A DNA stretch of 42,746 nt from Candidatus Micrarchaeota archaeon (GTDB lineage: Archaea > B1Sed10-29). The stretch lies in NCBI GenBank assembly GCA_964388265.1, contig CAYLXZ010000001.1, positions 24,068 to 66,813 of the forward strand, read 5' to 3'. How positions within the stretch are numbered: the stretch's first letter is position 1; every line of letters begins with the position of its first letter. Positions 1 to 42,746 of this stretch are shown one piece after another. Made by a program: the position numbers and the translations under genes. The notes below the pieces were generated by a model. It did no database searches. It saw only the letters and a program-made list of their open reading frames with translations, and had not been told where the DNA came from.

Positions 1-600
1 CTATCTCCGCAGATGGCTCCAAGAAACCGGGCACGACAGAGTAATAGATAGAATTTCAGATAAAGAGAAGAGAAAGGTAGAAGATCAAGCACACAAGATT
101 TCAAGGAGAATAGTAGACAGAGCAAAGAAAAACAACCTATGTATAGCAGTTGGAGATGTAAAAAACCATAGAGATTCGGACTGGGGTAAGAAAGGAAATA
201 GAAAACTACACTCTATGATCTCGCACAAGCTAAAGGAGTATATTAAGTACAAAGCGGAAGAGGAAGGAATTTATTGTGAAGTAGTGGATGAGAGCTATAC
301 AACGAAGAGTTGTTCAAGATGTGGTTATAAGAGAAATTCGAGACCCCAGAAACAATTTAAGTGTCCAGAATGTGGTTACAAGACCCACTCAGATATAAAT
401 GGAGCTAAGAACATTGGTAGACGAGGCTTGAGTAAGTTGGAAAATACCTCTATTCAAGTCAGGGGCTTTATTGACCAGCCCGAACCCTTGAAGAATAAAA
501 AAAGACGACAAGTGGTTACAAATGGCTAGTGAACGAGAGGGAAACCAAAACCGAAAGGGAATCCCACCATCTTCAGACGTGAGAGGAGGTCAATTATATA
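1..600 (+). mobile_element. Right-hand part of an IS200/IS605-family (tnpB-carrying) element. The left part is outside the window and the right end is not resolved.
   Basis: Carries the 3' part of a tnpB ORF. Codon style of ~190-530 differs from the adjacent pilus operon. The end coordinate is a guess, since the omega-RNA/right end usually extends past the tnpB stop. Confidence 0.45.
2..529 (+). CDS. tnpB: TnpB (OrfB) RNA-guided nuclease homologue, 5'-truncated by the window edge
   Basis: The frame of track ORF 215..529 stays open back to nt 2. It has HKISRRIVDRAKKNN, a CxxC-x16-CxxC zinc ribbon (CSRCG...CPECG) and RuvC-III-like HSDINGAKNI. The RuvC-II position reads IAVGDV rather than the usual I-x-x-E-D-L. 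Confidence 0.8.
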   Translation, partial: YLRRWLQETGHDRVIDRISDKEKRKVEDQAHKISRRIVDRAKKNNLCIAVGDVKNHRDSDWGKKGNRKLHSMISHKLKEYIKYKAEEEGIYCEVVDESYTTKSCSRCGYKRNSRPQKQFKCPECGYKTHSDINGAKNIGRRGLSKLENTSIQVRGFIDQPEPLKNKKRRQVVTNG

Positions 601-629
601 AATGATCTATGTTTAATTAAAATGATAGA

Positions 630-2267
630 ATGGGTTACCTCGACGAAGTCATAGAAGAATCAAAAGAAGAAAAAGAAGAAACAGAGAAAGAACAGCCAGA
701 AGAAAAACCAACAAAGAAAGAAAAAGAACCTAAAGAAACAATTAAGGAACCCAAAGAGATAGAAAGGGGAAAAGAAAGATCAGAAGAAGAGGAAATAGAG
801 GAAGAAAAATCCTCAGAAGTAGAAATAAAAGGAGAAAGAGAACTAATAACAAGCTACGATAACGTAAAAATCTACAAAGTAGAAGACGAACAACTACCAG
901 TCTACGAAGTCCCAGTAATCAAACCCACAGGACCAGAGAAAAAAATAGTCAACACAATCAAAGAAGCAGCCACGAGGTTAATAACCCCATCAGCAGAACA
1001 ATTCAGATCCCCAGAAAAGAAAAGAAGATTCTACTTCAAAAGAATAAAAGAAATAATAGAAGAAAACCCAGAACTCGGAGTACCAGACACCAAGATAGAA
1101 TTCTACGCCGACATGGTAGTCCGACAAATGATAGGATACGGAGTAATAGACCCATTAGTCAGAGACAAAAAACTCGAAGAAGTAATGGTCATATCACCCG
1201 GAAAACCAGTCTACGCATTCCACAGAGAATACGGAATGATGAAAACCAACGTCAGATTCGCAAGCGAAAAAGAACTAAGAGACATAATAGACAGAATAGG
1301 AAGACAAGTAGGAAGAAGAGTAGACCGAAGCAATCCACTGCTCGACGCAAGACTACCAGACGGATCCAGAGTAAACGCAACAATCCAACCAATATCTCTA
1401 GACGGATCCACACTAACAATAAGAGAATTCAGAGAAGAACCAATAACAATCACAGACCTAATAAAATGGAACACTGTAACACCAGAAGCAGGAGCCTTCC
1501 TATGGCTAATGGCAGAAGGACTAGGAGTAAGACCAGCAAACACCCTGATCTCAGGAGGAACAGCCTCAGGAAAAACCACGACACTCAACGTCCTATGCAG
1601 CTTCATCCCAGAAAGAGAAAGAATAATAACCATAGAACAAACCGCAGAACTCAAACTACCAATCGAACACTGGATAAGACTAGAAACCCGTCCACCAGGA
1701 CTAGAAGGAAAAGGAGAGATAGACATGGGAGCCCTAGTAGAAAACTCCCTGAGAATGAGACCAGACAGAATAACAGTAGGAGAAATAAGAGGAGAAGAAG
1801 CATTCAGCCTATTCACAGCCATGAATACAGGTCACGACGGTAGTTTTGGAACCGTACACGCCAACTCAGCTCAAGAAACCATCACAAGAGTAACAAGCCC
1901 ACCAATGGACGTTCCAATAATAATGGCGAACGCCCTAGACATCATAATAATGCAGCAAAGAATAAACAGAAAAGGAGAAGGACTCACAAGAAGAGTAACA
2001 CAAATATCAGAAGTCCAAAAAGTAAAAGAAAACGGAAAACCAGAACTAAACATATTATACGACTACGATCCAACAGAAGACAAACTCAAAAAACAAGAAA
2101 ACCCATCCAGATACAAACAAGAAATCCTAAAATACACGGACCTATCAAAAGACGACCTAGAACAAGAACTAGAGGACAGAAAAGAACTACTAGAAAAACT
2201 AGCAAGAGAAAACATAAGAAAACTAGAAGATGTTAAAGAAGAAATAAGAAAATACAGGATGAAATAA
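630..2267 (+). CDS. Type II/IV secretion-family ATPase (archaeal pilus assembly ATPase, PilB/ArlI/VirB11-like) with a ~70-aa K/E-rich N-terminal extension
   Basis: Walker A SGGTASGKTTTLN, Walker B/Asp box RITVGEIRGEEA, His box TGHDGSFGTVHANSA. First gene of the pilus operon. Confidence 0.9.
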   Translation: MGYLDEVIEESKEEKEETEKEQPEEKPTKKEKEPKETIKEPKEIERGKERSEEEEIEEEKSSEVEIKGERELITSYDNVKIYKVEDEQLPVYEVPVIKPTGPEKKIVNTIKEAATRLITPSAEQFRSPEKKRRFYFKRIKEIIEENPELGVPDTKIEFYADMVVRQMIGYGVIDPLVRDKKLEEVMVISPGKPVYAFHREYGMMKTNVRFASEKELRDIIDRIGRQVGRRVDRSNPLLDARLPDGSRVNATIQPISLDGSTLTIREFREEPITITDLIKWNTVTPEAGAFLWLMAEGLGVRPANTLISGGTASGKTTTLNVLCSFIPERERIITIEQTAELKLPIEHWIRLETRPPGLEGKGEIDMGALVENSLRMRPDRITVGEIRGEEAFSLFTAMNTGHDGSFGTVHANSAQETITRVTSPPMDVPIIMANALDIIIMQQRINRKGEGLTRRVTQISEVQKVKENGKPELNILYDYDPTEDKLKKQENPSRYKQEILKYTDLSKDDLEQELEDRKELLEKLARENIRKLEDVKEEIRKYRMK

Positions 2268-2268
2268 A

Positions 2269-3399
2269 ATGCCCGACGAAGACGAAGAACTAAAAAAACT
2301 ACTAGAAGAGAAAAAATCAGGAGAAGAAGAGATAGATGAAGATACACTTAACAAAATCGTAGACCGAATGTCAGATAAATACGAAAAAGAAGGAGTCCTA
2401 GAAGAAGGAGAAGCACCGGAAAAAACAGAAGAACTTAGAAAACTAATGAGAGGAGAAAAAACCTATGAAGTAGGAGAATCATCAGCAAGACAGCTATCAG
2501 GATTTGACAACGCCGTTGTAAGATTCTTCGGAAAACTATACACTTCACTCGGCACTCCAATAGAGAAATTCGAAACATCACTCGAAAACAGCCTTGGAAG
2601 AGGACTAGAAAAGAAACTAAACGCAGCGAGAATGGACTACTCAGTAGAACAGTACCTAGCCCTAACCATCATATCCATGATAATAACCTCAGCAGCAACC
2701 TTCGGAGCACTATTCATACTATTTCTAATGGGAATACTCCCAATATTCATCCCCATAATTGGATCAATCTCAGCACTACTATTAGTCCTAGGACTAGCCT
2801 TGATTATACCTAGAAACAAAGCTAAAAAGATAGGTAACGAAGTGGAGAAAGAAATGACTTTACCACATCGCCACATGTCAATAGAGATTAGAGGAGGAGT
2901 AGGAATATACTATACCATACTATCAATAGCTAGCTCAGACTACGGTATACTCAGCAAAGGAGTCGAATGGATTCTCGGGAACATAGAGAAAGGAGTATCA
3001 ACAGAAGATGCACTGGAAGCATGGTCAGAGAGAACAGAGAGTGAAAACGTAAGAAGAGTAGTTTCACACATCGTCAGAGCACTGAGAACAGGAGGAAACC
3101 TTTCAGATGTAATGATAGAGATCGCGGATGACGTTTCCTTCCAAAGAAGACAGAAGATAGCCGACTTCAGCGAAAAACTGAACCTCGTAGGGCTATTCCT
3201 AATGATGTCAGCAATCGTGTTCCCAATAATGATAGCAATACTAACCACAATAGGAAGCACCCCACAGATACAGAAATACCTAGGGTTCTTCGCCATATTC
3301 TCACCACAATTCCTAATGCTAGTGTTCTTCGTGATCGTACCAGGCCTACTATTCATATTCATGTACTACATCAAATCAAGCGACCCAGGAGCTGTCTAG
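2269..3399 (+). CDS. Pilus platform membrane protein with a single T2SS-F domain (TadB/ArlJ-like half)
   Basis: Charged cytoplasmic N-terminus, several TM helices, T2SSF-like core (VRRVVSHIVRALRTGGNLSDVMIEIADDV). Starts 1 nt after the ATPase stop. Confidence 0.8.
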   Translation: MPDEDEELKKLLEEKKSGEEEIDEDTLNKIVDRMSDKYEKEGVLEEGEAPEKTEELRKLMRGEKTYEVGESSARQLSGFDNAVVRFFGKLYTSLGTPIEKFETSLENSLGRGLEKKLNAARMDYSVEQYLALTIISMIITSAATFGALFILFLMGILPIFIPIIGSISALLLVLGLALIIPRNKAKKIGNEVEKEMTLPHRHMSIEIRGGVGIYYTILSIASSDYGILSKGVEWILGNIEKGVSTEDALEAWSERTESENVRRVVSHIVRALRTGGNLSDVMIEIADDVSFQRRQKIADFSEKLNLVGLFLMMSAIVFPIMIAILTTIGSTPQIQKYLGFFAIFSPQFLMLVFFVIVPGLLFIFMYYIKSSDPGAV

Positions 3400-3400
3400 A

Positions 3401-4309
3401 ATGACGAGCATAAGAGGAGCATGGGAAAACTACAAAGAAACAGTAGCGTTCGCAGGAATAGAGATAAAGCCAATCTACCTAATCCTACTTACCTTGGTTC
3501 TAGCCATAGGAGGATTCATCCTAGGGCAATTCATAGACCTGACACTAGGTTTCCTACTTGCAATAGTCTTCATAGACCTCGGATTTGGACTACCGTCATT
3601 CATAGCCAAGAGAAAAATTGAAAAGATAGAGAAAAGCCTTCCCGATGTACTACACCACATGTCCACGACCTTGAAAACTGGTGGAACAGTAGAAACAGCC
3701 CTAAGAGAAGTCAGCAGAATGAAGTACGGTCCAATCACCACAGGACTCAAAAAAATGCTCAGAGAGATAAAGGAAGGATCCACATTCGAAAAATCACTCA
3801 CCAAATTCGCGAAAGAATCCCGAAGCAAGCTCCTAAAGAGAACAAGCACGATAATAATAGCAGCTAGAAGAAGCGGAGGAGGACTAGTAGACACCCTAAC
3901 AGCTATGAGCAGCGACATAAGAGCTATAAGAAGACTAAAATCAGAAAGAAAAACAAAGACACTTCTTCAATTCCTATTCATAATCACAACAGGATGCATA
4001 ATAGCTCCATTCGTATTCGGAGTGGTGAAATCCGTGCTATCAGTACTGATAAGAGTAGGAGGACCAGCAGCTGGAGCATCAGGACTAGTAACCAGATTCG
4101 ACTTCCTATTTAAAACCTATCTAATAATAGAATCCGCACTATCAACCCTAGGAGCAGTTCAAGTAAGAGATGGAAAGATGTCAAAAGCAGTACTCTACAT
4201 ACCAATACTCACACTTGTAACCTATGTAATCTACATGGTCATAGCATCTCAATTCCTAGCCATACTAGGAGGTGCCCAAGTAGCACAAGCTTCCTTCCTC
4301 TTCCTCTAA
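3401..4309 (+). CDS. Pilus platform membrane protein with a single T2SS-F domain (TadC/ArlJ-like half)
   Basis: LPDVLHHMSTTLKTGGTVETALREVS...IIIAARRSGGGLVDTLTAMSSDIR is a typical GspF/TadC/FlaJ core flanked by TM helices. Confidence 0.8.
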   Translation: MTSIRGAWENYKETVAFAGIEIKPIYLILLTLVLAIGGFILGQFIDLTLGFLLAIVFIDLGFGLPSFIAKRKIEKIEKSLPDVLHHMSTTLKTGGTVETALREVSRMKYGPITTGLKKMLREIKEGSTFEKSLTKFAKESRSKLLKRTSTIIIAARRSGGGLVDTLTAMSSDIRAIRRLKSERKTKTLLQFLFIITTGCIIAPFVFGVVKSVLSVLIRVGGPAAGASGLVTRFDFLFKTYLIIESALSTLGAVQVRDGKMSKAVLYIPILTLVTYVIYMVIASQFLAILGGAQVAQASFLFL

Positions 4310-4317
4310 TCATAACC

Positions 4318-4325
4318 TTTAAATA
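4318..4325 (+). promoter_or_regulatory. TATA box (tttaaata) of the pilin gene, followed by a ~40-nt leader with SD aggagga at 4377-4383
   Basis: Archaeal TATA consensus. The strong SD lies 7 nt before ATG 4391. Confidence 0.5.
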
Positions 4326-4390
4326 TACAAAGACACTTTTACCAACTGAAGATTCAAATAAAACCTACTAAAAAATAGGAGGATAATTAA

Positions 4391-4741
4391 ATGGATCAAA
4401 AAGCACAAGGCGCGCTCGAATACCTAATAATAACCGCAGCAGTACTAGCCATAGCAGCAGTAGTAGTAACAGTGATCTCAGGAGCATTCGGAGGAGGACA
4501 AGCATCAGCAGATGTAAGTCAAATCCAAGCAGACGCCGCAGACTGTTCTCAGGTACTAGCTAGCGAAGGAAAACCGATAGGAACCCCAGACGAAACACTA
4601 TGCGGAGACATATGTGAAGCAGCAAAAAATACAGACAAAGCAACGACTACCACCGCAGCTGAAAACTCTCTTGGAAGTGATGTAACTGTATACGATGCGT
4701 GCATAGCTGGAAAAGCAGACTGGATAAGGCAAAAATCATAG
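4391..4741 (+). CDS. Type IV pilin (class III signal peptide, DUF361/PF04021-type), probable major pilin
   Basis: MDQKAQG/ALEYLIITAAVLAIAAVVV N-terminus. It has its own TATA and strong SD, a T5 tract downstream (4784-4788), and a Cys-containing secreted domain. Confidence 0.85.
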   Translation: MDQKAQGALEYLIITAAVLAIAAVVVTVISGAFGGGQASADVSQIQADAADCSQVLASEGKPIGTPDETLCGDICEAAKNTDKATTTTAAENSLGSDVTVYDACIAGKADWIRQKS

Positions 4742-4799
4742 AGAAAACCAAGACAAGAGGGAAGCCACTCAGGCAACCCTTCGTTTTTAACATCTAAAC

Positions 4800-4807
4800 T
4801 ATAAATA
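4800..4807 (+). promoter_or_regulatory. TATA box (tataaata) centred ~26 nt upstream of ATG 4830, implying a leaderless transcript
   Basis: Spacing matches the archaeal TATA-to-TSS distance. No SD lies between the TATA box and the ATG. Confidence 0.5.
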
Positions 4808-4829
4808 AACGGAACCTCTTCTAATACTT

Positions 4830-5825
4830 ATGTGGATCTACCTATACCCAGCAGTAGCTCTAGTTTTCCTCATAGCCCTAAGCTACACAGACATAAAAAA
4901 CAGGAAAGCACCACCAATACTAACCAACGGACTACTAGCAATCGGTATAACTCTACACGCAGCACAAACCATAATCTCCGGTGACCCAAACCCCCTACTC
5001 TACTCCGCATCAATAGCACTAGCCATGTTCACAGTATCCTACATCATCTACAGGCTAGGAGGATGGGCAGGAGGAGACGTAAAACTATTCACAGCCCTAG
5101 GAGCAATACTACCCTTCCACGGAGCAATAAGCCAACTAACCTACCCAGTACCCTACCCAATACTCATACTAGCAGCCTCCACAATATCCGCACTGCCATT
5201 CATACTAGGATACGGAATATACAAAACCATCAAAGAACGAAAAACCAAACTCAAAAAAGACATAATGAAATCCCTACCCAAATCCATATACTCAGGATTC
5301 ATAATCCTAGCCACACTACACCTCACCAAGATAATAGGAATACATCCAATATCCACAGTGATAATAGCTCCAATGATCTACCTATCAAAACAACCAGGTT
5401 ATCCGCTTACAGCCTTCCTAGCAACACTAACAATACTACAAACACCATCACAATCACTTCAAAACCTACTCTACTTCCTAACAATATCAATACTAGCAAT
5501 AACAGGGATAAAAACATATAAATCAATAAAGAAAAACGTCCTAAGAGAAGAAAAATCCATCAAGGAGCTTGAAGAAGGAGAAATACCAGGAGAAGACGTA
5601 TGGAAAAAAGAAGAAATAAAAAAGAAAGAACCTTCACTAACCCGATTCACTGAACCAGGAGAACTGATAATAGACTCCAGAAAAGCCCGAGGACTAACAA
5701 AACAAGAAATAAACACACTTAAGGAGAAAGAGATAGAGACATTGAAGGTGAAGAAAAGCCTGCCATTCATCCCAGTCCTAACAGGAGGGCTAGTAATTCT
5801 CCTAATTCTAGAAATCTTTATATAA
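4830..5825 (+). CDS. A24-family prepilin/preflagellin peptidase (PibD/EppA/FlaK-like) with a C-terminal charged insert plus an extra TM helix
   Basis: Catalytic Asp motifs SYTDIKNRKAP and GGWAGGDVKLF (GxGD). Polytopic membrane protein. Confidence 0.85.
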   Translation: MWIYLYPAVALVFLIALSYTDIKNRKAPPILTNGLLAIGITLHAAQTIISGDPNPLLYSASIALAMFTVSYIIYRLGGWAGGDVKLFTALGAILPFHGAISQLTYPVPYPILILAASTISALPFILGYGIYKTIKERKTKLKKDIMKSLPKSIYSGFIILATLHLTKIIGIHPISTVIIAPMIYLSKQPGYPLTAFLATLTILQTPSQSLQNLLYFLTISILAITGIKTYKSIKKNVLREEKSIKELEEGEIPGEDVWKKEEIKKKEPSLTRFTEPGELIIDSRKARGLTKQEINTLKEKEIETLKVKKSLPFIPVLTGGLVILLILEIFI

Positions 5826-5848
5826 GTAGAATGTCTTATCAATACAAC

Positions 5849-6013
5849 ATGGAAAACACATCCCAAACCAGTTTAGAATACCTGATAATGCTAGGTCTAG
5901 TCGTAGTGATCGCTACACTAGCAATGGTGCTCACCGGAAGAATATTCACAATAAAAGACTCCCTAATGAATTCAATAAAGGAATTCAGAGAAACCACACT
6001 CCAAATAAAGTGA
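5849..6013 (+). CDS. Small pilin (class III signal peptide). The track ORF starts at 5831; ATG 5849 is preferred.
   Basis: MENTSQ/TSLEYLIMLGLVVVIATLAMV. The TATA-like tttatataa at 5817-5825 sits ~26 nt upstream of ATG 5849, suggesting a leaderless transcript. Confidence 0.7.
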   Translation: MENTSQTSLEYLIMLGLVVVIATLAMVLTGRIFTIKDSLMNSIKEFRETTLQIK

Positions 6014-6018
6014 AAAAA

Positions 6019-6195
6019 ATGAATAACAAAGCCCAAGTAAGCTTCGAATACCTCATACTCATAGGAGTACTCATAGTAATAGCCGCACTCGTCATGGTAC
6101 TATCGAAACACTACTTCACAGCCTCAGGATCAATCAAACAAACAGGAAAACTCTACTCTAACAAAACACTGGAAATGCTGGAGGTAAAAACATGA
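6019..6195 (+). CDS. Small pilin (class III signal peptide). The track ORF starts at GTG 6010.
   Basis: MNNKAQ/VSFEYLILIGVLIVIAALVMV, about 58 aa. Confidence 0.7.
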   Translation: MNNKAQVSFEYLILIGVLIVIAALVMVLSKHYFTASGSIKQTGKLYSNKTLEMLEVKT

Positions 6196-6602
6196 AAAAA
6201 GGCCAAATAACCATAGAATACCTATTAATACTCGTAGTGCTAATAATGCTATTCACAAACGTCTCAATGGACCTAATCCAATTCACAAGCAAAAACACAC
6301 TACAAATGCAGACCAAAGAGATAGAAAAATCACACAACCAAACACTACAACACATCTCACAGTCAATCTCCCTACAAGCACCAGGAGCAAAACAAACAAT
6401 GCTCCTCAACACCCCACCAGACTGCGCATACAACATGACAACAAAAAACATAACCCTAGAATGCAGAGAAGACACACCAAGCGAAAACTACACAGGAGAA
6501 ACCATAGGGAAAACCACGGAGAAAGTACAGTACCTCAACCCAAGAACAATACCCCGAGGAGAATCAGCACAGATAACACTATATAAAACCGAGGGAACAT
6601 AA
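6192..6602 (+). CDS. Pilin-like protein (class III signal peptide)
   Basis: MKKG/QITIEYLLILVVLIMLF. ATGA overlap with the upstream gene. Confidence 0.7.
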   Translation: MKKGQITIEYLLILVVLIMLFTNVSMDLIQFTSKNTLQMQTKEIEKSHNQTLQHISQSISLQAPGAKQTMLLNTPPDCAYNMTTKNITLECREDTPSENYTGETIGKTTEKVQYLNPRTIPRGESAQITLYKTEGT

Positions 6603-6967
6603 TGAACAAAGGACTAGCCTCCTTCGAATTCCTATTAATGCTAGGTCTAATCCTACTAATAACCTCAACACTAATAACAGATTCACTAAACCAATCAAAA
6701 AAAACCATGGTGTTCTCAACCTCCAAGTCAATGCTTCAGAGCAAGATAAACACCAAGTCACTGAACTCCACAGACTGCTCCAACCCACAGATAGAGTCCT
6801 ACCAAGTACAAGAAAACACCCTCACATTCACCGTAGATCCACCCGAATGCCAAATAAACCCATCAAAAATAGCCGACCCAATAGAAAGAGACATATGTGG
6901 AGTCGAACCCAACCAAGATAACATCGTAAAATGCGGAAGCGAAGAATTCGAGGTGAACATACAATGA
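6602..6967 (+). CDS. Pilin-like protein (class III signal peptide)
   Basis: MNKG/LASFEFLLMLGLILLI. TAATG overlap with the upstream gene. Confidence 0.65.
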   Translation: MNKGLASFEFLLMLGLILLITSTLITDSLNQSKKTMVFSTSKSMLQSKINTKSLNSTDCSNPQIESYQVQENTLTFTVDPPECQINPSKIADPIERDICGVEPNQDNIVKCGSEEFEVNIQ

Positions 6968-7545
6968 AGACAATAAAAAACAAATATAAAGAAAAATACG
7001 GAGACCTAGAACCCTACATAGCCCTAAAACTCCAAGTAAACATAATTGTAGCTCTACTGATAGCTATCCTAGCAACATTCACAAACCCAATGATACATTC
7101 ACTGCAAATCCTTACACTAGCAGCGCTCATATACCTACTCACAGAAATCAAGTCACAGCACCACGAGAAACTAAAAAGATACACAGCAGTATTCACAACC
7201 CTATACATCGCAGTAGTTACAGTACCTATACTAATATCCAGATACACTCTACCAATATCCCCACAAGGCATCAACCTAATGCTAATGGCAATAATAAGTC
7301 TATTGGTTTTATTCATAGCACTAAGGACACTTACCAGCAAGAAAGGAGTAAAAGCAGAAGTAATACTAGCCAACGAAGAAATAGCAGTTGTACAACCAGA
7401 ATACAAACTACTATCCGGAATAAAACCAAAGAAATATGTTGTAAAAAACAAAGGAGCAGAAAAAGAAGACCAAGTAATTGTTAACATATCCAAAACACCA
7501 TTCAAAACACCCAAACCCAAGAGAGTGAAGGAAGTGATAACTTGA
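6964..7545 (+). CDS. Membrane protein of the pilus operon (about 4 TM helices plus a C-terminal soluble domain), function unknown
   Basis: The internal ATG at 6964 forms an ATGA overlap with the previous stop. Hydrophobic helices are followed by KGVKAEVILANEEIAVVQPEY... Confidence 0.55.
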   Translation: MKTIKNKYKEKYGDLEPYIALKLQVNIIVALLIAILATFTNPMIHSLQILTLAALIYLLTEIKSQHHEKLKRYTAVFTTLYIAVVTVPILISRYTLPISPQGINLMLMAIISLLVLFIALRTLTSKKGVKAEVILANEEIAVVQPEYKLLSGIKPKKYVVKNKGAEKEDQVIVNISKTPFKTPKPKRVKEVIT

Positions 7546-7946
7546 GAAAAGGACAAGTAACACTAGACCTACTGATGGCGGTTCTAATAACTCTATTCCT
7601 CCTAACCTGGATACAAGGATTCATAGAAATACAAACAACACAAACACAGACCCAAGGAATACACCAAGAAACATCCCAAGTAGCCATATCCACAGGATCC
7701 ATAATGAACACATTCCAAGCACTAAACCCCCAGACAGGAGACTACTCAGAAGCAGCAACACTAAGAATAAAGAACATGCTCGAACCCGTGAACTCAACCC
7801 TAACCAAGAACCAAGAAGACAACCAAATAACCGTAACAACCTTCTACGGAGACAACCAAGCAACCTACAGCTACCCAGTACACGGAAACACCACCTACCA
7901 AGAAAACTGCTCAAATACAGGAGGTAAACCCTGTGTCAAGAAATAA
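7542..7946 (+). CDS. Pilin-like protein (class III signal peptide), TTG start
   Basis: (M)RKG/QVTLDLLMAVLITLFLL. SD-like aagtgat plus a 3-nt spacer precede TTG, which overlaps the upstream stop. Confidence 0.65.
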   Translation: MRKGQVTLDLLMAVLITLFLLTWIQGFIEIQTTQTQTQGIHQETSQVAISTGSIMNTFQALNPQTGDYSEAATLRIKNMLEPVNSTLTKNQEDNQITVTTFYGDNQATYSYPVHGNTTYQENCSNTGGKPCVKK

Positions 7947-8337
7947 AGGACAAGTATTCACACTAGACGTCCTAGCAGCAATACTAGGAATAACCATAAT
8001 GCTAGGAATAACCGTACAATACCAAGGAATGATAAAAAACAAAGCCACCCAATCCCAATACCAAGAAATGAAAACCATAGCAAGCGACGCAGCACAGATA
8101 GCTGTGAAAAAAACCGCAGTCAAAGAACACAAAGCAAACACCCTGGACCCAGGAACCGACCTCTCCCAATTGATGAATGAATTAACAGGAGAAAAATACA
8201 GCTATGAGATAAAAGGAGCAATCACAGCCAACGAAGGAACCTGCAACGGGATGGAAGAGATAGCTAACTCACGTAGAATAGTTAAAAACGAATCACAAGA
8301 AATACAGAACCTCACAGTGGTGATATGCAATGGATAA
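7933..8337 (+). CDS. Pilin-like protein (class III signal peptide), GTG start
   Basis: (M)SRNKG/QVFTLDVLAAILGITIML. GGAGGT lies 7 nt upstream of the GTG. Confidence 0.65.
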   Translation: MSRNKGQVFTLDVLAAILGITIMLGITVQYQGMIKNKATQSQYQEMKTIASDAAQIAVKKTAVKEHKANTLDPGTDLSQLMNELTGEKYSYEIKGAITANEGTCNGMEEIANSRRIVKNESQEIQNLTVVICNG

Positions 8338-8641
8338 AGGGGTAGTTTTCTCAATGGACACCGCCTACGCCATATTCATAATACTACTAGCCTCAGCCAC
8401 AGTAATCACACTGCTAAACACATCAACCCAAACCAACCACCAATCACTCTACCTATCCAGAATAGCCAGAGACATACACGACACCAATATGTCCCTAGAC
8501 GGAGAACTAAACACATCCAAAGTAAACTGGATAAAAATAAACAACTGCAGTGAAGAAAACCAAGTAGGAACACACAGAGCCGTAGTGTACAACGGAACAG
8601 GGGACCTAAAAACCACCACAACGGAGGTATGTCCAAAATGA
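8330..8641 (+). CDS. Pilin-like protein (class III signal peptide)
   Basis: MDKG/VVFSMDTAYAIFIILLASATVITLL. Overlaps the upstream gene by 8 nt. Confidence 0.55.
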   Translation: MDKGVVFSMDTAYAIFIILLASATVITLLNTSTQTNHQSLYLSRIARDIHDTNMSLDGELNTSKVNWIKINNCSEENQVGTHRAVVYNGTGDLKTTTTEVCPK

Positions 8642-9060
8642 AGAAAGGACTAGTAATCACAGGACTAGCTTTCATAATAGCAGTCATAGTAATAGCATCA
8701 GCCAACTACCTCGTAATAAGCAACCAAAACAAGAACAAAGCCAACGTAGTTAAAATGAAGATAGACGCAGTCACCAACAGAAACCAAGACATCAAATGGA
8801 TAATAAACAACACGGTAGAAGAAGGAATAAACCAAGGAAGCAACTGCACGGAAACAACCCAAATAATCAAAAACAACCTACAACAAGCAATGGCAGATAA
8901 CCTAACCAACATAGGACCAGTGAAAACACAGACATATTCCCTAGGAACAGACAACAGCACCTGTCCATATAACTTCACAGTAAACCTAGAATACAACGTA
9001 AAAACCAATAACGAAAATATATCTATAGAAAGAACCTTCTCCGAAAACTACAACTACTAA
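8638..9060 (+). CDS. Pilin-like protein (class III signal peptide). The track ORF starts at 8629.
   Basis: MKKG/LVITGLAFIIAVIVIASA. ATG 8638 gives an ATGA overlap and correct GGAGGT spacing. Confidence 0.55.
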   Translation: MKKGLVITGLAFIIAVIVIASANYLVISNQNKNKANVVKMKIDAVTNRNQDIKWIINNTVEEGINQGSNCTETTQIIKNNLQQAMADNLTNIGPVKTQTYSLGTDNSTCPYNFTVNLEYNVKTNNENISIERTFSENYNY

Positions 9061-9092
9061 CCAGAATTAACTCAAAACCTTCTAATTAATCC

Positions 9093-9099
9093 TTTAAAT
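9093..9099 (+). promoter_or_regulatory. TATA box (tttaaat) ~26 nt upstream of ATG 9122, implying a leaderless transcript
   Basis: Position and sequence only. Confidence 0.45.
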
Positions 9100-9121
9100 C
9101 ACTCTATCTATATTTCCCCAC

Positions 9122-9451
9122 ATGGACAAATCAACAACACTAACCCTAGCAATCGCCATAACCGGCCTAATCCTACTACAAACCACCACAACCACAGACT
9201 ACCCAAATAAAACCATAAAAGAAATAAAATCAAACTGCAAAGGAAAATTCACCACACAAGGAAAGATAATAAAAACATTCTACTCCGAAAAAGGAAACTA
9301 CCTAGGCATAATCACTGGAGAAGAAGAACAAGCTCTCATAATGCTATCAGAGACCAAGACACTGCCAGGAAACCAAGTAAAAGTAAAAGGAAAAGCCTCA
9401 GGATACAGAGAACAATGTTTCCTCTTCCCAGAGAAAGTAAAGATAAAATGA
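9122..9451 (+). CDS. Membrane-anchored small beta-barrel (OB-fold-like) protein
   Basis: N-terminal TM helix plus a Thr linker, then a ~80-aa beta-rich domain (FTTQGKIIKTFYSEKGNYLGIITGEEEQALIM...VKVKGKAS). The fold assignment is by resemblance only. Confidence 0.45.
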   Translation: MDKSTTLTLAIAITGLILLQTTTTTDYPNKTIKEIKSNCKGKFTTQGKIIKTFYSEKGNYLGIITGEEEQALIMLSETKTLPGNQVKVKGKASGYREQCFLFPEKVKIK

Positions 9452-10590
9452 CCACTCCAATCACACTATCTATACTTGCAGGAACAGCCACAGGAACCGC
9501 TGCAGGGTTAATCCCAGGCCTACACACCAACAATATAGCTCCAGTGCTAATCACAGCGCCAATCGTACATCCAGGGCTATTCGCATTCATGACATCCGCA
9601 GCAGCAGGATTCACCATATCATCACACGTACCCTCAATACTCCTAGGCGCACCATCAGGAGAAAACATAGCAGTACTACCAGGACACAAACTAACAAACG
9701 CAGGAAAAGGAATAACAGCCATCTCCCTAGCACTAAAAGGCACATTCACCTCCATAATAATCACACCTATACTAGCCTCACTATTCATACTTCTAGCTCC
9801 AAAACTCTACCCACCACTATCAAGCCTCTTACCATTCATACTCATCCTAGTAACTCTGTTGGTGATCAAGAAACTACAAGGGATCTTAATAACAATCCTA
9901 TCAGCCGCAGTAGGACTAACGGTCCTGAACGGAAACACAATAATGCCGATGCTCACCGGGTTCTTCGGAACAAGCACACTCATAATCTCACTGACCAGAA
10001 ACAGGAAAATAAAGAAACAGGATCTAGAGAGCAAACCAGAATCTAAACCATGGAAAACAACGAGGTCAGCAGCACTATCCACAGCACTATCAGGGTTCTT
10101 CGGAGCAATACCAGCAGTATCAAGCGCAATAACAGCCACAGTAGGAAAAGCATTCGGAAAAATGAACAAAGAAGAATACTTATCCTTCATCGGAGCAAGC
10201 AACACAACCTACATCACAGTCTCTCTACTAGCGCTTGTAACACTAGGGAAAACCCGTTCAGGCACCACAGTAGCACTAGCAACAACCAAGTACCCACAGA
10301 ATCCCTTCACCACCACACTCATCCTAGTTACATCGCTCTCAATATCATATATAGCGATAAAATCTCTACTACCCAAGATAGCGAAGACAATGAATCAACT
10401 GAACCATAGAAAACTAACCATCACAGCCTTATGCTTCCTAGTAATACTAAACATATATCTAACAAACATCCAAGGGTTAATAGTTCTCCTAACCTCAACA
10501 TCCATAGGAATAACCACAGTTAAACTTAAAGCAAGCAGAATAAACTGCATGGCAAGCCTAACAATACCCACAGCACTACTCTTGCTCTAA
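9448..10590 (+). CDS. Polytopic membrane protein, TctA/DUF112-like transporter family
   Basis: ATGA overlap start. About 10 TM helices, with the N-terminal LAGTATGTAAGLIPGLH motif typical of DUF112/TctA. Confidence 0.6.
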   Translation: MTTPITLSILAGTATGTAAGLIPGLHTNNIAPVLITAPIVHPGLFAFMTSAAAGFTISSHVPSILLGAPSGENIAVLPGHKLTNAGKGITAISLALKGTFTSIIITPILASLFILLAPKLYPPLSSLLPFILILVTLLVIKKLQGILITILSAAVGLTVLNGNTIMPMLTGFFGTSTLIISLTRNRKIKKQDLESKPESKPWKTTRSAALSTALSGFFGAIPAVSSAITATVGKAFGKMNKEEYLSFIGASNTTYITVSLLALVTLGKTRSGTTVALATTKYPQNPFTTTLILVTSLSISYIAIKSLLPKIAKTMNQLNHRKLTITALCFLVILNIYLTNIQGLIVLLTSTSIGITTVKLKASRINCMASLTIPTALLLL

Positions 10591-10602
10591 CCACGGAAAG
10601 AG

Positions 10603-10610
10603 ATATAAAA
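10603..10610 (+). promoter_or_regulatory. TATA box (atataaaa) ~25 nt upstream of ATG 10631, implying a leaderless transcript
   Basis: Position and sequence only. Confidence 0.45.
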
Positions 10611-10630
10611 ATCCAGGAACCAAGGAAACC

Positions 10631-11002
10631 ATGGAGATAAAGGAACAGACACTTCAAGACATACTAAGAGTAGCAAAGTCCTTTCACCCAAGAGAATCAG
10701 GAGGACTACTACTAGGCCGAAAAGAAATAGACGACTACGTACTAATACCAGGGAGATTCACAGCGAACAGCGTAAGCGTGAAACTCAACCAACTGCCTAT
10801 CTACGTGAATAAACAAGGCACATTCCACAGCCATCCAACACCAAATGCCAACCCATCAAAAGCGGACCAACAGTTCTTCTCAAAGATGGGTAAATACCAT
10901 TTAATAATCGCAAAACCCTATAACGAAGAATCCGTACAAGCCTACAACAACAGAGGCGAAAAAGAAGAAATACAGATAATTAACTCGGAGGAAGAAACAT
11001 GA
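10631..11002 (+). CDS. JAMM/MPN+ metalloprotease (Mov34 family), stand-alone
   Basis: ESGG...FHSHPTPNANPSKAD matches the E-x(n)-HxH-x7-S-xx-D JAMM motif. Confidence 0.8.
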   Translation: MEIKEQTLQDILRVAKSFHPRESGGLLLGRKEIDDYVLIPGRFTANSVSVKLNQLPIYVNKQGTFHSHPTPNANPSKADQQFFSKMGKYHLIIAKPYNEESVQAYNNRGEKEEIQIINSEEET

Positions 11003-12234
11003 AGCTACTATTCACAGTCCTAGACGGAGCAGCCGGAAGACCAAACCCAGAACTAAATGGAAAAACACCCCTACAAGCAGCAGATACACCAGCATTAGAT
11101 AAAATAGGACAAACATCTAGAGCTGGACAGATGACCGTGATTCCAGATACAGCTCCAGAAAGCGATTCAGCCGTCATAGCCCTACTCGGATACAACCCAG
11201 AGAAACACTACACTGGGAGAGGACCATTGGAAGCTATTGGATCAGGAATGGGATTTGAAGATGGAGACTTAGCTCTAAGATGCAACTTTGCTACTCTCAA
11301 AGACAATGAATTAATAGATAGAAGAGTAGCAAGATCCCTAACCTCAGAAGAAACTGAGAAACTCCAGGAGATAATAAACACAGAAGTCAATCTAGACAAT
11401 ACGGAGTTCGAATTCAAGTCAACACTCGGACACAGAGGAGCACTCATCATAAAATCAGATAAAGATCTAAGTCCAAAGATAACCAACACTGATCCAGCCT
11501 ACGGTCGAAAAGGCCTTGTATCCACAGCAAAAGAAGAATACGAATCAAAACTCCAAAGATGCCAGCCAATGGAACCAGAAGCAAAAGAAACAGCCAAGAT
11601 AGTGAACGAATTCGTACAAAAAACAATAAACGCATTAAAAAACCTAGATTTGAATGAGAGAAGAAGAGAAGAAGGCAAGCTACCAGCTACAGCAGTCATA
11701 ACCAGGGACGCAGGGGTAAAAAAACCAGATTTCCCAGACATAAACAAAAGAGACAACGGAAAATGGACAATACTAGCCAACATGCCTCTAGAAAGAGGAG
11801 TAGCCAAAGGAGCTGGAATGAGCACAATAAAAGTAGAAGACGAAGAGGACTATGAAGAATGGATAAACAAAACCCTAGAAGCTATGGAGAACAACGACTA
11901 CATCTACATACACCTAAAAGGACCCGATCTGCCAGGGCACGATGGAAAACCAATAGAGAAAAAAGAAATAATAGAAGAAATAGATAAAAAATACTACTCA
12001 AAGCTACTGAATGAGATAGATAGAGAAGATGTCCTTGTATCAGTTACCTGTGACCATTCAACACCCTGCACCATTTCAGCACACAGCAGCGACCCTGTAC
12101 CCGTACTAATGTCACATCCTTCTCTAGAAGGAACACATAGGTTCGTTGAAGATCCAGGTGGAGAACTAGATTTCAAGAAAGGATCCGAGTTAATGCCTTA
12201 TCTAATGAATCTATATAGAGATCTCGGTGATTGA
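10999..12234 (+). CDS. apgM: Cofactor-independent phosphoglycerate mutase, archaeal type
   Basis: N-terminus LFTVLDGAAGRPNPELNGKTPLQAADTPALDKIG and C-terminal metal-binding CDHSTPC...HSSDPVP, about 410 aa. Confidence 0.85.
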   Translation: MKLLFTVLDGAAGRPNPELNGKTPLQAADTPALDKIGQTSRAGQMTVIPDTAPESDSAVIALLGYNPEKHYTGRGPLEAIGSGMGFEDGDLALRCNFATLKDNELIDRRVARSLTSEETEKLQEIINTEVNLDNTEFEFKSTLGHRGALIIKSDKDLSPKITNTDPAYGRKGLVSTAKEEYESKLQRCQPMEPEAKETAKIVNEFVQKTINALKNLDLNERRREEGKLPATAVITRDAGVKKPDFPDINKRDNGKWTILANMPLERGVAKGAGMSTIKVEDEEDYEEWINKTLEAMENNDYIYIHLKGPDLPGHDGKPIEKKEIIEEIDKKYYSKLLNEIDREDVLVSVTCDHSTPCTISAHSSDPVPVLMSHPSLEGTHRFVEDPGGELDFKKGSELMPYLMNLYRDLGD

Positions 12235-12882
12235 ATGACGGAACAATGGGAAGAATACTACAGAAACCTAGATGAAATACCTGAAGGTATAAAGGGAGCA
12301 AGAGGACACGTAAAAGGAATAGCAGAAGGCTTGAAGGAAGAAGGTAAGACTAGGGTACTTGACCTAGGCTGCGGGTTCGGCAGACACCTGGTATACTTAG
12401 CTGAACAAGGTTTCGATGTATCAGGAATAGATATATCCCAAGAAGCCATTGAAATGACGAAAGAAAAACTCGAGGAAGAGAACCTAGAAGCAGATGTTCA
12501 ACAAGCAGATATGAAAGACCTTCCTTTCCCGGATAGTGAATTCGACGCCGTGTTAGCTATAACCGTGATCGGTCATGCCACCAAGCCAGATATAAAGAAA
12601 ACCGTAGATGAGGTATATAGAGTTTTGAAGGATGATGGATTCTTCTATGGTAACCTACCTAGCAAAGGAGATTCTAGATACGATACAGGAAAATCAATAG
12701 AGAAAGGAGAAACCTATAGAACTAAGGAATACGGATTTGGACGTGGAATGAACGAGATACACAGTTTTTATACCAAGGAAGAGATAAAAGAACTATTCAA
12801 AGATTTCTCAGAAGTAGAAGTGGAGCTATTTACCTTGAAGGATGGTGAAATTCAGAGCTTTGAAATAAAAGCTGTTAAGTGA
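12235..12882 (+). CDS. Class I SAM-dependent methyltransferase
   Basis: Motif [12 protein letters not shown], motif II DAVLAI. Substrate unknown. Confidence 0.8.
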
Positions 12883-12887
12883 TTTCA

Positions 12888-13118
12888 TTATGCTTTGGAA
12901 GATTCTTTAAGAGGTAGTTTCACATTTACATCGGCTAGGTTTTCAAGGGCTACTCTTTTAGTTATGTTAAGTATTTCTATTCCAAGTAGGTTTCCTTCCT
13001 TATCTAGGTCTATAATGGTTTCTTCATCGATTTTTTTATTTTCTGCGAATTCTCCTTCTTGGAATTTTATGTACAGGGCATCGGCTTTTAGATCTAGGTT
13101 TATCTCCATTTTATTCAC
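12888..13118 (-). CDS. DUF2283-family small protein (putative antitoxin partner)
   Basis: ADALYIKF...IIDLDKEGNLLGIEILN is the DUF2283 signature. Overlaps the upstream DUF4258 gene by 8 nt. Confidence 0.65.
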   Translation of the reverse strand: MNKMEINLDLKADALYIKFQEGEFAENKKIDEETIIDLDKEGNLLGIEILNITKRVALENLADVNVKLPLKESSKA

Positions 13119-13329
13119 CCCAATGGGCTGTTATGATGATATATCTTTGGTTTTCCACCACGTAGACTACACTTATCTTTTTATCATTGATCTTTTTAAT
13201 ATTCTTCTTTCTCCCATGCCTTACTTTTAGAGATTCATCTGGGTTTAGCAAGGTTTCTTTAATCCATTCTTTCTTGATTTTTCTCTGTAGCGCTCTTGCT
13301 CTAGCATGATGAGTGAATACGATCTCCAT
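13111..13329 (-). CDS. DUF4258-family small protein (putative toxin partner)
   Basis: FTHHARARALQRKIKKEWIKETL...VVYVVENQRYIIITAH resembles DUF4258. Forms a two-gene cassette. Confidence 0.6.
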   Translation of the reverse strand: MEIVFTHHARARALQRKIKKEWIKETLLNPDESLKVRHGRKKNIKKINDKKISVVYVVENQRYIIITAHWGE

Positions 13330-13698
13330 GGGTTTCCCTCAAGATTTTTCTCTTTAGCTGGTTATTTATGGTTCTTGGAGGCATATTACTCTATTTTAAC
13401 TATTCTAAGTTAATTTATTCTGAGAAATATTCCTAAATGGAGATTAAGATTCATAGCCCACCCGAGGCTCAGAAGGTTCTTGGTGTTTGGCTTCAACAGA
13501 AAATTATTTGAATATTCAGATGAATAACTATGTTTGAGGTAAATGAGGCAAAAAAGAAGTCCTCGAGAGAATGGTGCAGAGAGACTGGGCTCGAAGCCAC
13601 TACCGATGAAGGAACCTCTGTATACCAAGTTCCAGAAGTAGGTGGTAACCATTAAAACGGTCGGAAGCCTCTTCATTGAAAAACCAGTGGTTTTTCAT

Positions 13699-13724
13699 GC
13701 ATCGAGAACCTTGTTCTCGCATGC
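13699..13724 (-). terminator. Hairpin (7-bp stem cgagaac/gttctcg with an extra 4 bp) directly downstream of ABCE1, followed on the minus strand by a T5 run
   Basis: The inverted repeat is read directly from the sequence and lies 20 nt after the ABCE1 stop. Function is inferred. Confidence 0.35.
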
Positions 13725-13743
13725 CTTCAGGAAGAGGAGGAAG

Positions 13744-15510
13744 TCACTCAACTGTGTAGTAGTACTCGCCTTTCTTTTTCTGTTCCTGGTCTTTCTGTGA
13801 GTCTTTCTTGTTTATTCTTGGCCTGCCTGTTCTTGGTTCTCGTCTCATTGTGATATTCATCTCTTCTAGGAAGTTGCTCATTCCTCTCTTCATCTTTTCA
13901 GGTGGCTCGGCGTATCCTTTCTTACCTGGTTTTCCTGTGAACCTCATTAATCTATTGGATACTAGGTCCTGGAACAGTAGGTCGTGGTCCACTACTAGTG
14001 TTGCTATTTCTCTGTCTTCAGTGACTTTCTTTATGGCTTTTGATAGCTGGAATCTTTGCTCGATATCTAGGAATGCTGATGGTTCGTCCAGTAGACATAG
14101 GTCTGCTTTCTTGCTTAGTGCCACGGCGATTGCTACTCTTTGTTTTTCTCCTCCGGATAAACTATCCAGTTGCTTTGGGTATAGGTCTTCAACTATCTTC
14201 TTGACTCTGGATTTATACGTCTTCATGTCCAGGTTTTCCCTTGTTTTGATGTACTGTTCCACTGTTATTGGTTTGTCAGGTAGGTCAACGTACTGTGGTT
14301 TATACGAGATCTCTGCGTCTATTTCTAGTTCTCCTTTTTCAGGGGTTTCTTCTCCTGCTAGTGCTTTTACGAATGTGGATTTACCGATGGCGTTTTCTCC
14401 GATTATCCCGATTACTTCTCCTTTGGTTATCTCTCCTTCTTCTGCTTCTAGTTCGAACTCTGGGTACTTCTTTGTGAATGATGGGTATTCTATCTTTTGT
14501 TCTCCTTTGTAGTGTGTTGATGGTGGTTTTTTCTCGAATGTGATATCGTAGGTTCTTATTCTGGTGTTTTCTTCCTGTAGGAATCCGTCTAGGAACTCGT
14601 TTATTCCTTTTCTGCTGGATTTGTGGGTTGATACTACTCCGTAGACTCCTGGTTTTCCGTATAGTACGTGTATGTAGTCTGTTAGGTAGTCTAGTATTGC
14701 TAGGTCGTGTTCCACTACCATCACTGTGTTTTCTTCTCCTAGTTCACGGATTAGTTTAGCTACTTTTAGTCTTTGTTTTATGTCTAGGTAGCTTGATGGC
14801 TCATCTATGAAGTAAACGTCAGCTTCTTTGACTAGGCAGGCTGCTATCGCGGTTCTCTGCAGTTCTCCTCCAGATATATCGCTTAGTTTCCTGTTCCGGC
14901 ATTTATCCAATCCAAGTTCTTTCTTGTAGTACTGTAGTTTGTCTCCTTTCTCATTGGTTTTTTCGAGTAGTTCGGATACTTTCCCTGAATAATTCTCTGG
15001 TATTTTGCTAACTACTTGTGGTTTGTATGATGTCTTTATCTCTTCTTCCTGGACTTCTTCGAGGTAGCTGGATATTTCTCGCCCGCTGAAGTAGTCGATG
15101 GCTAGGTCTAGGTCCACTTCTTCGTTGTATTTCCCCATGTTTGGTGTTAGGTGTCCTGACAGGATCTTTATGAGTGTTGATTTTCCAGTTCCGTTCGCTC
15201 CAACCAAGCCTATTACTCCTTGGTTTGGTTTGGGTAGTCCGTATATTCTGAATGCGTTCATTCCGTATCTGTGTATTGGTTGTTCTGCCTCTTCTGGTTC
15301 GTTTATTATGGATATAGCGTTGAATGGACATTTCTTCACGCATATTCCGCATCCTGTGCATAGTTCTTCATCTATCTCCGCGATGGATCCGTCTTCGCTC
15401 AGTACTATGCAGTCTTCTCCTTGTCTGTTCACGGGACAGAAGTTTATGCATTCCTTGCTGCATTTCTGAGGATGGCATTTTTCTTCTTCAACTACGGCTA
15501 TTCTGGACAT
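13744..15510 (-). CDS. abce1: ABCE1 / RNase L inhibitor-type ribosome-recycling ATPase
   Basis: N-terminal two 4Fe-4S clusters (CHPQKCSKECINFCPV, CTGCGICVKKCPF). Two ABC cassettes (GANGTGKST/SGGELQR and GENAIGKST/SGGEKQR). Confidence 0.95.
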   Translation of the reverse strand: MSRIAVVEEEKCHPQKCSKECINFCPVNRQGEDCIVLSEDGSIAEIDEELCTGCGICVKKCPFNAISIINEPEEAEQPIHRYGMNAFRIYGLPKPNQGVIGLVGANGTGKSTLIKILSGHLTPNMGKYNEEVDLDLAIDYFSGREISSYLEEVQEEEIKTSYKPQVVSKIPENYSGKVSELLEKTNEKGDKLQYYKKELGLDKCRNRKLSDISGGELQRTAIAACLVKEADVYFIDEPSSYLDIKQRLKVAKLIRELGEENTVMVVEHDLAILDYLTDYIHVLYGKPGVYGVVSTHKSSRKGINEFLDGFLQEENTRIRTYDITFEKKPPSTHYKGEQKIEYPSFTKKYPEFELEAEEGEITKGEVIGIIGENAIGKSTFVKALAGEETPEKGELEIDAEISYKPQYVDLPDKPITVEQYIKTRENLDMKTYKSRVKKIVEDLYPKQLDSLSGGEKQRVAIAVALSKKADLCLLDEPSAFLDIEQRFQLSKAIKKVTEDREIATLVVDHDLLFQDLVSNRLMRFTGKPGKKGYAEPPEKMKRGMSNFLEEMNITMRREPRTGRPRINKKDSQKDQEQKKKGEYYYTVE

Positions 15511-15589
15511 CTAGAACACTTATTAGTTTTTTGTCTGGATATACTTTACTCTAGGGGTGCTGATGAGAATGAAAAAAGGTTTGATGGCT

Positions 15590-15787
15590 TTATAGCCAGA
15601 GTAATAGAATTCCTATCACGACTAGGAATAGTCCAAGTAGTATTACTCCACCTTGTACTGTTACTATTACTGCGTCGATTAATCCAGCCATGTTCCAGCC
15701 CTTGTCCATGAAGAAGAACTGCAGCATGCCTAGGACGATTAATACACCTACTACAAGGCTTCCTATTCCGAATTTATCGATCTTCAT
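15590..15787 (-). CDS. Small two-TM membrane protein, function unknown
   Basis: 65 aa with two hydrophobic helices. Lies upstream of and co-oriented with ABCE1. Confidence 0.45.
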   Translation of the reverse strand: MKIDKFGIGSLVVGVLIVLGMLQFFFMDKGWNMAGLIDAVIVTVQGGVILLGLFLVVIGILLLWL

Positions 15788-15869
15788 TTAATCATCCTCC
15801 TTGAAGATAATTCGATTCAACTGTGTTTATTTAATTCACGAGGTATTTAAAACCTTACGGTGGATTGAG

Positions 15870-16895
15870 TTGTTCATTATAAATAGAAAGGAGAACTCCA
15901 TTACGCTGAAACCGGAGTCAGTTGAGGATCTATGGCACCTTGAAAAGATAGTTAATCCAGATGACAGAGTAGAGTCAGTTACAGAGAGAAAAAGAGAAGA
16001 GGCCTCTGGAACCAGTAGAGAGAAGATGAAGCTTGAGATCAAGGTAGAGAAAGCAGAGTTCCACAAAGGATATGGAAAACTAAAGATACTTGGCACGATC
16101 ACCGAAGGACCAGAGGAACATATATCATTCGGAGATCACCATTCATTCAAGATCGGAGAACAAGACGTCTTAACCATAAAGAAAGATAAATGGAAAAAAC
16201 ACGAGTTAAACCGAATAAAAGAAGCTCAAGAAGAAGCAAAGCAACCTAAGATCACTGTAGTTACCATGGATGAAAGAAAAGCCGAAGTATACACAATCAA
16301 GACCTATGGACTGGAGAAAAAAGCTGGAGTAAAGCTACCTGGAAAAGGGAAGTACGCTGAGAAAACCAGCAAAGAAGAAAAATATAGAGAAATTACTCAG
16401 GCTCTTGATAAGATAGATACGGATAAATACATTGTATCAGGACCAGGGTTCGAGTCAGATAACTACATGAAGCACCTGGAGCAAGAGAACCAAGATATAC
16501 ATGAAAATGCAGTGAGGATGAAGACTGAGAACATGGGAGAGAGAGGAGTATACGAGTTAATGAAGGAAGGAAAGATAGATAGATTCCTCAAGAAATCCAG
16601 ATTAAACAAAGAAACCAAAGCTATAGATGAGTTAATCAAAGAAGTGTCACGAGAACAAGGAAAGGCAACCTATGGAAAAGACGAAGTAGAGAAAGCGATT
16701 GAATACGGAGCCGTAGAAAAGCTACTTGTAATGGATGAAAAGCTATTCAAAAATGAAGAAGAGATAAGCGAGTTAATGGAGAAAACCGAACAGAAGAACG
16801 GAGAAGTAATAGTTATATCCAATGAAAACCCTGAGTCCGAGAAACTAGAGTCACTCGGAAACATAGCGGCCTTGCTGAGATATAAGATAGAGTAA
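15870..16895 (+). CDS. pelA: Pelota (Dom34 homologue), mRNA surveillance/ribosome rescue factor. The track ORF starts at TTG 15801; TTG 15870 is preferred.
   Basis: (M)FIINRKENSITLKPESVEDLWHLEKIV matches Pelota N-termini in length and motif. It has eRF1-like domains (VSGPGFESDNY). TATA atttaaaa lies at 15845-15852. Confidence 0.9.
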   Translation: MFIINRKENSITLKPESVEDLWHLEKIVNPDDRVESVTERKREEASGTSREKMKLEIKVEKAEFHKGYGKLKILGTITEGPEEHISFGDHHSFKIGEQDVLTIKKDKWKKHELNRIKEAQEEAKQPKITVVTMDERKAEVYTIKTYGLEKKAGVKLPGKGKYAEKTSKEEKYREITQALDKIDTDKYIVSGPGFESDNYMKHLEQENQDIHENAVRMKTENMGERGVYELMKEGKIDRFLKKSRLNKETKAIDELIKEVSREQGKATYGKDEVEKAIEYGAVEKLLVMDEKLFKNEEEISELMEKTEQKNGEVIVISNENPESEKLESLGNIAALLRYKIE

Positions 16896-16919
16896 TTTAT
16901 CAGTGAACCAAATCTATTT

Positions 16920-17885
16920 TTACTTTCCTTTACCCTTTAGCACGAGGTATGCTATTAATGATTCGAGCTGTATTCTTTCATTAGCTCCTTCCGTTACTCT
17001 GAAGTTGTATTCACCGATCTTGTCAATGATCTCGACCTTGTCTTCTTCAGGGATGTCATCGTTTTTCATTGTTTCTCTGTATATCTGCAGTATCACGTCT
17101 TCTCCGCTCATCCCGTATTTATAGAGTAAATCGTCTAGTTTTTCTCGAGCTTTCTCGAACTCTCCGTCTAGTCCTAGTGTTATGATTTGTTTTACTTCTT
17201 CTGGACGGGCTCTTGAAGCTATTTTATATATATCTTCTTCTGTGATCTTCTCCTTCAGTGTGCTAGCTGTCTGCAGGTAGTTAATAGCTTTACGTAGATC
17301 ACCTTGAGAAGAGTAGATCAATGCGTTGTACGCTTCATCTTCTACTTCTAGGTCTTCTTCATTAGCTATGTGTTTTAATCGATCTTTTACTTTTTCTTCG
17401 CTGAGTGGGTTGAATCGGAATAATGCGCATCTTGATTGTATTGGATCGATTAATTTGCTGCTGTAGTTTCCTGTTAATATGAATCTAGTGGTGTCTGAGA
17501 AACTTTCCATGGTTCTTCTTAATGCGTTCTGTGCGTCTGAGGTCAGTGAGTCTGATTCGTCTAGGAATATTACTTTGAACCCGACTTCTCCGTATGGAAC
17601 GGTTGCTGCGAAGTCTTTTATCTTTCCTCGGATCACGTCTATTCCTCTTTCATCGCTTGCGTTTAATTCAAGGAAGTTTTCATCGAGCTTGTCTCCGAAT
17701 AACTCTTTTCCCATTGCTAGAGCTGCAGCTGTTTTACCTGTTCCAGCTGGACCTGTGAAGAGAAGATTAGGCATGTTCTTCTTCTCTACATATGCTTCTA
17801 GTCTATCTGTTATGTCTGGATGTCCTACAACGTCATCCAGGGTATCTGGTCTATATTTCTCTGTCCATGGAAGCTCGATAGGCAT
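16920..17885 (-). CDS. rfcS: Replication factor C small subunit
   Basis: PWTEKYRPDTLDDVVGH, Walker A GPAGTGKT, box V DESD, SRC motif QSRCALFRF. Confidence 0.95.
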   Translation of the reverse strand: MPIELPWTEKYRPDTLDDVVGHPDITDRLEAYVEKKNMPNLLFTGPAGTGKTAAALAMGKELFGDKLDENFLELNASDERGIDVIRGKIKDFAATVPYGEVGFKVIFLDESDSLTSDAQNALRRTMESFSDTTRFILTGNYSSKLIDPIQSRCALFRFNPLSEEKVKDRLKHIANEEDLEVEDEAYNALIYSSQGDLRKAINYLQTASTLKEKITEEDIYKIASRARPEEVKQIITLGLDGEFEKAREKLDDLLYKYGMSGEDVILQIYRETMKNDDIPEEDKVEIIDKIGEYNFRVTEGANERIQLESLIAYLVLKGKGK

Positions 17886-17942
17886 TTTTTTATTTCTCCA
17901 ACTCTCTTATTTTATTTTTTAGTTCGGGAATTTTATTCTTTA

Positions 17943-18248
17943 CTATTTTGGTTCTTTCCATGCATATTGGACACTACCAAGTATTTCTTTCTTTAAATCT
18001 GGTTTTACAGCTTCTTTTATAACTAAGTCAACTTCACAGTCCAGTAGGTTCTCTGAGAAGGATTTTAGACCCATGTAGTTGTCAAAGGTCTTTTCTCCAG
18101 GTTTGAACTCTACTAGTATATCTACATCGCTCTCTTTATTCTGTTTTCCTCTCCTATAAGATCCAAATAAGCCAATTCTTCTTATTTTATATCTGTTCAA
18201 CTCTTTTTGGTTGTTTTTCAGTTTCTTTATTATCTCGTTAGAGTCCAT
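17943..18248 (-). CDS. Minimal nucleotidyltransferase (MNT, pol-beta superfamily), solitary
   Basis: GLFGSYRRGKQNKESDVDILVEF (GS-x(n)-DxD). No HEPN/DUF86 partner is adjacent. Confidence 0.8.
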   Translation of the reverse strand: MDSNEIIKKLKNNQKELNRYKIRRIGLFGSYRRGKQNKESDVDILVEFKPGEKTFDNYMGLKSFSENLLDCEVDLVIKEAVKPDLKKEILGSVQYAWKEPK

Positions 18249-18333
18249 CCTAGCCTCCTTTCCTCTTTTTCAGCAACTGCTTTATATCCATAATATTAAA
18301 TAACTTCACGATTTAATAAAATACAGGATAAAG

Positions 18334-18675
18334 ATGAAAAGAGAAGAACCAATCCAAGTCGTGACAGGAGACCAAGTACCTGGAAGAGAGATAGAGGAAG
18401 TCAAAGGACTCGTATGGGGAACAGCAGTAAGGTCAAAGTTCCTTGGAAAAGACATACTAGCCTTCTTAAAGATTCTTTCTGGAGGAGAAGTACCAGAATA
18501 CACAGAGATGATAAACAAAGCACGTAAAGAAGTAATAGATAAACTAGTTAAAAACGCCGAGTCACTGGACGCCGATGCAGTCGTGGACATGGATATAGGG
18601 AGCACAGCACAGATAATACCAGGTACAGTAGAGATATTCGCCTACGGAACAGCGGTAAAACTAAAGGAGGAATAA
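18334..18675 (+). CDS. YbjQ/UPF0145 (DUF74) family protein
   Basis: VPGREIEEVKGLVWG...LSGGEVPEYTEMINKARKEVIDKLVKNAESLDADAVVDMD...AYGTAV. Confidence 0.8.
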   Translation: MKREEPIQVVTGDQVPGREIEEVKGLVWGTAVRSKFLGKDILAFLKILSGGEVPEYTEMINKARKEVIDKLVKNAESLDADAVVDMDIGSTAQIIPGTVEIFAYGTAVKLKEE

Positions 18676-18677
18676 AC

Positions 18678-18971
18678 ATGCTAATAGGAGAAATACTAAT
18701 AATCATCTCAGGACTATTCCTAGGGTACATATTCCCAGACCTACTCGATAGATACGGAGCAGGAGAAGAATTCAGCTACTCATACCTATCACCCGTAGCA
18801 CTAGCCTTCATATCAGTCATAGCGTACTTCACAAGAACCATATGGATAAACGCTAGACTAGGGTTCGCAGGTCCAAGTGGATTCACCAGTTCAATCTTCC
18901 TATGGCTAGCTATCACCCTACTGATAGGTGGATACATAAGAATAATCCAACACTACTTCTTAGAAACATAG
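18678..18971 (+). CDS. Small membrane protein (about 3 TM helices), function unknown
   Basis: Hydrophobic helices. GGAGG lies 7 nt upstream of the ATG. Confidence 0.5.
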   Translation: MLIGEILIIISGLFLGYIFPDLLDRYGAGEEFSYSYLSPVALAFISVIAYFTRTIWINARLGFAGPSGFTSSIFLWLAITLLIGGYIRIIQHYFLET

Positions 18972-19001
18972 ATCTCCGATAAATCTTTAGAGTTGCTTTC
19001 C

Positions 19002-20276
19002 ATGAAGATAGCAGTAGACACCTACGGATGCACAAGAAACAAAGCCGACGCAGAACTAATAAAAGGCCAGATAGAAAACTCTAAAAACCTAGAGCAGTCG
19101 AATCTAGATTCCAGCAATATAGTGATTCTCAATACCTGTGGAGTCAAGAACAAGACACAGTCAAAGATGCTTAACCGCCTGAAAAGATACAGGGAGAAAG
19201 GAAAGAAGGTTTTGGTGGCAGGTTGCCTACCCAAAATAAACCAAAGAGAGTTAAAAGATAGAGAAGCAGCCATGGTAGACAGCAACTCTATATCAAAGAT
19301 TCCGAAAGCTCTACAGGAACTGGATAACGGTGAAAAACCAGTGTACCTTGATGGAGAGAAAGAGCATAAACTTGAGATGTGTAGGTCGTATTCAAAAGGA
19401 ATAACAGGGATCGTGCCCATAGCCGAAGGTTGCCTAGGGAACTGCAGCTACTGCGGAGTAAAGAAAGCTCGAGGAAACCTACAGAGTTACCCTATAGATG
19501 AGATAAAGGAAGAATTCAAGGAATTAATTGACAGAGGAAAGAAACAGATTTATCTAACCAGCCAAGACACCGGGTGCTACGGGTACGATAAGGATAAGAA
19601 TCTGCCTGAACTTCTTGAAAGATTGACTGATGTAGACGGCGAGTTCAAGATCCGTGTAGGAATGATGAACCCAGAACACGCTGAAGAGATAAAAAAAGAA
19701 TTAGCTGGAGAGATTAAAAAGAATAAAGTGTATAGTTTTCTTCATCTTCCTATCCAGTCAGGATCCGATAAAGTTCTGGATGACATGAACAGGCGTTACA
19801 GTTCTGAAGAGTTTAAAGAACTGGTGGATTACTTCAAGAAAGAGATAAATGATCTTAATCTAGCTACGGATGTGATAGTAGGGTACCCAACCGAAGATAG
19901 AGAGAACTTCCAGGAAACAGTTGAACTCTTGAGAAAGGTGAAGCCGGATGTAGTGAACATCTCAAGGTTCTACCCAAGACCAGATACACCCGCGGAAGAC
20001 CTAGATCCACTTCCAAGCCAAGTGCTCAAACACAGATCCAAGAAACTGTCAAAGATAACCTGTGAAATAAGTCTAAAAAGAAACAGAACCTATCTAGACA
20101 AAGGAAAAGAAGCTCTCATTACCGAAGAAAAAACCGAAGCATACATAGCCAGGATGAACAACTACAAGAAGATTCAGATCAAAGACAGAAACCAGGTTTC
20201 ACCTGGAGAACATGTCGAGGTAAAGATCACAGAAGCCTCCGCAAGAGGCTTAAAAGGCGAATTAATAAAAACCTAA
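19002..20276 (+). CDS. MiaB-like tRNA methylthiotransferase, archaeal/CDKAL1 type (radical SAM + TRAM)
   Basis: UPF0004 N-domain MKIAVDTYGCTRNKADAE, radical-SAM CLGNCSYC, C-terminal TRAM. The track ORF starts 9 nt earlier at TTG. Confidence 0.9.
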   Translation: MKIAVDTYGCTRNKADAELIKGQIENSKNLEQSNLDSSNIVILNTCGVKNKTQSKMLNRLKRYREKGKKVLVAGCLPKINQRELKDREAAMVDSNSISKIPKALQELDNGEKPVYLDGEKEHKLEMCRSYSKGITGIVPIAEGCLGNCSYCGVKKARGNLQSYPIDEIKEEFKELIDRGKKQIYLTSQDTGCYGYDKDKNLPELLERLTDVDGEFKIRVGMMNPEHAEEIKKELAGEIKKNKVYSFLHLPIQSGSDKVLDDMNRRYSSEEFKELVDYFKKEINDLNLATDVIVGYPTEDRENFQETVELLRKVKPDVVNISRFYPRPDTPAEDLDPLPSQVLKHRSKKLSKITCEISLKRNRTYLDKGKEALITEEKTEAYIARMNNYKKIQIKDRNQVSPGEHVEVKITEASARGLKGELIKT

Positions 20277-20292
20277 AAAAGGTTACTTATAC

Positions 20293-21027
20293 ATGCTCAA
20301 ACAACTGAAGAAAACCTGGAACAAATACATCGAAAACATCGACAAAGTAACCTTCTTCGCGATATTCATAATCCTAACACTCGCACTCTCACCAATACTA
20401 TCCAGCTTCACCTCAGTGGGATCAGCATTCATCCGATTCACATCAATCTACGCCGACCTAACAACAATCCAGATACTAATACTCGGAGGAATCGGCACAG
20501 CATCCATAGTCTTCATAGGAATGTTCCTATCAGGACTAATATCCCTGATAAAACTACAGGAGACACTCGACTACGTAACCTACAGGCGAGTAATGGCAAC
20601 ATTCAAAAAACACATCACCAAGATCTCATTATTCCTAGCAATCCTCACACTAACCTCCCTAGCCATCGGAACAACACTAAGCTACCTTGGAACACCACAG
20701 ATAATCACACATCTAATAATACTCGTGTTATGGATAACCTTCACCTTCACACCACAAGTAGCAGTGATAGAGAACTTCGGAGTAACAGGATCCATGAAAG
20801 ACGCAGTAACATTCATAAAAGACCATCCAATTCCACTCGTAAAATATATAGTCTTAGGATTCATCCTCATGTTCATACTCGTAATCATAGAAGCAATGCT
20901 AGGACAAGTACTAATCTGGGAACACAGAATAGTCTCAATACTACTAGTATCGCTAGTTATTCTACCAATACTGCAGATTTACGCCACTGAACTGTACTTA
21001 AAGAGATATCCATTAACTAACATATAG
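20293..21027 (+). CDS. Polytopic membrane protein (about 6 TM helices), function unknown
   Basis: Hydropathy only. Confidence 0.5.
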   Translation: MLKQLKKTWNKYIENIDKVTFFAIFIILTLALSPILSSFTSVGSAFIRFTSIYADLTTIQILILGGIGTASIVFIGMFLSGLISLIKLQETLDYVTYRRVMATFKKHITKISLFLAILTLTSLAIGTTLSYLGTPQIITHLIILVLWITFTFTPQVAVIENFGVTGSMKDAVTFIKDHPIPLVKYIVLGFILMFILVIIEAMLGQVLIWEHRIVSILLVSLVILPILQIYATELYLKRYPLTNI

Positions 21028-21036
21028 GAGAAAAAA

Positions 21037-23724
21037 ATGAAGAAAATAGAATCCATTTTATTAGTAGGTCTGGTAATTGTTTTAGGAGCAGGAGCATCTT
21101 TTGGGTTTACAGGAGGAACAGGCTCCTCTACCGACCCTTACCTAATTAATAACTGCACTCACCTGCAGAATATGAGCAGTGATTTAAACGCTCACTACGC
21201 GTTAGACACGAGTTTTAGCTGCGACGTATCACCCTATAACTCAGGAGATGGATTTGAACCAGTAGGAAACGATACTGTTGCCTTTAATGGTAGTTTTAAC
21301 GGCAGTGGATATGTTATAAGTGACCTGTACATTAATAGGACTGGTGTCTATAGGGTTGGTTTGTTTGGTGTAACAGGTTCTAATGCTAGCATAACTAACG
21401 TAAGTTTAGAAGATGTGGACATAACTAGCTATAGGGATGTGGGTAGTTTAATAGGAGAGAATAAAGGAGGCAATGTTTCTGGTTCGTATGCTACTGGCTC
21501 TGTAAAAGGGAAGGAATCTGATGGTTGGAGTGCTATTGATATCGGCGGTTTAATCGGAGATAATGATGGTAGTGTTTCTGATTCGTATGCTACTGGAAGT
21601 GTAACTGGTTCTAGTAATGTTGGTGGTTTAATCGGAGGTAATTATGATGGTAGTGTTTCTTCTTGTTATTCTACTGGCTCTGTAGGAGGGGATGTTGATG
21701 TGGGTGGTTTAGTGGGAAAAAATAAGGGTGTAGTTTTAGGTTCCCATGCTACTGGAAATATAACCGGAGAAGATGATATAGGTGGTTTAATTGGATATAA
21801 TGTTGGTGGTACTGTTTCTAACTCTTCTGCTACCGGTACTGTTAATGGTACAGACAATACTGTCGGTGGTTTAATTGGAGAGAATCAAGGGAATATCTCT
21901 GATTCTCATGCTACAGGGCCTGTCTACGGTGATCGATATGTTGGGGGGTTAGCTGGGACTAATGGCGATTATTCAGAGGAAGGAAGAATAGAGAACTCAT
22001 ACGCCACTGGCTCTGTAAACGGCTCTAACACTGTTGGAGGATTAATCGGAAAGGTCGGAGCTGCAGGTGATGGGTGTTTTCCAGGTTATGTGGATAATTC
22101 ATATTCAACTGGGAACGTGACTGCTTCAGGTAACTATGTTGGAGGTCTCGTAGGGCTCCTTGATATTGGAAGAGTTTCTAGCTCTTATGCAGGGGGTTCT
22201 GTGGAAGGGAATAACTCTGTCGGAGGGTTAATAGGTTATATGGGAAATGATAATTCCTGCTCTGATGGTGTTGTAAATTACTCTTACTCTACAGGACGGG
22301 TAACTGGTGATTCTAGCGTCAGCGGTTTTGTAGGGTACATAGAAGCAGGATCATGTGATAACAGTTTCTGGGATACTGAGAGTTCCGGTTACACGGATAG
22401 TGACGGCTGTGCTACAGGAAAGAATACGAGTGAAATGAAGCATGCGGCTACGTTTACTCATACTGGTACTGAAGGTTTGGATTCTCCTTGGGACTTTGTA
22501 GATGATCCTTATGAGGACTCTGGATCTGAAGATGTCTGGGGTCTTGACTGTGATGCCGAGAGCTATCCATTGTTAACTTCAATGGAAGAGCAGACTTTGA
22601 ATGGAACATGTGAAGAAATAGGTGGTCCTAATATCTCTTTATCCCGTGTTTCACACTTCATGCACAGAGACGTACATAAAAGTAAGTTCTTCGATGTGAC
22701 TCTCGAGATAGGTTGCTCTGAGGAAGACTGTGGTGATGTGAACATCACCCTCGATCCAATAGAAGGATGTGATGTGATCAATGAAGACTGTACGAGCGCC
22801 TGTGATGGGTTGTTCGTGAATTCAACTAGTGGATGGATCTACGGTTCCGGTTATGATGCTTGCATGGATGAAAATGGAAATTATGCGACTTTTAATGATT
22901 CAACGTGTGACGATCGGTTAGGAACGAGTAGAACAGGAGACTGTGCTGGTATGAATACAGCATCTGGTGCAGCATACTGCCCTAGCTATGAGAGGAATGG
23001 TGAGGAACCTGTTCAACCTGAAAACTGCAGTGGAAACACTTCAGGATTTGATTTTGATAGTTCTTACTTTTCAGGAGAATCATCTAAGAGTATAATACCT
23101 ACAAACTCTTCAGAAACTCCTTTCTACACGAGTAAGTCCAGTAACCCATATACAGTTAATCTAAATCAAGGTGGTTCTGAGTTTGTTAGCTTCATGGTTA
23201 ACGCGACTGGGGAACTTGGATCTGTTTATGATTTTATCGCATCATCCGTAGACCTTTCAGAGACCTATATAAGTGACTCCACAGATAACTGGAATATATC
23301 CATCGTTTCCTCCTCACATGCACCGGAAGTGACATTAAATTCTCCTGAGGACGAAGCTACAAATACAAGCGCCTCACCAACATTAAATATCTCTATCTCA
23401 GACCCGAACGGAGACGAAGTCGACGTATCGTTCTACGATGTAAACAGTGAAAAAATAGGATCAACTCAAACGATTCCAGATGGCTCAGGAACCATCACAA
23501 CTGACTACATGGGTCTAGACTACAACACAACCTACCTATGGTACGTAACAGCCACAGACGGAAACACCACGGTACAAGGCGGACCATGGGAATTCACAAC
23601 CCAAGAAGAACCAGAAGTAGAACAAGTAACCGCAACAACCACAACAGCACCAGCACTAACACCAATACTAGTACTCATACTATTCATAGGAGCAATAGGT
23701 TTCTACATGATTAAGAGAAACTGA
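21037..23724 (+). CDS. Large secreted, C-terminally TM-anchored surface protein with GLUG-motif repeats
   Basis: Signal peptide, GSSTDPYLINNCTHLQNM head, about a dozen xGGLIG/SYATGSV repeats, a Cys-rich middle, an Ig/Fn3-like C-terminal module, a Thr-rich linker and TM anchor LVLILFIGAIGFYMIKRN. Contains many N-x-S/T sequons. Confidence 0.8.
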   Translation: MKKIESILLVGLVIVLGAGASFGFTGGTGSSTDPYLINNCTHLQNMSSDLNAHYALDTSFSCDVSPYNSGDGFEPVGNDTVAFNGSFNGSGYVISDLYINRTGVYRVGLFGVTGSNASITNVSLEDVDITSYRDVGSLIGENKGGNVSGSYATGSVKGKESDGWSAIDIGGLIGDNDGSVSDSYATGSVTGSSNVGGLIGGNYDGSVSSCYSTGSVGGDVDVGGLVGKNKGVVLGSHATGNITGEDDIGGLIGYNVGGTVSNSSATGTVNGTDNTVGGLIGENQGNISDSHATGPVYGDRYVGGLAGTNGDYSEEGRIENSYATGSVNGSNTVGGLIGKVGAAGDGCFPGYVDNSYSTGNVTASGNYVGGLVGLLDIGRVSSSYAGGSVEGNNSVGGLIGYMGNDNSCSDGVVNYSYSTGRVTGDSSVSGFVGYIEAGSCDNSFWDTESSGYTDSDGCATGKNTSEMKHAATFTHTGTEGLDSPWDFVDDPYEDSGSEDVWGLDCDAESYPLLTSMEEQTLNGTCEEIGGPNISLSRVSHFMHRDVHKSKFFDVTLEIGCSEEDCGDVNITLDPIEGCDVINEDCTSACDGLFVNSTSGWIYGSGYDACMDENGNYATFNDSTCDDRLGTSRTGDCAGMNTASGAAYCPSYERNGEEPVQPENCSGNTSGFDFDSSYFSGESSKSIIPTNSSETPFYTSKSSNPYTVNLNQGGSEFVSFMVNATGELGSVYDFIASSVDLSETYISDSTDNWNISIVSSSHAPEVTLNSPEDEATNTSASPTLNISISDPNGDEVDVSFYDVNSEKIGSTQTIPDGSGTITTDYMGLDYNTTYLWYVTATDGNTTVQGGPWEFTTQEEPEVEQVTATTTTAPALTPILVLILFIGAIGFYMIKRN
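21349..22357 (+). repeat. Intragenic tandem repeat array (about 11-12 units of ~26-35 codons, VGGLIG...SYATGSV.G)
   Basis: Periodicity read from the translation. It is coding, not a CRISPR array. Confidence 0.7.
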
Positions 23725-23797
23725 AGGTTTCACCCCCATCTCTTTTTATATCTCCTCGAGAATAAGGGATAAACAGAGATTATAAACCGAGATAGAT

Positions 23798-25801
23798 ATG
23801 GATTTAATCATAGCGGAGAAACACAACGCAGCCAAAAGAATCGCGGGAATCCTCGGAAACCCAGAGCAGAAACAAAAAGGACCAGTGAAATGCTACGAAC
23901 TAAACGACAAAGTCGTAGTGCCGCTAAGAGGACACATCAAGAACCCGGACTTCCCAGAAAAATACAGCAGCTGGAACAAAACAGATCTAAACGAATTAAT
24001 CAAAGCTCCAATTCAATACCAAGAAACCAGGAAATCCATAGGAAATGCAATAAGACACTACGCCAAGGACGCGGATACACTGCAGATAGCAACGGACTAC
24101 GATCGAGAAGGAGAATCCATAGGCAAAGAAGCAATAGACATAGCCCAAGAAAAAAGACCAGACATACCAATAAAGAGAGCGCGATTCAGCTCACTAACAA
24201 ACAAAGACGTAAAAAAAGCCTTCGATGACTTAAACGAATTCGACTGGAACCTAGCCGACTCAGCAAACGCAAGACGAGAAATAGACCTAATATGGGGAGC
24301 AGTACTCACCAGATACCTATCACTCACAGCAAACAGACTAGGCAAATCATTCCTCTCCGTAGGAAGAGTACAAACACCAACACTCACCAAGATAGTTGAC
24401 AGAGAAAAAAGAAGACAGAAATTCACACCCAAAACCTACTGGAAACCATGGATAAAATGCAGCAAGGATGATGAAGGCTTCAAAGCGTACTACAAGAAAA
24501 GCAAGGTATTCGACGAAGAAAAAGCAAAGAAACTCAAAAACTTAAACGCAGACAAAGCACAGATAAAGAACGTAGACACCAGGAAATACACACGTAAACC
24601 ACCAAACCCATTCAACACCACCAGCTTCCTAAGACAAGCAAGCAGCATAGGTTTCTCACCCTCAACCGCTTTATCAATCGCGGAGTCACTCTACCAAGAA
24701 GGAATCATAAGCTACCCAAGAACCGACAACACCCAATACCCAGACTCCCTGGACCTAAAAAAGATACTTAAACAACTGAAAAACGTGGACAGATACGAAA
24801 AAAGAGCCAACAACCTACTCAAAGAGAAACTAAAACCGACTAAAGGCAAGAAGAAATCCACAGACCACCCACCAATCCACCCAGTAACCTACCCAAAGAA
24901 AGAACTCAACAAAGCAGAATGGAAAATATACAAATTAATAGCAGACCGATTCATAGCCACACTAAGCGACAAATCACTCGTAAAAACAATCAAAACCAAG
25001 CTAAACTACCAAAACCACGAATACCAAACAAAAGGAAGAAAAATAATCAAACAAGGATGGCAAGGAATCTACCCATACAAAAAAACCAAAGAAATCCCAA
25101 TACCCAAACTAGAAAAAGGAGAAAAAGTCAACGTAAGCAAAACAGACGCAGATAAAAAGAAAACCAAGCCAAAACCCAGATACAGCTCCAGCAAGATAAT
25201 AAAAGAAATGGAAGACGACAACCTCGGTACCAAGAGCACCAGGCCAAACATACTTGACAAACTAGCGCAGAGAAAATACATAACCAAAAACAAGAAATAC
25301 AAGCCACTGGGAATTGCCTTCCCAGTAATAGAAAGCCTAGAAGAATACGCCGAAGAAATAACCCAACCCAAAATGACAGCAAAACTAGAGAAAGAAATGG
25401 ATCAAATCAAAGAAGGAGAGAGAAAGAAAGAGGAAGTAGTCAAAGACTCCAGAGAAATGCTAAAAAAAGTACTGGAAGAACTACAAGAAAACAAAGAAGA
25501 AGTAGGAGACAAGATAAAACAAGCACTCAAAGAACAAGAAACCCTAGGCAAATGCAGAGAATGCGGAGGAAACCTCGTGATAAGAAGAAGCAGAAAAGGA
25601 AGCAGGTTTGTAGGATGCAGCAACTACCCAGACTGCACAAACACCTATCCATTACCCAACCACGGTAATGTAAAAGCTCTCAATGAAGAGTGTGAAGAAT
25701 GCGGAGCACCAATGATAAAGATAACAAGACACAAGAAAAAGAACTACGAGATGTGTCTTAAGGTAGATTGTCCTACTAAAGATTCGTGGGGTAAGTCCTA
25801 A
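23798..25801 (+). CDS. topA: DNA topoisomerase IA
   Basis: Toprim (LIIAEK, DYDREGE), active-site Tyr region ISYPRTDN, C-terminal zinc ribbons CRECGG...CSNYPDC and CEECGAP. Confidence 0.9.
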   Translation: MDLIIAEKHNAAKRIAGILGNPEQKQKGPVKCYELNDKVVVPLRGHIKNPDFPEKYSSWNKTDLNELIKAPIQYQETRKSIGNAIRHYAKDADTLQIATDYDREGESIGKEAIDIAQEKRPDIPIKRARFSSLTNKDVKKAFDDLNEFDWNLADSANARREIDLIWGAVLTRYLSLTANRLGKSFLSVGRVQTPTLTKIVDREKRRQKFTPKTYWKPWIKCSKDDEGFKAYYKKSKVFDEEKAKKLKNLNADKAQIKNVDTRKYTRKPPNPFNTTSFLRQASSIGFSPSTALSIAESLYQEGIISYPRTDNTQYPDSLDLKKILKQLKNVDRYEKRANNLLKEKLKPTKGKKKSTDHPPIHPVTYPKKELNKAEWKIYKLIADRFIATLSDKSLVKTIKTKLNYQNHEYQTKGRKIIKQGWQGIYPYKKTKEIPIPKLEKGEKVNVSKTDADKKKTKPKPRYSSSKIIKEMEDDNLGTKSTRPNILDKLAQRKYITKNKKYKPLGIAFPVIESLEEYAEEITQPKMTAKLEKEMDQIKEGERKKEEVVKDSREMLKKVLEELQENKEEVGDKIKQALKEQETLGKCRECGGNLVIRRSRKGSRFVGCSNYPDCTNTYPLPNHGNVKALNEECEECGAPMIKITRHKKKNYEMCLKVDCPTKDSWGKS

Positions 25802-25813
25802 AAGAGTGGCTAG

Positions 25814-27532
25814 TCAAAAATCAATTTTGAGTTTTTTGTCAAGTTTATTTAATTCGTCTTCATCGAGTGGTTTCCAATGGGGTCCGTAGTTAAAGAAGTT
25901 TTCAAGGAATTTTATCAGCGTTTGGCTACTTAAGTAATATACTCCCTCCCTTAGTTCTTTTACTTCAATTTCGAAGGTATTTTCTATTTCTTTCATAGTG
26001 TCTTTTGAATGTCCTGTTTTCCGGAGCCTAACTTCGCAATCGTAAGGGCGTAGATGGCGTGCTAGATTAATTAAATTATCAGTTACTCTTATAGGTAGTT
26101 TAACTAAGTTTGAAGTAAGACCCCGTCCACTTAGACCCCAAGATATCTTTTTCTGTGAGAGAAGTTTTAGTAATTTCTCCTTTTTAACCCCTATAAGACT
26201 ATAAAGCTTTATAAGTGGTTTAAACTGCACTCCACATCCTTTTTCCCAGTAAAAAATCTGAGAAGGACCTAACTCAAGTTTATTAGAAAGCTCTTGTTGA
26301 GTTAAATCCAATTCTTTACGTATCTCTTTAATATCTTCTTTAAGACCATAAACCCTTAAGCTTTCAATATAGCTTAAATCAAAAAATTTTTCATCTATAA
26401 GTTTTTCTGAATTGATTCCTTTGAATTGAGTTTCTTTAGGTCCTTCTGCTAATCTTTTCAAGAGGGTTTTCCTTTTCCTTGGATGTGAGAAACCAATTTC
26501 CCTTCCAAATTGAGCAAAAGATTCACTGTAGATCTTTAAATCCCGTGGTTTACTGATTTTAGAGGTTATACCTAGTTTTTTGAAATCTGATTGGCATTGA
26601 TTTAAGATTTTTGAAGTAGCAGAGGATAGAGATGCTTTCATTGATTCTTTGCTACAGTGCCCATCGGCATCAAACATACCTCTCCAGAAGTATTTATAGA
26701 GTTTTTCAGGGTTTTCGGATAATTTAAAAATCCTTGGTTTTTCTATTTTGTTCTTCTTTTTACCATAGGGGAGGGAGAACCAAAAATTTATAAAACGCTC
26801 AAACCAGGTATTACTTACCCAGAGCTCTACCTTATTTTCTCTCTGCCGAGGATTATTATCTGTGAATTCAATACCGTATTCTTTGTTAATTAAAGAAGAG
26901 AGTTTCTCTAACCATCGCTGTGAGTAAATTAGTTCTTCTTTTTTACCTCCATCTACTATAACCCAATATTGATTTGTGCTGAAACCTCCGTCTCCAAAAG
27001 CACAACCAATGAAGTAAGCTTGCTTCTTTGTTAAAAGTTGTGGAAGAGTTTTAGGAGGGATAAATTTGGTTTTATGAGTAGAGTCGGTGAAGTAATCTAC
27101 AGATCTTAAAAGATTACTTAAGATCTTTTTATCTTCTTCATAGAATTTACTAATAACTCTTAGAGTAAACAGAGGCCATGTTCCGTTTTTGGTCCAAGTC
27201 CTAATTGATTTTGATAATATCTCTTTTTCTGAGTAACGTTCCATTTCTTTCTTAAGTCTTTTGAAGTCTTTAGAATTATAAGATGATGGGAGATATTCCT
27301 TAATTTTATTCAAAGATACACTACAAAAACAGTGAGAACCTAAAGTCTTTTCAAAATCGAATGATTTTACCAGGGACGAGTAGAGATTTAACCTGTTCCC
27401 TTCTAGAAGGAAAGGAAATTTTTTATTTAGAAGTTGGTTTGTAGTTATCATTGCCTTATAGTTATCTTCTCCAAGTAATAAGGGATCCTTCCGGAAGTTG
27501 AGAGTTTCCATGTATAATTTAGAGTATTCCAA
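25814..27532 (-). CDS. Free-standing double-motif LAGLIDADG endonuclease-like protein fused to an XRE-type HTH
   Basis: YFIGCAFGDGGF (aa 173-184) and YFWRGMFDADGHC (aa 281-293). HTH at aa ~403-446: IRKELDLTQQELSNKLELGPSQIFYWEKG. Codons are A/T-ending, unlike both flanks. Confidence 0.75.
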   Translation of the reverse strand: MEYSKLYMETLNFRKDPLLLGEDNYKAMITTNQLLNKKFPFLLEGNRLNLYSSLVKSFDFEKTLGSHCFCSVSLNKIKEYLPSSYNSKDFKRLKKEMERYSEKEILSKSIRTWTKNGTWPLFTLRVISKFYEEDKKILSNLLRSVDYFTDSTHKTKFIPPKTLPQLLTKKQAYFIGCAFGDGGFSTNQYWVIVDGGKKEELIYSQRWLEKLSSLINKEYGIEFTDNNPRQRENKVELWVSNTWFERFINFWFSLPYGKKKNKIEKPRIFKLSENPEKLYKYFWRGMFDADGHCSKESMKASLSSATSKILNQCQSDFKKLGITSKISKPRDLKIYSESFAQFGREIGFSHPRKRKTLLKRLAEGPKETQFKGINSEKLIDEKFFDLSYIESLRVYGLKEDIKEIRKELDLTQQELSNKLELGPSQIFYWEKGCGVQFKPLIKLYSLIGVKKEKLLKLLSQKKISWGLSGRGLTSNLVKLPIRVTDNLINLARHLRPYDCEVRLRKTGHSKDTMKEIENTFEIEVKELREGVYYLSSQTLIKFLENFFNYGPHWKPLDEDELNKLDKKLKIDF

Positions 27533-27634
27533 TATTTAATATTAACCTCAATGTAAAATTAATAATGAATATGAGGTAGGGGATATTTATCTCTTTAACT
27601 ATAATGTATTAAAGGACAGGGTAAAGGACGACTG

Positions 27635-28429
27635 GTGAAAGAAATGGAAGTGGAGATAGATCCAGATAAAAAAATCACGGAAAACGCAGCCAAGTACTAC
27701 GAGAAATCTAAGAAATACAAAAAAAAGATAGAAGGAGCCAAAGAAGCAATAAAAGAAACAAAGAAACTTCTAAAAAAAGCCAAAGAAGAACAAGAAAGAC
27801 AGAAAGAAGAACTGAAGAAAGTGAAGAAACCAGATGAATGGTACGACAAATTCCATTGGTTCAGAACACGGAATGACTACCTAGTCATAGCAGGAAGAAA
27901 CGCAGAGCAAAACCAAGAAATCGTGAAGAACTACATGGAGAACAAAGATCTATACTTCCACGCAGTAGTAGAAGGAGCACCCAGCGTGGTGATGAAAAAA
28001 GGAAAAAAAGCACCAGAAGAAGATAAAAAAGAAGCAGCTCAATTCGCAGGAAGCTACTCATCCGCCTGGAAACAAGGATTCAACACCACAGACGTCTACC
28101 ACGTGGAACCAAGCCAAGTTAAGCTAGGAGCCAAGTCAGGAGAATACCTAGGAACCGGAGCATTCCGAATAAAAGGAGAAAAAAACATGTACAAAAACAT
28201 GAAACTAGAGATAGCGTTCACAATGCTCGAGAAACACATACAGGTCGCTCCACCAACAGCACTACAGAGGAAAACAGATAAATTCGTGTTAATAAGACCA
28301 GGAGACACAGAGAAGAACAAAGCCAGTAAAAAGATAAAACAGAAACTCATAGAGAAATTCAACGTGAAGATAGATCTCAACTGGGTTCTAGAAAAGATGC
28401 CACCGGACGGATGCAGAGTAATCAAGTAA
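27635..28429 (+). CDS. NFACT-R (DUF814) domain protein, a short RqcH/Tae2-like protein lacking the NFACT-N domain
   Basis: K/E coiled coil, then KFHWFRTRNDYLVIAGRNAEQNQEIVKNYMENKDLYFHAVVEGAPSVVMKKG. GTG start at 27635, with an alternative ATG at 27644. Confidence 0.75.
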   Translation: MKEMEVEIDPDKKITENAAKYYEKSKKYKKKIEGAKEAIKETKKLLKKAKEEQERQKEELKKVKKPDEWYDKFHWFRTRNDYLVIAGRNAEQNQEIVKNYMENKDLYFHAVVEGAPSVVMKKGKKAPEEDKKEAAQFAGSYSSAWKQGFNTTDVYHVEPSQVKLGAKSGEYLGTGAFRIKGEKNMYKNMKLEIAFTMLEKHIQVAPPTALQRKTDKFVLIRPGDTEKNKASKKIKQKLIEKFNVKIDLNWVLEKMPPDGCRVIK

Positions 28430-28490
28430 CGTTCAAAGCCCACCCGAGGCTTTATCTATAGGAGTATTTTTAGTTGGGTTGATTTGTTTT

Positions 28491-28916
28491 TTATTCTATG
28501 GAGTCTAGTTTGTTTTCTATTTTTTCTATTACTAGTTCTGCGTCTTTCAGTGAATTCTCTGCGTCTTCTTCGGTGAAGTTTTTATGAGGTACTGTGATTT
28601 CTCCTTTTTCAATATCCACGTACTGAGATCTGCTTCTTTTCCCTAACCATCTGTAGAGTTTCTGTGTTATCTCTGATTCTCCGAATTGATTAACGAATTT
28701 CTCTATCTTTCCTGGATGTGACTTTGGAATTGATTCTCCTTTCTTGGCAAGGACTGCAGATACTGCTTGTTCCATTGCATCGTAGGATAACTTTACTACA
28801 GAGTGCCATAGTTCTTTTTCACTTTCTCTTGCTCTCTGAAGAGATGCCTTAGCGGATTCTATTGACAGTTTTGCTTCTTCTATATATGATTCAGCTTGTT
28901 TGTCTCTTATATTCAT
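28491..28916 (-). CDS. HEPN-domain protein (PF05168-like), toxin-side partner of the upstream MNT
   Basis: All-alpha, 141 aa, conserved tail LGKRSRSQYVD...FTEEDAENSLKDAELVIEKIE. Overlaps the MNT gene by 26 nt. Confidence 0.7.
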   Translation of the reverse strand: MNIRDKQAESYIEEAKLSIESAKASLQRARESEKELWHSVVKLSYDAMEQAVSAVLAKKGESIPKSHPGKIEKFVNQFGESEITQKLYRWLGKRSRSQYVDIEKGEITVPHKNFTEEDAENSLKDAELVIEKIENKLDSIE

Positions 28917-29553
28917 TTTTCCACCTGTACAGTAGGTCCTGAGGGTCGTATAGGATTTTACTCTCTTTAAGAGTATTTTGAGAGAATTTTGACTCTTTCT
29001 CGAGATTTTCTTTGAAGTTGTTTTCAGAGAAGGTTTTTGCCATGAACATCTTTCCTCCTATTACTTTTGCTCCGTACTTGTCTTCGAGTTCGTCTTGATT
29101 TTGTTCTGTGATTATTAGGAGGTCTATGTCGGAGTCTTCTCTTGCGTTTCCTTTTGCTACGGAGCCGTAGATCGCTATTGCCTTAATCTTCTCTAGGTCT
29201 TCTTGTACCTTACACCAGAGCTTCTCGAGTGGTTTATGGAACTGTGGTTGGGGTATTGACCATATTCTGAGGTGTGTTTTTTGGTTTTCGTTGAGTTCGA
29301 TTTCTTTTTTCTGGATTTCTCCGTCTAGCGATGCTATGAAGTATATGAATTCTTTGAGTTGGTACTTCCAGTATGAACGGGTTTTTCCTTCTTTTTTACC
29401 TGTCTTGGTTACTAGCCCTATCTTTTCAAGGTCTTTGAGGTGTTTGTTCACTGAGGATATTGTTAGGTTCATTCTTTCTGAGAGTTCTGTGGGTGTTCTT
29501 TCAGCGTGCTCCAGTTCTTTGAGGAGCTCTATTTTCCTTTCATTTAGTAGCAT
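28891..29553 (-). CDS. wHTH (ArsR-like) fused to a minimal nucleotidyltransferase (MNT)
   Basis: N-terminus PTELSERMNLTISSVNKHLKDLEKIGLV. C-terminus IAIYGSVAKGNAREDSDIDLLIIT. Confidence 0.8.
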   Translation of the reverse strand: MLLNERKIELLKELEHAERTPTELSERMNLTISSVNKHLKDLEKIGLVTKTGKKEGKTRSYWKYQLKEFIYFIASLDGEIQKKEIELNENQKTHLRIWSIPQPQFHKPLEKLWCKVQEDLEKIKAIAIYGSVAKGNAREDSDIDLLIITEQNQDELEDKYGAKVIGGKMFMAKTFSENNFKENLEKESKFSQNTLKESKILYDPQDLLYRWKNEYKRQTS

Positions 29554-29559
29554 ATATTA

Positions 29560-29612
29560 TAATATTGTCAACTACATTTAAATAACTTACTGTAATATTA
29601 TCGACAATAATA
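29560..29612 (-). promoter_or_regulatory. Promoter/operator candidate: a 12-nt inverted repeat (taatattgtcaa / tcgacaataata, 10 of 12 positions) bracketing the TATA box atttaaat (29576-29583) of the HTH-MNT/HEPN operon
   Basis: The TATA centre is ~26 nt from ATG 29553, implying a leaderless transcript. The inverted-repeat arms were read directly. The AT-rich context lowers significance. Confidence 0.4.
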
Positions 29613-29707
29613 AAATATGTTTTTCTGACGCCCTACTGTTGAACTTTTTATTCAGGTTGTTCTAGACTCCTTGTCTTTACATTTTATGTAAAACTCTACT
29701 AGTGGGT

Positions 29708-30043
29708 TTATTTTTCCTTGAGTTTATTCCATACTTCTTTAGTCCATTCTCGGGCTTTTTCCGTGGCTTCATCTTCGGATATCTTTCCTTCTTCTACTTT
29801 CTCTTTGAACTCTTTCTCGTAGATTTCTCTCTCTATTTTTACCTGTTCTCTGAACTTTTCAACCTCTCCTTTTTCCAGTTTCTTCTTCATCTCTTCAGTA
29901 AGTAGGTTAGCTTCCTCTAGTTTCTTTAAATTCTCTTTATTCAGTAATTTAGGGTTATCTAGCTTCTTTGCCATTTTTTCGGTGATGAGGTTGGCGTTCT
30001 TCATTTTTTCCCTCATTTTATCAGTCAGTAACTTACCGGCCAT
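29708..30043 (-). CDS. K/E-rich helical protein with a thrice-repeated (A)NL(I/L)TE(K/E)M-KKL motif, function unknown
   Basis: The ORF overlaps the radB stop by 11 nt. The repeat was read from the translation. Confidence 0.5.
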   Translation of the reverse strand: MAGKLLTDKMREKMKNANLITEKMAKKLDNPKLLNKENLKKLEEANLLTEEMKKKLEKGEVEKFREQVKIEREIYEKEFKEKVEEGKISEDEATEKAREWTKEVWNKLKEK

Positions 30044-30725
30044 ATTTATCCTCCTGTTCTCCTATGGGCTCCAGACCGGTTTGCTCAATCCTGAAGTCCT
30101 CTGACTCATTCTCCTTCTTGAACAGATGCTTCTGAAGAATAGCTCTCCGGTCCCTACCTTTCTTCTCAAGCTGCAGGATAACCTTAGACGAGTACTTCAA
30201 TACATCTCCTCCAACAGGCCTTACTTCTCTCTTCTCGGATTCAAAATCCGAATAAACCTGGTTAGTAACCAAAATAGGAATCTCTTTCTCTCTAGCTATC
30301 TTAGATAACTTGTTCACCTGTCTACCAAGCTCTTTATTAACTTCTCTGGCGTCTCCATTACTCAACTCAGGCCTATACTGGGAAGTGAGGGAATCTACGA
30401 TTATTAAGTCGGTTTCCAGGTTCTCGAGTTCATCAATCACTTCTTCCTGTTGTGAGAAATCCAAGACACGGTAGAAATCAATGTTATTCAGTAATCTCTC
30501 TGGATCTTCTTTGTAGAGTTGACTTAACCTCTTCTTGGAGAAACCTCCCTCGGTATCGATGTAAACCACGTCTTTACCTGACTCCACTGCAGTGACCAAA
30601 GCCTGTAAGCATAGATTGGTCTTGCCACTGCCCGAGGAACCGTAAACTTGGTTAATGCGCTTGGGAACCAGCCCTCCGCCCAGAACCGAGTCAATTGACC
30701 TACATCCAGTTGGAAGCATACACAT
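30033..30725 (-). CDS. radB: RadB (RecA/RadA paralogue)
   Basis: IDSVLGGGLVPKRINQVYGSSGSGKTNLCLQ (Walker A), VYIDTEGGFS, Walker B LIIVDSLTS, about 230 aa with no N-terminal HhH domain. Confidence 0.85.
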   Translation of the reverse strand: MCMLPTGCRSIDSVLGGGLVPKRINQVYGSSGSGKTNLCLQALVTAVESGKDVVYIDTEGGFSKKRLSQLYKEDPERLLNNIDFYRVLDFSQQEEVIDELENLETDLIIVDSLTSQYRPELSNGDAREVNKELGRQVNKLSKIAREKEIPILVTNQVYSDFESEKREVRPVGGDVLKYSSKVILQLEKKGRDRRAILQKHLFKKENESEDFRIEQTGLEPIGEQEDKYGR

Positions 30726-30835
30726 CTTTTATACTCATAGAGATATAAAATCCTAGGTAGGGAAACCCTTTAAAGAATTATAACCATAAATTACTTGAAC
30801 CAATTCTCTCAACAACAAAGGAAAAACTGATCAAT

Positions 30836-32995
30836 ATGACCGTGAAACTAAAAGTCGCAGAAGGAATACAAGAAGACATGGGAAAAGGAATCGCCAGAAT
30901 AGGTACAGCCGTAAAAGAAGAACTAGGAGTATCCAGCGGAGACATAGTAAAGATAAAAGGAGAAAAAGAAACCGTAGCAAAAGTATGGCAAGGTTACTCC
31001 CAAGACGAAGGCCGAGAAATAATTCGAATGGACGGAATCGTACGGCAAAATGCCGGAGCAGGAGTAGGCGACACCGTGATACTAGAGAAGATAGATGAGA
31101 TAAAGAAAGCCAAGAAGATATCAATAGCACCAACAAAGAAAGTAAGATTCACAGGAAACTTCGAAGAATTCATAAGAAGAAAACTAAACGGAAGACCAAT
31201 ATCAGAAGAAGACAAGATATACGTATCAGTATGGGGATCACCAATATTCTTCAAAGCCGTCAAAACATCACCAGGCGACATAGTACAGATAACACCTGAA
31301 ACAAAGATCAATATACTCGAAGAAACAGTAGAAGAACTCGCAGAAAAACCACAAGTAACCTACGAAGACATCGGAGGACTAGAAGAACAAGTAAGAAAAG
31401 TACGAGAAATGGTGGAACTACCTCTAAAACACCCAGAGTTATTCAAAAAAATAGGTATAGAACCACCAAAAGGACTACTACTCCACGGACCACCTGGAAC
31501 AGGTAAGACACTACTAGCTAAAGCCGTGGCAAACGAATCAGACGCACACTTTGAAGTAATACAAGGACCAGAAATAGTATCCAAGTTCGTAGGAGGATCA
31601 GAAGGCAAACTAAGAGAAATATTCCAAAGAGCCAAGAAAAACTCACCAGCAGTCATATTCATAGACGAAATAGACGCCATAGCCCCAAAAAGAGAAGAAG
31701 TAACCGGACAAGTTGACAAAAGAATCGTAGCACAACTACTATCCCTAATGGATGGAATGGAATCAAGAGGAGACGTCATAGTAATAGGAGCAACAAACAG
31801 AGTAGACGCACTAGACCCAGCACTAAGAAGAGCAGGCAGATTCGACAGAGAAGTAGAAATAGGCATCCCAAGCGAAGATGAAAGAAAAGAAATCCTACAA
31901 ATCCATACAAGAGGAATGCCCCTATCCGACGAAATAGATCTAAACGAACTAGCCAACCGAACACACGGATACGTAGGAGCAGACCTCGAATCACTAGCAA
32001 GAGAAGGAGCAATGAAAACACTCAGAAGAATATTCCCAGAAATAGACCTAGAAGAAGAACAAATACCCATAGACACCCTAGAAGACCTAGAAGTAACAAA
32101 AGAAGACTTCGAATCAGCATACAAAGAAGTACAACCATCAGCAATGAGAGAAGTATTCGTAGAAAAACCAGACGTACACTGGAACGACATCGGAGGACTA
32201 GAAAAAGCAAAACAAGAAATAAAAGAAGCAGTAGAATGGCCGCTTAAACAACCTGAAAAATTCCAAGAACTAGGAATAGAACCAACAAAAGGAATATTCC
32301 TATACGGACCACCTGGAACAGGTAAGACAATGCTAGCAAAAGCCGTAGCAAACGAATCAGAAGCCAACTTCATACTCGTAAACGGACCACAGCTACTTAG
32401 CAAATGGGTTGGGGAATCTGAGAAAGGAATAAGAGAAGTATTCAAAAAAGCAAGACAATCAGCACCCTGCATAATATTCTTCGACGAAGTAGACTCCATA
32501 GCACCAAAAAGAGGAAAATACAGCGGATCACACGTCACAGACTCCATGGTAAACCAACTACTCACAGAACTAGACGGACTAGAAGAACTGAAAGACGTAA
32601 TAGTAGTAGGAGCAACCAACCGACCCGACATACTCGACCCAGCACTACTACGACCAGGAAGATTCGGATCAATGATAAAAACCCAAGCACCGGACAAAGA
32701 GACAAGAAAGAAGATACTGGAAGTACACACCGAAGACACCCCACTAGCAGAAGACGTGGACCTAGAAGAAATAGCATCAAAAACCAAAGACTACTCAGGA
32801 GCAGACATAGCATCCCTAGTAAGAGAAGCAGCCATGAGCACCATGAGAAGAACAAAAGACCAAGAAAAAACCTCCAAAGTAACCAAAGAAGACTTCAAAG
32901 AAGCCTTAGAGGAAATAACACCAAGCCTAAAAGAAGTGGACAGCAGACAATACGAAGACTTCCAAGAAGAATACCAAGGATCAGAGTTCGTTTAA
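30836..32995 (+). CDS. cdc48: Cdc48/VCP-like AAA+ ATPase
   Basis: N-domain ([25 protein letters not shown]) plus two AAA modules, each with GPPGTGKT and DEID/DEVD. Confidence 0.95.
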
Positions 32996-33005
32996 AGAAC
33001 TAATT

Positions 33006-33575
33006 TTACAGAGCACCTAAAAAGAAGAAATTAAAGTAAACCAAGAACACGAATACAATCCCCCAAGTAACAGAACTCCAGTTAAACACATCATAACCAT
33101 CCAAAGGAGGGAAAGGAAGCATATTAAAGAAAGCTAGAAAGAAGTTAATTCTAAAACCCCAGAGACCAATCGCGGATAAACCTGTATATAGATAAACCCA
33201 TAAAAAACCCAGACCAAGCAAGATATTCATCACTGGACCTGAAATGCTGATCAATCCATTCTCCCTCAAAGACATATACTTCTCCCGAATATAAACAGCT
33301 CCAGGAGCAGCAAACACAAAAGGAGTTAACACAGCAAAAGCCAGAGCCAATATCAATCCACTTAACCAAGTTCTATAAACAGCTACATAACCAAAACTCT
33401 GAGCAATAGCTTTATGACCAAGCTCATGCACAACAAAACCCAAACCAACAGTTAAAAACAATAAAGGAAGACCAACAGCTCTTCCAGGCCCCTTAGCAAA
33501 GATTATATAGAAAGCTACAGTGATCGTGAACACAGAGATAGCTAGATGAATCAACTCAGTCTTCTCAAAATCCAT
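33006..33575 (-). CDS. M50-family (site-2 protease-like) membrane metalloprotease
   Basis: HELGH in a TM helix and NMLPFPPLDG (LDG motif). Polytopic. Confidence 0.85.
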   Translation of the reverse strand: MDFEKTELIHLAISVFTITVAFYIIFAKGPGRAVGLPLLFLTVGLGFVVHELGHKAIAQSFGYVAVYRTWLSGLILALAFAVLTPFVFAAPGAVYIREKYMSLRENGLISISGPVMNILLGLGFLWVYLYTGLSAIGLWGFRINFFLAFFNMLPFPPLDGYDVFNWSSVTWGIVFVFLVYFNFFFLGAL

Positions 33576-33669
33576 GTATAATAAAGACCCATACTAGATT
33601 AAAAAACTAACTCCAATTAACCCAACACCATCAAAAAAACCATATAACCAACCCTGAAAAAAGAAAACC

Positions 33670-34290
33670 ATGAAAAAAGGATTCCTAGCCTCAGCACTAT
33701 TACTCTCCTCACTCACAATAATCTACTACACATCCCTAACACAAACCATAACCATACAACAAGCCGAAAACACACAGAACCACGTAAAACTAAACCAAAA
33801 AACACAAGAAAACAAATACAGATACACACAAGGATTCAAAGACACAGTAAAACAATCATTAAAATCTACAGAAGGAGAAAAACCAATAAAAAGAGAACTA
33901 AAAGCATGCGAAGCCCTACAACAATGGATGGAAAACCTGAAGAAGGAAGAAGACCGAGAAATTACCTTGAAGTCAGGTTACATCAACCCAGAGAACTACC
34001 ACTACCAAGAAGAAATGACGCTGGCGTTCAACATAATCAGCAACCTACTCAGAAAAGATCCATCCCAAGCCCTCGGAAACCTAGAACCAAGAGCAATAGC
34101 CTGCATAAATTACCTTTCAATACCCATGAACCAATCAAAAGCCATAGTGAAAGACAACGGATACATGAAACAAGCTGCCAGATCCATAACCAACTCAAAG
34201 CCCGTATTCCTAATAGAAATAAACTTAGGCTCTATAAAACAGAAAATAATAATACCAAGCAACACGGTGATAAGATTAAAGGTCAAATAA
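33670..34290 (+). CDS. Secreted/pilin-like protein (class III-type N-terminus)
   Basis: MKKG/FLASALLLSSLTIIYY. First gene of the second pilin cluster. Confidence 0.5.
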   Translation: MKKGFLASALLLSSLTIIYYTSLTQTITIQQAENTQNHVKLNQKTQENKYRYTQGFKDTVKQSLKSTEGEKPIKRELKACEALQQWMENLKKEEDREITLKSGYINPENYHYQEEMTLAFNIISNLLRKDPSQALGNLEPRAIACINYLSIPMNQSKAIVKDNGYMKQAARSITNSKPVFLIEINLGSIKQKIIIPSNTVIRLKVK

Positions 34291-34637
34291 CCATAGAATT
34301 AATACTCACACTAACCATCTACACCCTAATAGCATCCGCATTACTCCACCACCAAGTAACACATAGCCAGAGAACAAGAAAATCCCTAGAAAAATTGAAG
34401 AAGAGGACAAAGATCCAGAAAACCGCAGAAACCTGCAGCTACAAATACCTAAACGGAGAATCCATAAAAAACTCCCTCGAATACACCTCACCAACCAAGA
34501 TAAAAGAAAACAAACTCATACTCGGAACAGAAGATACCAAAGCCACCTCCACCACGATCTCACCATCAATCACCGCAACCAAAAACAAGATAACATGCAC
34601 CTCAACAAAACCATGGTACCTAGAAAAGGCCAAATAA
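34275..34637 (+). CDS. Pilin-like protein with no ATG/GTG/TTG start; candidate ATT start
   Basis: (I)KG/QITIELILTLTIYTLIASALL. 34281-34299 matches 6201-6219 at 18 of 19 nt. GGTGAT (34266-34271) plus a 3-nt spacer precede ATT. It is the C-terminal part of track ORF 33906..34637. Confidence 0.45.
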   Translation: MKGQITIELILTLTIYTLIASALLHHQVTHSQRTRKSLEKLKKRTKIQKTAETCSYKYLNGESIKNSLEYTSPTKIKENKLILGTEDTKATSTTISPSITATKNKITCTSTKPWYLEKAK

Positions 34638-35107
34638 CTACGCTAGACCTCTCAACAGCCTTCATAATAATCCTATCAATCACCATATTCACCCAAACAC
34701 ACCACCATCAAATCACAAGCCATTCAATAAGAAATCAAAAGAAGATAAATACACAGAAAAAACTATACACTGCCACAGAGTCACTGATAACCACGCCAGG
34801 GAAACCTAGAGGATGGGAAAAACAACCGCACAAATCTCAAATACTAGGACTAGCAGAATACAAAGAAAACACAGCGAAACACCATGAAATAAACAGAGAA
34901 AAACTAGAAGAAATGAAGAAACTTCCACTAGAAACCATTAAAGGTAAACTAGGGCTTGAAGACCTGCAAATATCCGTAGAAATACAGAAACTAGACGGAG
35001 AGAATCTGATGAAGAAAACCGACCTAGAGAAAAAGAACCCTATCCAAGTAAAGAGAATAGCTCTCATGGAGGGAGAAATACTTGTCTTCAAACTACAAGC
35101 CAAATAA
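34613..35107 (+). CDS. Pilin-like protein (class III signal peptide). The track ORF starts at 34595.
   Basis: MVPRKG/QITTLDLSTAFIIILSITIF. Confidence 0.55.
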   Translation: MVPRKGQITTLDLSTAFIIILSITIFTQTHHHQITSHSIRNQKKINTQKKLYTATESLITTPGKPRGWEKQPHKSQILGLAEYKENTAKHHEINREKLEEMKKLPLETIKGKLGLEDLQISVEIQKLDGENLMKKTDLEKKNPIQVKRIALMEGEILVFKLQAK

Positions 35108-35390
35108 AGGATACATAATGTCCCTGGAAGCCCTGATATGCCTAGCCATACTCACAGTCTCCCTAGCGCAAGTTCAAATAAAACCAAAACCAGATTTAAA
35201 TGAAGAACTCACCTATCAGTTAACCCAAGACATAGTAGAAACATGCATAAAGAACAATACACCCAACAAGAAATGCTTCAGCAAAATAACTAAAATAAAC
35301 CCACACATAACCCTAGATAAAAAAGGAAACATAACTTTCACCCGAAAGATAGATGGAGAAAAGAATAACATAACGTTTAAACTAAGTTAA
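35082..35390 (+). CDS. Pilin-like protein, TTG start
   Basis: ...NKG/YIMSLEALICLAILTVSLAQ. An alternative ATG lies at 35118. Confidence 0.5.
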   Translation: MSSNYKPNKGYIMSLEALICLAILTVSLAQVQIKPKPDLNEELTYQLTQDIVETCIKNNTPNKKCFSKITKINPHITLDKKGNITFTRKIDGEKNNITFKLS

Positions 35391-35744
35391 ATCTCTCAGG
35401 ACCCTGACCCTATCCCCAGAACTGAATTTATAATTATTCAACCTACAAGATTCTCTCCAAGGTACCTCGGAACTTAAGTTATTGGAAGATACCACTAAAG
35501 AACCAGATCCAGTATCTATATCTACAGAGAAAGAAACTTCAGTTACAAACACCTGTTCCCTGCCTAGAGAAACGAGTTCCTCACAGCCACTCGAAACATC
35601 CTTGGCAAGAGAATCCAAACGCGTCTTCAATACAACTTCCCGAGAAACACCTTCAACCTCTGAAACCAAAGGAAGAACCACAAGCAAAATAGAGATCGAT
35701 ACAGAAAACACCAAAAGATACTCCAACGAAACCTGTGCCCTCAT
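35382..35744 (-). CDS. Pilin-like protein (class III signal peptide)
   Basis: MRAQ/VSLEYLLVFSVSISILLVVL. Third gene of a minus-strand pilin operon. Confidence 0.65.
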   Translation of the reverse strand: MRAQVSLEYLLVFSVSISILLVVLPLVSEVEGVSREVVLKTRLDSLAKDVSSGCEELVSLGREQVFVTEVSFSVDIDTGSGSLVVSSNNLSSEVPWRESCRLNNYKFSSGDRVRVLRDLT

Positions 35745-35749
35745 CCTAC

Positions 35750-35917
35750 CTACCCTATATCCGTCTCCTCATCAAGAACCATCTCAGCCTCCTTATCCAA
35801 CCTACTCCCAGCTTCACTGGAAAAACTCTCCAGTCCACTTATAAGAACTAAAGCAACCGCTATCAACGCGGCTAAAACAATTATTAACTCCGCTGAAACC
35901 TGCGCATCATCTTCCAT
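35750..35917 (-). CDS. Small Flp-like pilin (55 aa), not in the ORF track
   Basis: My own translation: MEDDAQVSAELIIVLAALIAVALVLISGLESFSSEAGSRLDKEAEMVLDEETDIG*. The stop lies 5 nt before the next start. Confidence 0.65.
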   Translation of the reverse strand: MEDDAQVSAELIIVLAALIAVALVLISGLESFSSEAGSRLDKEAEMVLDEETDIG

Positions 35918-35922
35918 GGACA

Positions 35923-36093
35923 TCACCCTGTTATATTATCAATTTCACCCATCAACTCATCAGTAGATTCATTCAACTTCGATACTGCTTTCTCCGAAGT
36001 GCCGGAGAGATTCTGGATTAACAAGAGAGAAAAACCCACTACAGCCGCCATTATTATTAAAAGCTCCGCCGATATCTGAGCTCTATTCTCCAT
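35923..36093 (-). CDS. Small Flp-like pilin (56 aa), not in the ORF track
   Basis: My own translation: MENRAQISAELLIIMAAVVGFSLLLIQNLSGTSEKAVSKLNESTDELMGEIDNITG*. Paralogue of 35750..35917. Confidence 0.65.
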   Translation of the reverse strand: MENRAQISAELLIIMAAVVGFSLLLIQNLSGTSEKAVSKLNESTDELMGEIDNITG

Positions 36094-36271
36094 TATACCA
36101 CTGTTTTACTTTTCTCATCTTCAATTAAACGGATTTTTCCCCTTCTCTAGGTTAACTTGAGTTAAATGTAGTGCCTAAAACTAAGCTTTTCTTTTGGAAA
36201 AAGAAAACCTTAACCTCACCAAAAGAAAACCATTGTTCACAACTAACTTCACTGGTTCTTCAAAGAAAGTG

Positions 36272-36279
36272 ATTTAAAT
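36272..36279 (+). promoter_or_regulatory. TATA box (atttaaat) ~26 nt upstream of ATG 36301, implying a leaderless transcript
   Basis: Position and sequence only. Confidence 0.4.
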
Positions 36280-36300
36280 CTCGAATACCCAATATTCACA

Positions 36301-37011
36301 ATGGCTAGTTTTAGTGAAGACAGAGACTCTACGGAAGAGAAGGAGCTACTCGACATAGTGCTCGATATGATGGCGGAGAACGAGCCAAAGGACGAGATAA
36401 TAAACTCCCTTATCGAAACAGGGTTAAATGAAGAAGAAGCTCAAAAAGTATACGAAAAAGCCAAAGAGGAATACGAAAAGAAGATAGGATCAAGAATAAG
36501 CCAAAGAGTCGATGAATTGTTCGAAGAAAAGAAAGAGAACATGATGAATCGAATGGACGCAAAGATAGAGAACTTGAAAGATGATCTAGAGACAAAGAGA
36601 GATCTAAATAAATCAGAACAAAAAGAATACGTGGACAACAAGATAAAAGATGTAAAAGGGAAGATAGAAGACCTAGAAGACCAGTTATTCAGCCTTAGAT
36701 CCAAAGAAGAATCGGACTACAAGGAACTATCCGAAAAAATAGGGGGAATCGAACCATCCTCAAAATACAAGAAGATGCTAGCATTCATCCTCATACTTTC
36801 AGGTGTAATAATGATAATCTACGGAGCCCTAAGATTAGACGCCATTCCCGCTTTACTCGAAAAAGAAATACCGAAAATCCTCATGGGAATAGCACTAGAG
36901 GCCGTACTGATACTAACAGGTATAATAGCAATGAAGTTCGGTAAAGATATATACGTAGAAAGCTCAAAAACAAGATCAACAGAGGAAATGCATTCATGGG
37001 TAACAGAATAG
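36301..37011 (+). CDS. Coiled-coil protein with two C-terminal TM helices, function unknown
   Basis: Acidic helical N-terminus, heptad-like K/E/D stretch, then two hydrophobic helices. Confidence 0.5.
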   Translation: MASFSEDRDSTEEKELLDIVLDMMAENEPKDEIINSLIETGLNEEEAQKVYEKAKEEYEKKIGSRISQRVDELFEEKKENMMNRMDAKIENLKDDLETKRDLNKSEQKEYVDNKIKDVKGKIEDLEDQLFSLRSKEESDYKELSEKIGGIEPSSKYKKMLAFILILSGVIMIIYGALRLDAIPALLEKEIPKILMGIALEAVLILTGIIAMKFGKDIYVESSKTRSTEEMHSWVTE

Positions 37012-37688
37012 ACACCAAACTCAAGACACTGGAGAACAAGAAGAAAAAGAAGATAGAAAAAACGGATAGGCTTAGAGAAGAAGCCGAAGAAGAAAAAGAA
37101 AAAAGAAACAGAGAAAACGAGAAAGTATCCGAACACAAAGACAAAAGAGAAGAGATAAACAAGAAGAAATCCAAGAAAGAAGAAAAACTACAAAAACTCA
37201 AAGAAGAAGCAGAAAAATTAGAGAAAGAACTGGAAAAAAACCCAGAAAAGTACAAGAAACAACACAACAGGCTCTACTGGAAATATCAAACCGAGCCAGT
37301 TTCCGGAGAAGAAGAAAAAGAACTCGTTGAAAAGATAGAGGAACTAGAAGAAAAGAAAGAAAAAGCAGAAAAACTAGAAGAGAAAAAGAAGCAGATTGAC
37401 AAACTAAAGAAACAGATAAAAGACCTAGCCACAGAAGCCAACATACACCACGAAATGGTGGTGAAGCACGCTAAAAAAAGCGAAGAACACCATCAAGAAA
37501 TGATGGAGAAGTACGGAGAACTAGATTCAATTGAAGAAGAGATAAACGACATAAAAAACAAGATAGAGAACGTTAAGGAAAAGAAATCCCAGCCAATCAC
37601 TGGTAAAGAGAATAAAAAACAATTTGCAGAACAGAACCTAGAAGAATTCAAAGAAAAAGGAAAAATAACCCTAAACAGAGTATCATGA
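36996..37688 (+). CDS. Highly charged K/E coiled-coil protein, function unknown
   Basis: 230 aa, almost entirely K/E/L heptads. Overlaps the upstream gene by 16 nt. Confidence 0.5.
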   Translation: MGNRIDTKLKTLENKKKKKIEKTDRLREEAEEEKEKRNRENEKVSEHKDKREEINKKKSKKEEKLQKLKEEAEKLEKELEKNPEKYKKQHNRLYWKYQTEPVSGEEEKELVEKIEELEEKKEKAEKLEEKKKQIDKLKKQIKDLATEANIHHEMVVKHAKKSEEHHQEMMEKYGELDSIEEEINDIKNKIENVKEKKSQPITGKENKKQFAEQNLEEFKEKGKITLNRVS

Positions 37689-37697
37689 GGTGATAAA

Positions 37698-38021
37698 ATC
37701 ACAAAAAGAACCAAGAACGAGATAACCGATGAAGAAATAGCCTATGAACTGGTAGATCTCTACGTTAGAGAGATATCAAGAGGCGGAGAAAGACGAAGAA
37801 TGGGACTAGACACCATAATAAACGCCTATTACTACACATTAACCCGGTTAAGAAGAAAGAAAGAAGAGTTAGGGCAACTAGAAGAAGCAGTGAAGAAAGA
37901 AGAAGCAGCAGAAGAACTTGATCTACCTGTAGGGGAAGAAGAACTACCGTTCGAAGAAGAACTCAAGAAAGCAGCTAGAGAAGCAAAACAGGAACTAGAA
38001 GAAAAAGAACAAGAGAACTAA
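37698..38021 (+). CDS. Small acidic protein. The track ORF starts at ATG 37800, but the frame is open from 37689; candidate ATC start at 37698.
   Basis: The open frame continues directly after the TGA of the upstream gene and encodes the non-low-complexity peptide ITDEEIAYELVDLYVREISRGGERRRMGLDTIINAYYYTL. GGTGAT plus a 3-nt spacer precede ATC. Confidence 0.35.
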   Translation: MTKRTKNEITDEEIAYELVDLYVREISRGGERRRMGLDTIINAYYYTLTRLRRKKEELGQLEEAVKKEEAAEELDLPVGEEELPFEEELKKAAREAKQELEEKEQEN

Positions 38022-39157
38022 GTAAGAATCTCCACGATATCCCCATCGCTCAACTCAGAGTCCCTACCGAGTTTCTCACCAGTCCTAGCATCAATAGCGC
38101 CTTTAAAGTCATCTCCAATATCTGAATGTATAGCATAAGCTAGATCAATAGCGGAAGAACCTTCATCCAGCAAGTAAGCGTCAGGAAGAACTCTCTCTTC
38201 TTTGTCAGTGTACTTGGAGCTTGATTCAACGGGGTAAACAGCTATCTTTCCAAGTTCATCGAACACCAATTTATTCAACGCATCTTGAACTCCAGTGGAA
38301 CCATATTCATCCAGTACCTCTCTCTGAATGAACTCCAGTCCTTTCCTCTTCTCCTCTTCCATATCTTCCTTTATCTCAAAGGAATCTTTGCCAGGGATGT
38401 AATCTATTATATCTTTTTCATCTGCTTCACGTAGAGCCAGTTCACTCTCAGCGCAGACTGGAATTATATCATAATCGCTTTTAAGACGCTCGTAGTTATC
38501 TTCCGCTTCATCTATATCTATCTTATTCCCAGCAAGGATAATTGGCTTGGTTCTTTCCCTTATTCTACGTGAAAGATCCAGTAAGTCATCGTATTCTTCT
38601 AGAGCTTTCTTAACCTGTATCTCAGTTACTCCTAACCCGGTTAATTTACCATGGATTAATTCATAGAGCTTCTTATCTGTCTTCTCTGCTTCCTCTTTCC
38701 ATGAATTCCACTTTTCCTCCAGCAGTCCTTTTATCCAGTGATCTATCTCTCTGTACAGGAACTCTATATCTTCCTCTGGATCATGTCCAGATGTGGGATT
38801 TCCCTGTTCATCCGTTCTGCCTGAGAGATCTACTATATGGATCAACCCACTCGCTTCCATTAAGTCACTGAGGAACTGGTTACCCAGACCTTTTCCTTCA
38901 TGTGCTCCTGGAACCAATCCAGCTACATCCAGAATCTTCACAGGAATCAATCTGGTTCCGTCTCTACATTGAGAGTTCACCGGTTCACACTCTACGTCTA
39001 GCTCCTGGCATGGGCATTCCTTTGTCACGTAGGTTACTCCTTTTGTGGATTCAATAGTGGTGAATATCCTGTTGCTGATCTCCACGTCCACCAAGGTAGC
39101 TGCCTTGAAGAAAGTGGATTTACCTGTGTTGCTCTTTCCCGTTAAACCGAGTTTCAT
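38018..39157 (-). CDS. Obg-family GTPase (YchF/Ygr210-like) with C-terminal TGS domain
   Basis: G1 GKSNTGKST, G3 DVAGLVPGA, G4 GNKID, C-terminal SDGDIVEILT. Confidence 0.85.
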   Translation of the reverse strand: MKLGLTGKSNTGKSTFFKAATLVDVEISNRIFTTIESTKGVTYVTKECPCQELDVECEPVNSQCRDGTRLIPVKILDVAGLVPGAHEGKGLGNQFLSDLMEASGLIHIVDLSGRTDEQGNPTSGHDPEEDIEFLYREIDHWIKGLLEEKWNSWKEEAEKTDKKLYELIHGKLTGLGVTEIQVKKALEEYDDLLDLSRRIRERTKPIILAGNKIDIDEAEDNYERLKSDYDIIPVCAESELALREADEKDIIDYIPGKDSFEIKEDMEEEKRKGLEFIQREVLDEYGSTGVQDALNKLVFDELGKIAVYPVESSSKYTDKEERVLPDAYLLDEGSSAIDLAYAIHSDIGDDFKGAIDARTGEKLGRDSELSDGDIVEILT

Positions 39158-39227
39158 GTTACCCTATAATTTATCAATTTCAAGTAATAAAAGAATACAG
39201 AAGAGATAAAGAGGTTTGACTGGAAAA

Positions 39228-40589
39228 ATGACACAGACTTGGGCAGACAAACACGCTCCTGAGAAACTCTCGGACGTAGTAGGACATACAACTACCGTGA
39301 AGAAAGTGAGAGAATGGGCAGAGAACTGGAAGAAAGGGAAAGCAAAGAAACCTCTTTTACTGCACGGTCCACCAGGGTCAGGAAAGACAGCTATAGTTGA
39401 AGCAGTATCCAACGAATACAACTGGGAGTTACTGGAATTAAACGCAAGCGATAAAAGAAACAAAGAATCTATAGAGGATATAGCTGGAAGCGCGTCAACT
39501 TCAAATACTCTATCTGGGAAAAAGAGACTTATACTGTTCGACGAGGTGGACGGATTATTCAGACAGGACTACGGAGCAGCAGGAGCAATAAACCAGGTGA
39601 TAAAGGACTCCAGCTTCCCGATAATCCTCACAGCCAACGACGCCTACGACAAGAAACTGAAAACAATACGTAGAAAATGCCAGAAAGTAGAAGTGAAGAA
39701 AGTTCACCCATCCACGATAGCCAAGCTCCTGGGAAAAATAGCGAAAGAAAAAGAAATAGACATCGAGAAAGATACACTTAAAAAGATAGCTAAATCATCC
39801 GACGGAGACGTAAGAGGAGCAATAAACGACCTACAAGCACTAGCAGAAGGAAAAAAAGAACTAAACAAGGATGAAACCGAGATAATGGGTAAAAGAAGGA
39901 AGAAAGAATCAATATTCAAGGCTCTGAAACAGATACTGAAGAAGAGAGACTTCCAAGGATCAATGGACGCACTGAAAGACCTGGACGAAGACCCTGACTT
40001 CATATTGAAATGGATAGATGAAAACCTACCAAAAGAATATGAGGAACCACAGGAACTACACCAAGGATTTGAAAAAGTATCCAAAGCCGACAGGTACCTA
40101 GGAAGAGTATACAACAGACAGAACTTTGGTCTATGGAGATACGCGAATGCATTAATGGGTCCAGGAGTATCACTAGCCAAGGAACAGGAAAAATCAGGAT
40201 ACACAAAGTACCAATTCCCATCCTTAATAAGAAAACTAGGCTCCACGAAATCCGAAAGAAACACAAGAGAATCAATAGCCAGCAAGATAGGTGAAAGATG
40301 CCATGTATCCATGAAAACAGCAATAAACGACTACATACCTATGATAGAGGAAATGATGAACGAGAAAGACAAGAGAATAAGACTCACAGCCCAGTTCGAT
40401 TTTACAGAGAAAGAACTGAAACTACTAGGTGTTAGCCAGAGAAAAAGAACTCTGAAAAAAGCAAAAAAACTCAAAGAAGACTACATCTCAGGGAAAATCA
40501 CACAAGGTGAAGAAAAATCAGAAAAAAAGAAGGAAACTGAGGATAATGGAGAAACGGACTGCCCTCAAAGAAGCTTGAATCAATTCTAA
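39228..40589 (+). CDS. rfcL: Replication factor C large subunit
   Basis: WADKHAPEKLSDVVGH, Walker A HGPPGSGKT, DEVD, GDVRGAINDLQ. The track ORF starts 12 nt earlier at TTG. Confidence 0.85.
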   Translation: MTQTWADKHAPEKLSDVVGHTTTVKKVREWAENWKKGKAKKPLLLHGPPGSGKTAIVEAVSNEYNWELLELNASDKRNKESIEDIAGSASTSNTLSGKKRLILFDEVDGLFRQDYGAAGAINQVIKDSSFPIILTANDAYDKKLKTIRRKCQKVEVKKVHPSTIAKLLGKIAKEKEIDIEKDTLKKIAKSSDGDVRGAINDLQALAEGKKELNKDETEIMGKRRKKESIFKALKQILKKRDFQGSMDALKDLDEDPDFILKWIDENLPKEYEEPQELHQGFEKVSKADRYLGRVYNRQNFGLWRYANALMGPGVSLAKEQEKSGYTKYQFPSLIRKLGSTKSERNTRESIASKIGERCHVSMKTAINDYIPMIEEMMNEKDKRIRLTAQFDFTEKELKLLGVSQRKRTLKKAKKLKEDYISGKITQGEEKSEKKKETEDNGETDCPQRSLNQF

Positions 40590-40597
40590 GGTGGAAA

Positions 40598-40993
40598 ATG
40601 ACCAAGATACTAGACGCAGGCGCAATGATAAACTCAGATTCAATTGAAACAGATGAAGAGATCTACACCACTAATTCAGTTATTAATGAGTTAAAAGACT
40701 TGAAATCTAGCTCTTTAGCCGATGTGGCTAGATTACAGAGTGACTTAAAGGTCCTTAACCCGAAGCAAAAATATCTTGAAAGAGTAAAAAAGAAAGCTAA
40801 GGATATAGGTAGCTTAAACCATCTAAGCGATACGGATATAGAGGTTCTGGCCTTGGCGCTGGAAAAGGAAAGTAAGATAGTAACTGATGACTACACTGTA
40901 CAGAACCTCGCAGCACATCTAGATCTCGAATACCAAGGTATAATGAGAGGGGAAATAAAAAATAAGAGGAAATTCAAGAGATCAAGCAGTTAA
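40598..40993 (+). CDS. PIN-domain protein, Nob1-like, without a zinc ribbon
   Basis: ILDAGAMI...TTNSVINEL...LSDTDIEVLALALE...IVTDDYTVQNLA. No Cys pairs in the C-terminal tail. Confidence 0.65.
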   Translation: MTKILDAGAMINSDSIETDEEIYTTNSVINELKDLKSSSLADVARLQSDLKVLNPKQKYLERVKKKAKDIGSLNHLSDTDIEVLALALEKESKIVTDDYTVQNLAAHLDLEYQGIMRGEIKNKRKFKRSSS

Positions 40994-41790
40994 ACTTTTC
41001 TCTTTGGCTTTTCCGCTTCCTGTTCAGATGCGAGGCCTTCAGAGAAAAGAAGTTTAATTTGTTCTCTGTAGATAAAGGCCAGCCCGATTAAGATTAATAG
41101 TAAAACACCGTATACAGGGTTTTTTATGAAGGTTTCCTTGAATGACTTGATTGTTCCCTGTAGAGTCCAGCTGCTTATAGGATCCGTTTTCTGGTACCTG
41201 ATTTCGATGTCCCAGGTTCCTGTGTTCCAGTGGAACTCATGGCCAGCGAACTTATTGATAGGATCGGGAGAAATCTCTACGGATTCTTCTGAAAGAGAGT
41301 CATAGAGATCAATCCAGAGATTGGTGTTATCCGGTATTATTACCCCTGTATCTTCCTTATAGAACCTGAAGAGACTAGTGTCTAGTTCATAGGTCTTTAT
41401 TCTTCCTTTCTCCTCTACTAGTTCAGCCATCTCAGGAACATTATAGGTAATAATTACATTATGGGTCTTTTGTTTAACTGAAGTAGAGATGGAGAGATTC
41501 TCTACTCCTTCATCTATGCTTGTTCTTAGGTCATCATGGAACTCAGTCCATTTGCTTATGTTCTCAGTTGTTTCTGAGGATAATTCATCAAATACATCTG
41601 TTTCATATTCGTCATATTTCCTTAAGTAGTTGTTGGAGTCTAAACCAAGTCTAAATGTCTCTTTAACTTCTCCTACATTATTTTCATTTATATTTACGTT
41701 TATCTTATGGTTGTAGAGCTTAACTGATGATCCTACGGATATCAAGACCGTGAAGAGAATGGCAAAGGAGATTAAAGTTAATTTCTTCAT
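40990..41790 (-). CDS. Type I-like membrane protein (signal/TM, extracellular domain, C-terminal TM), function unknown
   Basis: MKKLTLISFAILFTVLISVGS start is preferred (the track ORF starts 90 nt upstream). C-terminal helix VYGVLLLILIGLAFIY. Confidence 0.5.
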   Translation of the reverse strand: MKKLTLISFAILFTVLISVGSSVKLYNHKINVNINENNVGEVKETFRLGLDSNNYLRKYDEYETDVFDELSSETTENISKWTEFHDDLRTSIDEGVENLSISTSVKQKTHNVIITYNVPEMAELVEEKGRIKTYELDTSLFRFYKEDTGVIIPDNTNLWIDLYDSLSEESVEISPDPINKFAGHEFHWNTGTWDIEIRYQKTDPISSWTLQGTIKSFKETFIKNPVYGVLLLILIGLAFIYREQIKLLFSEGLASEQEAEKPKRKV

Positions 41791-41850
41791 ATAGAAATAT
41801 ATGAACTTAATCTTTTTAAACAATAAGGGATTAATAAGAATGGTGTCTAG

Positions 41851-42096
41851 ATGACTGATAAAATAGGAGAGGTAACCCACTACTTCAATGACATAGATGT
41901 GGGAATAATAAAGCTTCAGGACAAGCTAGAGGCCGGAGACCGAATAAGGATAAAAGGCTCAACAACAGACTTCGAACAAGACGTTGAATCCATGGAGATA
42001 GACCAAGAAAAAGTCCAGGAAGCAGGAAAAGGAGAAAGCATTGGCCTCAAGGTAAAAGAAAGAGTAAGAGAAGACGATGAAGTATATAAAGTTTAA
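41851..42096 (+). CDS. Small beta-barrel protein resembling EF-Tu domain II
   Basis: 81 aa, VGIIKLQDKLEAGDRIRIKG...GESIGLKVKERVREDDEVY. Assigned by resemblance only. Confidence 0.4.
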   Translation: MTDKIGEVTHYFNDIDVGIIKLQDKLEAGDRIRIKGSTTDFEQDVESMEIDQEKVQEAGKGESIGLKVKERVREDDEVYKV

Positions 42097-42118
42097 AATT
42101 ACCGAGGATAAGATTTGA

Positions 42119-42746
42119 ATGAATATTAGAGCACAAGGTGCACTGGAATACCTAATTATCTTGGCAGCAGTACTTTCTATAGCAGCTGTCGTAGTAACAT
42201 TCATGATGGGGTCTTTCGGGTCACAAAGAGAACAAGCTACAATAGCGAATTGTAAGCAGGCGGCTTCGAACTGCAAGACCAAGTTAGCTACCTCTGTGAA
42301 TCCGAACTGTTCTGAATGTGAAGAAGCATGTATAGATGTTGGGACTGGTGAACCGATAACACCGAAAGCGGTTGAGCTCTGTAAGGAAGGTAAAGCTGCT
42401 AAGATTGGTTCAGTGGTGAATGAGTCGGGTAATGAGACTAATTCGGCTCCTAGTGCTAGTTTTTCTTATTCTCCGAGTGATCCTGTAGTTGATGAGTCTG
42501 TTAGTTTTACTGATGGTTCTAGTGATTCTGATGGTAGTATAGCTAGTTGGAGTTGGAGTTTTGGTGATGGAAGTGATTCTAGTACTCAGAATCCATCTCA
42601 TTCTTACTCCAGTTCTGGTAGTTACGTTGTGGAGTTGAATGTGACTGATGATGATGGTGCTACGGATACTTATACTGAGACTGTGAATGTCGGAGAGGGT
42701 AATACTGCTCCTAATGAGCCCACTAATCCTTCTCCGAGTGATGGTG
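42119..42746 (+). CDS. Type IV pilin fused to a Cys-rich region and PKD domain(s), 3'-truncated by the window edge; not in the ORF track
   Basis: My own translation: MNIRAQG/ALEYLIILAAVLSIAAVVVTF..., a paralogue of 4391..4741. It continues with ...FSYSPSDPVVDESVSFTDGSSDSDGSIASWSWSFGDGSDSSTQNPSHSYSSSGSYVVELNVTDDDGATDT, a canonical PKD domain. Confidence 0.8.
   Translation, partial: MNIRAQGALEYLIILAAVLSIAAVVVTFMMGSFGSQREQATIANCKQAASNCKTKLATSVNPNCSECEEACIDVGTGEPITPKAVELCKEGKAAKIGSVVNESGNETNSAPSASFSYSPSDPVVDESVSFTDGSSDSDGSIASWSWSFGDGSDSSTQNPSHSYSSSGSYVVELNVTDDDGATDTYTETVNVGEGNTAPNEPTNPSPSDG

What the first reader, a model, noticed from the sequence alone, without database searches (positions are those of the whole stretch)
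1..42746. Extreme strand-specific A+C versus G+T bias flips sign in patches of ~0.3-10 kb, sometimes inside intact genes
Read codon by codon, long + strand stretches use almost only A- or C-ending codons. Examples are the pilus operon ~630-11050, 18334-19080, 19990-21040, topA ~23480-25800, 27635-28430 and ~30040-36100. Other stretches are G/T-ending on the + strand: ~190-530, ~12900-18250, 21060-23300, 28490-29550, 40650-41790 and 42200-42746. The bias follows the DNA strand, not the gene. Minus-strand genes inside an A+C patch (radB, M50 protease 33006-33575, pilins 35382-36093, GTPase 38018-39157) have G/T-ending codons in their own frame. Minus-strand ABCE1 and HTH-MNT lie in G+T patches and are A/C-ending, while plus-strand pelota next to ABCE1 is G/T-leaning. 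This looks like a replication or ssDNA-deamination asymmetry (C->T plus A->G on one strand). But the sign changes a dozen or more times in 43 kb. Several switches fall within uninterrupted ORFs: apgM, the methyltransferase near 12450, the MiaB-like gene near 19080 and 19990, the GLUG protein near 23300-23480, PIN near 40650 and tnpB near 190. Inversions cannot explain switches inside intact genes. Candidate explanations, all inference: recombination tracts imported from relatives that replicate the locus in the opposite direction, strand-coordinated hypermutation patches, or an assembly artefact. Patch coordinates are by-eye estimates.
Basis: partly seen in the sequence, partly recalled or inferred. 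Interest (0 to 1): 0.7.

Follow-up and report, generated by a model that had tools for sequence, protein, structure and literature searches.

The report
Extreme patchy strand bias, Micrarchaeota chromosome
This stretch of a tiny archaeon's chromosome carries a mitochondrion-like, very strong bias (A and C on one DNA strand, G and T on the other) that reshapes codons and even protein composition. Its direction differs between related lineages and between neighbouring pieces of this window, so the sequence records which pieces have changed strand context.

Summary
The core observation is real. Third codon positions are extremely skewed (4-fold sites up to A .72, C .19, G .04, T .05). The + strand signal breaks into 14-21 segments, against 1 in permutations.

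- Most sign flips coincide with changes of gene orientation.
- Ten of 16 minus-strand genes, including ABCE1, RFC and toxin-antitoxin modules, are A/C-ending in their own frame.
- Pelota is not G/T-leaning.
- The '+ ORF' at 12895-13230 is a shadow of a minus-strand TA module.

A DNA-level component is nevertheless clear:
- M50 and the pilins are mirrored here and in relatives; radB is mirrored in relatives (.16-.23) but only G/T-leaning here (.43).
- Intergenic spacers follow the local sign.
- Orthologues' amino-acid composition tracks the skew (r=.87).
- Two syntenic relatives carry the opposite polarity on the same genes.

True intragenic switches occur in the GLUG and PKD surface proteins, and in a close relative's ABCE1.

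Best reading: a clade-specific strand-asymmetric mutation pressure, probably replication-linked, acting on a mosaic of segments with different strand histories (mobile modules, domain cassettes, possibly recombined tracts). Recombination is not demonstrated. Hypermutation, codon selection and assembly artefact are disfavoured.

The parts
638..12000 (+). Backbone segment: pilus operon, TctA, JAB and most of apgM. + strand third positions are 83% A/C.
   Evidence: Segmentation; per-gene values .73-.89; Pfam T2SSE/T2SSF/PhosphMutase.
12003..13750 (.). Transition zone (A/C .52). It holds the apgM 3' end, the methyltransferase (.61), a minus-strand DUF2283-like gene (12888-13118), a DUF4258-like gene (13111-13329), and a 414-bp spacer with no ORF. 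The + ORF 12895-13230 is a shadow.
   Evidence: (homology to the L006 TA module).
13753..15773 (-). ABCE1 plus a 65-aa gene on the minus strand. They are A/C-ending in their own frame (.78, .72), so the + strand is .22. Orthologues in relatives are .45-.71.
15776..16871 (+). Pelota, A/C .60. This is lower than in relatives (.62-.79, apart from L011 at .45) but not G/T-leaning.
16874..18336 (-). RFC small subunit plus a window-specific MNT nucleotidyltransferase. Own frame .71 and .63; + strand .30. RFC orthologues within the clade are .33-.46; L011 is .60.
19094..20225 (+). MiaB-like gene as a low-skew unit (.56) between .79 and .88 flanks. Clade orthologues are .71-.78; L011 is .44.
21271..23364 (+). 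GLUG repeat core of a window-specific 895-aa surface protein. It is T-ending (third positions T .48, A .23, C .17, G .13). The 5' limit is uncertain (20952-21270); the 3' limit has support 23349-23373.
   Evidence: No close homologue: bacterial and archaeal hits are at most 51% identical.
23367..25663 (+). C-terminal region of the GLUG protein, which ends in a hydrophobic tail, plus topA. A/C .85.
   Evidence: The hydrophobic tail is my reading of the translation.
25814..27532 (-). Free-standing LAGLIDADG/HTH gene. It is unskewed (.55) and low in GC, and is 83% identical to the copy at the same site in L007.
28491..30043 (-). Window-specific HEPN, HTH-MNT and 111-aa genes. They are A/C-ending in their own frame (.72, .75, .59), so the + strand is .26.
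30033..30725 (-). radB, a conserved minus-strand gene. Own A/C is .43 here and falls 5' to 3'. It is fully mirrored in relatives (.16-.23).
33006..33575 (-). M50 peptidase, a conserved minus-strand gene with mirrored usage (T .52, G .23, A .14, C .11). L001's orthologue is .32.
35382..36093 (-). Two minus-strand pilin-like genes with mirrored usage (.29, .34). The spacer between them is A/C-rich on the + strand (.66).
   Evidence: (weak Class_IIIsignal hit).
42397..42745 (+). PKD domain of a pilin-signal/PKD protein. Its third positions (T .72, G .19, A .05, C .04) are close to the mirror of native usage. The N-terminal 92 codons are .48.

Best explanation
The window is chromosomal DNA of a Candidatus Micrarchaeota lineage. 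That lineage is under an unusually strong strand-asymmetric mutation pressure: one DNA strand is driven towards A and C, and its complement towards T and G.

Shown:
- The pressure acts on DNA, not on codons. It affects synonymous sites, spacers and amino-acid composition.
- Its polarity is a property of the DNA strand, and it differs between related lineages at the same syntenic genes.

Inferred:
- The polarity is set by the direction of replication, as in mitochondrial heavy/light strands or bacterial leading/lagging strands.
- The base pattern is that expected if one strand takes more cytosine and adenine deamination and guanine oxidation.
- The window looks patchy because its segments have spent different times on their present strand. 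These segments are mobile toxin-antitoxin modules and a homing-endonuclease gene inserted on the minus strand, domain cassettes swapped into two surface proteins, and a few conserved genes (ABCE1, RFC, MiaB, pelota).
- The skew of those conserved genes changed in this lineage either by homologous recombination with unsampled close relatives of opposite polarity, or by a local gene-linked effect.
For: 1. Magnitude and clade specificity.
2. DNA-level action:
   - Conserved minus-strand genes are mirrored or intermediate in all five close relatives: radB .16-.23, M50 .32, pilins .23-.24, RFC .33-.50.
   - Spacers follow the local sign.
   - Positions 1+2 and the amino-acid composition of orthologues co-vary with third-position A/C: r=.87, p=9e-18, n=54. 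As an example, TctA has 31% G/V/F/W/C/L in the window and 52% in L010.
3. Polarity differs among lineages while synteny stays intact:
   - L010's pilus operon is T/G-ending (.22-.48, mostly .40 or below).
   - L011 switches from .39 to .64 within 73 nt at the ABCE1|apgM junction, irrespective of gene orientation.
4. Patches that are insertions relative to relatives: the GLUG gene, the LAGLIDADG gene, HEPN-MNT, and MNT. The TA module at 12888-13329 is shared with L006.
5. The PKD core is close to the mirror of native usage. The GLUG 3' and PKD change points fall near domain boundaries.
6. An independent intragenic switch lies in ABCE1 of the closest relative. The sequence is identical in two assemblies.
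7. ABCE1 and RFC show no gene-linked excess in L010 or L011, which argues against a constant expression effect.
Against: - Within the window, gene orientation explains more than a constant DNA-strand term.
- The four boundaries around ABCE1/65aa, pelota and RFC/MNT lie 5-21 nt from gene ends. Random recombination tracts would not be expected to do this.
- Synteny of that block is conserved, so inversion cannot explain it.
- No flanking inverted repeats were found.
- Protein identities show no phylogenetic discordance for ABCE1, pelota, RFC or MiaB, or along ABCE1.
- The ABCE1 neighbourhood has attenuated skew in every member of the close clade. This hints at a local, ongoing cause rather than separate historical events.
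- The link to replication direction is untested, because no complete genome, origin or coverage data were available.
- If the leading strand is G+T-rich, as in bacteria, most genes here would be head-on to replication.
Confidence: 0.55

Rival explanations
1. Two mutational asymmetries are superimposed. One is DNA-level and replication-linked. The other is transcription-linked and enriches A/C on the sense strand of strongly transcribed units. In this lineage the second dominates in ABCE1, RFC and their neighbours. Read-through from convergent genes produces the gradients seen at gene 3' ends.
For: - Flips at 13753, 15776, 16874 and 18339 sit 5-21 nt from gene ends.
- A gene-strand model beats a DNA-strand model.
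- 5'-to-3' declines occur in radB, the GTPase and the methyltransferase, and at the 3' ends of apgM and topA. All of these abut convergent genes.
- L007 also has a segment boundary inside the apgM 3' end.
- The rank order of minus-strand genes (M50/pilins/radB < GTPase/RFC < ABCE1) is similar across relatives.
Against: - ABCE1 and RFC show no sense-strand excess in L010 or L011.
- L010's whole pilus operon is G/T-rich on its sense strand.
- MiaB and pelota are lowered with no antisense neighbour that could explain it. The GLUG and PKD cores cannot be explained this way.
- L004's ABCE1 is low at its 5' end and high at its 3' end, the reverse of the read-through prediction.
- From background knowledge, the known transcription-associated asymmetry in E. 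coli and mammals enriches G+T, not A+C, on the sense strand.
Confidence: 0.22
2. Replication direction is locally heterogeneous. A weak or dormant origin, a fork barrier, or recombination-dependent restart near ABCE1-RFC means this few-kb region is often copied in the opposite direction. This attenuates or reverses the skew in place.
For: - The ABCE1 neighbourhood deviates in every close relative: .62 in L007, .40 in L006, .21-.48 in L004, .22-.30 in the window.
- It is also where the polarity switches in L010 and L011.
- The right boundary at 18336 is sharp, and the left side is graded (.22.52.83).
Against: - No origin-like repeats or AT-rich spacer were found.
- The spacers at the switch points are only 12-85 bp.
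- Pelota, in the middle of the region, stays at .60.
- A 6-kb replichore is mechanistically awkward.
- L010 and L011 switch with opposite sign.
Confidence: 0.07
3. The contig is an assembly chimera of co-occurring relatives with opposite polarity. In-frame joins inside shared genes would leave ORFs intact.
For: - Metagenome assemblers can switch strains at conserved stretches. An in-frame switch inside a shared gene would keep the ORF open.
- The window's own contig could not be retrieved for checking.
Against: - Gene order is colinear with seven related loci.
- A Logan contig from ERR5414701 is 100% identical over 40161-41067.
- The analogous intragenic switch in L004 is reproduced base for base in a second run's assembly.
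- Opposite-polarity strains would share few long exact k-mers, since identity at third positions is about 50% or less.
Confidence: 0.05
4. Translational selection favours A- and C-ending codons, which pair perfectly with U34 and G34 tRNAs in a reduced tRNA set. The exceptions are weakly expressed or foreign genes.
For: - Most genes on both strands of the window are A/C-ending.
- C is preferred over T despite 40% GC.
Against: - Real genes are close to mirror images, with 91% G/T-ending in the PKD core and 76% in M50.
- Orthologous operons are T/G-ending in L010.
- The bias extends to spacers and to amino-acid composition.
Confidence: 0.03
5. The patches come from recent strand-coordinated hypermutation, for example by a deaminase acting on resected ssDNA.
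For: - The amino-to-keto direction is what deamination produces.
- Patches are of kb scale.
- The locus contains mobile elements and a homing-endonuclease-like gene that could cause breaks.
Against: - The deviating conserved genes show no excess protein divergence. ABCE1 is 71% identical to L001 in the window and 70% in L004. For RFC, the window is 75-79% identical to L001, L006 and L007, against 72-73% between L001 and those two.
- Composition is at near-equilibrium extremes and includes a large A/T transversion asymmetry, which transitions alone cannot produce.
- ORFs are intact.
Confidence: 0.03

Closest known systems
Heavy/light-strand asymmetry of animal mitochondrial genomes, with skew reversal after control-region inversion
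   Same: - A+C-rich versus G+T-rich strands.
- 4-fold sites ordered A > C > T >= G (background knowledge; window values).
- Genes on the other strand are mirrored, as ND6 is; here that applies to M50 and the pilins.
- Protein composition is affected.
- Polarity is reversed in some related lineages. The mitochondrial literature on this is listed; only its abstracts were read.
   Different: - This is a cellular archaeal chromosome with housekeeping genes.
- The sign changes on a 0.3-10 kb scale, partly inside genes.
- Nothing is known about the replication mode.
- No gradient along the strand was tested.
Bacterial leading/lagging strand compositional asymmetry (for example Borrelia, where the strand determines codon and amino-acid usage)
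   Same: A strand-specific mutation pressure is visible at synonymous, non-coding and amino-acid level. Local anomalies mark inversions and horizontally acquired DNA (PMC8941118).
   Different: - Magnitude: typical GC skew is around 2.5% (PMC8941118), whereas 4-fold AT skew here is about .87 (A .70, T .05).
- The gene-rich strand here is C>G and A>T.
- Domains in bacteria are replichore-sized, not kb-sized.
- Neither origin nor terminus has been identified.
Archaeal nucleotide skews as described in PMC12999951, including the Haloferax third-position skew that opposes gene strand bias
   Same: The sign agrees. At third positions and in non-coding DNA, the gene-rich strand has C over G, as reported for H. 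volcanii.
   Different: That study attributes archaeal skews mainly to gene orientation, translation and the genetic code, and describes them as weak and variable. Here the skew is very strong. It is mirrored in opposite-strand genes and flips between syntenic orthologues, so it is mutational. DPANN and Micrarchaeota are not mentioned in the paper.
Compositional islands of horizontally acquired or relocated genes (amelioration)
   Same: Window-specific genes stand out compositionally from the backbone: TA modules, HEPN-MNT, LAGLIDADG and the GLUG core.
   Different: - The contrast is in strand skew, not GC content.
- Some deviating units are conserved, syntenic housekeeping genes (ABCE1, RFC, MiaB) with no sign of foreign origin.

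Membership tests
Replication-associated strand compositional asymmetry | Skew follows the DNA strand whatever the gene orientation | tested here: inconclusive
   - Met in relatives: L010 and L011 segments are uniform across both gene orientations, and opposite-strand genes are mirrored in L001 and L007.
- In the window: met for M50 and the pilins, not met for ABCE1, RFC or the TA modules.
Replication-associated strand compositional asymmetry | Present at synonymous and non-coding sites, and leaking into amino-acid composition | tested here: met
   4-fold sites, spacers, and positions 1+2 and amino acids (r=.87).
Replication-associated strand compositional asymmetry | Polarity switches at the origin and terminus, with replichore-scale domains | not testable with these tools
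   - Only 13-43 kb per genome could be read.
- The L011 switch (11770-11843) sits in a 12-bp spacer between convergent genes.
- No origin-like repeats were found in the window.
Mitochondrial-type ssDNA-damage asymmetry | Amino bases (A, C) on one strand and keto bases (G, T) on the other, with A>C>T>G at 4-fold sites of majority-strand genes | tested here: met
   A .57-.72, C .19-.28, G .03-.09, T .05-.06 in T2SSE, CDC48 and topA. The mirror is T .65-.70, G .17, A .08-.15, C .02-.05 in M50 and PKD.
Mitochondrial-type ssDNA-damage asymmetry | Skew gradient proportional to the time spent single-stranded; asymmetric replication mode | not testable with these tools
   This needs a complete genome and knowledge of the replication mode.
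Translational-selection codon bias | The preferred codons are the same in all genes and confined to synonymous choice | tested here: not met
   Mirrored genes, flipped orthologous operons, and amino-acid and spacer effects.
Transcription-associated mutational asymmetry | Skew polarity follows the transcribed strand of each unit | tested here: inconclusive
   - For: the gene-bounded flips around ABCE1, pelota and RFC.
- Against: M50, the pilins, L010's operon, the left half of L011, and the GLUG and PKD cores.
- No expression data are available.
Skew or composition anomaly from inserted or inverted DNA | The patch coincides with a segment that is absent or rearranged in relatives | tested here: inconclusive
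   - Met for GLUG, LAGLIDADG, HEPN/HTH-MNT/111aa and MNT.
- Not met for ABCE1, the 65-aa gene, RFC, pelota and MiaB, whose order and orientation are conserved.
   - Opposite-polarity relatives exist.
- The ABCE1 third-position profiles of the window, L004 and L075 differ by half-gene.
- Protein identities and 14 informative sites show no discordance.
- Synonymous sites are saturated, so the test has little power.
Hypermutation cluster (kataegis-like) | A recent burst of strand-coordinated transitions with excess divergence | tested here: not met
   There is no excess protein divergence in ABCE1, RFC or MiaB. A strong transversion (A/T) asymmetry is present.

The most novel reading that the evidence does not exclude
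In this Micrarchaeota clade the sign of a very strong mutational strand asymmetry is set locally and can change in place, without rearrangement and with boundaries inside conserved genes. Examples are ABCE1 in L004, the 73-nt switch at a convergent gene junction in L011, and the gene-sized flips of ABCE1 and RFC in the window. This would imply one of two things. Either small stretches are replicated or repaired in a different direction (fork barriers at head-on or convergent genes, or recombination-dependent replication), or there is frequent homologous exchange between sister lineages whose chromosomes are replicated in opposite directions. In either case the skew would be a readable, kb-resolution record of replication or recombination history in an uncultured archaeon.
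Probability: 0.2. Interest if true: 0.8.

Novelty: new variant of a known kind. Interest (0 to 1): 0.6.

Why it matters
- **Counter-example for archaea.** Recent surveys describe archaeal skews as weak and largely a by-product of gene orientation and the genetic code (PMC12999951; the preprint listed). This clade is different: its mutational strand asymmetry is strong enough to remodel proteins. TctA has 31% G/V/F/W/C/L residues in the window and 52% in L010.
- **A natural experiment.** Polarity differs between syntenic relatives and between neighbouring kb-scale segments. These genomes could therefore be used to date strand changes, detect recombination, and infer replication direction in uncultivable DPANN archaea.
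- **Practical risks.**
  - The skew generates very long antisense ORFs (475 aa inside CDC48), which can mislead gene callers.
  - It will bias phylogenies and composition-based binning.
  - It can mimic horizontal transfer.

Tried and rejected
- **Source contig.** Look-ups of window proteins to retrieve the 66.8-kb source contig and extend past the PKD gene failed. One look-up returned only a 907-bp identical Logan contig.
- **PKD homologues.** The partial PKD protein found no close homologue and not its own full-length entry.
- **Metagenome scan.** The scan with ABCE1 returned almost only distant archaea. It served as a background sample, not as a source of close relatives.
- **Invertible segment.** No inverted repeats flank the patches.
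- **Origin of replication.** No origin-like repeats lie at 12.85-13.8, 17.85-18.4 or 41.85-42.15 kb.
- **RNA genes.** There are no tRNA or Rfam hits. The 414-bp spacer does not fold better than shuffles (z = -1.0).
- **Recombination from divergent donors.** Per-gene and per-segment protein identities and informative-site counts show no discordance.
- **Polarising synonymous substitutions.** Not feasible. The closest relative is 82% identical in ABCE1 protein, and third positions are saturated.
- **Shadow ORFs as the cause of mirrored genes.** Rejected for M50, PKD and GLUG by their Pfam hits. Accepted for 12895-13230.
- **Literature.** No description of this skew in Micrarchaeota or DPANN was found.

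Full report
**What the window is.** Pfam identifies an archaeal type IV pilus operon (T2SSE, two T2SSF, A24 prepilin peptidase). It also finds TctA, JAB, apgM, a methyltransferase, ABCE1, pelota, RFC small and large subunits, a MiaB-like enzyme, topA, NFACT, radB, CDC48, an M50 peptidase and an Obg-like GTPase. Several mobile genes are present: a TnpB fragment, TA modules and a LAGLIDADG/HTH gene. The closest genome record is a Candidatus Micrarchaeota MAG, with topA 72% identical. There are no tRNA or Rfam hits.

**Is the bias real?** Yes.
- Bulk AT skew reaches +0.5 to +0.7 and GC skew about -0.3 over many kb.
- Typical genes have third positions A .51-.65, C .24-.32, G .07-.12, T .03-.05.
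- 4-fold sites of T2SSE and CDC48 are A .70-.72, C .19-.22, G .03-.04, T .05.
- In 25 unrelated archaeal loci centred on ABCE1, the mean per-gene deviation of third-position A+C from 0.5 is .03-.09. It is .23 in the window and .21-.26 in its close relatives.

**Does the sign flip?** Yes. An optimal-partition change-point analysis of + strand third positions gives 14 segments at a conservative penalty and 21 at a milder one. Permutations of the same sites always give one.

**DNA strand or gene?** In the window, both.
- A gene-strand-only model (own-frame A/C = .70) fits much better than a DNA-strand-only model (logL -8140.6 against -8605.5). A two-parameter model is better still, and more than half of the deviance remains between genes.
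- Ten of 16 minus-strand genes are A/C-ending in their own frame: ABCE1 .78, the 65-aa gene .72, RFC .71, HEPN .72, HTH-MNT .75, MNT .63, and others.
- Eight of 20 change points fall within 21 nt of a gene end. Four of these bound ABCE1/65aa, pelota and RFC/MNT.
- Pelota is .59-.60 A/C, not G/T-leaning.
The real genes there are minus-strand DUF2283-like and DUF4258-like genes, homologous to a TA module at the same site in relative L006.
- On the other hand, M50 (.24) and two pilins (.29.34) are mirrored. radB (.43) and the GTPase (.48) are intermediate. The spacer between the minus-strand pilins is A/C-rich on the + strand.

**Relatives settle the nature of the bias.** Seven syntenic loci were recovered.
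- In the five close ones for which several genes are held (L001, L004, L006, L007, L076), pilus-operon-strand genes are A/C-ending: .60-.88 in L001, L006 and L007, and weaker in L076 at .57-.75. L075 is only a 3.2-kb contig.
- Conserved opposite-strand genes in these relatives are mirrored or intermediate: radB .16-.23, M50 .32, pilins .23-.24, RFC .33-.50, ABCE1 .45-.71.
- In L010 (ABCE1 59% identical) the same pilus operon, TctA and JAB are T/G-ending (.22-.48, mostly .40 or below; T3 mostly .44-.57).
- In L011 (56% identical), 11.4 kb containing genes of both orientations sits uniformly at .39 and the adjoining 9.5 kb at .64. The switch has a 73-nt support interval at the ABCE1|apgM convergent junction, and gene order is unchanged.
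- Across orthologues, A+C at codon positions 1+2 tracks third-position A+C (r=.87, p=9e-18, n=54). TctA has 31% G/V/F/W/C/L residues in the window and 52% in L010.

Together these results exclude translational selection. They show a strand-specific mutation pressure whose polarity is a DNA-level property that varies among lineages. The composition is amino bases on one strand and keto bases on the other, with a large A/T transversion asymmetry. This is what is expected if one strand accumulates cytosine and adenine deamination plus guanine oxidation, as in mitochondrial heavy strands. That last step is inference from background knowledge. The sign (C over G at third positions on the gene-rich strand) matches what PMC12999951 reports for Haloferax.

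**What are the patches?**
1. *Insertions relative to L001.* These are MNT, the GLUG gene, the LAGLIDADG/HTH gene, and HEPN/HTH-MNT/111aa. The LAGLIDADG gene is 83% identical to L007's copy, whereas flanking housekeeping genes are 57-77% identical. The TA module at 12888-13329 is shared with L006. Minus-strand inserts carry own-frame A/C usage, as expected for genes relocated from the majority strand.
2. *Modular surface proteins.*
   - In GLUG, the N-terminal 78 codons are .62, the GLUG core .39 (T .48), and the C-terminal region .83. That region ends in a hydrophobic tail, by my reading of the translation. The 3' change point lies at 23349-23373.
   - In the pilin-signal/PKD protein, the first 92 codons are .48 and the PKD domain .09 (T .72, G .19, A .05, C .04), close to the mirror of native usage.
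   - The PKD change point falls just upstream of the Pfam PKD match (residues 108-190). The GLUG 3' change point falls at what looks, from the translation, like the start of a separate C-terminal domain. Both suggest domain cassettes that evolved on the opposite strand of a genome with this same skew. No donor was found.
3. *Conserved, syntenic genes whose skew differs from their orthologues.* The values are ABCE1 .78 (relatives .45-.71), RFC .71 (.33-.50 in the close clade.60 in L011), pelota .59 (.62-.79.45 in L011), MiaB .60 (.57-.78.44 in L011) and radB .43 (.16-.23). This class is not explained by insertion or inversion. No flanking inverted repeats exist.

**Tests on class 3.**
- Protein identities give the same topology for every gene: window with L004, then L001, L006 with L007, and L010 and L011 outside. 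There is no acceleration, which argues against a hypermutation burst and against import from a divergent donor.
- ABCE1 third-position profiles differ by half-gene among the three closest lineages. The window is high throughout. L004 is .42-.55 in the first ~170 codons and .7-.95 afterwards (LR 24.5). L075 shows the reverse, but weakly (LR 6.3).
- The L004 sequence is identical in assemblies of two runs.
- This mosaic suggests exchange among close, unsampled relatives of opposite polarity. However, amino-acid identities and 14 informative sites show no discordance along the gene, and synonymous sites are saturated.
- ABCE1 and RFC show no sense-strand excess in L010 or L011, which argues against a constant expression effect.
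- Against a purely historical explanation, the gene-end coincidence of boundaries favours a local, gene-linked or replication-linked cause. So does the attenuated skew around ABCE1 in every close relative. I could not separate these.

**Artefact?** Unlikely.
- The contig is colinear with seven related loci.
- A Logan contig is 100% identical over 40161-41067.
- All ORFs are intact.
- The analogous intragenic switch in a relative is reproduced in an independent assembly.
- Reads are still needed to exclude strain-chimeric joins at the GLUG and PKD boundaries.

**Verdict.** Most sign changes track gene orientation or inserted mobile genes, and some cited switches are weak or mis-read. The underlying cause is a clade-specific, very strong, DNA-level mutational strand asymmetry whose polarity varies among lineages. 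The window is a mosaic of segments with different strand histories, with a residue of conserved genes and sub-genic switches whose mechanism is open. I found no published description of this for Micrarchaeota or DPANN.

Noticed in passing
window 25814-27532 (-); L007 1424-3121: A free-standing LAGLIDADG plus HTH gene sits between topA and NFACT. It is 83% identical in protein to the copy at the same site in L007, while flanking housekeeping genes are 57-77% identical. It is absent from L001, has low GC (about .33-.35), and shows almost no strand skew. It looks like a recently mobile homing-endonuclease-type gene shared between lineages.
   Followed up: partly
window 31360-32787 (-), 13808-14512 (+), 1211-1822 (-), and many others: The extreme skew produces very long antisense shadow ORFs, because T is nearly absent from sense third positions. 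Examples are 475 aa inside CDC48 and 234 aa inside ABCE1.
   Followed up: partly
L011 11770-11843 (JGI Ga0190313_1000006): There is a sharp polarity switch (.39 to .64; LR 196) at the 12-bp spacer between the convergent ABCE1 and apgM genes, with gene order conserved. It has no room for an origin. It could be a fixed fork-meeting point or a recombination junction.
   Followed up: partly
window 13330-13743: A 414-bp stretch between the TA module and ABCE1 has no convincing ORF and no counterpart in L006. GC is about .41-.44. It has no Rfam hit, even at E<=1, and its folding energy is not unusual (z = -1.0).
   Followed up: yes
window 12888-13329 (-), 17943-18248 (-), 28491-29553 (-), 40598-40993 (+): The window has a high density of toxin-antitoxin-type genes: DUF2283/DUF4258, MNT, HEPN plus HTH-MNT, and PIN. 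They sit next to the conserved genes whose skew deviates (ABCE1, RFC, radB). The site between the methyltransferase and ABCE1 also holds a TA module in L006 and a PKD gene in L004.
   Followed up: partly
window 21037-23724 (+): The 895-aa GLUG-repeat surface protein lies in the spacer between the 244-aa gene and topA, which is 75-278 bp in relatives. Its best database hits are bacterial and archaeal GLUG proteins at 29-51% identity covering only the repeat core. This suggests possible acquisition of the core from outside the clade.
   Followed up: partly
window 2-529 (+): The C-terminal part of a TnpB/Cas12f-like protein (Pfam Cas12f1-like_TNB) lies at the left edge, cut by the window boundary. 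Its third-position A/C drifts from .68 to .42 along the fragment.
   Followed up: no
L076 (JGI Ga0207421_10005016) and L010, L011: The strength of the skew varies widely within the group. L076 (GC .32) shows mainly an A/T asymmetry (A .52, T .27, C .11, G .11), while the window and L007 add a strong C/G asymmetry. The two components may have separate causes.
   Followed up: no

What the first reader, a model, noticed from the sequence alone, without database searches (positions are those of the whole stretch)
25814..27532. Free-standing double-LAGLIDADG protein fused to an XRE-type HTH, forming a compositional island between topA and the NFACT-R gene
The 572-aa ORF carries two LAGLIDADG-type motifs: YFIGCAFGDGGF (nt 26981-27016) and YFWRGMFDADGHC (nt 26654-26692). 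An XRE-like HTH lies downstream (nt ~26195-26326). A second HTH-like stretch (SIRTWTKNGTWPLFTLRVISKF) sits in the N-terminal 170 aa. The C-terminal segment (VYYLSSQTLIKFLENF) looks like a degenerate third LAGLIDADG-fold half. The gene is not inside an intron, intein or rRNA gene. Its synonymous positions are A/T-ending (AAA, TTT, TCT, CTT), unlike both the A/C-type and G/T-type neighbours, which suggests recent acquisition. LAGLIDADG folds are known to be domesticated as DNA-binding regulators or maturases. The HTH-LAGLIDADG-HTH architecture is not one I can assign to a described family, so it could be a mobile homing endonuclease with an auxiliary targeting domain or a novel regulator or defence nuclease.
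Basis: partly seen in the sequence, partly recalled or inferred. Interest (0 to 1): 0.6.

Follow-up and report, generated by a model that had tools for sequence, protein, structure and literature searches.

The report
Free-standing homing endonuclease beside topA
This gene in a tiny DPANN archaeon most likely encodes an active, selfish DNA-cutting enzyme (a free-standing LAGLIDADG homing endonuclease with extra DNA-binding domains) that copied itself into the gap after the topoisomerase gene; it belongs to an undescribed family whose branches each sit beside a different essential gene.

Summary
ORF 25814-27532(-) has two LAGLIDADG motifs, an XRE-type HTH and the lowest GC in the window. Its likely start is ATG 27511, giving 565 aa.

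AlphaFold (pLDDT 95.5) gives a double LAGLIDADG core closest to archaeal intein and intron endonucleases. The core is followed by the HTH and a third, motif-less LAGLIDADG-like half. A 165-aa N-domain has no clear fold match.

Catalytic residues D181, D290, K259 and K353 are kept in 75-77 of 77 relatives.

The 1.8-kb gene is an insertion. The sister genus has topA and the NFACT-R gene abutting or overlapping at that spot. A third genus carries the gene at the same spot at 83% identity, although the flanking genes are only 63-71% identical. The last ~45-60 nt of topA switch allegiance to that genome, as a co-conversion tract would.

The family has at least ~125 clusters and was found only in DPANN-type archaea. 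It is patchy: 3 of 31 and 7 of 101 genomes. Its clades each lie against one essential gene: topA, ABCE1, TrpRS-type aaRS or class II aaRS. Decayed copies occur at the same sites.

Best reading (0.7): an active free-standing homing endonuclease that spreads by intronless homing. It is a new variant of a known kind. No cleavage was tested.

The parts
25814..27511 (-). Homing endonuclease gene, 565 aa counted from ATG 27511. The stop codon is 25814-25816.
27035..27511 (-). N-terminal domain (aa 8-166). It is mostly helical and conserved across the family (DPLL, LNLY..LVK..DF, Y100, R125). No solved fold matches clearly. It may contain a degenerate XRE-like HTH at aa ~87-147.
26435..27034 (-). Double LAGLIDADG endonuclease core (aa 167-366). 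Motif 1 is at nt 26981-27016, with catalytic D181 at 26990-26992. K259 is at 26756-26758. Motif 2 is at nt 26654-26692, with D290 at 26663-26665. The GFSHPRK motif carries K353 at 26474-26476.
26141..26359 (-). XRE/Cro-type helix-turn-helix domain (aa 392-464). It is inserted between the core and the C-domain, and is absent from the ABCE1-, TrpRS- and class II aaRS-associated clades.
25817..26107 (-). C-terminal domain (aa 476-572). [quoted passage not shown]
25799..27623 (.). The inserted segment relative to the empty site of genus g2. It holds the gene, a new topA stop codon, and ~110 nt of upstream AT-rich, promoter-like DNA that now also precedes the NFACT-R gene. It has no terminal inverted repeats and no target-site duplication.
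25742..25801 (+). 3' end of topA (last zinc-ribbon codons). It is 54/60 identical to G002, against 72% for the rest of the gene. Informative sites in the last 45 nt split 12:0 for G002. This is a putative co-conversion tract and the left half of the homing site.
27624..27670 (+). Right flank at the start of the NFACT-R gene. It is the putative right half of the homing site. There is a weak excess of G002-like informative sites (6:1).
23798..25801 (+). topA (topoisomerase I, 667 aa), the conserved gene whose 3' end this clade of the family always abuts.
27635..28429 (+). NFACT-R gene (264 aa). In the sister genus it starts at, or overlaps, the topA stop.

Best explanation
The gene encodes an active, monomeric LAGLIDADG homing endonuclease that stands alone, outside any intron or intein, and is a selfish mobile gene.

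**Inferred mechanism.**
1. The enzyme recognises the uninterrupted junction between the last zinc-ribbon codons of topA and the start of the NFACT-R gene in genomes that lack it.
2. It cuts there using the D181/D290 metal site, helped by K259 and K353.
3. The break is repaired by recombination from a gene-bearing copy. This copies the 1.8-kb gene plus a few dozen flanking bases into the site (intronless homing with co-conversion).
4. Once inserted, the gene splits the target, so the host allele is immune.

**Accessory parts (inferred).** The XRE HTH, the third motif-less LAGLIDADG-like half and the N-domain are auxiliary DNA-binding modules. They would lengthen or anchor recognition, and the HTH may also repress the gene's own promoter, as in I-TevI.

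**Shown here.** The fold, the catalytic-residue conservation, the insertion with an empty site, the same-site copy that is more similar than its flanks, the flank switch, the patchy distribution, and the clade-specific placement beside essential genes.

**Inferred only.** Cleavage, the exact target, the roles of the accessory domains, and the route of DNA transfer between cells.
For: **Fold and active site.**
- The AF2 model has pLDDT 95.5 and pTM 0.91.
- Foldseek: TliVMA intein 2e-8, I-Tsp061I, PI-PfuI, I-DmoI.
- VIA-align: PI-PfuI Z 18.4, I-Tsp061I 16.4, I-DmoI 14.6.
- D181 is kept in 77 of 77 relatives. D290 is 75 D plus 2 E. K259 is 75 of 77 and K353 is 76 of 77. Every scorable locus copy keeps D290, and all but the N-terminally truncated L027 (gapped there) keep D181; K259 and K353 are each replaced in one copy (L076 P, L064 R).
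- dN/dS between G000 and G002 is 0.12.

**Insertion.**
- G001, G004 and G005 have topA directly followed by NFACT-R. In G001 the two overlap by 11 nt.
- There are no terminal inverted repeats or target-site duplication.
- Logan contigs bridge both junctions.

**Horizontal, same-site spread.**
- The G002 copy is 83% identical, while topA is 63%, NFACT-R 63%, RadB 68% and Cdc48 71%.
- DNA identity is 0.85 inside the insert and about 0.70 outside, with steps at both ends.
- In other pairs this gene diverges faster than topA, for example 55% against 63% and 41% against 56-58%.
- G000's flanks are closer to the gene-less genus.
- The last 45 nt of topA give 12:0 informative sites for G002, against 192:258 for the rest. 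Fisher p is 4.6e-5, with the boundary chosen post hoc.
- Codon usage is foreign in both hosts.

**Family behaviour.**
- Distribution is patchy: 3 of 31 genomes in the phylum and 7 of 101 in a Woesearchaeota-like order.
- Clades match insertion sites:
  - 3' end of topA, 11 loci;
  - 5' end of ABCE1, 14 loci;
  - TrpRS-type aaRS, 13 loci;
  - class II aaRS, 11 loci;
  - single cases at AlaRS, Kae1, XPF and GatE.
- Decayed copies lie at the same sites. L045 has a stop and has lost its C-terminal part. L079 is a 5'-truncated remnant. L083 is frameshifted.
- The host genome also carries four inteins, so homing elements circulate in it.
Against: - No biochemical evidence exists for cleavage or for the target.
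- dS of the gene (0.67) is lower than that of topA (0.90), NFACT-R (1.19) and RadB (1.99), but not lower than that of Cdc48 (0.62). All are near saturation, so timing from dS alone is not decisive.
- Near-universal retention of catalytic residues and a dN/dS of 0.12 would also fit a domesticated, host-useful nuclease.
- The three f1 genera are nearly equidistant in topA DNA (72-75%), so 'gain once, lose once' cannot be excluded on topology alone.
- The co-conversion boundary was picked after looking at the data.
- No empty-site reads were seen in the source metagenome.
- No vector such as a virus was found.
- Several loci are MAG or metagenome contigs, so the decayed copies could be assembly errors.
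Confidence: 0.7

Rival explanations
1. Domesticated LAGLIDADG protein. On this view it is a host-serving nuclease or DNA-binding regulator, comparable to yeast HO or bacterial WhiA. It would use its HTH to act at or near its neighbours, for example by controlling the NFACT-R promoter it now precedes or by triggering programmed gene conversion, and it would no longer spread selfishly.
For: - Purifying selection is strong: dN/dS is 0.12 and dN (0.08) is lower than in topA or Cdc48.
- Catalytic and accessory domains are intact in nearly all of the 77 aligned relatives.
- A true XRE HTH is present.
- WhiA is among the structural matches, at Z 12.9-13.6.
- Many relatives overlap the start of the next essential gene in an operon-like way.
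Against: - The gene is dispensable: it was found in only 3 of 31 and 7 of 101 related genomes.
- Relatives sit beside functionally unrelated genes, so no single partner function fits.
- Decayed copies exist.
- The 83% against 63% contrast and the flank switch need a horizontal event.
- Codon usage has not adapted to the host in either genome.
- WhiA lacks the catalytic residues that are conserved here (PMC3384342).
Confidence: 0.15
2. Old, vertically inherited gene of the family-level ancestor that was lost precisely in genus g2 and in most other lineages. On this view the high G000-G002 identity reflects only unusually strong constraint, and the gene is not currently mobile.
For: - The gene has the same position and orientation in G000 and G002.
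- The dS of 0.67 is of the same order as that of Cdc48.
- At phylum-level distances, the identity of the gene (36-43%) is about equal to that of topA.
Against: - It would make a dispensable gene the slowest-evolving protein in the locus, although in other pairs it evolves faster than topA.
- It needs many independent, clean losses.
- The tight topA/NFACT-R junction is shared by three g2 genomes: an 11-nt overlap in G001, a start 2 nt after the topA stop in G005, and about 20 nt after it in G004. This looks ancestral rather than like a deletion scar.
- It does not explain the switch of the topA 3' end towards G002.
Confidence: 0.1
3. Remnant of an intein or intron endonuclease, or a defence nuclease.
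For: - The closest structures and NCBIfam side-hits are intein endonuclease modules.
- The protein aligns with the MCM intein of the same genome at 23% identity, E 7e-9.
- A HEPN/MNT module lies 1 kb away.
Against: - There is no Intein_splicing domain, and the N-domain is helical rather than Hint-like.
- The gene lies on the opposite strand to both neighbours, so no extein is possible.
- The region has no intron RNA.
- PADLOC hits only the HTH.
- The family's neighbours are housekeeping genes, not defence islands.
Confidence: 0.04

Closest known systems
Archaeal intein-borne LAGLIDADG endonucleases (PI-PfuI, TliVMA/PhoVMA inteins, PI-SceI type)
   Same: - They are the best structural matches: PI-PfuI at Z 18.4 and the TliVMA intein at Foldseek 2e-8.
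- They share Pfam family LAGLIDADG_3.
- They share the Asp/Asp plus Lys/Lys active-site pattern.
- The MCM intein of the same genome has HTH hits on both sides of its LAGLIDADG pair and aligns with this protein at E 7e-9.
   Different: - There is no Hint/splicing domain, and the gene is not inserted in frame in a host protein. It is a separate gene on the opposite strand.
- It has its own 165-aa N-domain and a third LAGLIDADG-like half.
Free-standing homing endonucleases of T4-like phages (Seg and Mob proteins; 'intronless homing')
   Same: - The gene lies between conserved genes and is absent from the same spot in relatives.
- Flanking markers are co-converted.
- The target is presumed to lie in or next to the neighbouring conserved gene (PMC2988022, PMC2790892).
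   Different: - The phage enzymes belong to the GIY-YIG or HNH families and spread during mixed phage infections.
- This one is a LAGLIDADG enzyme in the chromosome of a cellular DPANN archaeon, where the route of DNA exchange is unknown.
WhiA/DUF199 of Gram-positive bacteria
   Same: A monomeric double LAGLIDADG scaffold joined to a C-terminal HTH. Fold match is Z 12.9-13.6 (PMC3384342).
   Different: [quoted passage not shown]
- Here the residues are nearly invariant and the gene is sporadic.
- The HTH is XRE-type, not the WhiA type, and there are no Pfam WhiA hits.
I-DmoI / I-Tsp061I (archaeal rRNA-intron LAGLIDADG enzymes)
   Same: Monomeric two-domain archaeal LAGLIDADG enzymes. Fold matches are Z 14.6-16.4 over aa 166-367.
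   Different: Those enzymes are about 190-200 aa, intron-encoded and target rDNA. This one is 565 aa, has three extra domains and lies in an intergenic site.
Yeast HO endonuclease
   Same: A free-standing LAGLIDADG enzyme related to intein endonucleases, with an added DNA-binding domain (PMC3384342).
   Different: HO keeps Hint-domain remnants, uses zinc fingers and is domesticated for mating-type switching. None of these features is seen here.

Membership tests
LAGLIDADG homing endonuclease (monomeric, double-motif) | [quoted passage not shown] | tested here: met
   Pfam LAGLIDADG_3 at E 5e-11. AF2 pLDDT 95.5. Foldseek and VIA-align match PI-PfuI, I-Tsp061I and I-DmoI at Z 14.6-18.4.
LAGLIDADG homing endonuclease (monomeric, double-motif) | A metal-binding acidic residue at the end of each LAGLIDADG helix | tested here: met
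   D181 is kept in 77 of 77 relatives. D290 is 75 D plus 2 E out of 77. Every scorable locus copy keeps D290, and all but the N-terminally truncated L027 (gapped at D181) keep D181.
LAGLIDADG homing endonuclease (monomeric, double-motif) | Conserved basic residues beside the active site | tested here: inconclusive
   K259 (75 of 77) and K353 (76 of 77) are conserved. That they correspond to the active-site lysines of PI-SceI or I-DmoI is inferred from spacing, not from a superposition.
LAGLIDADG homing endonuclease (monomeric, double-motif) | Site-specific cleavage of a long DNA target | not testable with these tools
   This needs a cleavage assay on the empty-site junction.
Free-standing mobile HEG (intronless homing) | Presence/absence polymorphism at one precise intergenic site | tested here: met
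   The site is occupied in G000 and G002. It is empty, with topA and NFACT-R abutting, in G001, G004 and G005.
Free-standing mobile HEG (intronless homing) | The element is more similar between hosts than the flanking host genes, and its history is incongruent with theirs | tested here: met
   83% against 63-71% at the protein level. DNA identity is 0.85 against 0.70, with sharp steps. The G000-G002 pair is an outlier among all pairs.
Free-standing mobile HEG (intronless homing) | Co-conversion of flanking sequence | tested here: met
   The last 45 nt of topA give 12:0 against 192:258, p 4.6e-5, with the boundary chosen post hoc. The last 60 nt are 54/60 identical. The right flank is weak, at 6:1.
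Intein | Hint splicing domain flanking the endonuclease, inserted in frame in a host protein | tested here: not met
   There is no Intein_splicing hit, whereas the genome's four inteins do hit it. The N-domain is helical. The gene lies on the opposite strand to both neighbours.
WhiA/DUF199 | WhiA_N, LAGLIDADG_WhiA and HTH_WhiA domains with catalytic residues lost | tested here: not met
   There are no WhiA Pfam hits at E <= 1. Catalytic residues are conserved. The resemblance is in fold only, at Z 12.9-13.6.
XRE/Cro-type HTH (Pfam HTH_3) | Five-helix Cro/C1-type DNA-binding domain | tested here: met
   HTH_3 scores 27.6 bits against a cut-off of 23. VIA-align gives Z 6-7.5 to Aca10, C-proteins, SinR and MqsA over aa 392-464.
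Transposon/IS | Terminal inverted repeats, target-site duplication, transposase | tested here: not met
   No repeats bracket the insert. There is no transposase domain.

The most novel reading that the evidence does not exclude
DPANN archaea host a large, undescribed family of free-standing LAGLIDADG gene-drive elements. Its features:
- A four-part architecture: an N-domain with no clear match among solved structures, an active double core, an optional XRE HTH, and a third pseudo-LAGLIDADG half.
- Each clade has evolved to home into the very end of a different essential gene (topA, ABCE1, several aaRS genes, Kae1, GatE). Copies often overlap that gene, so expression may be coupled and deletion costly.

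If true, the copies are direct tracers of recent homologous DNA exchange between genera, and perhaps phyla, of these episymbiotic archaea. They would also form a natural panel of long-target meganucleases with known native sites.
Probability: 0.45. Interest if true: 0.7.

Novelty: new variant of a known kind. Interest (0 to 1): 0.55.

Why it matters
- Free-standing homing endonucleases are well studied in phages and organelles, but hardly at all in cellular archaeal chromosomes.
- This locus gives a clean occupied-versus-empty pair, a second occupied genome with a co-conversion signature, and a testable candidate target.
- It therefore makes 'intronless homing' in DPANN archaea directly testable, and it implies recombinational gene flow between lineages that cannot yet be crossed in the laboratory.
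- The family supplies dozens of natural large LAGLIDADG enzymes whose probable targets can be read from their insertion sites. They carry modular add-on DNA-binding domains, which interests meganuclease engineering.
- For annotation, 'LAGLIDADG family homing endonuclease' is correct but hides the site-specific clade structure.

Tried and rejected
Neighbourhoods came from the search for related loci instead.
- **Viral contigs:** only a 35-residue motif match, so no viral carrier was found.
- **Sequencing runs:** no RNA holder was listed. The three DNA runs come from one study and are kept as contigs. No joint across the insert (empty allele) was seen, and one 85%-identical contig of a relative was too short to classify.
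- **PADLOC and PHROGs:** only the HTH matches.
- **Rfam and ARAGORN:** no intron, ribozyme or tRNA at the site.
- **Repeats:** no terminal inverted repeats or target duplication. A 10-bp palindrome over the putative TATA box is not conserved in G002, so it was dropped as an operator candidate.
- **N-domain:**
  - Foldseek found nothing at E < 3.
  - VIA-align's best Z was 3.0.
  - The ESM Atlas listed only unnamed archaeal clusters below 0.9.
  - The A3 profile against the intein HTH segment gave E 0.36.
  - Its HTH nature stays unproven.
- **hhalign of the C-domain against LAGLIDADG half 2** was negative (E 0.24); only half 1 matches.
- **G008 'remnant'** is just an XRE HTH hit, not a decayed copy.
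- **YN00 dS** failed for the flanks because of saturation, so only NG86 values are quoted.
Full report
**1. Observation**

The ORF 25814..27532(-) is real.
- Pfam finds LAGLIDADG_3 (aa 280-347, E 5e-11) and HTH_3 (aa 401-432, 27.6 bits against a cut-off of 23).
- NCBIfam side-hits to IF-2 and RFC 'equivalogs' fall on their intein endonuclease inserts.
- The gene has the lowest GC in the window: 0.333 against 0.405 +/- 0.021, z = -3.3.
- Its third-position usage is A 0.39 / T 0.32, unlike both neighbours at A 0.51 / T 0.05. The orthologue in G002 shows the same contrast.
- The likely start is ATG 27511 (565 aa), as in the database copy, the G002 orthologue and the family alignment.

**2. Structure**

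I folded the protein with a 77-sequence alignment. AlphaFold2 gave pLDDT 95.5 and pTM 0.91.

- *Core, aa 166-366.* This is a double LAGLIDADG fold.
  - Foldseek: TliVMA intein 2e-8, I-Tsp061I, PI-PfuI, I-DmoI.
  - VIA-align: PI-PfuI Z 18.4, I-Tsp061I 16.4, TliVMA 15.0, I-DmoI 14.6, WhiA 12.9-13.6.
- *HTH, aa 392-464.* It matches XRE/Cro HTH domains at Z 6-7.5.
[quoted passage not shown] The half 1 against half 2 control gives 94%, E 1.5e-7.
- *N-domain, aa 8-166.* Folded alone it reaches pLDDT 91.9, but it has no convincing structural relative.
  - Foldseek E is above 3, and the best VIA-align Z is 3.0.
  - Three weak hints point to a decayed XRE HTH at aa ~87-147:
    - the top VIA hits are all XRE-type;
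    - hhalign to the protein's own HTH gives E 0.0016;
    - a colinear BLASTP alignment runs to an HTH-bearing intein.
  - A profile test was negative.

**3. Active site**

In 77 relatives averaging 28% identity:
- D181 is invariant;
- D290 is D in 75 and E in 2;
- K259 is kept in 75 of 77 and K353 in 76 of 77.

Every scorable genomic copy keeps D290, and all but the N-terminally truncated L027 keep D181; K259 and K353 are each replaced in one copy. By contrast, WhiA has lost these residues and cannot cut DNA (PMC3384342, read).

**4. The gene is an insertion**

The window's genome (G000, 726 kb, 82% complete) has one copy.

- In the same taxonomic family, G001, G004 and G005 (genus g2) have topA directly followed by the NFACT-R gene. 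In G001 the two overlap by 11 nt.
- G000 and G002 carry the gene at that exact point, on the opposite strand.
- The inserted segment is about 25799-27623. It supplies a new topA stop and about 110 nt of AT-rich upstream DNA that now precedes NFACT-R.
- No terminal repeats or target duplication bracket it.
- Independent Logan contigs bridge both junctions.

**5. Horizontal, same-site spread**

- Between G000 and G002 the protein is 83% identical, but topA is 63%, NFACT-R 63%, RadB 68% and Cdc48 71%.
- DNA identity steps from about 0.70 to about 0.85 at both borders.
- G000's flanks are closer to the gene-less genus, at 70-76%.
- Across eight topA-linked loci this gene normally diverges faster than topA: 55 against 63, and 41 against 56-58. 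The G000-G002 pair, at +20 points, is therefore an outlier.
- NG86 values: the gene has dN 0.082 and dS 0.67. topA has 0.25 and 0.90, NFACT-R 0.26 and 1.19, RadB 0.28 and 1.99, and Cdc48 0.19 and 0.62. The dS values are suggestive but saturated.
- The last 45 nt of topA carry 12 informative sites that group G000 with G002 and none that group it with G001. The rest of topA gives 192:258, Fisher p 4.6e-5, with the boundary chosen post hoc. The last 60 nt are 54/60 identical.

This is what a co-conversion tract left by homing looks like.

**6. The family**

- Word-indexed and exhaustive HMM searches find about 125 clusters (at 50% identity) at E <= 1e-30. Most are 450-600 aa and full length.
- Named sources are Iainarchaeota/Diapherotrites, Woesearchaeota, Nanoarchaeota and Aenigmatarchaeota. 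Two MAG records labelled 'uncultured Methanosarcinales' are the exception.
- The family is sporadic: 3 of 31 genomes in the window's phylum, and 7 of 101 in the order of a Woesearchaeota-like carrier.

I took 70 loci from genome and metagenome collections. In the tree built from 51 of them, the clades coincide with the neighbouring gene:

| Clade | Position and orientation | Loci |
|---|---|---|
| HTH-bearing clade (ours) | Convergent with the topA 3' end, often overlapping it by 14 nt | 11 |
| HTH-less clade | Co-directional, overlapping the start of ABCE1 | 14 |
| HTH-less clade | Upstream of a TrpRS/TyrRS-type aaRS | 13 |
| HTH-less clade | Convergent with a class II aaRS | 11 |
| Single cases | AlaRS, Kae1, XPF, GatE | 1 each |

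Decayed copies lie at the same sites:
- L045 is beside topA, with an in-frame stop, DADSS in place of DADG, and no HTH or C-domain.
- L079 is a 5'-truncated remnant before ABCE1.
- L083 is frameshifted.

Clade-specific targets in conserved genes, patchiness and decay are the expected life cycle of homing endonuclease genes.

**7. Relation to inteins**

G000 carries four inteins with LAGLIDADG_3 pairs, in MCM, a PilB-type ATPase, HerA and NrdD.
- The MCM intein has XRE-type HTH hits on both sides of its endonuclease pair: HTH_19 at 7.7e-5 upstream and HTH_3 at 2e-4 downstream.
- It aligns with this protein at E 7e-9, 23% over 306 aa.

So the HTH-LAGLIDADG-LAGLIDADG-HTH layout is shared with an intein module. 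What is special here is that it stands alone, with its own N-terminal extension and third half.

**8. Verdict**

Best explanation (0.7): an active free-standing LAGLIDADG homing endonuclease that spreads by intronless homing into the topA/NFACT-R junction. The HTH, the third half and the N-domain would act as accessory DNA-binding or autoregulatory modules; this part is inferred.

Rivals:
- a domesticated nuclease or regulator (0.15);
- a vertically inherited gene with many losses (0.10);
- an intein or intron remnant, or a defence nuclease (0.04).

It is a new variant of a known kind. The enzyme class and the homing logic are known. The architecture, the DPANN-wide family and its clade-by-clade placement against essential genes do not appear in the literature I could search. 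That search covers open-access papers only.

No cleavage, expression or transfer route has been shown.

Noticed in passing
window 28491-30043: The HEPN/MNT pair (28491-29553) and the K/E-rich ORF 29708-30043 lie between NFACT-R and radB only in G000. In G001, G002, G004 and G005, NFACT-R is followed directly by radB. This is a second lineage-specific insertion within 1 kb of the endonuclease gene.
   Followed up: partly
G000 contigs C15 (L091), C14 (L092), C11 (L093), C28 (L098): The 726-kb genome carries four inteins with LAGLIDADG_3 endonuclease pairs, in MCM, a PilB/T2SSE-type ATPase, HerA and anaerobic ribonucleotide reductase NrdD. The MCM intein has XRE-type HTH hits on both sides of its LAGLIDADG pair.
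   Followed up: partly
whole window (ORF table): Most genes use A-ending codons about ten times more often than T-ending ones (A3 0.5-0.65, T3 0.03-0.1), whichever strand they are on. A minority show the reverse: the surface protein 21037-23724, 33006-33575, 42119-end, and radB in G002. These two codon-usage classes are unexplained.
   Followed up: no
L021-L026, L030, L041-L043, L046-L048 (ABCE1); L028, L029, L053-L078 (TrpRS-type aaRS): HTH-less relatives lie co-directionally upstream of ABCE1 or a TrpRS-type aaRS. Their stop overlaps or abuts that gene's start, which suggests co-transcription and perhaps translational coupling of a selfish gene with an essential one.
   Followed up: partly
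L017, L018, L019, L036, L037: In five topA-linked relatives the endonuclease gene and topA converge and overlap by the same 14 nt. The endonuclease ends ..SIW[N/D/G]* and topA ends ..[S/P]K*. The element therefore encodes the last topA codons on its opposite strand.
   Followed up: partly
L067 3862-6117: The class II aaRS next to one family member carries an N-terminal NUDIX domain fusion.
   Followed up: no
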